From Azolla caroliniana (lineage: Eukaryota > Plantae > Polypodiophyta), in contig JBHGNT010000004.1 of assembly GCA_043228905.1 (NCBI GenBank), positions 12,338,001 through 12,402,000 of the forward strand: a DNA stretch of 64,000 nucleotides. Direction: 5' to 3'. The translations under genes and the position numbers were made by a program. Positions within the stretch are counted from its first letter, which is position 1; each line of letters starts with the position of its first letter. Shown piece by piece: positions 1 to 64,000 of this stretch. The notes under the pieces are model-generated. The model was given only the letters and a program-made list of their open reading frames with translations, did no database searches and was not told where the DNA came from.

Positions 1-125
1 CCCCGCTTGCATGGAAAGTACAATTACAAGTATTACTATATCACGATAATGGTTTATATTTTTCCTTTTTGGCCTTGTATGGTATAAAATATCATTGGTG
101 CTAATATAGTGTATGTTGTGTCTCA

Positions 126-273
126 TTACTAAAGGTGTTTATTCTGTAGCCTTGGATTCAAGCTTGAGGCTACGGATGTTATCATTACACCATGCTTACA
201 CACATATCATTTGTTACTAAAGGTGTTTATTCTGTAGCCTTGGATTCAAGCTTGAGGCTACGGATGTTATCAT
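126..273. repeat. Direct repeat of about 60 bp, two copies
   Basis: TTACTAAAGGTGTTTATTCTGTAGCCTTGGATTCAAGCTTGAGGCTACGGATGTTATCATT at ~126 and ~213. Confidence 0.9.
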
Positions 274-499
274 TTGTTATGCACTAAGTACCATTTCAAG
301 AAAGAAAATATATGTTTGGACTGTAAAAGTACAGTTGAAGCCAAATGGTACTTAGCTTGGGGTTTGAAAGTACACTCCTATGGTATGTGATTAAGCATTA
401 TGCAATTGTTATATTATGATTTTATAATTTTACTTTTGGTTCTATTCTTATACCTATGAGTATTGTTCAATCAAGATCCTTTATTCATGATTCAGTACC

Positions 500-1275
500 A
501 ACATTACTGATTACAATGTTCTTTTTGTCTCCACTTGACCTAGGCTTTGCATGACCGAACAAATAGGCATGAAGGTCTTGGTTCTTTAGTACTAACATTG
601 TTCATTACCACATGAAATATTGACTTTTTGTGTCCAGATGGTTCAGTATTGTGCCCTCAAGTCCCTTTTGTGTTGATTAAGTACTAACAATACTGATTAC
701 ATTGTATTTCTTGGTGATCAGTTGATTAAGTACTGATTATTTAGTACTGAAGATCTTAATTGTCCACTGGACTACTTGTATTAGTACTAAATTGTTCATT
801 ACATTGTATGTTTTGTGTCCACTTGACTCAGGCTATGCATGACCGAACAACACCACATGAAGGTCTTGGCTATTTAGTACTAACATTGTTCATCACCACA
901 TGAAGTATTGACTTTTTGTGTCCAGATGGTGCAATACTATGCTCTGAAGTCCCTTTTTTGTTGCTTAAGTACTAACAACATTGATTACATTGTATTTCTT
1001 GGTGATCAGTTGATTAAGTATTGATTATTTAGTACTAAGGTCTCAATTGTCCACTGGACTACTTGTATTAGTACTAAATTGTTCATTACATTGTACATTT
1101 TGTGTCTGCTTGACTTAGGCTTTGCATCACCGAACAACACCACATGAAGGTCTTGGTTGTTTAGTACTAACATTACTGATTACTAATTATAATGTATTCC
1201 TTCGTGATTAGTTGAATCAGTAGTGATTATTTAATGCTAAAGGTCTTAAATGTCCACTTGATTTAGTACTAATAA
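500..1275. repeat. Tandem repeat, ~290-bp unit, ~2.5 copies, AGTACT-rich
   Basis: Unit beginning (C)CACTTGAC.TAGGCT.TGCATGACCGAAC recurs at ~530, ~820 and ~1108. Confidence 0.85.
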
Positions 1276-1339
1276 TATTTGTAATATTGGACTCATGGTA
1301 TAATATGTAGTCTTATAATATGAATGTTGTAGTATGTAG

Positions 1340-2938
1340 CAAGACCACGCTAGGGTAGGTAATGGACCAACTAGCCCTCGCGATACTACATACAAAGTCT
1401 GCTGCTAATTCCAAAGTCCACGGTCGTTCCTCAGTGATACTTGATGAAATTTATGATGAAGATGAATGTATGAGAAAGGCGATTGGAACAATTGAAGATT
1501 TATTGCTTCAAACAAATTCTCCTAGCTCGGCGCACCCTAACTGTGTGAATGGTAATGCTAATTGTGTTTGCACTTTTAAGTTCTGAAATGTTGGTATACT
1601 TCTAATTTCTTATGTTTCTATCATAGAGCCTATGAAGAAGCGTAATGCTGCAAGAAATTGTATGGAAAGGGGAAGAAATGCAAAGTTGATTGTTGTGGTG
1701 GGTCATACGAATTCTCGCAAACTTTGAGACTTGTAAAGTTATATTTGTTAGACTAATACCACACACTTTTGTTTTTAGAGAAGGAAGAAAAGATTAATGA
1801 AAATGGAGACACCGATTCAGAGCCACAATATGAAGAAGAATTTATCTGACTTCCAGGTACATGTTGGGAACCCTCTCATCTAATAGTTATTTTGACCATA
1901 TTACCCTAGTGACAATAATGTACAAGTGTTGTGAAATCTTGGTATGATGAAGAGCCCTAACTTGAGACTAGTACTAACCCAAGCAATAATGACAAGTGTG
2001 ATGCCAATGCAAAGCAGGACTTGCAACACATGGCAAACACAATCATCTACAAAGACTCATCTACATTTGTCCCTTAACCTTAAACATTTGGCTAGGTGCC
2101 TTCACTTTTTCAAAATGTGAATTGATATTGTTCTTGTATCCCTCTATTTTATTTAGGAGTAGAAGAACATGGAGATTCCCAAATACCATCAGATGATTCA
2201 AGCACTTTATGGAGCAAGCTTGATTATTCAGGCTCAGATGCTACCACACATGAGGAATGTGAAATCACCCAAGAAGGGGAGCTGGAGTGCACAAAGAATG
2301 AGGTGACAAGCAACTTATACGAGGAATCTGTAGGGAATGTGAATTTGACCCAAGGAGAGGATCATGGTTGTACAAAGAATGAGGTGTGTGTCCAGAACAC
2401 CGCAAGTAGCCTTAACCTAGGGCAAGATTGTACATTAAGGACACTATAGCAACCACCCAAGAAGAAGAATAGCGTGAATGAGGTGTCTTACCAAAACACC
2501 GCAAGTAGCCTACACTCAGAGCAAGACTGTAGATAGAACCAAGTGTCTAGCATCATCAACGAGGACTTTGCAATGAATATGACAACCCTAGAAGAGGAAA
2601 ATGTTTGTACTCCTAATAAAGTGCTAGTGCAGAAAACTAGTTCTACCCATGAAGAGGAGTTGGGAAAATTGAAGAATGAGATATCCAATGACTTCCAGGA
2701 AATTAATGGTAAGACTATCGACCGCATCTTCTTGGAAGTACTTGCATCTCAAGCATTTGCAATAGAGCACATTGTCCCCTCAAGCTTTGCTTCCCCCTCC
2801 GATGATGAATTGCCACTCAGTAGTTTACTACCTCATGGCTTTAAGATGAAGAAGGGTGTGAATATGAGAAGAATGCTTCCAAAAATAGGCGCATTACAAG
2901 ATCCAGAAAAAACTAAAACGAAAGTGTATTATATTTAG
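1340..2938 (+). pseudogene. Degenerate multi-exon acidic/low-complexity gene, convergent with the transposase (probable transposon accessory gene)
   Basis: Coding-like, E/D/K-rich blocks bounded by splice-like sites (ATG|GTAATG ~1551, CATAG| ~1626, TTTTAG| ~1778, CCAG|GTACAT ~1856, TTTAG| ~2156). Last block is ORF 2543-2938. No recognised domain. Confidence 0.4.
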
Positions 2939-2964
2939 ATCATTGTTTGTAATTGATTATCGAA

Positions 2965-3725
2965 TGCGAAGTTATTGATTACCTGTTTCTTGACACTGTT
3001 TTGGTTTACTTATCCAGAATGTGAATTTGATACTATTTTTGAACTCATATATTTGACAATGATCACATTGACACTTGTTATGCACACATGTGACAGTGAG
3101 AAGATGAGTGATGAGTGGAATGAACACTCCTATCTTAGATATGTCTAGGTTAGTAAACACTTAACATAGTTTAAGTACTATCTTTATATGCATTGTAGTT
3201 AGTTGTCTACTACCTCGTGCCACGTAGTCTGAAAGATAGTTGTCTGTAATTGATAGGAATGTTAAGTTATTGATTACCTGCTTCTTGACATTGTTTTGGT
3301 TTACTTGTTATGCACACATGTGACAATGAGAAGATGAGTGATAAGTGGAATGAACACTCCTATCCTAGATATGTCTAGGTTAGCAAACACTTAACACAGT
3401 TTTAGTGCTAACTTAATATGCATTGTACTGACCTTGATACATATGAACTCCAAAAAAGTTATAGGCATAATATAGTATGTATACTTGAACAAACCTTTGT
3501 ATTAGTAATAGTATTTAACATGTTCAATCTCCTCCCTCATGAGCATACCACGCACTAGACAAAGCAAAGTGGATATAATGAAGGAAAGAGTGTGCTATGA
3601 ATGTTGAGTATTCCTTACTTTTAACATGTGTGTGACTGTGAGAAGATGAGTAAAACTTGGAATGAACACTCCTAACTTGGATATCTCTAGGTTAGTAAAC
3701 ACTTAATGCAGTTTCAATACTAACC
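2965..3725. repeat. Degenerate tandem repeat between the two convergent genes
   Basis: GTGAC..TGAGAAGATGAGT...GGAATGAACACTCCTA...TCTAGGTTAG.AAACACTTAA at ~3090, ~3320 and ~3632. Confidence 0.8.
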
Positions 3726-3934
3726 AAAGTGATTTTTTACCAAGCACTATCTGACACTTTATGTAAAAGAAACATACATATCTAAACTAAACAGGGATAT
3801 CGTTAGATTTGTCATTGCAAACTCATAATGCTTCGAAAAGATACATATGAAAACCCAATATGATATATTTCCATTCATTTGTAAGTCAGAGTCTGAATAC
3901 ATGTGAAAGTTACATATGAAGAGCACTTGCCATT

Positions 3935-6417
3935 CTAAGCATTAAAGAGGGAGACCTCCCCCAATATGTGTTCGTGTACCTCTTTGGGGACCTTGTAGAC
4001 AGTGTTGTATCCCTTAACCTTGTGCTTTGCTTGAGTCATAGTGAACTTCATTGCGATAATGGCATCAACATAGATTATTGTGGTGGGTGCATCTTTTAAT
4101 AATGCATATGTGTTCCTGCATTGTGGCAACTTTGCATAGTAGTTGCCATACACGACAGACTCACCAACATTGAACATGTTGCCAAAGCCATCCCTCACGA
4201 CTTCTTCCAATATTGTATTTCCTTGCTTGCACACCACAATGTAGTAGTCTTCAAAATCTTCATTTTGAGGAGATTTGACCACCGCAAAATGTTCTCCAAC
4301 TTCCAATAATATTGCCAAGTCTTCACACTAGTTGTAGTAGACAATATTGTCCGAATGTTCGTTTTTTTATATCCACACATTGTTCTATCTCAAGCTTCTG
4401 TAGCTTCCATGGATCCACAATTGATATATTGGTGCATTCATCCCATGCTTCATCTAAACACAAGGAACAAAAACACGATAAACTGCGGAATAACAATTGA
4501 GTGTTGTCCTTGCGACTAAACCCTAAAACACAATGGGTCTTCCGCGTCCCTTTCACGGTTTTACAACCATACAATTTACTCCTATCCACCTCATTAGCAC
4601 AAACCTCAATAAACAATCCATTCTTACCATCATTCGACATCTTCCATGTGAGCCACTCCACAACATCATGTGCATTTTGTGACTTAGCACCTTTATTATC
4701 CAACCGCTCATTTGTAAGAACACGCTTTATCACAGGCCCCGCACCATCGTGCTCTCCCTTTCCATGTCCAGACCCAAAGTAGTTCCATTGCATCCTAATG
4801 TTTGTCAATGAGAAGTATCTAGGTGTTTTGCATGACAGTTAGCCAACAAACACAATTAGTGCATTACTGGAGCGTACAATTCTTAACATGACTTAAACCA
4901 TAATTATTATGCCTAATGCATGAGAGAGAGAGAGAGCAATCCTAAGTTATAAGTTGGTCTTAATGAAGAAAATTGGATAGTACTAGGTTATTAATTAGTA
5001 CTAATGCATGAGAGAGGACAGTCCTAAGTTATAAGTTGGTCTTAATGAACAAAGTTGGACAATACTAATGAACAAATTAGTACTAATGCATGAGAGATGC
5101 CAATCCTAAGTTATAAGCTGGTCTTAATGAACAAAGTTGGATAGTACCGAAGTCTAAAGTTATAAATTAGTACTAATGAACGAAAGAGGATAGTACTAAG
5201 TTATTCATTACTACTAATGCACAAGAGAGGACAGTGCTAAGATATAAATTAGTACTCATGCCAGCAGGATGACAGTTCTAAGTTATCAATTAGTACTTGT
5301 GCATGCGATATCTGAGTACTTAGTTGTAAACCATAGTCTGTACTTGTGCATGTGCACCAAAGAGGACACTACTATGGTGTAAAATAAGGATACATTACAA
5401 GGCACAAACCTTAATTAGTACTTGTGCACCTGGGAGGACAATACTAAGCTGTAAATTAAGTTTACTTAACACAATTATTACCATAATCAATACTAGTGAA
5501 TCTAGGAGGGGAGAACTAAATGACCAATTAGTTCAGATTCACATTTCAAGATAGTACTGATGCATGTAGTAGGAGATTACTAATTGTATTTTGTACAAAC
5601 ATTTATAAGTACTATGGAGTATTACCAAAATAGACTTCCATTTATAAGTACCAAACATATGGATTATTTCTGCACCTTGCAATCAAGTTGAAGGACCGGG
5701 CCGCCTTAAATTGCTAGGCAACACCATCAAACTAGACCTAATGGCGATTAAAGTTAACACACAAGGATAATAAATCTACGTTTTGAAGCTTAAAACAATG
5801 TTGAACAAATAGCGTATCATGCTTTTAATCATCTGAAATGTAGAATATTGATTTCTTATGTAACTCACATCTTCTCTCCAGTAGCAAATATGTACAAGTA
5901 TTGTACACCGGTCATTGTACCAATGCATGGACTGAACCTCATTTTGAACTTTAAACATATAGTTCTCTGCAAAGTCAATAACAGATACCATAACATCTGG
6001 TGGTAAGCTATTTATACATTCCTTGAACTGTGAATTTTGCCAATAAAGTTCTGTGGAATGAACTCCCCGAGTTGGTTCTTAAACTCTGAGACAAGGGTAG
6101 CACCACATGTCTCCTTTTTTTGTCACATACTCTAAATATTTCCATTTTACAATATGACAATTATCTACATCAAGCTTCTGTCTACAAAATAACGGTTGTG
6201 GGAAAACCTTACATGTTCTTAGAAGACATGTATGATTATGCCACTCAGATGATGGTTGTTGTTCACAAACAAAAGACCTCCATAACTCAGAAACTGATGC
6301 ATTAGTCATGTTTCGCGCATTACATCTATTATCACACCCATTTGGTCTACATACCTCACAAGTGCAAACACACCCATCCCCATGTATAACCTTAGAATGG
6401 TTGAGAAGCAAGCTCAA
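3935..6417 (-). pseudogene. Degenerate DDD-type DNA transposase (Sola2-like), with one intron, stops and frameshifts
   Basis: Cys-rich N-part (CVCTCEVC...WHNHTCLLRTC), VIDFAENY..QNEVQSMHW (first D), YISDD*KHDTLFVQHCF, RH*V*FDGVA*QFK (second D region, ~5690-5750), WNYFGSGHGKGEHDGAG (third D), C-terminal SCFCSLC..C. The Sola2 assignment comes from remembered motif similarity, not a search. Confidence 0.75.
4819..5675 (-). other. Spliceosomal intron in the transposase gene, filled with AGTACT-rich tandem repeats
   Basis: Donor GCAAG|GTGCAG at 5675 and acceptor CCTAG|ATAC at 4819. Splicing joins SFNLIA-R-YFSLTNIRMQWNYFGSGHGKG in frame. Confidence 0.75.
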
Positions 6418-6425
6418 CAGAGGTA

Positions 6426-7860
6426 TGTGATGCTTATTGAGAAATAAGCTATAGTAGCTCTTAGCTAATTAGCTACTAGTGGACATAAAGGTGAAACAAT
6501 TATTTAGCTACTGATAGCTAATTAGTTGCATATATAAGTCACTTATAACTTAGGTAAAAAGTAAGTAGAAAAAAGTTGTAAGAGTGATTAGAGAAGAGGA
6601 GCGTGAACAGAAAACCGAAAACTGACGAGAGCAAGTTGAGCTCTGCGTGTAATGGAATAGAAGCGTTTGTTTTACACAAAGGTAAGTTTCCTTCCCCTTC
6701 TTTTTCTATCTTGAGCACTAAACGATGCAGAACATCACGATCCGTTGTGCACAAAGAAGAGCCGGAGCGCCTTCGTAACATGGTATCAGAGCAGAGTTGC
6801 TTGTAAAGAATATTAGAGCAGACAGATCTGAGAAGTTTGGTTTTGGTTACGGATATGAATCAGAGAGTTGTTTGCGAAGTTAATCATAACAAAAGCCCTA
6901 ATTGAATGAGAAAATGTCTATAGAAAATGGAAGCCAAATAGTCACTGAAAAGTTGGATAAAAACAATTTCATGACGTGGAAATTCAGAATGACAAATTTC
7001 TTGATGGGAAAAGGATATTGGGATTATATTGAAGGAGACCTAAAAGAGGCTCCAGAGATACCTGAGGAAAATGCAATTGCTGCATAGATTAAAGCATTTA
7101 AGGAATGGAATCAAGGGGCAAGGAAAGTATTGCATTGGATCTCACTTAACATCTCGGATTCGATGCTTGGACACATACAAGATGCTATGCTTCCAAAACA
7201 AGCTTGGGACAGTTTGGTAAAACTGTTGGCAGTGAACACAAAGGCTAGAAAGCTTCAGTGAAAGATTGAGCTAAATACCTTGGAAAAAGGTAAGATGTTA
7301 GTAAATGAGTATGCTCTGAAAATAAAGAGCATATGTGAATCACTTGCTTCTATTAATGTGAAGTTAGAAGATGATGATAAGGTGGAAATATGATTAAGAG
7401 GCTTAGGACCTCAATATAAAAACGTCAAAACATCTATCCTCACAAGGGATAGCATCCCAAGTTTTCCAGATCTAGTTTCAATGCTTGTAGTGGAAGAAAG
7501 AAAACAGATGGATGATGTAAACAAAGGAAACTCTGAGATTAAGGGGCAAGCCCTCTACAATAGTGCTGGAAGAGGCCGAGGAAGAGGCCATGGAAGATTT
7601 GGTTTAGCTAGAACCAACAACAATAGTTATCAAGGAAGAGGACAACAGGTTACAAGTGGAAGAAACAACATCAGAGGCAGGGGGAGCAATCGAGGAAGAG
7701 GTAAGCAAACGTATTTGAATGATGATGGCTGTTGATATTGTGGAAAACCAAGCCATACACATGCTGAATGTTATAAAAAGCAAAATGATGAAAAAAGAGG
7801 GAAGAGACAGCAAAATAATTATGCGTCAACTAGTGAAGACCGTGATAAAGATGGTGAATT
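6426..7860 (+). mobile_element. Truncated Ty1/Copia: 5' LTR, iMet PBS and decayed gag
   Basis: LTR ends ...GTAACA at 6780, followed by PBS TGGTATCAGAGC (6781-6792). Gag: EKLDKNNFMTWKFRMTNFLMGKGYWDYI, UBN2-like region, RG-rich tract, C*YCGKPSHTHAEC knuckle. LTR start approximate. Confidence 0.8.
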
Positions 7861-8596
7861 TGTGCATCACCTACCATGTCGTGTCATCGATCTTGTCCAG
7901 TTTCTTGTCCCCGAACTATAACGGCAGCCAGAGATCTTTGACCACGAGCATGTTCCTCATCTTCGACTTCCACACTGGGTAGTTGGAGCCAGTGAGCTTG
8001 AACATGCTTCCAAATGACTCTTCTATTTTCTTCAAGGTCTAGAACTTGTGCTTTGATACCAGTTTGTGTGGAATAGCGCTCGGACACAACCGAGACTCAA
8101 GCAATAGAAGAGACGATGCAGGATTTTTACATGGAAAACGCTAACAAGGGAAAAAACCATGGCAGCCTAGAGACTCCCACTATCACTATATGAGAAAGGA
8201 GGTACAACAGGAGATTCAAAGGCAATGACCTTGAGCTCTATGTCTTCGTCATCCGGCGGTTACAACTGAAACTGGTTCAACTTCTCTTTCCTCCCTCTCT
8301 CTCTTTCTCTATGTCTCTTTCTGTACAATAATGATTCAACCAACAACAACATTTAAAGTGATTTCCCTAAGTCATATTTATACTTATATCACTTTAGGAC
8401 TATTTACAGATATAGCCTTTACAAGCACACAAGAAACATATTTACTAATATGTCCCTGGATCCGGTTCACACTAGATCCATCTAGATACCTTCCGGTCCG
8501 ATCCAATCCGGTTGCTGCATCCAGTCCGGTTCTTTGCTTCGACCCGTCTGATCCGGCTCCTTCGTATCCCATCCGGAGGGACCAAATTCCCAATAG
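7861..8596 (-). mobile_element. Copia fragment: 5' LTR (~8065-8596), PBS and start of gag
   Basis: Reverse PBS GCTTTGATACCA at 8050-8061. Gag FKLTGSNYPVWKSKMRNMLVVKDLW. LTR start (T.TTGGGAATTTGGTCCCTCCGGATGGGAT) resembles the Copia D LTR. Confidence 0.75.
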
Positions 8597-8599
8597 TCC

Positions 8600-11546
8600 G
8601 CTATGGACTTTGTCAACTCCATTCTATCTCCAACTCGCAACTTGTTGACTTTGCTTTGTTCGACTCTTGTCGAATCAACTTTGTCTTTGATGGCTTTGTC
8701 TTCGAGTTTGACGAGTGGACCTCCTACCGATTCAAAGTCGGTAGGTATGTTGTTGTCTTGTTCGAGTTCGACTGTTTGTTAGGTCTTTGAGTCTGCTCGG
8801 TGGGTCAGTCTTTGTACGACAACTCCATCATCTTCGAAGGATGCCTTTTTACCAACTATTTTTTGCTGGTTTCATTGAGTGAAGATAGAGTCTTCATTGA
8901 AGACTATGTCACTGCTCCAATTAGTTCTTAGGGTTCCATAGCCGGTAGCCGAATTCCCCATTGGTTCCATAACCAAGAAATATGAACTTCATTGCATGGG
9001 GTACCAACTTGGTTGTTTTCTCCCTAGGGATGGACGCGTAGGCTTCGCATCCGAATATATGGAGCCTCTCGTAGGTCTGTTGTTTGCCTGACCATAGTGC
9101 TTATGGCACCTCGAGCCTTATTGCTCTCAACAATGACAAATTTATCAAGTATACTACCGTCTACAATGCCTCAGCCCAGAACTCCAACTTTAGTCTGGCT
9201 TGTTGGAGCATTGTCATCACCCTCTCTTGGATCGTTCGGTTGATCCGTTGTACCGCTCCATTCTGCATGGGTGTGAAAGGAACGGTCTTTTGATGCCGGA
9301 ACCCTTTGTTGGACAGGTACTGTTTGAAGGCTTTGGATGTGTACTCATCCCCGTTGTCGAATCAAAGTGTCTTCACTTTGTATCCCGACCGGTTCTCCAC
9401 TTCAGATGCTCATTGAGTGAAGACCTCGAGCGCTTCATCTTTGGACCTAATTGAGTAGGCCCAAACCTTCCGTGTACAGTCATCTATGAATGTGATGAAG
9501 TACCGGGAGCCTCCTAGAGATCAATCTAGCATGAGCCCACATATATCTGTGTGCACGAGCTGTTAGGGTTGTCATACCGTCTCGTAGTGGAGAGCGTGCG
9601 GACTTCGGGTCTGTTTCCCATATCGACAATGCTCGCAAAAGTCTGTCTTTGTTTGGAGTTTAGGGATATAGATAACCACCATCAACCGATCAAGTCCGGC
9701 TTGAGACATATGGCATAAGTTTGGGTCAGTCTTTTCGGCTACATTCACGACCCCTTTTGGATTGATCGCCATCGGTGGGTACAAGTTGTTGTACTTGTGC
9801 CCTCTCGCAACTCTAAGGTTTCCTCAGTTGATCATCCATACCGACTCACTTAGATTCATTTTGTACCCGTCTTCGGCTAACATGCCAATGGAGACCAGAC
9901 TCCTTTTTAGATCGGGTACGTGCTGCACTCGGTGCAGGGTGATCATGTTGCCATTTGGCCATCTGATGGGAACTTCTTTGGTCCGTGTGATTCTGCACTC
10001 CTACCCATTGCCTAGTCGGACTTTGCCGTTGGCATCGGCTGAATAGTTCGAAAACCATTCAATATTAGGGGTCACATGAAACGTGGCACCGGAGTCTAGT
10101 AACCATGTGTATGCATCTTGTGCACTATAGAGGACTTCTATGATCACTAAATCCTCTAAGGAGAGAATTTCTCTTGATAGGGTGTTGGCAACATTAATTT
10201 AGTTGCCTGTAGGAGAGTGGTCTGAGCAGGGTCGTCCTCAATTCCGCTTGGATCACCAACCATTCTCTTTTTCTTGATTGACCAGCAGTCGGAAACATTG
10301 TGGCGAGCTTTTCTATAGTGTGTGCAGAATTTGCCTGATCGGCCCATTCTAGACTTTGACTGTTGTCGGTCTCCTTGTTTTTGATCGGTTGGTATTCAGA
10401 CCGATTTTTTCGGCTTGTTCTCTTGTTCGACTCTTTCGGTTGAATGTCTCAGTCGAGTGATGGGCTTTTGCCGATTCATCGATGGTAAGTCCCATCGATT
10501 TTCAGCAAATGTCCTCGGTGAGAACTTGGTCGATCGTCTCATCCAGATTTAAGATCGGTCGACTATTGGCGTATGTTGTGCAAAATACCACCCAACTCGC
10601 CCGCAAGCTCGATAGGAGGACAAGGGCTTTCACTTCTTCTTCGAAGTTGACCCCATGTGAGGAGAGTTCTGACAACACCCGGCTGAAGGTGTTGATGTGG
10701 GAGGTATCCGGATCAAACTCTCTCATCTTCATGTTGAATAGTTGTTTGGTCAAAATTAGTTTTGAAGATGAGGACTTTTTCTCGTACACGGCTTGTAGTT
10801 TCTCCCACAATGAGAACGCAATCATCTCTTTTGCCATGCTGAAGTAGATGTTTTCGGATAGATGCATTCAAATGGTGGAGCGTGCGATTTCGTCTGTAGA
10901 TCTCCACTCTTCAGTTTTCATCGAGGCAGGTTTTTCACTATGTCGAATGGCTTCGACTTGTCTTCTGATTATCGGCATGTCTTCCATCATCTCCTACCAA
11001 AGGGCAAAGTTTTTTCCATCGGATTTTTGGATTTCAACTCCTGTTTCGGATGTTGAAGCCATATTCTTCTTTGAATGTGAGATTTTACTGACCAAGTCTT
11101 TTTCCTTTCATACTTTTTTCTATTGTCTGTTACCACTAAGTAGTAAGTCGCTCTCATACCAAGTGAGGGACAGATATGCATGGAAACGTATGTGAGGACC
11201 TCTCAGTTATGCTTAGCAAATAACATAGATGGAAGGCAAGAAGATATAGACAGATGATAGACACACAGATGAAGCTTTAATGGAAGCTCTCTTTATTTGA
11301 GTTTTCTCTCTCTCTCTTTACAATGTTAGGTTATCACATATATAGTAAGCTCTAACTATTTGGATGAGTCCACACTAGGATACAAGATGGAAGGAGTCGC
11401 CCTTTTATGCCAGCACCTACTTTAGGTCATAAAGTCTCTTCCTGAGTCGACAAGCTAGATGCTCTTGGGCAACAACAACGAAACCTTTCGGTTGTTCCAT
11501 GTAAATTTCCTTCTCTAGGTTTCCATGGAGGAAGGTCATCTTCACA
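8600..11546 (-). mobile_element. Decayed Copia (5' LTR ~11164-11546, PBS, gag, protease, integrase; RT absent)
   Basis: Reverse PBS GCTCTCATACCA at 11150-11161. UBN2 gag ORF 10502-10867, WLLDSGATFH protease ~10075-10110, CEHC / FITFID / QNG.AER integrase motifs. Confidence 0.8.
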
Positions 11547-11605
11547 TCTAACTAAATAAGCTCCAAGTCCTCAGCAACCACTACGCCGAGTAGAAATTGA
11601 AGGGT

Positions 11606-12590
11606 GTAATGAGTTTTGTATGCGGAAGTTTCGAAACAACATAGTCCTCCTAGCCACAGTTAGGTAAAACATAGAGAAAACATAAATACAATAAGGAGGA
11701 GCGGGGGAGACACAGAGCAGAAGACAAAAAACTCATATTCAAAATAATATGCTCTGTGTACATACAAGTGTGCTCGGAGAGCACCTTTTATAGAAGCCAT
11801 GATAGCGGGCAGACACAAGTACTGTCAGTACTTGAATGCTCATAAAGAGCCTATGACACTAACTCCCAAAATACTTCCTAATATTAAAACTAGGAATAAA
11901 GGCTCGTAAAAGTTATTTGTGGAAGCGTAGACACAACCGGCTCAGGCAGACAACAACAAACAATACGCATGTTTAATGGAAAGCTTCAAATGCACAAAGA
12001 CTCTATGGGAGAGATAGAGAGAGCAGAACATAAACTCAATTTAAATAATAATAAACACTTTGTACATCGATTATGCTCAAAGAGCACTTTTATGCAAATC
12101 CTCAAAAGGACTGACACAAGTACCATCAATACCTTAATGTTGATAAATGAGCCCCTACATTAACTCCCATAAATATTCCTTCGCGGAATATCTTTCCAAA
12201 CGGCTTGCCAACTCCCACCGATCCAGCCATGTTGATCGGTCTCCGTCTGGCTCCCGACTTGTTCCGCCGATCTGGGCCTAATAGATCGGTCTAATCCGAT
12301 CCGGTTGTTGGCTTCTTCAGCCGATCCGCCCCAAGTTGAGCTTGCTCACTCAACACTCCCCCTTAAGCTCAACTTGAGGCTCTCCTTGAGGTTCTCCTAG
12401 CATCTCCACGCCTTGCTCATGCTTCTCTTCCAGTTCGATTCTGCATTCCTCGACCGCCCTGGTCCTTTGCTTTTTCGACCCTCCGGTTCCGCACATCTCG
12501 ACCCTTTCGATCGTCTTGTTTACTCGTAACACCCTAGCTAGCTCCCTTGCTTTCATGGTATTGGTGCTTGTCACGACCCAAGCTTCCAAG
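11606..12590 (-). mobile_element. Two adjacent Copia A-related LTRs plus the 3' end of the internal region
   Basis: PPT/LTR junction CCTCAAGTTGAGCTTAAGGGGGAG|TGTTG (LTR start 12355). Copia A LTR palindrome CAAGTACTG-N-CAGTACTTG at 11816-11834, with a degenerate copy at ~12117. Confidence 0.65.
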
Positions 12591-12594
12591 ACGA

Positions 12595-13925
12595 TGTTGA
12601 TTTGGAAGAAAAGAAGATAATTACAAACGAGAAGACACTTACAAGACAAGAAGACAAGAATTTCTATTGCCGGAAACCAAAATTACAAGGTTGCTGAATA
12701 CTGGTGTTGAACCGAAATGGTTCAACACTAAGCAGATCTTCCACTTATATAGTGTACGTAGGATTGTGCATGATCTCCATTTGGCATACATGTTGTGTGC
12801 CACTTGGCGTACATCCATGCATGCCATTTGGCAATCATCTATTGTGTCTTGTGCTCATAATACTTGAATAATAATAATATTAAAATATATTTGTTAATTA
12901 AAGTTAGCTGTGGTACTCGTTAGAGTGTGAGACCCTTGTCTATAGGTTACAATCAAATCTTCATATTGACATCATCCCCTCCTTTGACGATGACTTCCAT
13001 GAGTCGCAATGCATAAACTAGGTTTTGGTTTATGGGGATAATGACGATGAAACTCTTGTATAAGTTGAGAGGCATTAGTGACATTTACTACGGGTTTCCA
13101 TGTTTGATCCTCAGGCGTGTATCCAAGCCAATCTACCAAATAATATAACCTATTGCATATGACCTTGGAGTCCAAAATAGCTTCTACTTCATACTCTGGT
13201 CCTTCCGCAAGTTGAAGTGGAGGTGGTGGTGGAACAACCCAATTTGGGATAGAACTTGATGTCCATGGTTCTAACAGTGAAACATGAAACACTAGATGAA
13301 GAAGCATATGTGAAGGCAAGTCTAGACGAAATGCAACCTGGTTGACTTGATGAGAGATTACAAATCAACCTAGACATTGGAAATCCAATTTGTCACATGG
13401 CCTAGTAGTTTTCGCAGTATGGCGTATTAACCACACCCAATCACAATCTTTAAGCTTAGGGTCCTCAAGTGTAGAATCTAAGCGATGCTTATCAGCCACC
13501 TTCTTGTACTTAGCTTGAGCATGAAGCAAATTATTGGAAATGTTGGCTTGAAATTCTTGGAGTTGTTCTAAACGATCTTTGACAGTGGGATTGTTTGAGA
13601 CTTTTGGATATTCAAGCATCATCCACCGAGGATGATATCCAGTGTTTGCAAAGAATGGAGTGAATCCCCTAGAAGAATGAATTGAATTATTGTAAGCAAA
13701 TTCTGCCATCTATAAGAAATCCACCAAATCATCTTGTTGATAATTGATAAAGCAACGGAGATATTGTTCTAACGTTTCATTCGTGCGTTTTATTTGACCA
13801 TCGGTTTGAGGATGGTAGCTTGTAGATAGTTTACGAGAAATTCCAAGGATCTCAAGTAAGTGTGTCCAAAACTTCGCAATAAATTGTGGCCCACGATCAT
13901 TAATAATTTCATCTTGCACAGACAT
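12595..13925 (-). mobile_element. Chromoviral Gypsy (Tcn1-like) 3' fragment: integrase, chromodomain, PPT and 3' LTR
   Basis: [30 protein letters not shown] and chromodomain EYEVEAILDS..YLVDWLGY..EDQTW. PPT AAAGGAGGGGA then TGA then LTR TGTCA at 12971. Confidence 0.85.
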
Positions 13926-13929
13926 TCAT

Positions 13930-15034
13930 TTTGCCGAATCGAGTGATGGACTAGTAGTGATGGATGCATAGAGCCCAACTATAAAGCTCCTAGTCAAAGG
14001 AGAGTAAATACACGACTGAATAATTGATGGTGGCTCTAGACAAAATGTAATCAATGAAGCTACATGCGGCCGACTCTAGATTACTGAATGGCTAAGGATG
14101 GTAGACACCCGCTCCGTAAGCTCCTTAGTCTAATTCGACACCTCGAATTCGTACTCTACGAGCATGCATTTTGATTTCGGCAGTTGTTTTGCGCCAGGAA
14201 GCCCTAGGAGCTTACCGAATTCAGCTTGGATGACCGTGGCTAAGGACAACCAACATTAAGCATAACTAGCAATGAAATATCATAATCTTCCAAAGAGGTA
14301 AGACAAAGATTTGCATCTTGACATCACTCTATGCTGAGGGAGTGCACATGCTCGATGGGTTGGCTGATGACAAAGTTGACCAATACCTAGAAGAAAACCC
14401 GAAGATCATACCATTGTTCGAAATTGATGTCGTCGAAGTAGTCAGCCCGTCGTGGCAAAGGAGACCTTAAGGGAACTAGACCCAAAATCCCCAAGAAGCC
14501 CTTGAGCAAGAGATGGTTATCTCCCAATGAGTGAGGCCTCGACAATGGAAGAAATTGATTTAGGAACAATTGAGGATCCTCGACCGATTAAAATCACCAA
14601 AGAGCTAGTGTCGGTTAAGTGATCGACAATAGTGGATCTGTTAAGAGAATATAAATATGTATTTGCATGGTCATACAGTGACATGTAGGGCCTAGACCCT
14701 CGATATTATCAACACCAGATATATATAAATAAAGATGCCAAACAGGTTTAGCAGAGGTGGTACCACATGAACCCCAACTACGCGGCCAAGGTGAAGGAAG
14801 AAATCAACAAGCTGTTCCGAGTTCGTTTTATTCGGACGGTGAAGCAAGCTACATAGCTCAGTCCATTTGTCATAGTGTCGAAGAAGAAAAACAAAATCCG
14901 GGTCTGCGTCGACTACCGAAAACTCAACGATGCCACAATCACATATGCTTTTCCTCTATCGTTCACCGATGGTGTATTGGACGCCGTGGTAGGCCACCAA
15001 ATCTACAACTTATTGGATGGGTTCAATGGGTATA
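13930..15034 (+). pseudogene. Decayed non-chromoviral Gypsy protease/RT, left part
   Basis: IDGGS protease remnant ~14020, FAWSY, KIRVCVDYRKLNDAT, LDGFNGY; cut by Copia A. Confidence 0.8.
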
Positions 15035-16085
15035 TGTTGAGAGACAAGCTCAACATTCGTGCGTAATATGATGTGTAAACCAGTGCATAGACTGGGTGCG
15101 TAAATTGGTATGCACAACCTGGCTGTATTGGTGCGTAAACCGAAAGGCCGTTAGAGAGATATTCCTCGTAAGGAATAAATTTGGGACTGAGTGTCAAGGC
15201 TCATTTATGAGCAGTCAAGTACTGTCAGTACTTGTGTCAGCCCGATTGTCAGGGCTTGTATATAAGGTGCTCAATGAGCATGAAGTATGTACAGATTAAG
15301 TATTATTTTGAATTGTTTTTCTGTGCTCTCTATCTGTCTCTCGCGCGTATTGTGTATATTCAAGCTCTCCATTAAACGTGCGTATTTTCTGTGTTCGGTT
15401 TTTAACTTGCTTCCGCATGCTATTCTTTTCATGGTATCAGAGTGCGAGGGTTGAGAACCTCTGCAACCAACATAGCTTGAAAGGAAAACCAACCAAGAAG
15501 AACAGGTTAAACCGATGGATAGAGGCATGGCTAGCTCGCTTCCGACGGAGAAGCTCGACAGAAACAACTACGCGTTTTGGTCCTACAAGATGCACCGGTA
15601 CCTGCTCGGGCACAGTTACTACAGCTTTGTCGACGGAGCAAATGACACAGCACCCGAATCGACACACAGAGATTTCCCGGCATGGGAACTGACGGCGAGT
15701 AAAGTACTGTACTACTTCGCGTCTTGTGTGGGTGAACATCTCCTAAGCTACATTCGGGATGCAAAAATGCCAAAGGATGCTTGGGGAAATCTGAAGAAGA
15801 TTTTCGATGCGAGCACCACAGCTAGGAAGCTTCAACTCCGACGGGAGCTGAGCAATTTACGACAACGCGACTTGTCGGTGGCTAATTACACCTCAAAGAT
15901 CAAAGAGATATGCGACTCCTTAGCCTCTATCAATGTGTATGTTGAGGAAGGCGAGGTGGTGCAAATCTATCTCGGGGGACTGGCGTCGAAGTTCGGAGCA
16001 TTCTGAACTGTTGTGTGTACATGGGAGAATATGCCGTCGTTTTTCGACTTACAGTCGATGCTCCTTATAGAGGAGAACCACGTGG

Positions 16086-16228
16086 TGTGGTGAAGTACGA
16101 AAGCTTCACATTAAAAGTCTACAATAAGATAAATACGTAACTAAAATAACATTTGATAATGTTTTATATATAAAGATAATATTAACAACACATATAATAA
16201 TATTATATCTATGTAAAGAAAAAAAATA

Positions 16229-16264
<36 letters not shown>

Positions 16265-19200
16265 TAAATATATTATATTACACGAACAAGAGAGGACTTG
16301 AACCAATAACCCCACCCTATGACTCTCAAATCTTACCATTTACTCTATACTAGTAATATACATAAAATAAAGCATACTTTATATTTACTTTATATTACAT
16401 AAAGGATTTGCTTCATGATATAAAAATAAAGTTGTATGTTGTATTCAATAGTATTTTGAGACTCAAACCCACAACCTCATACACCAAAGTCAACACACCT
16501 ACCATTAGGCTAGGCCCTTTCTCTTTAAGATTATATTTTCATGTTTATTGTTATTGCATATATTGTTTCATAAATAAAAGCTCAAATGAGCGAGATGTTT
16601 ATCATGCATCACATGTAATGCATGAACGTCAAATGGCGAGCATGCATCACATGCACTACATGCATGACTTGTACCCTCCAATGCATCATATGCATGGGGG
16701 CACCTATTTAAATGGTGAAAGAGAAGATCAAAGGGATATGTATAAGATATCAATCAAATTATGTATTACATAAGAGATACCATAAAAATAGAGAAAGAAG
16801 GGAAGAAGTTTAACATAAACGTGGAGCTCTAGCTTAGCGGTCGTGGTGGTCAACTCTCAACAAGAGGGAGGCGGTTCGAGCCTTATCTTCATCAAAATAT
16901 TGAAGTGAAGATTGTAGTGGTCTACGATCAAGAAAGAGAAGAGCAATTACATTGCAAGACAAAGTTCGGAGGTTCAACGATGTGCACAATTATTTTGTAA
17001 CTCTTTCATGAAAATGATTATAAATTTCATACACTTTCTCATATATTATTTTATATCTTATCTTGTCTTATCTTATATTCCTTAAAAATTCTATTTTGTC
17101 ATATCTTATTGATCTCTATTCACTCTATCTCTACTCTTTCGTCTCTTCCATCCATAATCCCTGTGATTCCTTCCTCACTTTCACGTTATCCTTTGTGTGT
17201 GCAACGCTACGCTTCTAGGCGAGCCACATCACGACACAATTTGGTGAACCCGACGTGAAACGGGGAAGTAGAAGAGACATCAAAAGTAAACATCAATATC
17301 AATATGGCAAGTACAAGTACAATGGATCCGGTAAGGTTATTTATTGAAAAATTGAATCAAGATCAATTATTTTATGCCTTACGAGAAGTGCGAGAGAAGA
17401 TTGGTGTGTTTGATGGCACAAATAGCTCAAAGTATGTCAATATATATTATGATGAAATGGAAATGTTTGGTGTGAATGATGTCAATATGATAGCAAACTT
17501 TTATAAATTAGTAGAAATGGAATTAAGAGATAGAATTCGTGAAATACAAGCATTGCATAGTTTGGATTGGAATGCATTCAAAGAAGCACTTGTGTCTGAA
17601 TATTCTCGTGAAGATTTCTCTCGAGTTACTATGCGTTCATTTCATGAATGGATCTTAAAAGAAGATAAAGCCATAAGCACTAAGGTCTGCCTTATTGCTC
17701 TCAAAATTTCTTTCTTCTGGATCTTAAAAAAGAGTTTGATAGGATGTATGGACACTTAAAGCCAGAAGAAAGAAATTCTTTGTCTTGGCAAAAGGTTGCT
17801 TTATTTTTGCAGGCAATTGACAAGAGATATAGAAAAGAATTGGAATTTATGCTTGAAGTACCAAATACCGAGGATGGTATAACTGCAGATTGGAATGAGG
17901 TAACAAATGCTTGTAATAAATTTATGAAAAGAATGCAAAGGAATGGTGTAATGCTTCAAATACCACATGTGGGAATCACAAATCGGCTTGAGCAAAACAT
18001 CGAAGTTCAAAGACTTGGTCGAGAACCATCACACGAAATGGTCCATCAACCACGAGAAATGACGGGAACTAAGAGTGAGTTTTTGCTTGATGATTTAGTT
18101 CAAAGTATGAAAGATCTAACAATTAAAGTGGCAAAGCTTGAGAATGGTCAGACTTTGAGGTCAAGGGAAGCATTTCGACCTCGATGCATGTGGTGTGATA
18201 GTCTCGACCATCGTCTACGTGATTGTGAAGAATATAAAGACATGGAAAATCGGGACTTGGTCTATTGGAAAAATGGTAACATTTACTTAACTGAAACTAG
18301 AACTCCGCTTACAAAGAACTTTGGTGATGGTGGTGTTAAGGTTAAATTTGAAGAAGCTGAAGCAAAGAAGGCTTCCGCAATGTATTACTCGGCAACGGCA
18401 GGAATGCGCCTCGATGACATGCCATCCCGATCATCATTCTGGGAGAAGGTTGTAAGTACTGCACAAAAGCAAAAGATGAAGATGGAAGACCTTCGTGTTG
18501 CCGGAGATTCTGTAAGGAAAAACACTGGATGGGATGTTCCAGTAGATGCTATGACGGTCTATGCTCAGATGGCAGAGCACCAAGAGCATGAGGTGATAGT
18601 GGAAGAAAAAAGGAAAAGGTTGGATGATGAGATTGGGTCAACAAAAAAGCATGAGACAAGAGACAGCAAAAGAAAAGAGATGGACGCAAAGGTCAAAAAA
18701 GGTAAATATGGTCCTTCATTCAAATTAATGTCTGATATTGAAAAGGATACAGATTTAAAGAAAGTTTTAGAAACAAGAATACTAGACAGTCGAGTAGAAT
18801 TTACACTAAGAGAAGTGTTAGGTATTGCAAAAAAGGAATTTCATGATGAAATAATTGATATTGTGCGAAGAAAGAAGCAAGTAAATGAGCAGGTTAAAGA
18901 GACAAATCCGAAGGTGGCATATGAAGTGGTGAGCAACGATTCAAACAATATCGTTGTTGAATCTCAACATGCATCAACCTCAATGATAAATTCAACAGAT
19001 GTAAGAAGCCATTACTCTTGCAAATGTTGGGCAAGAGCCACTACTGAGCATCATGTGAAGATTGGAAATGTTCCAGACCCCGTCCGTGATGGCACTTATT
19101 TATCATGGTTCTGAAATAAATATAATGAGTGCTGATTTTTACAGGAAAGGTAGATGGCCAATTGATACTCAACATGGTTGGCGAGTAAAAGCTGCCACAT

Positions 19201-22200
19201 CAGTCACGGAAGATTTATTTGGTGCATGCCCAAATGTAAAGGTTATTATTGGTGATATAGAGGTAGATCAACATTTCTTTGTGTAGGAAGAATCTACCTA
19301 TCCAATAATCCTGGGGCAACCATACATTACATCGGTACGGATGGAGACCAAAGTCCTCGACAATGGTTCTGCCTATGCGAAAATACATAGCCAAGATGGA
19401 CGACGAACTGTACAATTTATGACAGTTCGCCCAAATCATGAGAGGATCAAGCAAGAGCTTCGTGATCATTCAATACCAAAAGATTGTGATGATTTTGATA
19501 ATCAGGTTTTTGACTAGGACTATTGCGAGTGAGGGTTGCAATAGTCCCATTATTAAAAGACCCTCATATAGGGCATTACAACATATAAATAAGTCATTTC
19601 ATGTTTCTGAAAGTGGTGCTATATGTGTGACTAGGATGTATGAATGCAAGAGGAACTTGAAAAAGAATGCTAATCTGTTTCAGCAGGCATTGAAGGATAA
19701 TGGAGTACTTGAAATGGAAGAGCAGATTGAAAGTGTTATGGAAGAAATTTCTTTTGCAAATACTTTAGAAGAGTTAGAAATGTATTTGAAAGAAGATGAT
19801 GAGAATGTTAGAAAGATACATTTAAACTCAATTGATATGTATTATGAGATTGATAGGTATAATTGTAAATATGAAGAAGTAGAAAGTTTATGTAATACAA
19901 AATACAAAACAATAGATAAAAAGGTCAAACCTGTTGCAGTACCATTACCTATTGGTAGTGAAGAGAAGATGGAGGCAGCAGCAACCGAGCCTATGCTTCG
20001 ACCAATAGAGAAGATCGGACATCACTTCACATCGGAGACAATAAATAACTTGAAAATTGGAAGGGGTGAATTTCTTCTGCAATCAGAGATCGCGACTTTC
20101 AAAGAAATGATCTTTAGGCATGGGAAAGCGTTCGCATTCAAAGCTGAGGAGATTGGTTATGTAAATCCAAAGGTGGTGACGCCAATTGGTAATATTTACT
20201 ATCCCTCATATTCCTTGGAATTTTAAACCTATTGCAATACCGAGAGCTCGATTACCTCAATTGTTGGAGCTGCTGAAGGATAAAGTCAAGATGAAGATTT
20301 TAGAGCCTTCAAATGCACCATACTCCAGTAGATGGTTCACAGTTCCAAAGAAAGATGGTTCTCTAAGATTCATTCAAGATCTACAACCAATCAACAAAGT
20401 CACAATCCAAAATTCGGGAATTGGACCGATCGTTGATGAATTTGCGGAAGCGTTTGCTGGAAGAGCGATTTACTCTATGGGAGACCTATATTCAGCATAC
20501 GACCAATTTCAACTAGCAATTGATAGTCGCAACATCACAACAATGAAAACACCAATTGGGTTGGTTCGAATGTGTACTCTAACTCAAGGTGCGACGAATT
20601 CGGTTGCTCATATGATGAATGCAATGAACAAAGTTCTACATGAATACATCCCAAAGGTAACTATGCCATTTTTAGATGATATTCCTATTAAGGGATGCTT
20701 AGAAAGAGAGAAAGATGAGACTATGGTTGGAAATGGTTGCAGAAAGTTTGTGATGGATCACATTAATGACTGTGAAAGTATTTTAAATAAGCTTGAGCAG
20801 GTACATTTGACACTATCAGGAACAAAGTCTTGCTTTGGGCAAAACGAAGTTCTAATAGTTAGTCATATGTGTGGGTGGTATGGGAGGAAGCCTTCACCGA
20901 TCAAAATTAACGCAATACAAAATATGAAGGAAGTTTGCGACTTGGTAATAGAGGTGAGAAGATTTTTGGGTGCATGTGCGTTTTATCATATTTGGTTACC
21001 ACACCACACTTTGCACATGTCTCAGATCCTCTCTACCAACTTTTAAGAAAAGGAAAGAAGTTTATTTGGACTGATGAACATACACAAGTTGTTCAACAGC
21101 TAAAAGAAGCATTACTGAAAGCACTAGTTCTTCGTCAACTAGACTACAAAGGTGAAAGACCAATTATAGTAACAGTTGATACTAGCCCAATCGGGATCGG
21201 TTGGGTTATCAACCAAGAAGATGAAGAACAACATCAATATGCTATCAGATTTGGAGCAAAGATATTAAATGAAAGACAAAGAAACTATGCACAAGTTAAA
21301 CGAGAATTGTGGGTTTTGGTTACTGCATTAAAAACAGATAGAGATTACTTGATCGGAGCTGCAAATGTAGTGGTTGAAACAGATTATTTTCCACTCATTG
21401 GAATGATAGCAAGTTGCACGACACCAGATATTGCAATGCTTCGGTGGATTGCATACATCAGAACCATGAACCCAGAATTATGGCATATAAAGGGAAAAGA
21501 CAACCCAGTTGCAGATATGCTGTCAAGGGCAAGGTTCATAAATGAAAAGGTGATGCAAACTGAAGATAAGAACTGGGCAACTACAAGCCATCAATTTGCT
21601 CATCCAGAATCTATTACGCCTCATGATGAGTTTAATGTAAGTACAATGTTCAAAGACAAAGAGTATGAAGGTCAATGGTTAGAAATAGGAAATTTTCTAA
21701 AGACTCAAGAAGCCAACCCATCATGGTCGAAGAAACAATTAAATGAATTTCGAAGACGAGCATTCAAGTTTTTTTTACATGAAGGGCATTTATGGAGGCG
21801 TCCAAAAAGGCCAACCGAAAATCCTCTTTGAGTCATTTGTAAGGATGACATTAAGAGAAAATTAATTAATGAATTCCATGATAGTTTGTCGGCAGGACAT
21901 AGAGGCATATGGGCGACATTTATGAAGTTGAAAGAAAAGTATTGGTGGCCACATATGTATAAAGATGTAACGAAATTTGTGGAAACTTGTGAGGTTTGCC
22001 AAAGGTATTCAACTATCTGGTATTGAGATGAGCTAAAACCAACGTATTCATCGTCAATGCATTATAAATGGATGGTCGATCTAGTGACAATGCCACTTGG
22101 GGAAGGTCAAATGCGATATTTAGTACTAGCAAGAGAAGACCTTACAAACCAAGTAGAAGGAAGACCACTACGACAAAAAACAACTAGAGCTGTATGTAAA

Positions 22201-24155
22201 TTTTTGTTAGAAGATGTAATATGTCGTTACGGGTGTGTTGGTAAAATAATTGCAGATAGAGGAGAACTCGACTCTGATGAAGCTAGAGAATTCTTCAGCC
22301 GAATAGGGGTCAAATTATCACGTACAACTACGTATAATCCAGAAGCAAATGGACAGATTGAAAGAGGACATAGCCCAATAGTTAAGGTGATCGTGAAAAG
22401 CTGTAAAGGTAAAATAAGAGATTGGCCACGCATGCTACCTTATGCACTATGGGCGGATCGAACAACTCATAGTTCAGTAACAGGATACATGCCAGCTGAA
22501 TTTATACTTGGCCAAAAGCCCATCATGCCAGTAGAAGAATCAATTCTGTCATGGATATCTATTCCATGGAGAGAAGAGGTGAGCAGAGAAGAATTACTTG
22601 CTTTGCAAATTCAAGAATTAGAGCGTCGACCTGAAGATATAGAAATAGCAGCCCAACGATTGAAGGAGGCTCGACTAAAGAATAAAATTCATTTTGATAA
22701 AACACATAGAATTTGACATAAGAAAATAGAAGAAGGAGATTGGGTGCTCGTGTATGATAGCAGTTTAGATAATCAACATAGCACTGTCCGCAAGTTCGCT
22801 GAAAGATGGTTTGGGCCTTATATAGTAAGAAAAGTATATGATAACTTTACCTATAAGCTTAGTGAATTGGATGGGACACTAATCCTAAACGTGGTAGCTG
22901 GAAAGAGGATAAAAGTATTTAAGAAAATGTTTGAGCTTGAACCTCCTCCAATAGATCAACATGAAGATGAAAGATAGTGGCACATGCCGGAGGATGTGCA
23001 GGTCTAGAGGGGGTGAATGTCGTGAAGTACGAAAGCTTCACATTAAAAGTCTACAATAAGATAAATACGTAACTAAAATAACATTTGATAATGTTTTATA
23101 TATAAAGATAATATTAATAACACATATGATAATATTATATATATATGTAAAGAAAAATAATATATATATATATAGATAAATATATTATATTACACGAACA
23201 AGAGAGGACTTGAACCAATAACCCCACCCTATGACTCTCAAATCTTACCATTTACTCTATACTAGTAATATACATAAAATAAAGCATACTTTATATTTAC
23301 TTTATATTACATAAAGGATTTGCTTCATGATATAAAAATAAAGTTGTATGTTGTATTCAATAGTATTTTAAGACTCAAACCCACAACCTCATACACCAAA
23401 GTCAACACACCTACCATTAGGCTAGGCCCTTTCTCTTTAAGTAAATTTTCATGTTTATTGTTATTGCATATATTGTTTCATACATAAAAGCTCAAATGAG
23501 CGAGATGTTTATCATGCATCACATGTAATGCATGAACGCCAAATGGCGATCATGCATCACATGCATTTCATGCACTACATGCATGACTTGTACCCTCCAA
23601 TGCATCATATGCATGGGGGCACCTATTTAAATGGTGAAAGAGAATATCAAAGGGATATGTATGAGATATCAATCAAATTATGTATTACATAAGAGATACC
23701 ATAAAAATAGAGAAAGAAGGGAAGAAGTTTAACATAAACGTGGAGCTCTAGCTTGGCGGTCGTGGTGGTCAACTCTCAACAAGAGGGAGGTGGTTCGAGA
23801 CTTATCTTCATCAAAATATTGAAGTGAAGATTGTAGTGGTCTACGATCAAGAAAGAGAAGAGCAATTACATTGCAAGACAAAGTTCGGAGGTTCAACGAC
23901 GTGCACAATCATTTTGTAACTCTTTCATGAAAATGATTATAAATTTCATACACTTTCTCATATATTATTTTATATCTTATCTTCTCTTATCTTATATTCC
24001 TTAAAAATCCTATTTTGTCATATCTTATTGATCTCTATTCACTCTATCTCTACTCTTTCGTCTCTTCCATCCATAATCCTTGTGATTCCTTCCTCACTTT
24101 CACGTTATCCTTTGTGTGCGCAACGCTATGCTTCTAGGCGAGCCACGTCACGAGA
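16086..24155 (+). mobile_element. Gypsy B: tRNA-Trp-primed non-chromovirus (Phygy-like), full length with frameshifts and stops
   Basis: LTRs 16086-17236 and 23018-24155 (~20 substitutions, about 2%). 4-bp TSD GTGG/GCGG. PPT AGAGGGGG. Gag with CMWCDSLDH..C, protease ALI(Y)HGSEIN, RT DLYSAYDQ / QGATNS / FLDD, RNase H VDTS, integrase with GPY; no chromodomain. Confidence 0.93.
17242..17259 (+). promoter_or_regulatory. Primer-binding site complementary to the 3' end of tRNA-Trp
   Basis: TGGTGAACCCGACGTGAA is the reverse complement of the plant cytosolic tRNA-Trp 3' end (TTCACGTCGGGTTCA-CCA, recalled). Identical PBS at 56131-56148. Confidence 0.85.
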
Positions 24156-27100
24156 GCGGGTGCGTTGACAAGCACGCATGCCGACAACAAGATGTACACG
24201 GAGGGAGATAGGCGTCGTGGTTGTGGCGGATGAGGCGAGTTAGTGCACAATGGAGGCAACTTACGAGATCAAGGAAGAAGGCACCGAAGTGATGCTGACA
24301 GCAATTCCGAACCTTCCGAAAACGGGGGGAGTCGAGGCGATGAGAACCGGCATGGGAAATCCGTTGCGGAATGTTGGTACTGTGGCAAGAAAGGCCACAG
24401 GGAGAGCGAGTGCTGGAAGAAGCGTGCCGATTCGGAGAGGACCGGACCCAGATCAGGTTCCGGACAGACTAACAAAGGAAACCGGTAGCGATCGCACTAC
24501 TCCGAAGGATCTGAAAAAGGGTCAGTCTTCGTGACGAGACACAAAGCAAACATGATGAAGAAGATCACCCGCACTCGGATGAGGTGTGGTACGTCAACTC
24601 CGGCGCGTCAAACAACATGACGTGCCACAAGGAGTGGTTCTCATACCTGGAAAAACCGATGCAACCGGAGACAACACTCCGCATCCGATCGCAAATGTGG
24701 GTGAAGTTCCCTTGAGCCATGTCGGGCAGAAAGGGAAACTTATGAATGTGTTACACATCTCGACAATCACGAAGAATCTAGTTGCAGATATACGCCGGAG
24801 CAAAACGGCGTGGCCGAAAGGAAAAATCGGTCAATTGTGGAAGTGGCACGAGCAATGCTGGAAGAAAAGAGCTTGCCCAAGCTCTATTGGGCCGAGGCGG
24901 TACGAACTGCGGTATACATCAAGAACCGGATCGGAGAAAAAGTGTCTGCGCATGAGCTATACATCGGAACGAAGCCGAATCTGTGACACTAAAGAGTTTT
25001 GGGTAGCATTGCGTATGTGCATGTACCGAAGGAGAAACAGAGGAAGTTGGATGCGAAAGTCGAGAAGTGTATCTTGGTCGGCTATTCGGATGAGCAGAAG
25101 GGTTATAAGTGTTATAACCCTCGCACCAAACAAGCGCGTGTGAGCCGCGACGTTGTGTTTGACAAGTCCGCATCCTGGTACTTGTCTCCGACTCCGGAAC
25201 TCACCTCTAATCCGAGTTCTGACGATGAGGTCAGCGAGGCCGAGATGCCTCCGGATCGCCTGAAATTGGGACCCGCGAAGAGAGTCTAATTTCGTTTCGG
25301 TGAAGCGGACCGGATGGACAACTGGGTCGGTTTGACCAGTCCGATGACAAGCCGACGAGTAGTGGAGACTCAGCCGTGCATTCCCCGCGCAGGAAGCCGA
25401 GGAGACAGCTTACGCGCAAGGAAAAAGGGGAGAAGAAAGTGTCGGATTACGCCACAGATAGGAACGAGTCTGATCAACGCGAGTCCGACTCTGAGGGAAG
25501 TGATGACAGGTCTTCGAGAGCGAAGTCCGCGTCGGCGAAGAAAGCGTCAACTTCGGCTAATGAGCAATTACGCTGATCTACCCGCTAGAAGAACCATGTT
25601 GTGCGGTTCGGTTACAATGAGTACATGGTGCATCATTATGCGTACATGATGCGTGTAGCGGAAGTGCGTGAACTGGAGAGCTACACAAAAGCGGCGAAGG
25701 ACGCAAATTGGCATGGCGCAATGGAGGAAGGAATGCGCGCGTTGGCGGAGAATGAAACTTGGGACCTGGTTGACGCACCGAAAGGTGTGAAGCCGATCAG
25801 ATGTAGGTGGGTGTACAAGGTGAAGTACCACACCGATGGCTCGGTCAACCAATACAAGGCCCGGTTAGTAGCGAAAGGTTACGCACAGAAACACGACATC
25901 GACTACGATGAGATGTTCGCGCCGGTCGCGAAGATGACGACCGTCCGTGTTTTGCTCGCGGTAGCTGCGGCAAAGGGGTAGCCCTTACATCAGATGGATG
26001 TAAAGAATGCGTTCCTACAAGGTGAACTTGAGGAACAGGTGTACATAGTACAGCCTCCCGGATTTCACTCCGGAATGAATACTTCGGTGGTGTGCCGATT
26101 GAAGAAGTCCCCTTACAGACTAAAGCAAGCCTTGCGTGCTTGGAACGTGAAGATCACGCAACGATTGTGTCGGATGGGCTTTGCGACGTCAAAATCGGAC
26201 TCCTCACTGTTCATCCGGAAAGGTCGACTTGGGCCGGTTAGTATCTTACTTTATGTTGATGACTTTGTCATCACCGGCGCCGTCCTTGGTGAAATTGACC
26301 ATGTAAAGTTCCAGCTCGCGGCATCATTTGACATGAAGGATTTGGGGGACCTTCATTACTTCCTCGGGATCGAAGTGATTCGCACCCCCGAAGGCATACT
26401 GATCAGCCAACGACATTACGTGCTGAGTATGCTCTTCAAATTCGGAATGACCGACTGTAAGTCCGTCTCGACTCCTCTGGATAGAACCGTCAAGCTTCGC
26501 CCCGATTCTGGAAAGGTATGCGACCCAACGAGGTTCCGACAGATAGTCGGAAGCCTTATATACTTGACCATCACCCGACCAAATCTCAGCTACCCAATCG
26601 GGGTGATTAGTTAGTTCATGGCGCGACCGACCGAGGAGCACCTTCAGTGCGCACAACGCGTACTCCAGTACGTCAATGGCACTAAGGACCGGGGGCTACT
26701 ATATCAAACCGATATTGCCACGCAGTTGGTCGGTTACACCGATGTTGATTGGGCCAGAAATGCCGGCGATCGCCAATCCACGTCCGGTTTCGTGTTCTCT
26801 CTTGGGAGTGTCGCGATCGCATGGACTAGCAAGAAGCAGCCGACAGTTGCGTTGTCGAGCAGCGAAGCCGAGTATAGAGGAGCGGTTGTCGTGACATGTG
26901 AAGCCATATGGTTGAAGCAACTACTTAAGGATCTGCAGGTAGAGGTATCCGATCGAACGACAATCTACTACGACAACCTCAGAGCATCCAGCTAGCTAAG
27001 AACCCCGTTTTCCATGCCGGGACTAAGCACATTGAGGTGCACTATCATTTGGTCCATGAGCATGTCCTCTCCGGTGAAGTTGGACTTCAGTATGTTCCGA

Positions 27101-28101
27101 CGGATCGGCAGAACGCCGACATCTTCACCAAGCCTGTTGAGTTGCATCACCTCGACGTGCCGAACTTGAGGGGGAGAGACGTCCATGAGAACCATGGAAG
27201 GGAGCAAGAAAGGAGCGGAAAAGACCGTGACGCCGAGTAAGATGACGAATTTGATTTCGGATCGGCTGAAGAAGCCGACAACGGATCCTCGAAAGAGTCC
27301 AAAAGCAGACATAAGGGGAGCAGTCGAAAGACAGAGTCGAAGCCAACCAAGCGTGGGGAAGACGAAGCCATGAAGTGCGAGAAGACCAAAGATGAGTTGG
27401 AGATAGCCAACTCGGACAAGACTGAAAACCGATTGGAGGAAGCCGATTTGGTTCGAATGTTTGATTTGGATATGCTGAATCAACCAAGGGTCAACCGGAA
27501 GAGAAGGTAGCAGAAGAGGCGCTAGCACCACAACAACAAGGAAGCTGAAAAGGGCCGTGTAAGCAGACAAGCCGATCGGATGGGTCGAGGCGCACGGAAT
27601 CGAACGGGTCGAGGAGCGCAAGCGAGGCGTGAAGCCAGAAGGAACCGGATCGTAGATCCGGCGGAGCAGGTGGAACCTCAAGTTGAGCTTGAGGGGGAGT
27701 GTTGAGAGACAAGCTTAACATTCGTGTGTAATACGATGTGTAACCCAGTGCGTAGACTGGGTGCATAAATCGGTACGTAGAACCTGGTTGTATCTGTGCG
27801 TAAATAGAAAGGCCATTAGAGAGACATTCCTTGTAAGGAATAATTTTGGGAGTGAGTGTCGAGGCTCATTTATGAGCATTCAAGTACTGTCAGTACTTGT
27901 GTCACCCCAATTGTCAGCGCTTGTATATAAGGTGCTCACTGAGGACGAAGTATGTACAGATTAAGTATTATTTTGAATTGTTTTTCTGTGCTCTCTATCC
28001 GTCTCTCCCGCGTATTGTGTATATTCAAGCTCTCAATTAAACCTGTGTATTTTCCGTGTTCGGTTTTCGACTTGCTTCTGCACGCTATTCTTTTCAGTAT
28101 A

Positions 28102-28300
28102 ACTAGATTTGGATGCACAAGAAGACTAGGAGAAGACAACCTTCATCATGCGATGGAGCGTTTTCGTGGAGGTCCTGATGATATTCGAACTCAAAACAGA
28201 ACCTGCCACCTTCCACCGGATCATCGTGTAAATATTCGGGAACTACATTCCCGCATTCATGCAAAAAAAAATTAGATGATTTTGCAGTATATTACTACTG
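28102..28300 (+). pseudogene. Continuation of the same Gypsy RT after Copia A
   Basis: GY|N*I..ED*EKTTFI..W..F..M.F.LK..PATF resumes directly after the TSD. Confidence 0.75.
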
Positions 28301-28459
28301 AATTGAGCACCTCGACCATTCTGCGTCTAGCTAGATAGATGCCGAGAAGCCCAACCAAGTTGAAAGTGGCAAATCGTTTCCAACTGCTAGGAAATGTACT
28401 GAGACAGAGAGGAAATTAGTACTACGAAGAAAAGAGGGTGTAGAGCACTCGAGAGAACG

Positions 28460-28850
28460 AGAGCGAGAGAGAGAGAGAGAGAGATTATATTATCGTCTTC
28501 GGAGGTCAAATATGACCTATGAGACCAAAAATATTACATTTCACGTGATACGTGTGAAAGTGAGTAGTGACTCTCGATGTTCATGAACTTTACCAATGAA
28601 TGTTGCAATCGAGAGTGCACATTGTGGTTGTGAGAGGAATTCATGCAAAGATTGGGCCCGGTCAAAGAGATGTGGAAAGCATGGTTGAATATGATCAAAG
28701 GTAGAGTATTGTATCAAAGTGTGATACTCAAACTCGCGAACTTGTTTAGAGCAAAGTGTGCATAGCCGACCACTCTCATCACTTGTGCCCCAACGCCTTG
28801 TTTCACATCGCAATGCGTGTGAGCTAAGTCACATGGAACCAATGGGTCGA
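28460..28850 (-). mobile_element. 3' fragment of the RTE-X-like LINE (second copy)
   Basis: Close paralogue of 29678-30070 (RCETRRWG..RLCTLC..E.HTLIQ) ending in a (TC)n tail. Confidence 0.85.
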
Positions 28851-29540
28851 CAAGTGTCAAAGTCGTAATAGTGAAGGAGCTGAGATGGGCATGTTGAGCA
28901 GACAAGCCGACCGAGGTGGTCGAGGTGCACGGAACCAGAAAGGTCGCGGGAAACGGGACCGAACCGGACAAGGAGCGCGAGCAAGGCAGAACGACCTTAG
29001 AAGGAGCGCGATGGAAGGACCGACTACTACAAACGCTAACACCACGATCTGACCTCAAGTTGAGCTTGAGGGGAAGTGTTGAGCGAGCAAACTGAACCGG
29101 ATCCGGATCGGTATCCGGAACGAAGAACCGGATGATATTTGGATCGGTATCTGGATGATATCTAGAACCAGGAGCCGTATCGGGGAGACGGATTGGGGAG
29201 CCGTATTCAAATGTGAACTAGAAGGCTAGTAGTAGCCTATACGCGTCTAGACTACTAGGTAGTTAGAGTCCTCATAGTTAGTGTCAGTCGTTCGTATGAC
29301 CATTGAAGTACATGGCGCTTTCGTCAATCCTCCAAGGACTTGTATAAATAGTGTTGTCAAGCATATTGTATGTACGGAGTGTTATTACTTTTTGAATAGA
29401 TTTTACATTATGCTCTCTTTGTGTCTCTCCCTCGCATATTCTCTGTGTTAAGCTTCCATTGAACCTTTCTCTCTATTGTTGCTATCCGGTAGAGTTGGTT
29501 TGTAATACGCTTCCACACGTTCACATTCACATTCTTCTCG
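28851..29540 (+). mobile_element. Copia A-related 3' end: tail, PPT and 3' LTR
   Basis: CCTCAAGTTGAGCTTGAGGGGAAG|TGTTGAG at ~29077; TATAAATA at ~29343. End approximate. Confidence 0.7.
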
Positions 29541-29677
29541 AACGTCGGCATAGAACACAACACAGGTGGATGGGCTAGATCAAGCTACCAACCTCGCTCT
29601 GATACCATGTAAAGAATCGATGGTGATTCTTGTGCAGCGGATTAGATTAGAGATGTCTGTTGTGTGTATGCTTGTGG

Positions 29678-31831
29678 GAGAGAGAGAGAGAGAGAGATAA
29701 ATAGATTATATTATCGTCTTCGGAGGTCAAATATGACCTATGAGACAAAAAATATTACAATTCACGTGATACGTGTGAAGGTGAGTAGTGACTCTCGATG
29801 TTCAAGAACTTTACCAATGAATGTTGCAATTGAGAGTGCACATCGTGGTTGTGAGAGAAATTCGTGCAAGGATTGGGCTCGATCAAAGAGATGTGGAAAG
29901 CATGGTCGAATATGATCGAAGGTAGAGCATTGTATCAAAGTGTGATACTTAGACTCTCGAACTTGTTTAGGGCAAAGTGTGCATAGTCGGCCACTCTCAT
30001 CACTTGTGCCCCAACGCCCCGTCTCACATCTCAATGTGTGCGAGCTAAGTCACATGGAAGCAATGGTTCGAATGGCAAATATCGGGATGGGCTCTAACAT
30101 GTATTGATGTGTATGGGTTCCCCGTTCCGCAAAGAATATGGTTTTGTAGTTAGGTGCAACATGTGTAGTATAATGTGTGAAGCGCGAGCCTCCACATTTG
30201 TCGCATGTCATGATACATTGGTGTTGCAAAAAGGCCTCATTTATAGAGGAATCTAATGATGCATCATGAAGCAAGTGTTTCGCATCCCATCTACCAAACC
30301 ATTTTTCTATATCTTGCATCCAACCGGAACACAAAATTTTGTTTTTATGCGTCTTTTGGATCTTTTTGCTTGCTTCCCACACAATTCTAGGAAGTCAATG
30401 TGAGGGACTTTTTTGAACCTTAAGCATGTATTCAACAACCCCCATGGCCATGATCTCAATGGGAAGCGATCCCGTCTCAAGGAGCAAGAGGGTGTAGGGC
30501 GTTTGTTTCTGAACTTGCAGAAACTTTGTAAGAAAATGTTTTTGGACATTTTCAAACTCTTTCCACATAGATTTAAGGGATGCTACCGCCCCATACTTCC
30601 ACCCCATAGAGAAGAACCGGTGTCACCAAAGTGTCGAAAAGATATTTCTTGAGGACCCAACACTTAATATCTCCAAGATTGCATGTGTTCTCAAATGCAT
30701 AGTATGCTCGCTTACCCGCCTCTAAGCGGCGTGTAGCACATTCATTCCATCTATCATTTGAAGGAACTTCAAGGCCAAGATATTTGAAGCTTTCCACACA
30801 TTCATGTGGCTCATTGTTGTATATAATGCATGGTTTATCTCTTTTTTGGCTCTTCACAAGCATAATCTTTGTTTTAGAGGTATTGACACTTAATTTAGTA
30901 TGCATGCAATTTTTTTTCCAATGCCTTCATAAGCTTTTGTGCTCTCTTAAAGTATTTTGAAAAAGCACTACATCATCTGCATATAGGAAAAGCATAATCA
31001 CAACATTCCCAATGGCAACTTCTTCAACACATTCTTCCTTTCCAAACTTGGTGAGAGTGGGCATCCTTGCTTAACACCAATAGTGCTTTTGAAAACTTCT
31101 TCAACACATTCTTCCAATTCATCAATGCATAGACCAAATAGTGTTGGTGAGAGTGGGCATCCTTGCTTAACACCAGTAGTGCTTTTGAAAAAATCTGAAA
31201 GTTTATCTCTCATGCGCACACAACATATAACCTTCTCATAAATTCGGGAAATTGCAAGCATATATTCACTTGGCACCTCAAGTTCTTCCATTCGCCTCCA
31301 AAGATGCTCAGAGTTACCATATCAAAAGCTTTCTTGCAACAATATAAACCTTTACCTCGAAGGCGCTTTCCTCCATTAATACTCGAAGGGTGCTATGGTG
31401 TTTCCGAAAGCCAGCTTGTCCATAAGCTCTCTTACCACTTTTTTCAGCCCATACACTACTTATCTTTGATTCCATTATACATCCAAATAGTTTTGCCATT
31501 AATGAGCCAACCATGATGGTCCGATAGTTGTTTACATTATTTATATCTCCACCTTAATGTAAAGGTTTGATCCAATTTGTAGTCCAATCGTACGACATAC
31601 CATGTTGCAATGCATCATTAAACATATATCTTATTCATATATGTGATTCCTTTCCCGTCCATTTGAGCATTTCAGCCTTTATACATTGAAGATCGCTTGC
31701 CTTTGGAGAGGCCAATTTCTTAAGTCCTATGCATATATCTTCAATTGTAAAGGAGGCATATGTGAAAGAGAACCATAACACATCATCTTTCCGGCAAGAG
31801 CTAACTCATATAAATTCTTACAATGCATAGC
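29678..31831 (-). mobile_element. LINE (RTE-X-like) RT and C-terminal Cys/His region, decayed
   Basis: NYRTIM, QAGFR, GVKQGCPLSPTLF, YADD (~30975-30985), FKYLG, LLYGVEVWG, LLETG, H.LRCETGRW..R.C.LC..H...C; (TC)n 3' tail. Confidence 0.85.
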
Positions 31832-32309
31832 TGTTAAGAGTCTATTACTAATCAATAGACCAAATCAAGTAAAAAGGAAGAAAATAGATTGGATAGAAGA
31901 ACCCGTTCCACCCGACCACCCCCGAGCTATGATCTAGACATAGCCAACCTACCACCGACGTCCCATACCGCCGGATATTAGGATGACTAATACCTTGGAA
32001 GAGATAAACACGATCGTCGAGACGAAAGCCTAGCCCGCACCACCGGTGTCTACGACAGCAGCCTTCCGACGTGATTCCTATGAGGGTAGCTAAGCCTCAT
32101 ATTTATACCTTTTCCTAGGCCCCTTGAATAGATGTGCCTTTCTAAAAGGCTCTCTATTCATTGGTTGTCTAAATCATGATAGTGCATGCACATATCATTC
32201 ATTCTATCCAATCATTAGTCCCCTTTTTAATAATAGTGAACATACCCTTCACTAATGTAAATATTAGTGACCTACCCTCACCAACGTTATGTGTACATAA
32301 CATACTCCC

Positions 32310-35300
32310 CTACTTCAAAAGATTGCACTCTTGCAATATAAAGTGAGGAAATTGTGCCTTAAGCGAATGCTCGCGTTCCCATGTGGCATCATCAATAGGT
32401 TTATCCATCCATTTGATCTTGAATAGCCGAATCTCTTTAGAACGTAAACGTTTAGTACGAGAATCAAGAATTCGTTCAGGAACATGAGGTTTGTAAGAAA
32501 AATCCTCTAATGTTACAAGATCTTGGATTGTGATGGTGTTATCACCAGAGCCTAAAAATGGTTTTAGACGACTGACGTGAAAAACAGGATGAATACCAAC
32601 GTTACGAGGTAAGGCAAGGTGATAAGCAGATGACCCAACTCGCTTAAGGATTTCAAATGGGCCACAATATCGTGGGGCTAACTTAGCGCACTTGCCCGTA
32701 GATAATGACGTAGAATCAGTCGGGACACGCAAAAAAACTTTTTGACCAATAGTAAATGCACGAGGACGTCTATCCTGATCAGCATAAAATCGAGCACGAT
32801 CTTGAGTTGTCTTGACATTTTCTTTGGCAATATGCAACATTTGGTTCATGCCTTGCAAAAAATTGCGTGTACTGTCTAATGTATCACGATGAATCGTGAC
32901 ATCAACTGGGGCACGTGGCTGAAAACCATACATCAACATAAAAGGACTATATCCAGTGGATGTATGTTTAGAGCTATTATAGGCAAATTCTAAGATAGGA
33001 AGGTATTGCTCCCACTTAGAAGGGGTTTTTGCTACATAAGCTCGAAGCATGTCCTCAATAATTTGATTAACTCGTTCAGTTTGTCCATCAGACTGAGGAT
33101 GATCTACGGAACTCATGCTCAACGTAGTTTCTAGTTTCTTAAAGACCTGAGTCCAAAAGTCACTAGTAAACTTGGAATCTCGATCACTAACAATATCCAT
33201 CGGTAATCCATAAAAACGAAATAACTCATCAACAAATTGATAAGCCAACTGTTGAGCGGTTACCGTGGTTTTTGTAGGAATAAATCTAGCTAATTTTGTT
33301 AGCCTGTCAACGACAACCCATATGGCATCATGACCCCTCTGTGTACGAGGTAAACTAACAATAAAATCCATCGAGATACTTTCCCATTTATTGTTGGGAA
33401 TATCTAAGGGATGTAAAAGACCAGCAGCTTTAAGTCGTTCCGACTTATTAATCTGACATTGTAAGCATTGAGTTACGTATTTATGCACGTCAGAGCGCAT
33501 CTTAGGCCAGAAAAAAGTACACGAGATGAGAACGAGTGTGCGTTGTATTCCAGGATGACCAGCAGATGGTGCATCATGACATTCATGAAAAAATTTCTGT
33601 TTAACATTTGGTAAATCTGGAACACAGACCTTTCCACTACGGTAGAGCAAACCGTTTGTAATGTGAAAGGTCGCCTTCGAGGGTAGGGTGCTAGTATCGG
33701 CATCTAAACCAGATTCGGCTTTCGTCCAGTATTTTGAGAAATAACTGTCATCAAGGTATTTCCCTCGAAGGTGATCTAAAAGATCAGATTTTATTTCCGT
33801 GAAGCTAAGCATGTTAACTTCTTTAATGCGACTAAGAGCATCAGCAACGGTGTTCATAGAACCCTTGCGATATCGTATGGAAAAATCAAAATCTTGCATA
33901 AGGTCAGCCCAACGGCCTTTACGACCAACAAGATCGGGCTGGTCACAAAAATACTTTAATGATTGATGGTCTGTTGTAACCACAAATTTATTTCCATAGA
34001 GATAGTGCCTCCACGTTTTAAGTGCGTGTATCACCGCAAACAACTCTTTCTCTTGAACCGAATACCGAGATTGAGCAGCATCAAGCTTCTTACTTTCAAA
34101 AGCAATAGGGTGACCACCTTGATAAAGAACGGCACCAATAGCATAATCACTAGCATCGATTTCAATTGAGAAAGGCTTAGAAGGGTCTGGTAATAGAAGA
34201 GTGGGAGCCTGACACACATGCTCCTTGAGTGTCTCAAATGATTTGTCAAGTTGTTCATTCCATGAAATTGGTTTGACAGACTTACGTGGATGACCTTTTA
34301 AAAGGTCAGTTAATGGCGTAGTCAATTTGGAATAGTTACGAATTGATTTTCGTAAAAATCCAACAAACCCTAAGAATGATCTAAGTTCACGAATATTACG
34401 AGGAATGGGCCAAAGTTTAACCTTTTCAATACGAGAAGGTTCAATTTCAACGCCATTTTCTGTAATTAAATGACCTAGGTACACAATAGATTTTTGGAAG
34501 AAGTCACATTTTGAATGTTTTGCATAGAAAGAGTTGTCACGCAACTTTCGCAAAACAAATCGAACATGTTGAACATGATCTTGCAAGGTACGGCTATATA
34601 TCAAAATATCATCCAAGAAGACGACAACAAAATCACCGAGTTGATCTCGGAAAACATCATTCATCGCTTGTTGGAATGTGGCTGGAGCATTAGTCAACCC
34701 AAATGGCATGACTAAAAACTCATAATGGCCATAGCGCGTACGCAAAGCGGTTTTAGGAATATCATCCTCGGCGATGCGAATCTGATGATAACCAGTTCGT
34801 AAGTCAATTTTCGTAAAATATCGAGCCCCGTGCAAACGATCAATCAAATCATTGGCACGAGGTAATGGATATGCATTCTTAATTGTCATTTTATTCAAAC
34901 GGCGATAATTGATACACATTCGCCACGAACCTTCCTTCTTCTTGACTAATAGGACTGGCGCACCCCAAGGTGATTTACTATACCTAATGTGGCCCATACT
35001 CAAGTATTCCTTAAGTTGTTTAGCGATCTCATCCTCTTCTAATCGACTAAGTCGGTAAGGTGGAATGCTCACAGGAGCAGCCCCAGGGATGAGTTCAATT
35101 TGATGGTCCACATTACGTTTAGGTGGTAAAGTAAGCGGTAATTCAGTAGGAAACACATCTTGAAAATCCTCTAAAATAGAGTCGAGTAATCGTTGCTCAA
35201 AATGTGGTAATTGTGTGGCGTCAATATTAAAATAATAAAATTGAACCGCAGGATCAATTACACACGAATAAATTAATGAACTAGAATACTCACTTAAAGA

Positions 35301-36713
35301 TTTAGAAGACACAAGTGAATGAGAAGGAAGTTTGGAACATTGAATAAAATGTTTACAATTATTAAGTTCAAATGTGATTGAGTGATTAACCCAATCAATG
35401 GACAAAGAAGGGTTTTTATTAAAAAACCAAGGATATCCTAAAATGACATCTGCGGATTGTAATTTCATAACATGAAAGTCAAGCTTCTCCAAATAAGTAT
35501 CTATTTGAATTGGCAGTTGACAAACAATGCCACTGATGTATTGAACGTTTCCATTTGCCATGTGAACTTGATAGATATGATCACTTGCGTTTATGTGGAG
35601 CTCCATTTGTTGCACAAAGTGATCATTAAGAAAATTGTGAGAACTACCGGAATCAAACAAGAAATGTGCTTGTGTTCCATTGATATATCCGACTGCTCGG
35701 AGTAAATCATTAGGTCCAAGTAAATGTGAAGGAAAAGTGCATTCACATAAACTTAAGTGATTGGTATGAACTTCAACAATATCAAAAGACTCACCTGTGT
35801 GACTCGTAGATTTGTCTTGAGGAGGGGTGTTCATTGACTTCCTCTCAAGACGACGACAGGTATCCTTTGTGTGGCCCCGCTTCTTGCAATATGCACAGAA
35901 GAGGTTCGGTTTCTTTGAGTCGCGGTCAAGAGTGTCACTGGATTGCTTACGTTTCCCAATGAACTTGACATTCGGAGTTTTGGCGAACTCAGGTTTATTG
36001 TGGTCTTTCTTGGAAGTCCTATGGTATCGCAGCACAATGTTGACGGCTTCCTCAAAAGTTGTGGGGTCCTTGTCATGGACAATCCAATGATAATCCCCAT
36101 TGGGAATACCATTCAAAAAACAAGCGACAAACCATTTCTCACCCGTAAGTCCCGATTTTTGGATCTGGGTCCGTGCGTGATGCACATAATCCTCGAGAGA
36201 GGTAAATGGCTTACTAGACAATGTGAGCAAGTGTTGCGCTTGTTCGGTTTGAGAAGGTGGCTGCAAGAATTGTTTCTTAAAAACATCAACGAAACCTTCC
36301 CAAGTTGTGGGTAAGTTTTTTGCGGTCCTTAGGCCACGCCACCAAGCAGCAGCTCGGCCACCTAACTCACGACCGACATAACCAATTTTTACTGCATCGG
36401 GCTTGGGATAAAGCTCAAAGTGAGACTCCCAACGACCAAGCCAAGTGCTAATGGCCTCCTCGGTTCTTTCTTTCTTATCTCCCTTGAAAGGCGTGACTAG
36501 GAAGGAAGGTTCACCTTCTTTCTTGGACTCAATAGTTAATTCTTGGAATTTCTTTTCCAATGCCATATTGGCCTGTCTCATTTCGGCCAATTGATTCAAG
36601 GTAGTAGTGAGCAATTGCTCAATAGTGATCTCAGCTTGTGTGCGAGATGCGGATTGGGGTTGAGAGGTCTCATTTGGAGAGATCGTTCCAACTGCGTTGA
36701 AAACTTGTTCCAT
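32310..36713 (-). CDS. Gag-Pol polyprotein, 1467 aa (Gag-CCHC, protease, RT, RNase H, integrase, chromodomain)
   Basis: Uninterrupted ORF: CAYCKKRGHTKDTC, FDSGSSHNF, DLRTGYHQ, FLDD, IDASD, HHCC, ISMDF, GPF, PERILDSR..IKW..DATWE. Confidence 0.96.
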   Translation of the reverse strand: MEQVFNAVGTISPNETSQPQSASRTQAEITIEQLLTTTLNQLAEMRQANMALEKKFQELTIESKKEGEPSFLVTPFKGDKKERTEEAISTWLGRWESHFELYPKPDAVKIGYVGRELGGRAAAWWRGLRTAKNLPTTWEGFVDVFKKQFLQPPSQTEQAQHLLTLSSKPFTSLEDYVHHARTQIQKSGLTGEKWFVACFLNGIPNGDYHWIVHDKDPTTFEEAVNIVLRYHRTSKKDHNKPEFAKTPNVKFIGKRKQSSDTLDRDSKKPNLFCAYCKKRGHTKDTCRRLERKSMNTPPQDKSTSHTGESFDIVEVHTNHLSLCECTFPSHLLGPNDLLRAVGYINGTQAHFLFDSGSSHNFLNDHFVQQMELHINASDHIYQVHMANGNVQYISGIVCQLPIQIDTYLEKLDFHVMKLQSADVILGYPWFFNKNPSLSIDWVNHSITFELNNCKHFIQCSKLPSHSLVSSKSLSEYSSSLIYSCVIDPAVQFYYFNIDATQLPHFEQRLLDSILEDFQDVFPTELPLTLPPKRNVDHQIELIPGAAPVSIPPYRLSRLEEDEIAKQLKEYLSMGHIRYSKSPWGAPVLLVKKKEGSWRMCINYRRLNKMTIKNAYPLPRANDLIDRLHGARYFTKIDLRTGYHQIRIAEDDIPKTALRTRYGHYEFLVMPFGLTNAPATFQQAMNDVFRDQLGDFVVVFLDDILIYSRTLQDHVQHVRFVLRKLRDNSFYAKHSKCDFFQKSIVYLGHLITENGVEIEPSRIEKVKLWPIPRNIRELRSFLGFVGFLRKSIRNYSKLTTPLTDLLKGHPRKSVKPISWNEQLDKSFETLKEHVCQAPTLLLPDPSKPFSIEIDASDYAIGAVLYQGGHPIAFESKKLDAAQSRYSVQEKELFAVIHALKTWRHYLYGNKFVVTTDHQSLKYFCDQPDLVGRKGRWADLMQDFDFSIRYRKGSMNTVADALSRIKEVNMLSFTEIKSDLLDHLRGKYLDDSYFSKYWTKAESGLDADTSTLPSKATFHITNGLLYRSGKVCVPDLPNVKQKFFHECHDAPSAGHPGIQRTLVLISCTFFWPKMRSDVHKYVTQCLQCQINKSERLKAAGLLHPLDIPNNKWESISMDFIVSLPRTQRGHDAIWVVVDRLTKLARFIPTKTTVTAQQLAYQFVDELFRFYGLPMDIVSDRDSKFTSDFWTQVFKKLETTLSMSSVDHPQSDGQTERVNQIIEDMLRAYVAKTPSKWEQYLPILEFAYNSSKHTSTGYSPFMLMYGFQPRAPVDVTIHRDTLDSTRNFLQGMNQMLHIAKENVKTTQDRARFYADQDRRPRAFTIGQKVFLRVPTDSTSLSTGKCAKLAPRYCGPFEILKRVGSSAYHLALPRNVGIHPVFHVSRLKPFLGSGDNTITIQDLVTLEDFSYKPHVPERILDSRTKRLRSKEIRLFKIKWMDKPIDDATWEREHSLKAQFPHFILQECNLLK

Positions 36714-37694
36714 GATGCACGCTGTGGGTATGCAATAAAATAAGGAGGTTCAGAAAATACACAAGAAAAATGAATGCTTGAAATTTTGATTGAAGGAACT
36801 TTATCCAAGAAAGTATCTCATGTCTTTACCCCTCTAGACATATGAGATGTGATTCGAGATCCGATAACTATGGTAACACTATGGTGTTTTAAAAACCATG
36901 GGGGAAAACATAGCTAAGATGTATTTCTCGGATCTCTATCTTGAGTAATCATGGCGGCTCCCTGAGGCTCAACCATGGTTCTTACATCAATGAAATTTCC
37001 TAGATAGCCTTATATTAATGCCAACCCATCATGTATTATATGGTCGAGAAAGTGTATTACGTGAAAAAACAAGTGCACTCACAAGTAATATTCTAGTCTT
37101 GCGAGCAATAAGCAAACGTGATGATAAAATGATAAAATAAGGCACTACTCATAAGAGTTAAGTAGTGACGAAAATAAGGGTAAAAAAAAAAGAACCCATG
37201 TGTTACCTACGAAAAAAACAATGTCACAAATAAATGGGAAGTGCAAGGTATGCACATATACATCCCAATATGATTGTTATAACTTGCACAATTGTGACAT
37301 AAGCCACAAATTGATACAAGTGATGACGGTGTTGTGCGCAAAGATGTAATACTCAAATCCATGAGTAAAACATCAATAAGGGAACTCATATGGTTTTACT
37401 CGTTTTCTAAGGCTTGATGATAAGAGTTAAACCTAGATGACCCGTTGAAAAAAAATCGTTCAACAAGCCACTCCATACGAAAAAAATAGTCTACACGTAA
37501 AGGTTACATTAAAATAAACGATGTAAATACTTTATACACGAAAAGGAAGTGGAAAAAGGAGAGTTAATTGTGGGCGGGTAAATAATAATTACTAGAAAAT
37601 CATATAAGTGAAACAATACTTATGAAATTAAAATTTAATTAGAATAATCAACAATTAGGTGTATGGAATCAAACATGCCCTAAGATACGAAACC

Positions 37695-38040
37695 CTAGGG
37701 TAGTTGACATGCACCTCCTCAAGACCACCACATATCCCTAGAATCGGCCAAGTAATGGCTAATTAAAGAGGAACGTGGCATAGGTAAGTGACATATACCT
37801 CGTCAAGGCCACATCATCCCTTAGAATCGGCCAATTGATGGCTAATTAAAAAGGAAAGTGGCATATGTAAGCTACATATACCTTGTCAAGGCCACAACAT
37901 CCCATAGAATCGGCCAATTGATGGCTTAATAGAGAGTAGAGTGGCATAGGTAGGCAACATACACCTCGTCAAGGCCACATCATCCCTTAGAATCGGCCAA
38001 GTGATGGCTCAATAGAGAGGAAGAGTGGTATACTCAACAT
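37695..38040. repeat. 83-bp tandem repeat, about 4 copies, in the 5' leader of Gypsy C
   Basis: CCTCGTCAAGGCCACATCATCCCTTAGAATCGGCCAA..GATGGCT at ~37714, 37798, 37881 and 37964. Confidence 0.9.
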
Positions 38041-38937
38041 CATATGCAAAACGGCCATGAGATAAGCGTGTGCGATTAGAGGAAACACGCTCGACCCAAT
38101 GCACAAGAATTATTATTATCGTAAGAGTTCAAGAGAGGAGAGAGTGGGATATATATCGCAATATGCAAAAGGCCATGAGTTGAGCGTGTGCGATTAGTGC
38201 AAACACGCTCGGCCCGATGCATAATAATAAGTAAAATCGTAGCGTAGTAGGAGGTAGAAAGAAAGAGAATAAAACGTAATACCAATTTGATTCGACCATA
38301 AAGAACGCATAATAGAAAAAGAGAAGAGATCAAAAAAGAAGAATATCGGGTTTAGAGTGTTGTTTTGATCCTGAGAAGACGAGCCTTGTTAGATCCCCCT
38401 CGCTCACACGCAAAAAACATCAAAACAACAAAAAAATTGTTAGTAAAAGCTCTAATACCACTGTTAAGAGTCTATTACTAATCAATAGACCAAATCAAGT
38501 AAAAAGGAAGAAAATAGATTGGATAGAAGAACCCGTTCCACCCGACCACCCCCGAGCTATGATCTAGACATAGCCAACCTACCACCGACGTCCCATACCG
38601 CCGGATATTAGGATGACTAATACCTTGGAAGAGATAAACACGATCGTCGAGACGAAAGCCTAGCCCGCACCACCGGTGTCTACGACAGCAGCCTTCTGAC
38701 GTGATTCCTATGAGGGTAGCTTAGCCTCATATTTATACCTTTTCCTAGGCCCCTTGAATAGATGTGCCTTTCTAAAAGGCTCTCTATTCATTGGTTGTCT
38801 AAATCATGATAGTGCATGCACATATCATTCATTCTATCCAATCATTAGTCCCCTTTTTAATAATAGTGAACATACCCTTCACTAATGTAAATATTAGTGA
38901 CCTACCCTCACCAACGTTATGTGTACATAACAATAGC

Positions 38938-39917
38938 CAAGTCGTGAAGAGTAAGTCACCATAACTCTCAACACGTGTTCCCTTTAGATTTCCCCAAAAT
39001 TTAGCACATGCATGTGCTTTCTCTTGCGTTTGGATAAATTGTTGAGTAACTTCCCATATTCTTCTCTTTCTTTGAATAATCCTTTTATACTCATGCAAAT
39101 GCTTTTGGTAATTCTCTTTATCCTTAACTACATCCAAAACCATAAGGCACTTTCGAGCTTCACGACATTCTTTATCAAACCATTTTTTCCTAAGTTTCTT
39201 GGTGCATTTCCAAGATGTGCGGTTGGTCGAAAAACATTTGTTTGTATAGGAGATAATGACTTTCTTGAAAGCTTCCCATTTGCATTCTAGTGTGGCACCA
39301 TGTTGTATCTTTGTCATTTGTAACATGTCCTCAACCATCTTGGAATACATGGGTGCTCGCTTAAGGTTCATGCGCAAGTGCGGTTGTTTATTATCTTCAA
39401 TAGCCTTCTCACAATTAAACCTATGCATACATTTGAGATCAATACATAAAGGCCTATGATCGGATTCCCGTGTCCATTCACCAAGTGAGAATTTATGTAT
39501 ACGATCCAAAATACCTTCAGAAAGCAGCACATAGTCAATCACACTATTTCCATTCTGTTTTATACATGTAAAACCATTAGTGTTGGGCCATAAGGAAATA
39601 CCATTTGCAATAAGCGATCCGATACTATTGCACATTTGTAGGAGTAACTTCCCAAATTGGTCTGGATCTTTTTCATCGCTAGAAGAGCGGCTATACATTT
39701 GCATATCCTCTTGCATCCTTGAGATATGTGGCATGAAATATTCTTGTGAATCAAGTTGGAAACTTCTTGTACGAGCATTCCTGTCACCAAAGACAATAAC
39801 TTCCCCTTTGGATTTGAAATAAGCAATATCATCTTCTAGATTGGTAAACGATTGATCTTTATCCAAACAAGCATAAAAGTTAGAATCTTGATGAGGAATG
39901 TAACATCCAACTACAAA
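38938..39917 (-). mobile_element. 5' part of the same LINE (APE endonuclease), separated by Gypsy C
   Basis: CYIPH.DS, GDRNART, NG..FTC..NSVIDY, SDHRP, WFDKEC; colinear with the RT part across the TSD ATAGC. Confidence 0.85.
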
Positions 39918-40234
39918 AGAGAGAGAGAGAGAGAAAAAATGATGATGACAACGATATATTATGTGAAACAATATACAAGGATGGCTAGGAGGCTTATGAG
40001 TGGGGTTTAAGCGATTTGGTTTGAAATAATGCCTTGTGCCTCCTTTTATTGTTTTCTCAGGAGTACTCTTGAACTTTCCAGAATGTTCCAGAGAAATCTG
40101 GAATATACATCAATTTTCTATAGTAAAACTTAAATGAAAATAATATCCTTCTTATTACAATATATAGTGTAATGGTCAAGAGCTTGACCCGTGTAACATA
40201 AGGTAATGGGTTCGAATCTTGCCATATCATGACA
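39918..40234 (-). mobile_element. Partial Tcn1-like LTR
   Basis: Starts TGTCATGAT (minus strand, 40234) like the LTRs at 61391 and ~61954, and carries the same tRNA-like module. Confidence 0.6.
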
Positions 40235-40769
40235 ACAAGTACATTTTCAATGTTCGTTTCGATATGGGAGATGATACATGGGGGGTTATCCAAGGCAGCC
40301 CACCACGTTTTTACCCCAAGCATCATGGAATGTTTTTGTGTCTTCAACTACAGCAGCTGAAGAAGATCTTGACGTACAAAACATTTGCCAAATAGCAATA
40401 CCTAGTGGACATCCAGGTGATGGTGAACAACTTCAGTATATGCGGAACCAAATGCAAACATGGAGTTTTTTGACTACCAGCCAGGGTGATTATGATTACC
40501 ACCAAGATATGTATTCTCTGGGACCGAAGGAATTTGTTTATATGTTGAGTATGGGTTATGTTGGCAAAGGTTGAGACTATTTTCATGGATTATAATTAGC
40601 CTTATCTTGCCAAATGCCATCGTTTATATTTGGTCCTTTTTATTGATAGATACTTGTGGAGTGGAAACTATTATGTACAATTTGTAGATTGCCTTTGGCA
40701 TTGTTAATTTTAATACCAATGGAGCATATTGTTTATGGAAAAAAATAAAATAATGACAACAACTTCTTA

Positions 40770-41613
40770 CACTACAGGTTGCCCTAAGTCATATTTATAT
40801 GTATATGACTTTAAGACTATCTACATATATAGCCATGACAGGCCCTCTAGAAACATATTTACAGATATGTCCCTAGATCCTGGTCACACCGGATTCATCC
40901 TCCGGTTCTCAGATCTCATCCGGAGGGACCGAATTCCCAACACATTCTCCATGAGTGTGTGCATCTCTTCCTCCATGGCTTTCTACCAATTCGGGTCCTA
41001 AGCTGCTTCAACGTAGCTCTCCGACTCATGCATGGTTGCCACCTTTGTCATGTACGCATAATGATGCGCGATATACTCATTGTACCCATACCTCTTCACG
41101 GGGTTCTTCTATTGGGTGGATCGGCGCAATTCTTGATTCACCGATTTCATGACCTTCTTAGCTGACATCGACCTCTTCCTCGGAGGTTCCTTTTCATTCA
41201 AGTTGGAATCGGAGTCGCTTTGATCCGATATAGCTCTGTTGGTGTCATACTCCGACATCTTCTTCTTCCCCTTCTCTTTGCGCATGAACCGTCTGCTCGA
41301 TTCCTTGTGTGGGGAGAGCACGACCGACTCTTCACTACTCACTGGCTCATCATCTTGTTGAGGTAATCAGCGATGTTCACCTCGGTATCGATCTTTCGAA
41401 CATCGAGCTTCTTCTCTATTATGAGCTCCCAGATATGATGAAACCGCACCTCAATGTGTTTCATCTTCACATAATAGACTGGGTTCCGAATGAGGTGTAT
41501 TGCGGTTTGTGAATCGCAATAGATGGTCAGTGTTGGGTGGTCGATTCGACTTCTCGTTGAGAAGTCTTCTGACAATCGATGCAGCCAGATTGCTTCCTTC
41601 GATACCTCTAATG
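40770..41613 (-). mobile_element. Mosaic of Copia fragments (LTR piece to 40941, integrase-RT linker, RNase H) that hosts Copia D
   Basis: GGGACCGAATTCCCAACA LTR end; RKEKGKKKMSEY linker; KEAIWL..YCDSQ.AIHL..KHIEVRFH RNase H, which continues at 47110-47230. Confidence 0.7.
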
Positions 41614-44600
41614 TGTTAGGATTTTCGGTCCCTCCGGATGGGATGTCCCCGGAGATAAATAACGGCAAGCCCGGTTGCGGTTACGGAACCGGATGATGAA
41701 GAGTACCCGGCATGAAGCCGGATGAAGTGTGCCCGGATGCGGATCCGGATGATGAAGAGTACCCGGATACGGATCCGGATGATGAAGACCCCGGTTACGG
41801 AACCGGATGCTGAAGACCCCGACTACGGAGCCGGATGACGAATGTACCCGGAGAGAGATCCGGAACCGGGGACATATTTGTGAATATGTTTGCCAAGGGC
41901 CCTTGAGGCTATATTTGTAAATAGCCCGAAAGTCATATGTGTATAAATATGACTTAGGGCAAACAGTTTTAAGGCTGCTCATTTTTCATGCGAAGTGAGA
42001 GCAGCCGAGAGAGAGAGAGAGAGAGAGAGAGACGAAGAGGTCGTTGCCTCTGTGTATTGCCGCCGCCTGTGGCGAAGACAGTGAGCTCAAGGTTGTTGCC
42101 TTGTAGCTTCACCAGTGTACATCCCTGTTCATAGTGATAGTTGGAGTTTGAGGACTCCCGTGGTTTTTCCCATTTAGGGTTTTCCACGTAAAACATCCAG
42201 TGTACCTTTCTCTCTATTGTTTTTTCGTGCATTGTTGTATTTCCCGTTTTTCTGTGAATCGATCCTGTTCCTCGGTTGTGGCCGAGCACGGAATTTCTAC
42301 AAACTGGTATCAGAGCGACGGTAACACAGAAAATGGAAGGCGGCAGCAGCGGGCAGCCGGGGATGATGGTGCTGAATGCACAGAACTACGCCGACTGGAA
42401 GATAAAGATGGAGGATCTGCTCATTGTTCGGGACCTGTATGAACCGATCGACAGGTCGGAAATACCCAAGGGGGTACTTGAGACGGAGTGGAGGCTTCTG
42501 AACCGGAAAGCCGTTGCAACCATTCGGCAATACGTCGACGTGAGCGTTCTACAACACGTGGCGAACGACACCAACGCATATGAGATGTGGAGGAAGCTGT
42601 CGGGCCTCTACGAGAGGAAGAATGCGTTGAACCGGACCTCCCTGATGAGAAAGATAGTGAACCTCAAGTACCGGGACGGCGAGAGTATGGTGGAACACGT
42701 AAGCACGTTCATGGGATTCGTGAACCAGCTTGCGGCGATCAAGTTCCCGTTGGAGGATGCAATGCAAGCCATCATCCTGATGTGTACATTGCCGGACAGC
42801 TGGGAGAACTTGGTGGTGACTCTCAGCACCTCCTGCACCGAAGATAACTTGTCCCTACAAACGGTAAAGACAAGTATTTTGAACGAAGAAGCGCGTCGGA
42901 GAGATAAAGAACCGGCCTCCGACTCGAAGGCGCTGCTTACCGAATCGGAACGGGGAAGACAATGGAACCGGAGTCCGCAAAGACGGGAGAAGTCGGGGAC
43001 CCGGTCGCAGTCAAGAGGAAGGCCCACATGCTTCCACTGTGGGAAGCCGGGGCACTTCCGGAAGAATTGTCGGCATTACCGAAAGGACAACGGAGCCGAC
43101 GACACCGATTCGAAGAAGTCACCGGAGAGAAACGGTGCATACCGGGGAGCCACGGACCGGAGAGGTCCGGATCGGCGAGGGCAGGACCGGAAAGGAACGA
43201 CGGCACTCGCGGCAAGTGAAGAAGAGATAATGCTCATTACCGAAGAGAGGGAGCTGAACCTTGCCGGTGTAGAGATGACCTGGGTGGTCGATTCCGGAGC
43301 GTCGTTCCACCTGACCCCGGAGAAGAAATACTTCTCATCCTACACAGCCGGTGAGCATGGCTGTGTCCGGATGGGAAATGAAGGCACATGCCGGATTGCC
43401 GGCATAGGAGACGTGTGGCTGATGACATCAACCGGATGCAAGATGCTGCTGAAGGATGTGCGACACGTTCCGGAGGTCCGATTGAACCTGATCTCGGCCG
43501 GGAGGCTAGATGATGAAGGCTACACGGGTAGCATCCGGAACGGTGTCATGAAGTTCAGCAAGGGGAGCCTGATAGTGGCTCGGGCCCGGAAGGTCAACAC
43601 ACTGTACCTGATGAACTCCCGGCTATGTCCGGAAGAGCTGAATGTGGCAGCTGACACTGCCGGTGAGCTGTGGCACAAAAGACTGTGCCACATGAGTGAG
43701 AAGGGGATGAAGAGGCTTGCAGAAGACAACCTTATCCCAGTGAAGCATGTGCACCTGGAAAAGTGCACCGATTGCCTGGCCGGTAAGCAGAACCGAACCT
43801 CCTTCCACTCAAGGCCACCGACGAGACGTAGCGCACCATTGGAGTTGGTGCACACCGATGTGTGTCAGGTAGAAACGAAGTCACATGGCGGAGCCCAGTA
43901 CTTCGTAACATTCATAGATGATCATAGCCGAAGACTGTGGACGGCACCGATGAAGACAAAGGACCAAGTGTTGTCCGTCTTCAAAGAACTCCACGCGAGA
44001 GTGGAAAGAGAATCCGGCAAGAAGCTGAAAGCGATACGAGCGGATAACGGAGGGGAATACCGGGGGCAGTTCCAGGAGTACTGTCGCTCGAAGGGGATCC
44101 GGCTCGAGTTTACTGTGCCGAAGACGCCGGAACTGAACGGGCTGGCCGAGAGGATGAACCGGACCATAATGGAGAGGGTCCGGAGTATGCTGGCGCATGC
44201 GAAATTACCCAAGGGGTTTTGGGCTGAGGCAATGTCGACGGCGACGTATGTGATAAATAGATCACCCTCAGTACCTTTGGACGGAGACACGCCGCAGAAA
44301 GTGTGGACCGGTAAGGAAGTGTCCTACCGGCATCTGAAGGTGTTCGGGTGTCTCGCATACGTGCATGTGGCAAAGGACCGGAGAGGAAAGCTAGATCCAA
44401 AGACCCGGCCATGCATATTCCTCGGTTACGGCGACGACGAGTTCGGCTACCGAGTATGGGACCCGGTCGACAAGAAGATATTCAGGAGTCGAGATATCAT
44501 CTTCATGGAGAACAAGACACTCGCCGACTGGGAGTCGGAGAAGAAGATGAAGAGCTCCAAGTCGACCGGTGAGGATCAACTCTACGAGGAGCAGTCCCGA

Positions 44601-47104
44601 CCGGCAAGGGACCGGTTAGCACTCGAGGATCCGGCCGAAGACGGTGAAGAAACAGAACCGGCCGAAGAAGATGAAAACGATACCGGAACCGGCCCCGATC
44701 CCGAAATGGATTCGGATGAAGAAGAAGCGGAAGAACCGGTTACCGAAGCTCCGGAACGGAGATATCCTCTAAGAGAGAGAAGGGCCCCCCGGAGATTTCC
44801 GGAACCTGAGCACGTGCTGCTGACCGACGAGGGGGAGCCGGAGAGTGTTGAAGAAGCAAAGCTTGACACCCATAGCCGCAGGTGGTTAAGTGCCATGCAG
44901 GAGGAGATGGATTCCCTGCATGAGAACCACACATATGAACTTGTGGAGTTGCCGAAAGGGAAGCGGGCACTTCGAAACAAGTGGGTGTTCAAGCTGAAAC
45001 CGGGAGATGCCGAAAACCCCCCGAGATACAAAGCCAGGATCGTGGTGAAGGGGTTTCAGCAGAAGAAGGGCGTCGACTTCGACGAGATATTTGCCCCGGT
45101 AGTGAAGATGACCTCCATCCGGACGGTGCTGAGCATAGCGGCAAGCATGGACCTCGAGGTAGAACAGATGGACGTGAAGACGGCATTCCTTCACGGTGAC
45201 CTCGATGAAGAGATCTACATGCAGCAACCGGAAGGATTCGAGAAGAAAGGGAAGGAGCACCTGGTATGCCGGTTGAAGAAGAGCCTTTACGGACTGAAGC
45301 AGGCTCCCCGGCAATGGTACCGGAAGTTCGACTCCTTCATGACAGACGAAGGGTACCTCAAAACGCAGTCCGACCACTGCGTGTTTGTGAAGAAGTTCGA
45401 AGGAGGAGACTCTCTAATACTCCTCCTGTACGTGGACGACATGTTGATCGTCGGACGGGACCAGGTAAAGATACGGATGCTGAAGAAGGCTCTTCACCGA
45501 ACCTTCTCAATGAAGGACCTGGGTCCGGCGAGGCAAATACTAGGGATGCACATCATCCGGGACCGGAAGAAGAAGCAGTTGTGGCTGTCACAGGAGAAGT
45601 ACGTGACAAAGGTGCTTCACCGGTTCAACATGTCGGAAGCAAGACCGGTCGGGTCAACCCTCCCGGCAAACTGCAAGTTGTCCAGCAAGCAGAGCCCCAA
45701 GACAAAGGCTGAGAAGGAGGACATGATGAAAGTACCATATGCCTCTGCCGTCGGAAGCTTGATGTACGCAATGGTGTGTACAAGACCGGACATAGGATAC
45801 GCAGTCGGAGTGGTGAGCCGGTACATGAGCAATCCCGGCAAAGAGCACTGGAACGCGGTCAAGTGGATACTCCGATACCTGAAGGGCACGGCAAACGTGT
45901 GCCTCCGATTCGGCTCCGGTAAGCCCGAACTCGACGGCTTTACTGATTCGGATATGTCGGCTGATGCAGATACCAGCCGGTCCACATCAGGGTATGTGAT
46001 GACGTATGCAGGGGGAGATGTTTCGTGGCAGTCGAGGCTGCAGAAGACGGTTGCGTTGTCAACCACGGAGGCGGAGTACATGGCGGCTGTTGAAGCCGGC
46101 AAGGAAATAATATGGATGAAGGACTTCATTAGAGAGCTCGGTATCCGGCAGGAGGAGTACCGACTCTACTGCGACAGTCAGAGTGCAATCCACCTTGCGA
46201 AGAACGCGGCCTATCACTCCCGGACGAAACACATCCAGCGAAGATATCACTGGATCCGGGAAAGGATAGAAGACAAGGAGTTCGTGCTGACGAAGATCCA
46301 CACGGACGAGAACGGCTCAGATATGCTGACCAAAGTGCTCACACCCGACAAGTTGGAAGCATGCCGGAAGAGGATTGGATTGGAGAGACATCCCATGCCG
46401 AAGTGAAGGGGGAGTTTGTTAGGATTTTCGGTCCCTCCGGATGGGATGTCCCCGGAGATAAATAACGGCAAGCCCGGTTGCGGTTACGGAACCGGATGAT
46501 GAAGAGTACCCGGCATGAAGCCGGATGAAGTGTGCCCGGATGCGGATCCGGATGATGAAGAGTACCCGGATACGGATCCGGATGATGAAGACCCCGGTTA
46601 CGGAACCGGATGCTGAAGACCCCGACTACGGAGCCGGATGACGAATGTACCCGGAGAGAGATCCGGAACCGGGGACATATTTGTGAATATGTTTGCCAAG
46701 GGCCCTTGAGGCTATATTTGTAAATATCCCGAAAGTCATATGTGTATAAATATGACTTAGGGCAAACAGTTTTAAGGCTGCTCATTTTTCATGCGAAGTG
46801 AGAGCAGCCGAGAGAGAGAGAGAGAGAGAGAGAGACGAAGAGGTCGTTGCCTCTGTGTATTGCCGCCGCCTGTGGCGAAGACAGTGAGCTCAAGGTTGTT
46901 GCCTTGTAGCTTCACCAGTGTACATCCCTGTTCATAGTGATAGTTGGAGTTTGAGGACTCCCGTGGTTTTTCCCATTTAGGGTTTTCCACGTAAAACATC
47001 CAGTGTACCTTTCTCTCTATTGTTTTTTCGTGCATTGTTGTATTTCCCGTTTTTCTGTGAATCGATCCTGTTCCTCGGTTGTGGCCGAGCACGGAATTTC
47101 TACA
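41614..47104 (+). mobile_element. Copia D: intact, very recent Tnt1/Tork-like element
   Basis: 688-bp LTRs 41614-42301 and 46417-47104 with one difference seen. TSD TAATG at 41609-41613 and 47105-47109. PBS TGGTATCAGAGC 42305-42316. PPT GAAGGGGGAG. Confidence 0.98.
42333..46406 (+). CDS. Copia Gag-Pol polyprotein, 1357 aa from the first ATG after the PBS
   Basis: Uninterrupted: CFHCGKPGHFRKNC, WVVDSGAS, WHKRLCH, HTDV / DNGGEY / AERMNRT, YKARIVVKG, YVDD, SDMLTK. Confidence 0.97.
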   Translation: MEGGSSGQPGMMVLNAQNYADWKIKMEDLLIVRDLYEPIDRSEIPKGVLETEWRLLNRKAVATIRQYVDVSVLQHVANDTNAYEMWRKLSGLYERKNALNRTSLMRKIVNLKYRDGESMVEHVSTFMGFVNQLAAIKFPLEDAMQAIILMCTLPDSWENLVVTLSTSCTEDNLSLQTVKTSILNEEARRRDKEPASDSKALLTESERGRQWNRSPQRREKSGTRSQSRGRPTCFHCGKPGHFRKNCRHYRKDNGADDTDSKKSPERNGAYRGATDRRGPDRRGQDRKGTTALAASEEEIMLITEERELNLAGVEMTWVVDSGASFHLTPEKKYFSSYTAGEHGCVRMGNEGTCRIAGIGDVWLMTSTGCKMLLKDVRHVPEVRLNLISAGRLDDEGYTGSIRNGVMKFSKGSLIVARARKVNTLYLMNSRLCPEELNVAADTAGELWHKRLCHMSEKGMKRLAEDNLIPVKHVHLEKCTDCLAGKQNRTSFHSRPPTRRSAPLELVHTDVCQVETKSHGGAQYFVTFIDDHSRRLWTAPMKTKDQVLSVFKELHARVERESGKKLKAIRADNGGEYRGQFQEYCRSKGIRLEFTVPKTPELNGLAERMNRTIMERVRSMLAHAKLPKGFWAEAMSTATYVINRSPSVPLDGDTPQKVWTGKEVSYRHLKVFGCLAYVHVAKDRRGKLDPKTRPCIFLGYGDDEFGYRVWDPVDKKIFRSRDIIFMENKTLADWESEKKMKSSKSTGEDQLYEEQSRPARDRLALEDPAEDGEETEPAEEDENDTGTGPDPEMDSDEEEAEEPVTEAPERRYPLRERRAPRRFPEPEHVLLTDEGEPESVEEAKLDTHSRRWLSAMQEEMDSLHENHTYELVELPKGKRALRNKWVFKLKPGDAENPPRYKARIVVKGFQQKKGVDFDEIFAPVVKMTSIRTVLSIAASMDLEVEQMDVKTAFLHGDLDEEIYMQQPEGFEKKGKEHLVCRLKKSLYGLKQAPRQWYRKFDSFMTDEGYLKTQSDHCVFVKKFEGGDSLILLLYVDDMLIVGRDQVKIRMLKKALHRTFSMKDLGPARQILGMHIIRDRKKKQLWLSQEKYVTKVLHRFNMSEARPVGSTLPANCKLSSKQSPKTKAEKEDMMKVPYASAVGSLMYAMVCTRPDIGYAVGVVSRYMSNPGKEHWNAVKWILRYLKGTANVCLRFGSGKPELDGFTDSDMSADADTSRSTSGYVMTYAGGDVSWQSRLQKTVALSTTEAEYMAAVEAGKEIIWMKDFIRELGIRQEEYRLYCDSQSAIHLAKNAAYHSRTKHIQRRYHWIRERIEDKEFVLTKIHTDENGSDMLTKVLTPDKLEACRKRIGLERHPMPK

Positions 47105-47234
47105 TAATGCTGCTATATACTCGGCCTCTATGGTTGATAGGGTCGTGCACTCTTACAACTTCAACCTCCATCATATCGTGCCACTACCATAGATGAAGAT
47201 ATAGCCTCATATTGACTTCCGATTGTCCGAATTT

Positions 47235-50200
47235 GTTATCCCTTAGGCTGGACAAACCCTAACACAGGGTGTCCCTGTGGAACACTTCACCAAAGGGTGG
47301 CACGGGGAGATATTGATAGACTGTAGTATCGAAGGGGTCTTAACCGGTTACTAATCGACACTGTTAATTATCATAACACATGCCTAAGATTAATTATATT
47401 AAGCATAGGATGGTAACCAGATAGACACTAAACATACGTAAACAGCAACACTTCGATTAATTATCCGTTGTTGATTACATTCTTGCCGGGTCCTTTTATA
47501 GGTCTCCGACTGAGTTACAAACCGGTGCCAACCGGCAACCGGCAACGATCTGATCCAGATCCGAATCGGCATACCGATTCTGGGTCCGTCATTCCGCATC
47601 TCAAAATAACATAATACTTATTAATTTCAAAATAACATAGTACTTATTAATTTCAATTCCCTTTTCCTAATTAAATACCCCTTTTACATTCTGGACTCTA
47701 ACCGGCCCTTTGGCCTTGCAGGGCAACACATGGCACGCTTATGGGACAATACATTGTACGTCGAACCCACGGTTAGCCCTTTATCACTCGTTTGTCAAAA
47801 TGTCCAGAATGCTTTGGTCCAAGGGTTCTAGATGTTCTTCGGGTAGTTGCTCCAGTTGTTGTTGTGGCTAATGTTGTTGTTGCTCTTCGGCCTACTCCTC
47901 CTCTCCGGTTTTTATCCCTTCAGGCTCCAGTCCCTTCCGGACTTCCGTCTCTATCTCATCTGTTCTGGGCTCCTCCTGCTCCTGATGTCCAGTTTGCAAT
48001 GGCTCTTTCAGGTCGGCTACCTTCGGCTACTCCTCTTGAGCTACTTTTGTTTGGCTTTCTTTGGTTTTGGCAGCATTCGACGTCAGCTCCAGAGATTTCT
48101 CTTTCTCACTAATGTTAATTGTCGCCGTTCTTCTAGGCTCCATTTGCTGTCTCCGTTCCTGTTCGTAATGCTCGAACTAGAGTAGGGTATCTAGCTGGTC
48201 GTCACCTAACTGTTCCACCAACTAGCCCACCGCCACCAGTTGCTCTCCGGCCAAGGACAAGAAGTCATCGGGTAACTCTTCCCGTATGGTCACAATGCTT
48301 TCCGCGTCAAGTATGTAGAAGTTATCGCCGTCCTTTTGCCGCTGCCGTCCTGTGGACTTCATCCTGGAGTTCCCGCATCTTTTCTTGCTGCCGGTCACCA
48401 TATGCCATCAATTTGTTGTGTTTCGCCTCTAGGTGCTTGTGATCCCGGTGCGACCTGTCAAAATCCTTTGTTTTCTATTTCAGCCTCTGATTGATTTGGC
48501 ATTGGGCCCGGTCCTCACAATCCTTCTATTGCTAGAGTTCTTCTTGGAGCCGCTCGATCTCGACTTTCGCCGATCGTTAGGGTTTGTCCCTTTCTTGCAT
48601 ATGCTTGATGACCTTTCTGTAGATTGTCCTCGGCTTTCCGGAGGTTCTCTGCCATTTTCCATTGCTCTTCCTCCACCGCCTTCTTCAGGTCTCGTTCTCT
48701 AGCCCTTAAGGCATCTTGGGCTACCAATTCCTCTCCGATAGTGGTGAGTTCTTGTTCTTGTGCCTTATTTGCATCCGGTGCTATTTCAGTTACCCGCATC
48801 TTATTAGTCTGTTCATTCACTAGAGCCATTAATTCTGGTAGTCTTAGTCTTGGACACCTCTGCTTTAGCGTGCGCAATTTCTTCGTCCATGCTCTGGACC
48901 ATCGACCAGGCCTTCTCAACTTCTTCGGTTGTGGCAAACAACCGGTTCCCCTGTGCTCTCTCCTCCATTTCAATTTGGCACACAACTCCAGCCACCTACT
49001 CGCCGATCCACCGTAGCCATTGACTGCCAGTGCCTTTTTGTCTTGCTAGTTCTGGTTGTGGCATGGCCTCTGTTCGCGCCGAAAGCCCTTTTTGGATTGT
49101 TGACTGCAACGACAACTCCTGCTCTTGTTGGGCCTGCTGCCCCAGTGAGGTAGGCAATTCAATTACCGGTTCTTGGACCACCGGCACTGCTGCTTCTTGC
49201 CGCATAGTTAACTCTTTCATCGGTTCTGGTTGAACCGGTTCTGCTTCCTTCCTTGGGTCCGGTCCCTCGGAGTAGGGTGTCCATGCGTTGTCCTTCACCG
49301 AACCCGATTCGTCCCCCTTCTGCTCCGCATTGCTATGCTTCTAGCTGTTAGGATTTTGGTCCCTCCGGATGGGATATGAGTACCCGGCAATGGAAGACCC
49401 GGTCAAAACCGGATGACGCAGGGCCGGTGAGAACCTCTCACCGGATGAAGGGACATATATGTAAATATGTTTCTGTTAGCCCATTGTCGCTATATTTGTA
49501 AATAGCCCGAAAGTCATATTAGTATAAATATGACTTAGGGCAAACAGGTTTAGTGTGGGTCATTCTTTGTTGTCATTTTGGTGTAACTGCTATACAGATC
49601 ATAACAGAGAGAGAGAGACACACACACACAAAGTGATTCTCTGTTGTAACCGCCACCAAGCGAAGAGAGTGAGCACGAGGTCGTTGCCTCTATGCCCCCC
49701 TTGTTGTATTCTTTTGACATAATGATAGTTTGGAGTTTGTGGGCTCTCGTGGTTTTTCCCTCTCAGGGTTTTCCACGTTAACATACTGTGTACCCATTTT
49801 CATATTGTGTGTGTGTACGTGTATTCACTTCCATTCCCAATTTCGGTGTTCGATTCTAAAAGACACGATTTGAGACTCGGTTGTGGGCGAGTAATATTCC
49901 TCATATTTCGCGTCACTAGCAACGTAGGAGGTTATCGGCTGGGTCTTCCTCCGCCTCCTCCTCTTGGGTTCTGATATTGATCTTCGTTGCCAAGGGGTCC
50001 GGCTCTTGTTCCTGTCGGCACAACTTGATTTTCAAAGGCCTTATTGGTGGTTCCATCGGTGTCTTTGTCTCTGCTTGCCTCTTCCGGCTAGGCGGTTCTT
50101 TCCCTTGCTGCAAGGTACTGCCCTCTTTCCATCCAGGCATGTGCTTGGCCAGGAGTTGTTGCCGTTTTGAAGGTTTGTTAGGCGTGGTCTCCATTACTCA

Positions 50201-52830
50201 AACCCGCTTCTTAGTCCTTACCGGCTCCACTGGTGGCACCAAAAGAGTTAGCCATTGAGCCATGGCTGTCCATAATTTATTACCGTTCTGCACTGATGCT
50301 ATCGTTGTCCGCAAGAAATCGGCGATAATTATTGACCAATCCACTTGCACCCCTGTGTACGTAGCAATGATGAAACCGGATTTGTCCTTTGGCATTGTTG
50401 GGGGTTGGGGGTACACAAACCCATACTCGTGGAGGACACGAGCCACTTCTCTGAACAGGGGGTCCTCGCCGCCCTGTGTCTGGTGAGCCTTACTAGCGAG
50501 GGAATATTCGCCAAAAAACTTGGTGAGAATTTCAGGAGAAGGGTTCTCGATGGCTTCCTCTGTTATGACTTCCGTGTCGATTTTCTGCACGACTTCTTCT
50601 ATTTCGTCGTGCGACGGTGTCTCTGCTATCCTCAAGAAGCCTCCCAACCCATGTTGGTTTAACCACTTTTTGGCTATTTCGAAAATTGCCATCGGTTCCA
50701 TCTCATCATCTGGTTCTATGGGGTTGGGTAGGGACGATATGCTTGTATGTGCTTCTTGTGTCCGTCTGCTCACTTGGATTGTCCTTTGTGTGCTCAGTGC
50801 TCTGTGTTCGCGAAATGAAAGGGACTCTGCGAGGCGGAGGTTTTCTATTCCCATGCTTGGTGCCTTTCTCGATTCTCGCGCATGCACATCGTGTACTATA
50901 ATAGCAACTGTGTGACACGTGGTGTGCTTTAACTAGGCTTTAAATAGCCACTACACACCTTTCCGAGGTGTCCGTTCGTTCCTCGCCTTTGCATGATGAT
51001 CTTTTTTTTTTTTACCCGGTAACCCTGGGTCCCTTGTCTTCATGGTTGCCGACCAACTGTTTGCCGCTACCTATTTCCGCATTGTTCTCCAATTGATGAA
51101 ATGGGTTCTATGGCATGGGTCCATAATATGGTTTAAGTCGGAACCCATTTACCCACTTGTCCAACACCTTGCCGGCTAGCGTTCCCAACGGATATGAGCT
51201 GTTGAACTCTCGCGTTATCCAATATGGTCCGGTCCACTGGAACTGTAGCTTCCCTGGTATCTTGCCCATCCGGGTTTGGAACACTAGTACCAGCTTGATG
51301 ATTTCAAACATCTTCTCGTTACCCATTCGGTGGTGGTCGACGAATGCTTTCCTTCGTCGTTGCTCGAGTTCCATCTACATTAGGCTCGCTATTCGGTGCT
51401 CCTCCAACTCGCATAGTGCTGTTAATAGGATTTTTTCCGACTCCTTCTCGCTCAACCGCTCCGGGAACTATATCCGTAAGCTTAGAATCTGGAATTCAAT
51501 TGGCATCACAGCTTCGAGACCAAATGCTACCCGGAATGGTGTTGTCCGGATACTTGTTTTGTATGTCGTTTGGTACACCCATAACGCGCTATGCAGCTTT
51601 GTATCCCAATCAGTTTGGTTCTCATTGAGAATCTTCCGGAGAATGTTTTGCAGAGTTTTATTGGTGGATTCAGCCAATCCATTGGCCTGGGGGTAATAAG
51701 GGGTGCTTCGCTTGTGTACAACCACATGAAATGTTGTTAGGCTTTCCACCACGTGGTCGAGGAAGTGTCGACCTTGGTCACTGATTAATTCGATTGGAAA
51801 TCCATACCGGCACCAGATGTACTCGTACAGGAACTTTGTCATTGACGCCGCGGTATTGTCACGTAGTGCCTTGGCTTCCACCCATTTTGTACAGTAATCT
51901 GTGGCAACAATTATGTACCTGTTGCTGGTGCGCATTGTTGGCTGGTGCGGCATGCGCGCTTGTTCCGTTGGCCGGCCCATTCTTTGACACAAATCACATT
52001 CCTTCGTATATCGGAAGGAGTCCTTTAGTGTCATTGGCCACCATAAGCCGCTGCGCCATATTTTCCTTGCCGTAGCTTCACCGGCATAATGTCCTCCGGC
52101 GACCCCACAATGCAATTCCCGTAAAATGGTGTCTTTTTCATTACTCCTGACCGCTCGTTGCCATATGTCGTCCGCTCCTTTATGATACAGTGTATCCTGC
52201 ACTAGACAAAAGTGTCGGCTTTGCACCGCCAACCGTTTATGTTCATCCCGGTTCATTTCCTCTGGGGTAGTCTGGTGCTTAAGAACTGGTGCATATTCGT
52301 TAGCCTTTTGTCCTCGTCCGCAACCGTCCCATCTACCGTGGTTTCCGTTGTAATTTTAAACAATATGGCATCCGGAAATTCATCTTGAACACCATCACTG
52401 GCCTCTCCAGATTCTAACCGGCTCAAGTAATCGGCAACCGCATGTTGTATACTTGACGGGTGATAGATCTCAAATTCAAATTCTTGTAATAATAATGTCC
52501 ACCGGACCAACTTGCTGTTGAGTGATGCCTTCGAGACCAAGTATAAAAGTGTTGAATGGTCTACATGGAATGAAAACTTGCGACCCAACAAATAATGTCG
52601 GGATTTGGTGACATTGTATATCATTCCTAGGGTTTCTCTTTCCATAGTGGAATAATTCTGCTTCGCCTTTGACAGCTTCCGGCTAGCGTAGTACACCGGA
52701 CGGTACCACTTCGGTTCGGTAAGTTGCATGAGTACACTGCTGATTGCGATATCTGACGCGTCCACAAAGACATGGAACTCTTTTGACCAGTCAGAGGGTT
52801 GTACCACTAGTGCTTGTGACAACATTACCT
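47235..52830 (-). mobile_element. Gypsy E (Athila/Tat-like) 3' part: RNase H, integrase, large extra ORF, putative LTR ~47235-47753
   Basis: FHVFVDASD, VADYLSR, GGHY..CDLCQ, SDQG, QANGLAE, WTGPY; extra coding region ~50887 down to ~47900. The LTR limits are uncertain and no clear PPT was seen. Confidence 0.75.
49346..49915 (+). mobile_element. Solo LTR, Copia D-related, 570 bp
   Basis: TG...CA termini, TSD CTAGC on both sides, shares its 5' end and TATA region with the Copia D LTR. Confidence 0.93.
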
Positions 52831-55185
52831 TGAGTGCGCGGCAAGCAGAGTTCTCTACTACTTTGCATCGTGTGTGAGTGATCAAGTCTTGAGCTATATT
52901 CGAGATGCCAGGACGCCGAAGGATGCTTGGGGAAATCTGAAGAAGCGTTTCGCTGCGACTACCAAAGCCAAAAAGCTTCAACTCAAACAGGACCTGAGCA
53001 ACATGCGACAAAGAGACATTTCGGTGGCTGACTACACCTCCAAGTTCAAGGTGATTTGGGACTCTCTCGCCTTTGTCAACGTGAACTTCGATGAGGATGA
53101 AATGGTGTAGGTTTTCCTCAGAGGGTTGACGTCGAAATTCGGAGCATTCCGAATGCTGATCTACATGAGGAAGAATACGCCTTCGTTCTTCTAGCTACAA
53201 TCAATGTTGCTCGTAGAAGAAAACCACTCGGGTGCATTGACAAGTACACACACTAGCATCAAGATGTTATATACGGAGGCAGATCGGGCACGTGGTCGTG
53301 GTGGTTGAGGTGGGTCGGTACGTAAGGGAAGCGGACGACAAGAACAAAACTTGAGGTATAATCGAAATGCCGACAACAGTTTCAGACCACCCCTAACGGG
53401 TAGGGGGAGTCAAGGCGGCGCCGGAGGTCGGCAACGAAAGGTCGAGATAGACTGTTGGTATTGTGGCTAGAAGGGTCAGAAAGAGATCGAGTGCTGGAAA
53501 AAGCGAGCTGATTCGAAGAAGGCCGGATCGAGCGGAGGAGACGCAAATAGGCGTTAGAGATCACACTACGTTGAAAGCTCAAGGCGAGCCGAAATGGGCC
53601 CGGCCTTCATGATGAGACACAAAGCCAACTCAATGGTGGTGAACACCTCAAGGTCGAACGAGTTGTGGTATGTGCATTAGGGTGCGTCGAACCACATGAC
53701 GATGGAGAGCGCCCATGAGCGATGGTCTAGCCTTCTTCTTCAATGACTCTCGAGATGCTTCATTGAAGAAGAAGGCTAGACCATCGCGCATGGGCGTCGA
53801 GAAGGGAGGATGTTCATCCTCGAAACGAATGACATACGCACCGCTATGTTCACAAAGGGGCAAAAAGTCGAATTGGACTTGGACTTGTGGCACAAGCAGT
53901 TCGGTCACGTCAACTTCCCGCGGCTTTGAGAGATACAGACGAAAAACAAATCATTTTCGGCTTGTCGAAATTCGGTAGCCGAAATAGCCATGTCTGCAAA
54001 GCTTGGCAGTTAGGGAAGAATCACCGACTTCCATTCCCAAATGAAAGAAATCGGAGCCGAAACAAGCTCGATGTGATCCATTCGGATGTAAGGGGACAAA
54101 TGTAGAATGTGAGTATAGGTGGAAGTCATTAGTTTTTAATCTTCATCGATGATTACACTCAACACACTTGTGTGTGCTTGATTGAGAAGAAAAGCAAAGT
54201 CTTCTCCTGCTTCATAAAGGTGAAGAGCCTTGCTGAATGAGAGACAGGCTGAAAAATTAAGTGCCTAAGGTCCGATGGTGGGAAAGAGTACTACTCTGAC
54301 TAGTTCTCTAACTATCTACAAAAGGAAGGAATTTAACGTGAATTCTCCTGCAGATATACGCCTCACCAAAACGTTGTGGCAATGATGAAGAATTGGACGA
54401 TTGAAGAAGCGACCAAGGCGATGCTTGAGGAGAAGCATATGCCCAAATTAAACTAGGCCGAAACCGTCAGAACAACGGTATACCTGCAGAATCCGACTTC
54501 TGCGAATGGAGGAGTGTCGTCACACAAGCTGTACTTCAGGAAGAAGCCAAATTTGGCACACTTGCGGGTTTTCGGTAGCATTACGTATATGCATGTGCCG
54601 GAGGAAAAGCGGAGGAACCTAGATGCGAAGGCCGAAAAATGCATTCTCGCCGGGTACTTGGATGAGCAAAAGAGCTATAAGTGTTATAACCCTTGATCGA
54701 GAGCGGTCCGAGTAGGCCAAGATGTCATTTTCGATGAGTCGTCTTCGTGCTACCTGCCTTTACCTCCAACTCCCATCCACTCCATTCTGAACTCTGAGGA
54801 CGAGGTCAGTGAGGCAGAGATTTCCCCTGATGAAGATAAAATTGGAACTCTAGAAGAAATTTGATCTCATTTCAGCTAAGTGGGCCAAATGAGCATTGTG
54901 TTGAACAAACTAGTAAGATGAAGAGCCGGTGAGTAGTTGAGACTCGGCCGTGTAGTCCTCGTGCCAGAAACCGAGGAGATGATATACACCCAAGGAGAAA
55001 GGAAAGAGAAAGATGCTGGAATATGGCACTGAGGCCGAAATGTTGGATCGAAGTGAATCTGACACGGCTAGAAGCAAGGAGGGACCTCCGAAAACGAGGT
55101 CGAGGTCAACCGAGAGGGCTACGAAATCGGCGAACCAGAAGTTGCACCGATCCACCCACCAAAGGAGTCTTGTAATTCGGTATGG
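52831..55185 (+). mobile_element. Copia F (A-family) decayed gag, protease and integrase
   Basis: LSYIRDARTPKDAWGNLKK gag paralogous to 15515; HSDV, SDGGKEY, AHLRVFGS; interrupted by the Gypsy G LTR. Confidence 0.85.
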
Positions 55186-57222
55186 TGTCGTGGTGTACTT
55201 TGTACACTACGTAAAATATGTGTGGAGTATCTGATTGACTAAGTATGAAGAAATAGGAGAAATACTACAATAATTATGCTACATGCATAGGGCAGGATTT
55301 GAACCCTGTACCTCCATGTTAACAATTTTAGCCTTACCATTGTACTAACATATTATGAGTTTTAAAGTTATACTAAACTTTATCCCATGTAAATATTCTA
55401 GGTAAGCATGATAGAAAAAGTTATTCATGCATACACACTCATGTTAAAAGAAAAGATGTGATAAGCTAATCATGCACATGTAGTGTGCATGAAAACTAAA
55501 GTTAGAAAAAACATGATGTTTGCGTGTGATAAACTTAAACTCTTCCATCACTATATAAGAAAGAGAGAAAGATGTATAAGGGTTGTTGATTTTTTATAAG
55601 GGTTGATTAATATAAAATATTCGTGGGATTCACGATTTTGCCATCTATTTCTCTCTTACAATCTAAGTATCAATTAATACACTATACTCGTGGGATTCAC
55701 AAGTTTCATATCTTCATCTTGCAATCTATTCATAACTAACCTTATGTCATATTCTTCTTTCTCCTAGTCCAAAACCTGAGTGATTCCCACCCAAACTCAC
55801 GGAAGCGATCTGGAGCGAAAGGCCCGACACAGTGGTGATATATTTCTAAAAACACCAATTAATAAATTATATTCGTGGGATTCACGAAATAACTATACTC
55901 GTGGGATTCCCGAGGTTTCTATATCTCTCTTTCAATCCAAATTCATATTCTTATCTAGATATTGATTAATAAAATACATTATACTTGTGGGATTCAGAAG
56001 TTTCAATCTCTCTTTCTTATAATCTACTCATAACTAGATTAGCCTCAAATTCTTCCTCCTCCTAGTCCAAAACCCCGGCGGTTCCTACCCAACTCACGCA
56101 ACGATCCGGCGCCGAAAGGCACGACACAGTTGGTGAACCCGACGTGAAAACGGGTGGCAAGGAGATAGAAAATCAACAAGAGGCTAACAACATGATGGCG
56201 ATGTTCGAGCGGATGCTACAAGAACAACGCGCGATGTTGGAGATTGCGGTGGCAATAGAGCGGCTCGTGCAACGTAATGGGCAATTCAATGGGAAGGATG
56301 TGTCGCGATATTTGCGGAATTACAAGGTGGAAATGCTACAATGCGGAATATCGGAAGGATTGCATGTGACATCCTTCAATCGAGTGGCTACGGACTGGCT
56401 TAAAGGGAGTATCCACGGGATATGACAACAAAATCTGACATGGGAAGCATTTGAAGAAGCGTTAAAGACCCCGTTGACCATCAAGGACTTCTCTAAGGCA
56501 ACGCGGAGGGGATTCGAAGATTGGGTGGAAACGCCAGACAAGGGGCTGAAGGTCCTCGATGTGTTTTCAACATTCGAAAGTCAGTTCGGGAGGTTGTCTG
56601 CGAGAGATCAAGTTATCCTCGCACCGGACAAAGTGATCATGTTCTTACGAGCCGTCGATGTCTGGGATTGGAAAGATCTTGGAATGCTTGTGGAGGACAC
56701 CACTACTGAGAGTGGCCTCACCAATACATGGGAAAACGTGTGGGACATCGTCGCACAATACACAAAGAGGGGGCAATGGCTTGGTAGTGAAGAAAAGAGG
56801 GTTTCGGAACCAATTCCGAAACCAAGATCCGGATTAGAAGACCATCAACCGTGGGCTCGGGAGACTATGACCGAGAAGGGAATCGATGCAACCACGGTGG
56901 AGCAATTGCTGAAGGAGATGGAGAATCTAAAAATCGTGATCGTCCCACAAGTTCCAAGTATATGGACCGTTGATGCATATGGTGTGATAGCACCGAACAT
57001 GATCGGAGGGATTGCGATGCGCACAAGGAGGTGCTACGATGGGATCTTATCTACTATAAGAGAAATCAGATTCATTCGATGGACTCTCGGAAGCCACTCC
57101 GACCGAACTTCTGAAAAGGCGGCATGAAGAAGGTCGTAGAAGAGGAAATAACGGCAAAAAGGAATTATACGACAACCGCGGGGATACGTGTAGGTGAGTC
57201 CTCTGGAGCAAAGACGTCTTTT
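55186..57222 (+). mobile_element. Gypsy G (B-like): 5' LTR with duplicated 3' part, Trp PBS and decayed gag
   Basis: LTR TGTCGTG...CACGACA 55186-56126, PBS 56131-56148, gag FNGKDVSRYL homologous to Gypsy B gag. Confidence 0.85.
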
Positions 57223-60200
57223 TGGCCGCCTCTTGACTAGTAATCGACTTTGTACGTGCCATGAAATTGCCAGTTTGGTAAATCGATCAACCATTGTGAG
57301 AATTGCATCAAAACCTTTTGAAACTGGGAGATCAGTAATGAAGTCCTAGGATATAGACTTCCAAGGAGTTTCCGGAATGGGAAGTGATTGTAGTAAGCCA
57401 TAGGATCGGTGATGAGGACTCTTTGATTGACAACATATATCACAGCTCCGAACATACTCCTCAACAAAATGACAAAGGCGAGGCCACCAATAGCGTTCAG
57501 AAATTAATTCTAGAGTCTTGTGAACTCCAAAATGACCAGCCATTGGTGAGTCATGGCAATCTTGTAAAACTTGTAGTCGTGGGGGACCATCAAGAACATA
57601 CAATAGATTTTGTCGAAACAAAAAACCACCATGCCAATAGAACTGACGATAGTCATTACGAGGATTTTTCGAGCAAGAAGCACAATCCGGGACGATATGA
57701 TCCAAAACATCCTTGACGAAATCATCAATGGCCATATGATCTCGAATGGAATCAAGAAGAGTGGAATTTTCAAGAGTTGTTATGGCGTTAACTACCATTA
57801 ATCGTAATCGATTAGGACCCAAAAGGATTTATTTTTGATGCTCAAATGCAAGTTCCCCTGGACGAAGTTCCATATAAGAGTGTCGAGAAAGAGCATCTGC
57901 TTTGCCTTACTGCATCCCAGGGCGATATATGATGATAAAGTCGAAGTGAGTCAAAAATTGCGCCCACCGGGCTTGTCACTGACTCAAGACTCGAGCATTT
58001 TGGAAATAAGTCAGGTTCTTATGATCATTGTAGACAGTGATCTGCTGAGAAGAACCTTCTAGAAAATGTCACCATTGTTGAAATGAATCCACAATTGCAA
58101 GAAGGTCTTTGTCATGGATCTCATAGTCGATCTCTACAGCTTCAAACTTTCGTGAATGAAAGGCGACAGGGTGTAGTTTTCCATCATCTCCAGTCTACGA
58201 GTGGACACTCCCAAGTGCAAAATCGGATGCATCGGCTTCGAGGATGAAGCATTTTGTTGGGTCGACATATGCTAAGATAGGTGCCATTGTAAATGCTCGT
58301 TTTAAGCTTCCGAATGCCTCGGCTGCATCTGAACTCCATATAAATGGCTGATCTTTATATGTGAGTTGAGTAAGCGGAAGCACAACCTTGGAATAATCTT
58401 TAATAAATTTTCGATAAAAATTTGCAAACCCGAGAAAACATTGCACATCACGCACTAAAAGGGGCGTTTGCCACTCTAAAATGGCTTGTACCTTCATGGG
58501 GTCCATAGCAATACCATCTAATGATACAACATACCACAAAAATTCCACTTGATTCTAGCCGAAACTACACTTTTCTAATTTTGCGTAGAGACCATATTCT
58601 CAGAGTCAACATAGTACCTGACGAACATGTTCATCATGCTCCTCTTGGGTCTTTGAGTACATTAAAATATGATCTAGGTAAACTATAGTGAAGATATCAC
58701 GAAAATATCGAAAAATATAGTTCGCCATATGTTGGAAAATAGCAGATGCATTCGTGAGACTGAATGGCATCACAGTATACTCAAAATGTCCATAGCGAGT
58801 GCGAAAAGTTGTCTTCCATTCATCCCTTGCGCAAATCCGAACTAGATTATATGCTCCGTGAAGGTCCAATTTTGTGAAATATTTTGCACCACTGAGACGT
58901 TCGAAAAGATTCAGGATTAATGGTAGAGCATATCTATTCCGAATAGTCACTTTTTTTAGCCCTCAATAATCCACGACCAATCGAAGAGTCTCATTCTTCT
59001 TCTTAATGAAGAAGATAGGTGCACCAGCAGGGGATCTAGAATGCCGAATGAATTCGTTTGCCAGATTCTCGTCAATATATTCCCGCGAAGTCTCTAGCTC
59101 TACAGGGGAGGGATTAGAAATTGGGCCCCATGGAGGTTCTTTCCCTGGTTGTAAGTCAATAGGGCAGTTGTATGGCCGATGCTCCGGCAATGTATTCGCC
59201 TTCAACTTATCCAAGACATCTGAAAACTCCTTGTATTTCTCTGGTAGTTTAATTTCTGCTTCACGTTGTCGTAGTGTATTCCACACACTGCGTGAAAACC
59301 ATAAAATAATATATCCGATTTTAGATACATATAAATAAATAAATAATATATCAAAATATTTCTCACGTGCATAAGGCAAGATTCAAACCCTATACCTCCA
59401 CGTAGCCAAACCTCAACTTTACCATTATGCTACCTTATCTTTAGTGTTCTACAAATAGATTTAATAACTATAAGTGCTTTATTTGCGCCTACCTTTATTA
59501 AAAGGTAAATCATGCATTTTTAGAGTGCGTGAATATTTTATAGAAAAACGCAAGCAACTAAAAAGTGACTCATGCACATCTAGCGTGCATGAGCACTATA
59601 TTTAGCAAATAAAAGCAAGGATTAGAAAAGCATCACATGCACATTTAGTGTGCATGAACATATTAGAAAAAAGCATGTAGCTATGCTTAGTCTTTCCCAT
59701 CACTATATAAGGATGGGGAGCACATTGTAGTTTTTGTTGATTTTTTTTCTATAATGATCAATCAATCTAAAATATTCGTGGGATTCACGAATTTGCTAAA
59801 ATAATTCTCTCTTACTACCTAAATATTGACTAAATATACTAAACTCGTGGGGTTCACAAGATTCTTATGTTATAACTCTTTATACCTATTCTTTACTAGC
59901 CTTATTTGTATTTTTCTTCCTCCTAGTCCAAAACCTCGGCGGTTCCCACTCGATTCACGCAACAATCCGGAGCCGAAAGGCACGACAACATGAAGTGGAT
60001 GATGGAATTGCTACTATTGTGAAGACGAACATGGCCTCATTCCCCCTTTCCTGCCGCAACTATCGTAAAGAGTGGTCGATAACTCCAGGGATTTATTATC
60101 ACATGTAGGAGAGAGGGATGTGGGGTTTGTGCTTTTCTCCCAGGTCTCCTCAATTGTTCTTTTCATGCAATCAATCTTTGGGTTCCCGGGGAGACCTAGA

Positions 60201-61391
60201 ACTATTGGGTGTTCCGGACTACGAATAATGTTGAAAGAGATTATGCTTGCCAAATCGCCAAGGACTATCCTAATTGGCCCGGACTCCTCGACTATATCTC
60301 CTGATGCTATGGGACGTCCATCAATGACTCCTATGGCTACTGGGCTAGGAAGCTTATTCATGAGGATGTTTTGTGACAAGGCAAATTCACGATCCATGAA
60401 ACAAGAGTTGGCTCCAGAATCTAGGAGGCCAAAGGCTAGGACTTGATGACATGTAGATGTGGTAAGCTCGACTTGTGCTGAAAAAGCTCTACTCACTTGA
60501 TTTGATGAAATGGAACCATGACTAGGAACTAACTCTACATAGCTAGGATGGTCCAGCCAAATGACTCCTATTTTGGCCGGACTTACTCGTTTAACACATA
60601 CTCTAATTGACTCAAGACATCAAATCTATTCTCCTGGCATGGACTATGAGGCTTACTTATCTTATTGGAAGTAACAATAGAACTCGATGTAGGGTTTTCA
60701 TGGCCACTTACTTGGTATACTTGACGCCTAGGTTTATGTGGACAATTTACAACTATATGTCCTGAACCGCCACAATATAGGCAGAGGCGATGCGCTCGAC
60801 GTCGATGCATCTTAGCATCTGATAACGGCCGACGACGTTGTGTTGACTCTATTTCCATCGGAGTTGGGCCATCCCTTCTTATGGGTCTAGAAACGTGTGG
60901 AGGCGTTGCGACTACGGAAGTGTAAGTTTGCTTAGGTTGGCGGCGTAACATTTGTTTGGCGCTTAGAGCGTCGCTCAAATAGACGATTATCACATCGCAC
61001 GACTTGACTAATGGCTTCTGTAAGCGACTTCAGAGCTTCAGGGAAAGTAAGAAGAAGATCTTGGACATCATTTCGCAAACCTTGACGGAATTGGTCCATT
61101 AAGGCTGCCTCATCCCAAGGGATATCACATGCCAAGAGATGGAGATCGGCTGCGTAAACTGACGCGAGATTGAGAACACTCTAGAATGTTCTAGGTTATC
61201 CTAGAATGCAGAGTAATCTAGAAGATTCCAATGATATTAGATTTCATATTCTAAAAACTATACATATAAGAATATTAATACAATGGTTAAGGATTTGACA
61301 TATGTACAACAAGGTCGTGGGTTTAAATCTTTTTGAGTCATAATGTGAGTGTCATGATCCTTTCGATGCATGATGTGAGTGTTATCATGAC
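57222..61391 (-). mobile_element. Gypsy H (Tcn1-like), decayed: partial 5' LTR, gag, protease, RT, RNase H, partial integrase
   Basis: LTR start TGTCATGA at 61391; [54 protein letters not shown]. Confidence 0.88.
59267..59987 (+). mobile_element. Solo LTR of the Gypsy G family, 721 bp, inserted in H
   Basis: TGTCGTAG...CACGACA termini, homologous to 55186-56126, 4-bp TSD ACGT/ACAT. Confidence 0.88.
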
Positions 61392-61953
61392 AGACATTGG
61401 CCGAACACCTTCAGTGCGTGCAAATGATATTGTGATATATCAACGACACTAAGGATAGGGCGTTGTTGTATCAGGCAGGAGTAGCTGATGAGTTAGTTGG
61501 CTACACGACTGCCGATTGGGCCGGAAATGGCAGCGATCCCAGGTCAACGTTTGGATTCCTGTTTTCACTAGGAAGCCTCGTGATCACCTGGAGCAGTAAA
61601 AAGCAGCCGATAGTGGCACTGTCAAGCACCGACGCCAAGTATCGAGGGGCGGCTGTCACTACATGCGAAGCCATTTGGCTCAAACGGTTGTTGAAGGATT
61701 TGCATGTAGAGGTGTCAGAGCCGATGGTAATATACTATGACAACCTCAACAACATCCAACTCGCGAAGAACCCTATCTTCCACACCTGTACAAAGCACAT
61801 CGAAGTGCACTCTCATTTTGACCACGATCAAGTCCTCTCTAGAGAAGTCGAACTGGTGTATGTTCTAATTGATCGGCAGGCTGCCGATATCTTCACCAAA
61901 CCTCTTGGCCTAGACAAGTTACACGAATTCTTGGGCATGCTTGGCATACAACA
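61392..61953 (+). pseudogene. Copia A-family end of RT and RNase H, probably the continuation of Copia F
   Basis: ADWAG..RST.G, WSSKKQ.VALSS, KHIEVH, ADIFTKPL. Confidence 0.8.
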
Positions 61954-64000
61954 TCTCATAGACATGATGGAATGTAGGGGGTTAAACCCATGATATCCTA
62001 GTCATATTGGGGAACCTTGCCAATTGAACTACTTCCATCTATGCATTATTGTATTGTATAAGTTTCAATTTATTACATTCTATGTTAATCACTAGAACTT
62101 TCAAGAAACTTCAGTAGAATGCATCTTCAGGCCCTCTCTAGAAGTTTCCATGCACTCTCTAAATGTTTCCTAGCTTGTATGCATACCACCACATTCTTGT
62201 ATAAATACTTCGGTGCACCTTGATTACAATCAAGGTGAACAACACCAAATACGGAAGCATAATTTAGTTCTTGCTCTTTTGTCTACCTTCTCTCTCTCTT
62301 GTTCTCTTGTCAATGCTCTCTCTCTCTATCTATATATCTATCTTTCGCTCTCTCTTAATATTTAGCTCGCCTACTTATCCCTGTCCTGGTCTACCCATCC
62401 ATGACAATTTGTTCACCTTCCCTTTTTGTTACCATGTCCGACTCGGCCTTAAGCCAAGTAATGGCACCCTTCACCCGTTGAGCCTCACCTTCCGTTAGCA
62501 CCTAACCCAAACCCTTCCTCTTCCAATTCATATGTCCTCGAACCTAACGTCAGCCTATCTAACAAAATTCAAGGGCTCGAGGGCGCATCTTCGTGGCTTC
62601 ATCAATCAAAATCGGCTTATCATCCGCTTACAACCCCAACGTTATGCTAGTGATTTCTCTCGGGTCGGCCTCGTTGGCACCCTTCTCTCAATGCCGGCAC
62701 AGGTGTGGTTTGCACCATTGATCGAGACCTCATCCCCACTCTTTGACAACTTTCCTACCTTCCTTGCGGATTTTGAAGCCACATTCAGAGAGACAAATCG
62801 ACGACAAACGACACTCATGAAACTCTATTCCTTACACCAAGGCTCTCGTCCAGCTTCCGTCTATGCTTCAGAGTTTCATCAGATTGCATGCGATGTCAAC
62901 TGGGATGACCAAGCTTTATGCGACTAGTTTCGTTGAGGCCTCAGAAATGATGTCAAGACTCTTCTCTTAAACTTTCCGGAGCCCACATCATTGTTCCAGG
63001 TAATCTCCCAAGTCATTCAATGTGATAATCGTCTTTTCGAGCTTTGACAAGAGGAATGGGGGACTCGAGGCTTTCCGTCTTCCTCCTGCAATGCTCCACT
63101 CACAAGGCCATATATATAAGTTTTGCCAAGCATGCCACGGTTGCCATCTTCCAATGATACTCATACCCCGAGGGAGGTCGACCCCTGTACCCCAATGGAG
63201 ATCGACCATGCTCGGTTCCAACCATTAACCGATGTCCAACGGCAACATCGATTTGACAATGGCCTCTGCCTCTATTGTGGTACCCCCGGCCATGTCATCC
63301 GCCACTGCTTGATGCGTGGCCCTCGTTATGAATCCCACCGTGCACGTCTTGCAGAGGTTTCTCGACAACAAGAAAATGATCGTGCACGTCTTGTAGAGGT
63401 TTTTGAACAACATGAAATCAAGCAAGTCCAGCTACAGTAGGAGCCATGCCATTGGACACTTCCCGTCCATACTTCTCTATGCTCCTACAATTCAGTCACG
63501 CCAGCAGGGTTCTCTCTTCGGGGGCGGTTACTGAAGCCACTGTCCCGTTGGTACCTCAAGTCGGGTTCCACCATGAGGTATTAACATTCTATCTCATTGC
63601 AACCTCTCAACATCCGATTGTTTTAGGGGTCTCCTAGTTGGAAACACACAATCCGATGGTGGATTGGTGTAGCCACTCCATCACCTTTCCACAAACACCA
63701 GTGCGGGTCTCTTCCACAAACATCGTTACTTCTGTGGAGGCTGCTTTCAGTTTGGCTGCACATTCTTCTTATTTCAACTCAATATCCGACATTGCCGATT
63801 CCGTTGTGGTCGATTCTAGCATGGTCGCTTCCGTGCCCGTTGTGTCATAGGACATCTTGGTTCCTGTCACCAATTTGTCTGCAAGATATAGCGATTTTTT
63901 GGTCGTGTTCGAAAAGTGAAATGTTGACCGGTTACCGGCACATCACCCCTATGATTGCCCAATCGAACTCCAAGATGGCGCACATCCACCATTTGGGCTC
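61954..64000 (+). mobile_element. Gypsy I (Tcn1-like): 5' LTR ~61954-62406, decayed gag and start of pol
   Basis: LTR ends CCATGACA at 62406, TATAAATA at 62200. Gag paralogous to H (PMEID, CLYCG..GH..C), followed by HPIVLG and LP.HHPYDCPIEL. Confidence 0.85.

Follow-up and report, generated by a model that had tools for sequence, protein, structure and literature searches.

Antisense tRNA-type A/B-box modules recur in the U3 regions of Phygy-type and chromovirus-like Gypsy LTRs and are candidate TFIIIC sites

Why should the LTR of a Ty3/Gypsy retrotransposon that has a TATA-like element for RNA polymerase II (Pol II) also carry three pairs of the A and B boxes of tRNA genes? The LTR in question lies at 16086-17236 (+ strand) of the window, the whole 64,000-nucleotide stretch of DNA that was analyzed. 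In RNA polymerase III (Pol III) biology, A and B boxes are bound by TFIIIC, which places TFIIIB. The original prediction was that the three box pairs (modules) bracket the Pol II promoter and either insulate it from heterochromatin or give divergent Pol III transcripts. All six motifs are present: the A boxes start at 16347 (-), 16512 (-) and 16830 (+) and the B boxes at 16304, 16469 and 16873, the distance from A-start to B-start being a tRNA-like 43 nt in all three modules. The modules also recur, as predicted, in the 3' LTR at 23018-24155 (+), where the A boxes are at 23259 (-), 23424 (-) and 23749 (+). When a generic consensus was scanned with at most two mismatches and a spacing of 38-52, the 1151-bp LTR gave three pairs, whereas 1000 dinucleotide shuffles averaged 0.012 (one pair in 12/1000 and two pairs in 0/1000).

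The LTR belongs to a Ty3/Gypsy element with a total length of 8,070 bp. Its 5' LTR (31% GC, TG...CA termini) is 95% identical to the 3' LTR, and the element is flanked by the target-site copies GTGG (16082-16085, +) and GCGG (24156-24159), which differ by a single C-to-T mismatch. The insertion site is a copia gag, the host frame of which (15476-16003) matches Retrotran_gag_2. A 17-nt primer-binding site at 17242-17258 (+), which we take to be of the tRNA-Trp isotype and which is also present in at least 123 metagenome loci, is followed by a gag-pol region (17259-22980, +) split into several frameshifted pieces, in which Pfam finds DUF4100, reverse transcriptase (RT), RNase H and integrase with the domain order RT-RH-INT. 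No chromodomain was seen by eye in the tail behind the integrase, and a polypurine tract lies at 23006-23017 (+). The named protein relatives of the element come from liverworts and one fern (40-64% identity). The Phygy clade has been described as having a 4-bp NCGN target duplication, tRNA-Trp as its commonest primer and a length of 7,656-9,968 bp (PMC6317226, Neumann et al. 2019). Given that the window element shares the 4-bp NCGN-type duplication, putatively the Trp-type primer, and a length within 7.7-10 kb, as well as the RT-RH-INT order without a chromodomain, we file it under Phygy, an assignment set by these published clade features. As far as the Phygy descriptions in PMC6317226 go, they list no Pol III module for Phygy LTRs.

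The word CTATTTAAA at 16704-16712 (+), a TATA-like box of a putative Pol II promoter, agrees with the TATA that had been placed at about 16706, and its homologous position reads TATAAA in three metagenome LTRs (L045, L049 and L073). A CATGCA/TGCATG-rich U3 block at 16603-16697 (+), common to the LTR family called F1 below and presumably RY-like, may partly be a product of CpG decay. Module M1 (16295-16347, -) has its A box at 16347-16336 and a canonical B box at 16304-16295; behind it is a (TA)n tract, past which the first T5 downstream on the minus strand is found at 16232-16228. Module M2 (16460-16512, -) has its A box at 16512-16502 and a B box at 16469-16460 in which C56 has become T. A T5 run at 16422-16426 (-), a candidate Pol III terminator 33 nt behind the M2 B box, has an equivalent T-run in the equivalent place in L045, L049 and L073, and the block that contains it is a depth peak in diverged runs. 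The T of M2 (16465) is a subfamily state: C56 is retained in 65% and 32% of the depth in two runs and in 81-88% in two more distant runs. As T56 is found in both LTRs, this copy transposed with that B box already degraded. Module M3 (16830-16882, +) is the pair after the TATA, and its A14 is private to this LTR copy. Position 16836 is G in the 3' LTR and in essentially all of the family read depth of four runs; hence the invariant A14 of M3 is missing in the family. The perfect M3 A box is limited to the 5' LTR copy, and the M3 A box is non-canonical across the family. From X21, a run presumed to be RNA, came one contig only, belonging to a relative and extending into flanking DNA.

The modules are not tRNA genes. 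Poor acceptor stems and a missing cloverleaf had been predicted, and this was borne out. ARAGORN finds no tRNA across the window, a search of 16000-17400 against Rfam at E<=10 is likewise without a tRNA, and for the modules in 10 loci Rfam gave no tRNA match and chance-level matches only, a control tRNA in L030 scoring 59 bits. The acceptor stems of 20 antisense modules have a mean of 2.8 of 7 positions paired, which is near random. With cloverleaf and covariance-model match both absent, a tRNA gene was ruled out. A free-standing SINE copy was found neither in the window nor in the at least 123 loci (260 kb), a weak result since the loci were selected for LTRs, and no clear target-site duplication of the modules was seen by eye. 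The modules are presumably unlike tRNA-Trp, which bears on an origin by read-through into the primer tRNA.

An A/B scan of the whole window gave five further modules (at 40165, 55347, 59432, 61276 and 62031), each near the start of a different LTR and antisense to that LTR. That at 55296-55347 (-; spacing 42 nt) lies in the U3 of a second Phygy-type LTR (55186-56126), which has the primer site of the 8,070-bp element and a gag about 28% identical, and that at 59380-59432 (-) in a Phygy-type solo LTR (59267-59987, flanks ACGT/ACAT). A chromovirus-like element whose gag is of the DUF4939/Ty3_capsid type has the module at 61979-62031 (-) in its 5' LTR (about 61960-62406). The module at 61276-61329 (+) is antisense to an LTR fragment on the minus strand (start 61392) that abuts a chromovirus-like gag-pol, and the module at 40165-40218 (+) is antisense to an LTR, also on the minus strand, that begins TGTCATGA at 40234, the B box of this module lying 16 nt from the LTR end. 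The LTRs of these last three have a TGTCATGA-type terminus at start or end and are mutually dissimilar by BLASTN. Two of the three adjoin chromovirus-like genes, the RT beside 61276 being 53% identical to that of the window's chromodomain-bearing element and 25% identical to that of the 8,070-bp element (element B); the LTR of module 40165 is probably chromovirus-like, judging by its LTR ends only. The distance between B box and LTR end is 16-20 nt in the chromovirus-like LTRs. Modules are therefore shared by Phygy and chromovirus-like elements and are wider than one family. The window's intact chromovirus LTR pair, its copia LTRs and the 3' LTR of a chromovirus (about 12570-12971) gave no module. 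What may be a heavily decayed module, where the chromovirus LTR near 12971 begins, was missed by the module profile and was left uncounted. A search with chromovirus-like RT gave two distant loci (54-58%), which had no module match better than E=0.5. One loose A/B match with a spacing of 46 nt lies within copia coding sequence of the window.

Metagenome contigs were scanned with an LTR end plus primer-site pattern that is blind to modules. This gave at least 123 loci (estimated 230), most of them in one contig-name series and probably not independent samples; viral contigs had no match for the integrase or the primer-site pattern. Across the 260 kb of window and loci, 28 box pairs are 43-44 nt apart versus 0-5 at each other distance from 20 to 89, a count to which LTR pairs, a locus present twice and a genuine tRNA contribute. 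Both ends could be defined for 35 Phygy-type LTRs, 32 from loci and 3 from the window (loci too short for the LTR start were excluded). Ten of these have one or two antisense U3 modules, L009 has a decayed module, L029 has sense modules only, weak in quality, and the remaining 23 have none. In all 10 module-bearing LTRs the TATA has the antisense modules on its upstream side and the sense modules on its downstream side, and L049 matches the window LTR in having two of the former and one of the latter. These 10 LTRs are all AT-rich (GC 0.31-0.43), each with at least three CATGCA words, and a module was found in 0/16 LTRs with a GC of 0.49 or more, the independent units here being families rather than LTRs. 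Modules stand ahead of gag genes in the window, L056 and L061 and are also found in non-autonomous derivatives (L001, L074 and L077).

LTRs long enough to judge were grouped by U3 homology outside the boxes into families F1-F3. The module is kept in all members of F1 (window, L045, L049, L056 and L073) and of F2 (L001, L061, L074 and L077 twice) and in 2/3 of F3, and two F1 LTRs (L045 and L049) carry a tandem duplicate of the module unit. Eight U3 module types (M1, M2, F2, F3, L053, 40165, 61276 and 62031) are all antisense, and none lies farther than about 430 nt from where the LTR begins (P=0.008 if independent); in most comparisons their core spacers agree at just 2-12 of 21 positions. F1 has a sense module after the TATA throughout, and this module is the least conserved, with 2/11 invariant columns in the A box and 2/10 in the B box. 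The proposed bracketing of the Pol II promoter is weakly supported: besides lacking A14 in the family of the window LTR, the sense module is not found in F2, F3 or the chromovirus-like LTRs. What recurs as a unit is the antisense module in U3. In a gag tree of 35 rows the five module-bearing rows require four changes and are no more clustered than shuffled labels, and their grouping as a single clade versus 15 module-less rows was rejected (p-AU 7e-7). This argues for repeated gain, loss or U3 exchange, among which the tree cannot discriminate, given also that an LTR and a gag in one metagenome contig may come from different copies.

Does the conservation of the boxes exceed that of the intervening sequence? 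We compared 15 modules from LTRs grouped by U3 homology, with the rows anchored on the boxes, which somewhat favors the key positions. At the nine invariant positions (A14, G18, G19, G53, T54, T55, C56, A58 and C61) mismatches to the family majority were 6/135 versus 83/480 in the spacer (Fisher P=8e-5, the cells not being independent). The canonical letter is present in 129/135 key cells, M2 of the window copy having T56. Between families the majority letters agree at 9/9 key positions versus 11-17 of 32 spacer positions. The non-invariant box positions are as variable as the spacer (31/180). Whole boxes exceed the flanks in invariant columns (40/84 versus 138/568, P=2e-5, including five sense modules), but within families they are not separated from the spacer (40/84 versus 50/128, P=0.26). 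The expectation that boxes would be the more conserved thus holds for the nine invariant positions, which beat spacer and flanks, but not for whole boxes against spacer; as the cells are not independent and the rows are box-anchored, we take this conservation as support, not proof. In contigs from the sequencing runs two of 20 variable sites over 251 bp are box sites, and these sparse sites do not separate boxes and spacer. The spacing is 42-44 nt in 20/20 antisense modules, though the flanks have indels. Of the 15 B boxes, 12 have C56-A57 and three T56-G57, with the CpG kept in none; B-box CpG decay is skewed to C56-A57, the consensus-compatible product. Some tRNA-like letters outside the boxes are also conserved (TA after the A box and AGG before the B box), and hence plain descent from a tRNA-like ancestor fits.

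Such descent could be the whole explanation. The modules would then be relics: tRNA pseudogenes, or the heads of tRNA-derived SINEs, that at some time inserted into LTRs and have since been carried without function, the apparent conservation of the boxes coming from descent and from the manner in which they were found. SINE insertion into an LTR has been proposed as the origin of Helenus (Kojima, PMC10886601), and the (TA)n tract behind M1 could be a tail. A relic would also account for the lack of a significant difference between whole boxes and spacer, for the F2 and F3 spacers having 17/32 majority letters in common, for the absence of modules from most LTR families and for the degraded state of M2 and M3 in the window subfamily. 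However, relics would hardly be expected to be antisense and at the outer edge in 8/8 U3 types, to keep all nine key positions between families despite diverged spacers, to hold their spacing in 20/20 antisense modules amid flanks with indels, or to be duplicated in tandem as a unit in F1. The missing free copies outside LTRs in 260 kb also speak against relics, albeit weakly for the reason given above. We therefore consider the relic explanation rather unlikely.

The modules could instead be small Pol III genes, the product being an antisense RNA of about 100-130 nt in F1. Genomic RNA includes the U3 of the 3' LTR, with which such an RNA could pair and thereby tune silencing or replication. 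The foamy-virus LTRs, with their A/B-box-dependent Pol III cassettes (PMC3993851), offer a precedent, and in F1 a T5 follows the B box at about 34 nt, still inside the LTR (window, L045, L049 and L073), the T5 block being the best-retained part in diverged runs. F1 is the exception, however: across the modules the first T4 run is 0-167 nt behind the B box or absent. Neither fold nor covariation is conserved, with no compensatory change in 13 predicted pairs and ordinary fold energies (z-scores +0.65 to -0.91) in 8/9 modules, and the spacers diverge between families. In the chromovirus-like LTRs the B box is so close to the LTR end that the RNA would extend into flanking DNA. A stem-loop of the foamy-virus type ending at the terminator was rejected, as terminator distance, covariation and fold all fail to be conserved. 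With the invariant boxes kept and the spacer free to change, the modules look more like a site at the DNA level than the gene of an RNA product, and we regard an antisense RNA as improbable. More improbable still is that the sense module drives genomic RNA by Pol III, in the manner of Cassandra or of the proposal for Helenus, or that the boxes are landing pads for retroelements that target Pol III genes. The sense module after the TATA in all five F1 LTRs, and weakly in L029, and the existence of non-autonomous derivatives (L001, L074 and L077) would suit Pol III genomic RNA, but the element is 8 kb long and the first T4 is only 110 nt behind the M3 B box, and the sense module is missing from most module-bearing families. 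Against landing pads, the aligned module-bearing LTRs are continuous, with no element inserted upstream of the modules.

The explanation that we favor, with a probability of roughly 0.45, is that the antisense modules are maintained tRNA-type A/B sites that likely bind TFIIIC, with a predicted barrier-like role. In several families of Gypsy LTRs the A/B-box pairs hold a fixed place at the outer end of U3. Bound to the boxes, TFIIIC would bring TFIIIB to the AT-rich DNA that separates the module from the U3 motif cluster, and the resulting Pol III complex would face outward. In the 5' LTR this complex would lie between the flanking chromatin and the Pol II promoter, where it is predicted to act as a barrier against silencing. 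The module may have originated from a tRNA or a tRNA-derived SINE head and have spread by repeated capture or by U3 exchange between families, with selection probably acting on the boxes. The site would be accessory, because most of the Phygy LTRs sampled do without it. In yeast TFIIIB and TFIIIC limit the spreading of Sir proteins, and in animals tRNA genes are insulators; the tDNA barriers cited in that review of plant barriers come from yeast and animals, and none from plants (PMC9540200).

A bolder proposal, to which we give less credence and which we consider doubtful, is that tRNA boxes were taken up repeatedly, in two or more deep lineages of Gypsy elements, as portable outward barriers that keep the LTR promoter open. 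If true, this would be a transposon-borne insulator set against host silencing in transposon-rich heterochromatin and the first tDNA-type barrier in plants, and there would be many TFIIIC sites genome-wide. A barrier of this kind would be a cis-acting form of retrotransposon resistance to silencing, and would extend the capture of Pol III promoters from miniature non-coding elements to full-length elements, in which the promoter would do a different job. For the question whether plants have TFIIIC barriers the LTRs described here provide a natural comparison, some members of related families having the module and others lacking it. Should the Phygy LTRs of Physcomitrium carry the module, the barrier question could be tested directly by gene targeting. 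If there is no barrier, the modules remain relevant to annotation, as such LTRs seed false calls of tRNA pseudogenes and SINEs.

How do the modules compare with known systems? The view that nothing of the kind had been described must be narrowed, as tRNA-derived A/B boxes in LTRs have been published for the Helenus TRIMs (PMC10886601), but we found no literature account for full-length plant Gypsy elements or for the antisense arrangement. In the open-access literature searched, A/B boxes in moss Gypsy LTRs were likewise not found. Helenus (also TRIMp3) elements are non-coding, 311-1263 bp in length and, in plants, reported from Selaginella only. They have tRNA-derived LTR sequence, and Pol III has been proposed to make their genomic RNA, whereas their autonomous partners are expected to use Pol II and to lack such LTR sequence (PMC10886601). 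The same paper states that "not a few" Repbase LTRs have tRNA-like sequence, studied only elements under about 1 kb, and in its main text does not use the words antisense, opposite or moss. Like Helenus (Kojima 2024), the window LTR has conserved A and B boxes without a functional cloverleaf, a patchy distribution and probably a repeated origin. Unlike Helenus, it belongs to a gag-pol element of 8 kb that has a Pol II TATA, not to a short non-coding TRIM, and the module is antisense and outward-facing, with up to three per LTR and a layout found in two Gypsy lineages. A genomic-RNA promoter of the Helenus type does not fit, since the recurrent modules are antisense and a T4 follows the sense module at 110 nt.

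The Cassandra TRIM likewise has a Pol III promoter in a plant LTR, but it is of the 5S rRNA type (A, IE and C boxes), the element is non-autonomous and the promoter serves to make the RNA of the element itself, which spans 5' LTR to 3' LTR (PMC10886601). Simian foamy virus comes closer in layout, with several A/B-box Pol III units in the LTR of an autonomous Pol II-transcribed retroelement; its cassettes are expressed as stem-loop pri-miRNAs with terminators (PMC3993851), whereas the window modules have no conserved hairpin. In the tDNA/TFIIIC barriers of yeast and animals an A/B site likewise lies between silent chromatin and a promoter (PMC9540200), and the modules have the intact A/B boxes of such barriers, as seen in the 129 canonical key cells. 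Those barriers are fixed chromosomal sites, whereas the window modules, as candidate barriers, are carried by retrotransposons.

One tRNA-type A/B-box module of F1, the LTR family of the window 5' LTR (16086-17236) and of loci L045, L049, L056 and L073 on metagenome contigs, retains a tRNA-like stem-loop. Inspected by eye, the module at L049:1275-1347 (minus strand) pairs perfectly over 5 bp around a 7-nt loop where an anticodon (TGG) would lie, and this stem-loop together with the D-loop suggests a tRNA-Pro-like ancestor, judged by the isotype signature. The positive control was a genuine tRNA gene having T at position 56 (L030:1151-1223), which lies about 550 nt from an LTR end of Phygy, the Ty3/Gypsy lineage of the 8,070-bp window element.

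The window F1 LTR seems to be composite. Positions 16395-16430 are similar to the beginning of the L073-type LTR at its 5' end, so the window LTR has the appearance of one of that type extended by an additional 5' segment, the source of the antisense U3 module M1 (16295-16347, minus strand). M1 is canonical and the neighboring M2 (16460-16512, minus strand) is degraded; this pairing could reflect compensation. Within the last 35-80 nt of Phygy LTR ends (e.g., L013, L018 and L050), about 55 nt ahead of the primer site, there is a conserved U5 word, which among the loci listed is B-box-like (GGTTCRAGA) in 21 of 106 LTR ends and a GTCC variant in a further 40. Instead of being a promoter, this word may act as a signal for replication or primer activation. 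Four loci are non-autonomous Phygy derivatives: L074, a gag-less tandem unit about 2.36 kb long, and L001, L077 and L053, which have long open frames (460-640 aa) that gave no match to the gag profile.

A 26-nt U3 word around GCCAAATGG, similar to an E2F site, is common to Phygy F1 LTRs (window 16640-16660; also L045, L049 and L073) and a chromovirus 3' LTR (12570-12971, minus strand) immediately preceded by a chromodomain and purine tract (92%, E 5e-6). This commonality hints at U3 exchange between the lineages or at one factor site serving both.

No modules were found in two young, intact elements of the window, a chromodomain-bearing Gypsy (32310-36749, minus strand; LTRs 99.6% identical) and a copia (42258-46406, plus strand; LTRs 99.9% identical). 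Tandem arrays lie at 4905-5327 (41/82-nt periods) and 37699-38032 (83-nt period), the latter within the intact Gypsy element but not in its long reading frame.

In all three window LTRs of the TGTCATGA type, clusters of GAA/TTC words (40060-40110, 61180-61230 and 62090-62175), which are heat-shock-element-like, stand immediately behind the antisense module, whereas in Phygy LTRs this place is occupied by CATGCA clusters.

Follow-up and report, generated by a model that had tools for sequence, protein, structure and literature searches.

Why do long terminal repeats (LTRs) of coding Gypsy retrotransposons in this 64-kb stretch of the Azolla caroliniana genome, hereafter the window, carry a tRNA-like pair of A and B boxes that mainly points against the element? 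The five modules of the preliminary description are present where it had placed them (Table 1), with 42, 43, 44, 44 and 43 nt between the boxes and zero to two mismatches to what we take to be the A/B-box consensus. All five are antisense to their LTR. For G, H and I the strand of the element follows from gag/pol, that of the solo LTR from homology, and that of the lone LTR at 39899-40234 from LTR anatomy only. The AGGT motif said to be usually retained is kept in four of the five and is absent from I, while the position upstream of the TATA box is unreadable for H because its LTR is cut. Across the window, 11 pairs with at most two mismatches and a spacing of 41-46 nt are found, against a mean of 0.295 and a maximum of 2 in 200 block-wise dinucleotide shuffles; off-tRNA spacings of 35-40, 47-52 and 53-58 nt yield 2, 3 and 0 pairs. 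Ten of the 11, or their three-mismatch twin at 23749, are LTR modules, and the pair at 27404 lies inside Copia internal DNA, not in an LTR. Nine of the 11 window modules are antisense. ARAGORN returned no tRNA from the whole window, Rfam gave no tRNA match there, and no module copy was found outside LTRs within the 64 kb.

By their sequence the carriers in the window form two lineages, one Trp-primed and Phygy-like, the other Tcn1-like. The families had been called unrelated; an identity of 72.7% over 396 nt (73% across the module) makes G and the solo LTR relatives, leaving two lineages and not five families. Element C (8,070 nt with gag, RT, RNase H and integrase; LTR pair 97.9% identical) has two antisense modules before the TATA box of each LTR and one sense module about 125 nt downstream of it. 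These sense copies, at 16830 and 23749, break the general rule that every module is antisense. Absence from an element lettered "Gypsy C" fails for this Trp-primed Gypsy at 16086-24155, with its three modules per LTR, and would stand only if the Met-primed chromovirus at 31832-38932 or the Gypsy LTR at 47240-47753 was meant, neither of which has a module by the box matrix; the original lettering is not recoverable, so the name is ambiguous. The modules of element C had been missed or excluded. Absence from Copia LTRs is borne out, all of those in the window scoring at most 8.9 on the box matrix against 31-44 for the carriers, whose LTRs are the matrix's own training set. The degenerate candidate, 12905..12960 on the plus strand, lies where a 3' LTR that is Tcn1-like (12571-12973, minus strand) has its 5' end; its score, no higher than 4.1, is that of background, and it was not counted.

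Table 1. Carrier LTRs, their modules and the primer-binding site of G, in window coordinates.
Feature	Position	Strand	Description
C 5' LTR	16086..17236	+	Phygy-like element C, spanning 16086-24155
C LTR antisense module 2	16294..16347	-	Perfect B box; twin 23206-23259
C LTR antisense module 1	16459..16512	-	Pro-TGG-like loop; C56 lost in both LTRs; twin 23371-23424
C LTR sense module	16830..16883	+	Twin 23749-23802
C 3' LTR	23018..24155	+	Three modules, as in 5' LTR
Lone LTR	39899..40234	-	TGTCATGA start; inside LINE endonuclease remnant; heat-shock-element array 40071-40088
Module of putative Tcn1-type (lone) LTR	40165..40219	+	Antisense, spacing 44, perfect boxes; B box ends 15 nt from LTR 5' end
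G 5' LTR	55186..55829	+	Phygy-like; TGTCGTG start, RY repeats, TATA ~55551; then partial second LTR, to 56126
G LTR module	55295..55347	-	Antisense, spacing 42, perfect boxes; anticodon-position loop could read GTT
G primer-binding site	56131..56147	+	Presumably tRNA-Trp type; gag comes next; motif recurs at 17242 in C
Solo LTR	59267..59987	+	G group; sits inside element H
Solo LTR module	59379..59432	-	Antisense, spacing 43, C56 lost
H LTR 5' fragment	61180..61393	-	Joined directly to mid-gag
H LTR module	61276..61330	+	Antisense, spacing 44, C56 lost
I 5' LTR	61960..62406	+	Heat-shock-element array 62095-62112; TATA ~62200; gag next
I LTR module	61978..62031	-	Antisense, spacing 43, C56 lost; B box ends 18 nt from LTR 5' end

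The Phygy-like carriers C, G and the solo LTR share 4-bp target sites of NCGN type (GTGG/GCGG for C; ACGT/ACAT for the solo LTR), no chromodomain was found in their scanned ORFs, and their named RT relatives come from Adiantum, Riccia and Calypogeia. Both traits recall the Phygy clade, a non-chromovirus with a 4-bp NCGN target site (Neumann et al. 2019, PMC6317226, in excerpt). I, H and a 12.6-kb element are tentatively likened to Tcn1 in the same excerpt, a chromodomain with an aromatic cage and self-priming being taken as traits of that lineage. Self-priming is seen in I, whose 11-nt site at 62408 pairs with 62232, and for the chromodomain of the 12.6-kb element the named relatives are from fish and fungi. 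H, a Tf1/Sushi-type element whose gag-protease-RT-RH-IN runs down to ~57270, has lost its primer region, and only protein motifs or LTR ends place it; G, H and I all have gag or gag-pol. The lone LTR at 39899-40234 has no interior and no target-site duplication that we could find, and its end sequence suggests the Tcn1-type lineage. The excerpted part of PMC6317226 describes a tRNA-like LTR module for neither Phygy nor Tcn1. In the carriers, RY (CATGCA) blocks or heat-shock arrays lie between module and TATA box, with a mean of 4.8 RY blocks in carriers vs 0.7. Elements of the Phygy-like lineage with distant gags have U3 blocks in common, that of C and locus L064 being 69% identical over 215 nt although their gags are far apart. 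Between Phygy-like and Tcn1-like modules no spacer homology is demonstrable (z<=2.8).

A second sample, of 56 metagenomic Trp-primed LTR loci picked by primer site alone, establishes the module as real but patchy: 10 loci carry it and 46 do not. Here 13 strict pairs (10 antisense, 3 sense) occur in 53,590 nt, against a mean of 0.3 and a maximum of 2 in shuffles, and one of the 13 is a real tRNA gene. No pair has a spacing of 47-58 nt, and the 90,520 nt downstream hold two matches, both within 3' LTRs. Sense copies after the TATA box are found in C, L057, L082 and L037, with a degenerate one in L064, and tandem duplications of the module occur in C, L053 and L057. Carriers are dispersed over the gag tree; L061, L083 and L086 are shorter than the elements of the window, with ~2.2-2.4 kb between their LTRs, still more than TRIM size. 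L038 was rejected as a carrier since its pair is a real tRNA-Arg gene outside the LTR, as was L025, in which copies that we take to be initiator-tRNA-like lie upstream; L084 and the second L083 LTR (duplicates) and L068 (not LTR-like) were left out. Among the metagenome loci nothing homologous to the four Tcn1-type LTRs was found except short motifs, and protein-based scans of viral contigs gave no relatives. The primer-site pattern gave eight matches, all without LTR context, and the module-plus-LTR-end pattern gave six loci in prokaryote genomes, titled as bacteria. The recurrence of the module replicates in this independent sample, which covers Trp-primed LTRs, but in patchy form; the proposed architecture common across lineages has only two independent lineages behind it.

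The conservation of the module was followed in 23 copies, all picked by their boxes, so that box conservation is inflated. The box invariants are kept at 83-100%: T8, G53, T55, A58 and C61, five of the eight invariant positions, persist in 23/23 modules and C56 in 19/23, being lost in three of the five cited copies. The stems, in contrast, pair at a mean of 11.5/21 positions vs 9.9 in a box-fixed null, with 65 anticodon-stem pairs vs 58.6 and 74 T-stem pairs vs 68.3 (p 0.10 each). ARAGORN, at default settings and at 90% score, recognises 0/23 as tRNAs, and CCA is found in 0/23. The module is no working tRNA and, as these figures support, its boxes outlast the cloverleaf. The isotypes Pro, Asn, Arg, Thr and Glu are those that we take the anticodon-position triplets to indicate. 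In the group of L053 and L057 the anticodon stem is intact at 5/5, a hint that the RNA is under constraint or that capture was recent. Within two of four groups no part is better conserved than the B box (0.91 and 0.87, spacer 0.70 and 0.74); in the G group it equals the spacer (0.64 and 0.63), and the A box of the L064 group (0.69) falls below the spacer (0.74). Positions 56-57 read CA in 16 modules, CG in 3, TG in 2 and TA in 2. CA keeps the consensus without a CpG; A57 is native in many real tRNAs, so the excess of CA is weak evidence. In four DNA sequencing runs, C56 accounts for 32-87% of depth among relatives of the C LTR, and in X1, the best of the four runs for these relatives, ~63% of depth lacks it. 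The three transversions listed in a second read comparison are too few to compare box with spacer, and its depth peak over the module may be an edge effect; over the whole LTR, read depth is higher at the RY/TATA block than at the modules. The runs listed as containing such relatives include none of RNA, and a single RNA run gave 0 contigs, a result that says nothing about expression.

The account that we tentatively favour is that a reversed tRNA promoter has been kept as an outward TFIIIC/TFIIIB site that would shield the Pol II promoter. A tRNA-derived A/B-box unit, reversed and set between the outer LTR end and the enhancer/TATA block, likely docks TFIIIC and TFIIIB and could act as a portable tRNA-gene-type barrier, leaving the Pol II promoter open within nested, methylated transposon DNA. 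The antisense orientation would place TFIIIB on the enhancer side with Pol III moving away from the Pol II promoter, and in the C group outward-pointing module pairs flank the TATA box on both sides. The units would originate in tRNA genes or SINE heads that the LTRs captured, and the differing anticodon-position loops make more than one capture probable; U3 exchange may have spread them within the Phygy-like lineage, and selection would act on the boxes at the DNA level. TFIIIC-dependent barriers at tRNA genes and ETC sites are established in yeast and human (PMC12409998, in excerpt), and our literature search, which covered some sources in part, found no TFIIIC barrier activity in plants. 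Retention of the A box argues for full TFIIIC-TFIIIB assembly and against a B-box-only site. The earlier suggestion of TFIIIC recognition rather than tRNA function agrees with boxes that outlast structure but leaves the spacing over: TFIIIC tolerates 32-93 bp between boxes (PMC12409998, in excerpt) and alone does not predict a fixed 42-45 nt. Neither the fixed spacing nor the kept AGGT is demanded by TFIIIC, which counts against this account. The module is also dispensable, since it is lacking in the 46 loci, in every Copia LTR and in two further Gypsy LTRs.

An active antisense Pol III promoter, whose short RNA would regulate the element on its path out of the 5' LTR or from the 3' LTR toward the integrase end, is unlikely, even though it would suit the retention of both boxes at tRNA spacing and not of the B box alone. 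AT-rich DNA further upstream is favourable to plant Pol III (PMC13578239, in excerpt) and Cassandra is transcribed by Pol III (PMC10886601); however, a T4 run follows within ~29 nt of the B box in only 8/23 modules, and Tcn1-like LTRs end 15-18 nt past the box, so that a 5'-LTR transcript would enter random flank. Less probable is that the modules are the remains, neutral or nearly so, of tRNA genes or SINE heads once captured, hitchhiking on successful U3 blocks, orientation and position reflecting how capture happened. Patchiness (10/56 loci), the U3 block that C and L064 have in common despite distant gags, broken boxes in many copies and ascertainment through the boxes all fit such relics, whereas near-random stems beside retained box invariants, the tandem duplications and one layout in two distant lineages do not. 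Nor does the window contain a SINE body, tail or free-standing module copy. Insertion of a tRNA-derived SINE (SINE2) as such was rejected, as only 15-18 nt separate the module from the LTR end in two LTRs and the 64 kb contain no copy outside LTRs; an ancestral SINE head may nevertheless be its source.

Action at the RNA level, in which U3 RNA anneals to the primer tRNA or tRNA fragments and so aids strand transfer or soaks up silencing fragments, is improbable. It would require an antisense orientation in U3, as mainly observed, D and T loops occur in every tRNA, and the primer site of Ty3 is itself in two parts; the U3-R region of HIV-1 offers a precedent (cited in PMC6468702, in excerpt). 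On the other hand, primer-tRNA matching reaches 3.6/12 (positions 62-73) vs 2.9 when shuffled, about 30% identity, with p 0.009 from non-independent rows and a primer tRNA known by its 3' 17 nt only, read from the window's own primer site. Element I is self-primed, sense copies exist and CCA is lacking throughout. Very improbable, finally, is a landing pad for retrotransposons that target Pol III start sites: such targeting is known for the Ty3 type (PMC5911963, as listed), but self-BLAST and the sequences reveal no insertion just upstream of the A box in any of the seven carrier LTR copies in the window, and attracted insertions would be a by-product, giving no reason to keep the boxes.

Among known systems, Helenus/TRIMp3 has a tRNA-like stretch within its LTR with conserved A and B boxes and mostly non-functional isotype and structure, and in one case from a plant, Helenus-1_SMo of Selaginella, AGGT is kept as well (Kojima 2024, PMC10886601). 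Helenus, a TRIM of 311-1263 bp, is non-coding, and its tRNA part is sense (PMC10886601, excerpted supplement) and is taken to drive genomic RNA (PMC10886601). The carriers here have the boxes in the LTR but neither a short non-coding body nor a sense promoter as the rule; they include 8-kb gag-pol elements with a TATA box, and their modules, up to three per LTR, are mainly antisense and upstream of it. Autonomous elements are expected to use Pol II, and a resemblance to tRNA is noted for "not a few LTRs" in Repbase, although only TRIMs were followed up (PMC10886601). Cassandra and Ajax likewise have an LTR with a captured Pol III promoter, which is of 5S-derived type 1, sense, and in non-coding TRIMs (PMC10886601). 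The tRNA-gene and ETC sites proposed to stop heterochromatin and insulate promoters depend on the B box, present here in consensus form at C56 (19/23) and at G53, T55, A58 and C61 (23/23), but they are fixed host loci studied by ChIP and genetics, and ETC sites have the B box only (PMC12409998, in excerpt); here both boxes sit in a mobile LTR and are read from sequence alone. The tRNA-Lys3-like sequence of HIV-1 U3-R is also tRNA-gene-like in U3 and tRNA-complementary in genomic RNA, and mirrors the primer tRNA (PMC6468702, in excerpt), whereas the modules here do not mirror the Trp primer and occur in a self-primed element too.

It is possible, if doubtful, that coding LTR retrotransposons of early land plants repeatedly captured tRNA promoters and set them, facing outward, around their own Pol II promoter as TFIIIC/TFIIIB insulators, an anti-silencing device that would scatter thousands of mobile TFIIIC sites over the host genome. 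Should the boxes be neutral, a recurrent pattern of capture would still extend the Helenus concept to coding elements. Were they to bind TFIIIC, each such element would bring along a chromatin barrier of its own, a cis-acting resistance to silencing that we did not find described for plant retrotransposons in our literature search. LTR-borne boxes would also confound the annotation of tRNA genes and of Pol III sites in genomes of this kind. Copies with intact and with broken boxes, side by side in one genome, would then make a natural high-copy test of tDNA-type insulators in plants.

The module, a tRNA-like pair of A and B boxes at tRNA spacing within Gypsy LTRs, is real and replicated outside the window, more elaborate in one lineage than first reported and less independent than claimed. 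The window consists of plant LTR retrotransposons stacked on one another, with reverse transcriptase relatives from a fern and liverworts by source names, and no tRNA gene was found anywhere in it. The joint presence of Phygy-like and Tcn1-like elements suggests a non-seed, moss-like host plant (PMC6317226). It was scanned with box consensuses that we take to be TRGYNNARTGG or TRGYNNARYNGG (A box) and GGTTCRANYCY (B box), at a spacing of 41–46 nt, the T8 to G52 distance of an intron-less tRNA. Two pairs without mismatch, 7 with at most one and 11 with at most two were obtained, exceeding the shuffled background (200 block shuffles: means 0, 0.025 and 0.295; maximum 2), while adjoining spacing windows contain 2, 3 and 0 pairs at up to two mismatches. 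LTRs contain 10 of the 11 pairs, and the pair at 27404, inside Copia internal DNA, is probably a chance match. The five modules of the preliminary description (in G, the solo LTR, the 40-kb LTR, H and I) were each recovered by the consensus scan, coordinates and spacings included, and the reported lack of modules in Copia LTRs holds for all nine Copia LTR pieces of the window. The degenerate candidate at 12905 is unsupported because its matrix score of 4.1 lies below the Copia LTR maximum of 8.9. The proposal that the carrier families are unrelated fails for G and the solo LTR, which are 72.7% identical over 396 nt in an alignment spanning the module, and the supposed antisense rule is broken by a sense module in the C LTR. 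Neither the Met-primed chromovirus (31832–38932) nor the 47240 Gypsy LTR yielded a module. Directly before the 3' LTR of the latter Gypsy element (~47240–52800), a T-loop-like stretch, GTGGGTTCGAC (47754–47780, minus strand), stands where a clean polypurine tract would be. A Copia remnant contains a near-perfect 90-nt hairpin (53708–53798), whose match to Rfam MIR949 reaches 43.7 bits against a cut-off of 100 bits.

The window carriers belong to two lineages, Phygy-like (C, G and the solo LTR) and Tcn1-like (I, H and the 40-kb LTR). C and G have a common primer site, presumably for tRNA-Trp, and together with the solo LTR display the LTR ends TGTCGTG...CACGACA. Element C (16086–24155) has LTRs 97.9% identical to each other, with three modules each. 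The target sites of C and the solo LTR are 4-bp NCGN with one CpG decay, a preference attributed to Phygy in PMC6317226. Element I combines an 11-nt self-priming site with a gag of Tf1/Sushi type; H, whose LTR is cut after ~215 nt, shares its gag and protease motifs with I, and the isolated 40-kb LTR is placed by its end sequence. The named chromodomain relatives of a related 12.6-kb element are from fish and fungi. Counted from the LTR 5' end, the B box stops at 15, 18 and 61 nt in the Tcn1-like carriers, at ~110 nt in G and the solo LTR, and at ~210 and ~370 nt in C. In G, a second LTR, partial and diverged, lies between the full LTR and the primer site (55186–56147), and a ~560-nt Copia RNase H fragment (61393–61960) separates two Tcn1-like elements arranged head to head.

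Modules, neighbouring motifs and carrier loci
Feature	Position or locus	Placement	Remark
C LTR antisense module	16347	before TATA	consensus scan
C LTR antisense module	16512	before TATA	consensus scan
C LTR sense module	16830	after TATA	consensus scan
CATGCA blocks	16603–16700, 55426–55490, 59511–59660		also L053, L057, L064, L082
Perfect arrays of presumed heat-shock element	40071–40088, 62095–62112	between module and TATA	two Tcn1-type LTRs
C-group carriers	L053, L057, L082		two antisense copies in L053 and L057; sense copy in L057 and L082
G-group carrier	L017		window-trained matrix
Other carriers	L064, L009, L070, L083, L086		window-trained matrix
Sense-only carrier	L037		window-trained matrix

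The CATGCA blocks, which we take to be of RY type, sit between module and TATA in the Phygy-like carriers; they average 4.8 in carriers against 0.7, with 4–6 also in four module-less loci, and that of the C LTR has the highest depth in DNA runs. For the motif GAAnnTTCnnGAA, presumably a heat-shock element, four of the window's five matches fall in the two tabulated LTRs, against 0.99 expected. A similar, looser repeat occurs in H near 61180–61230.

An independent sample was chosen by primer site alone, and Tcn1-like LTRs are not among it: 122 metagenome loci of an estimated ~240, 80 of them with long flanks, and almost all drawn from a single assembly series. After removal of duplicates and one non-LTR locus, 56 with at least 600 nt upstream were kept. 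Strict pairs in these number 13, of which 10 are antisense and 3 sense, whereas 200 shuffles give 0.3 on average and at most 2. Spacing 35–40 has 4 pairs (3 within the same carrier loci) and spacing 47–58 none. The downstream 90,520 nt hold 2 pairs, both inside 3' LTRs. The antisense pair of L038 belongs to a genuine tRNA-Arg gene that lies beyond the LTR and was not counted, and the sense pair of L086, at spacing 46, is weak. A matrix trained solely on window modules identified 10 of 56 loci as carriers, plus one 3' LTR in L061; this is a lower bound, because LTRs are truncated in some of the 46 loci without a module. Several complete LTR families clearly lack it.

Conservation was assessed in 23 modules (8 window, 15 metagenome), non-independent and picked by their boxes, in which T8, G53, T55, A58 and C61 (tRNA numbering) are invariant and T54, A14 and C56 occur in 21, 20 and 19, respectively. 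Stem pairs exceed the null in the D stem (51 vs 36.1, p 0.0006), with smaller differences in the acceptor (74 vs 63.7, p 0.055), anticodon (65 vs 58.6, p 0.10) and T stems (74 vs 68.3, p 0.10). Modules average 11.5 of 21 stem pairs, a vestige of tRNA ancestry rather than a tRNA, and ARAGORN at 90% of threshold called no tRNA among the 23. The anticodon stem is complete in L053 and L057. In two groups the B box is more conserved than any other part (0.91, 0.87), while the A box of the L064 group and the B box of the G group show no excess over the spacer. DNA runs under four organism labels contain the C LTR in many copies, with C56 of its module 1 at 37, 32, 81 and 87% of the depth; the intact form and the broken form have therefore both multiplied. 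In L064, L070, L009 and L086 the B box is flanked by an 8–10-bp inverted repeat, forming an extended T-arm-like hairpin; read by eye, L070 and L009 differ by one change that affects both sides.

Of 25 gag N-termini placed on a tree, 5 come from carriers; these require 4 changes and show no clustering (136 of 500 shuffles need as few), and a single carrier clade is rejected (p-AU 8.7e-49, from a quick gag tree in which two long branches join). The tree excludes L009, L083 and L086, which gave no gag match. In L009 and L086 the primer site is followed by a 429-residue open frame, 80% identical between them and without a match to the gag profile, and the 3' LTR of L086 lies ~2.2 kb beyond that site. 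C and L064 have a common 215-nt U3 block (69% identity) while the LTR start of L064 matches module-less L019, L052 and L079, so U3 blocks appear to move between families. Spacer similarity is clear within groups (z mostly 3–6), weak between G and the L064 group (z up to 3.8) and not demonstrable between the Phygy-like and Tcn1-like lineages (z at most 2.8). Anticodon-position triplets vary by group (TGG; CTA or CCT; TTA or GTT; TGT; CTC), which would fit an origin of the modules by several captures.

Boxes of tRNA type are also found in the LTRs of Helenus TRIMs, but there in sense orientation and in short elements without coding capacity (PMC10886601). The present carriers differ in size and orientation and are therefore not Helenus, although the module would work like a TRIMp3 capture. 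The same source mentions further tRNA-like LTRs in Repbase, without follow-up. The literature covered, which includes few subscription papers, yielded no account of antisense tRNA boxes in LTRs of coding plant Gypsy elements, although one may exist among Repbase notes; the main text of a Physcomitrium TE paper contains 'tRNA' 0 times (PMC7466625).

Autonomous elements are expected to use Pol II (PMC10886601). The likeliest reading of the module, tentative and a little short of probable, is a DNA site that TFIIIC and TFIIIB would bind, bordering the Pol II promoter on its outer side. Against it, most families do without the module, many of its copies are broken, box conservation is inflated by ascertainment and the spacing is tighter than TFIIIC requires. 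That the modules are hitchhiking relics is quite unlikely. An active antisense Pol III promoter is an unlikely use of the boxes, and a T4 run lies near only 8 of 23 modules. A tRNA-binding site within genomic RNA, like the HIV-1 U3-R site reported in PMC6468702, is improbable; modules match the primer tRNA at ~30% and none of the 23 has a CCA end. A landing pad is very improbable.

With the module as a TFIIIC and TFIIIB site, both factors would occupy the outer border of the Pol II promoter. In the C group, outward-pointing modules bracket the TATA, the sense copy forming the downstream side. PMC12409998 describes the B box as the high-affinity TFIIIC site, and tRNA genes and ETC sites as blocking heterochromatin via TFIIIC in yeast and human. 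The module might then be an insulator carried by the element itself, which is conceivable but somewhat unlikely.
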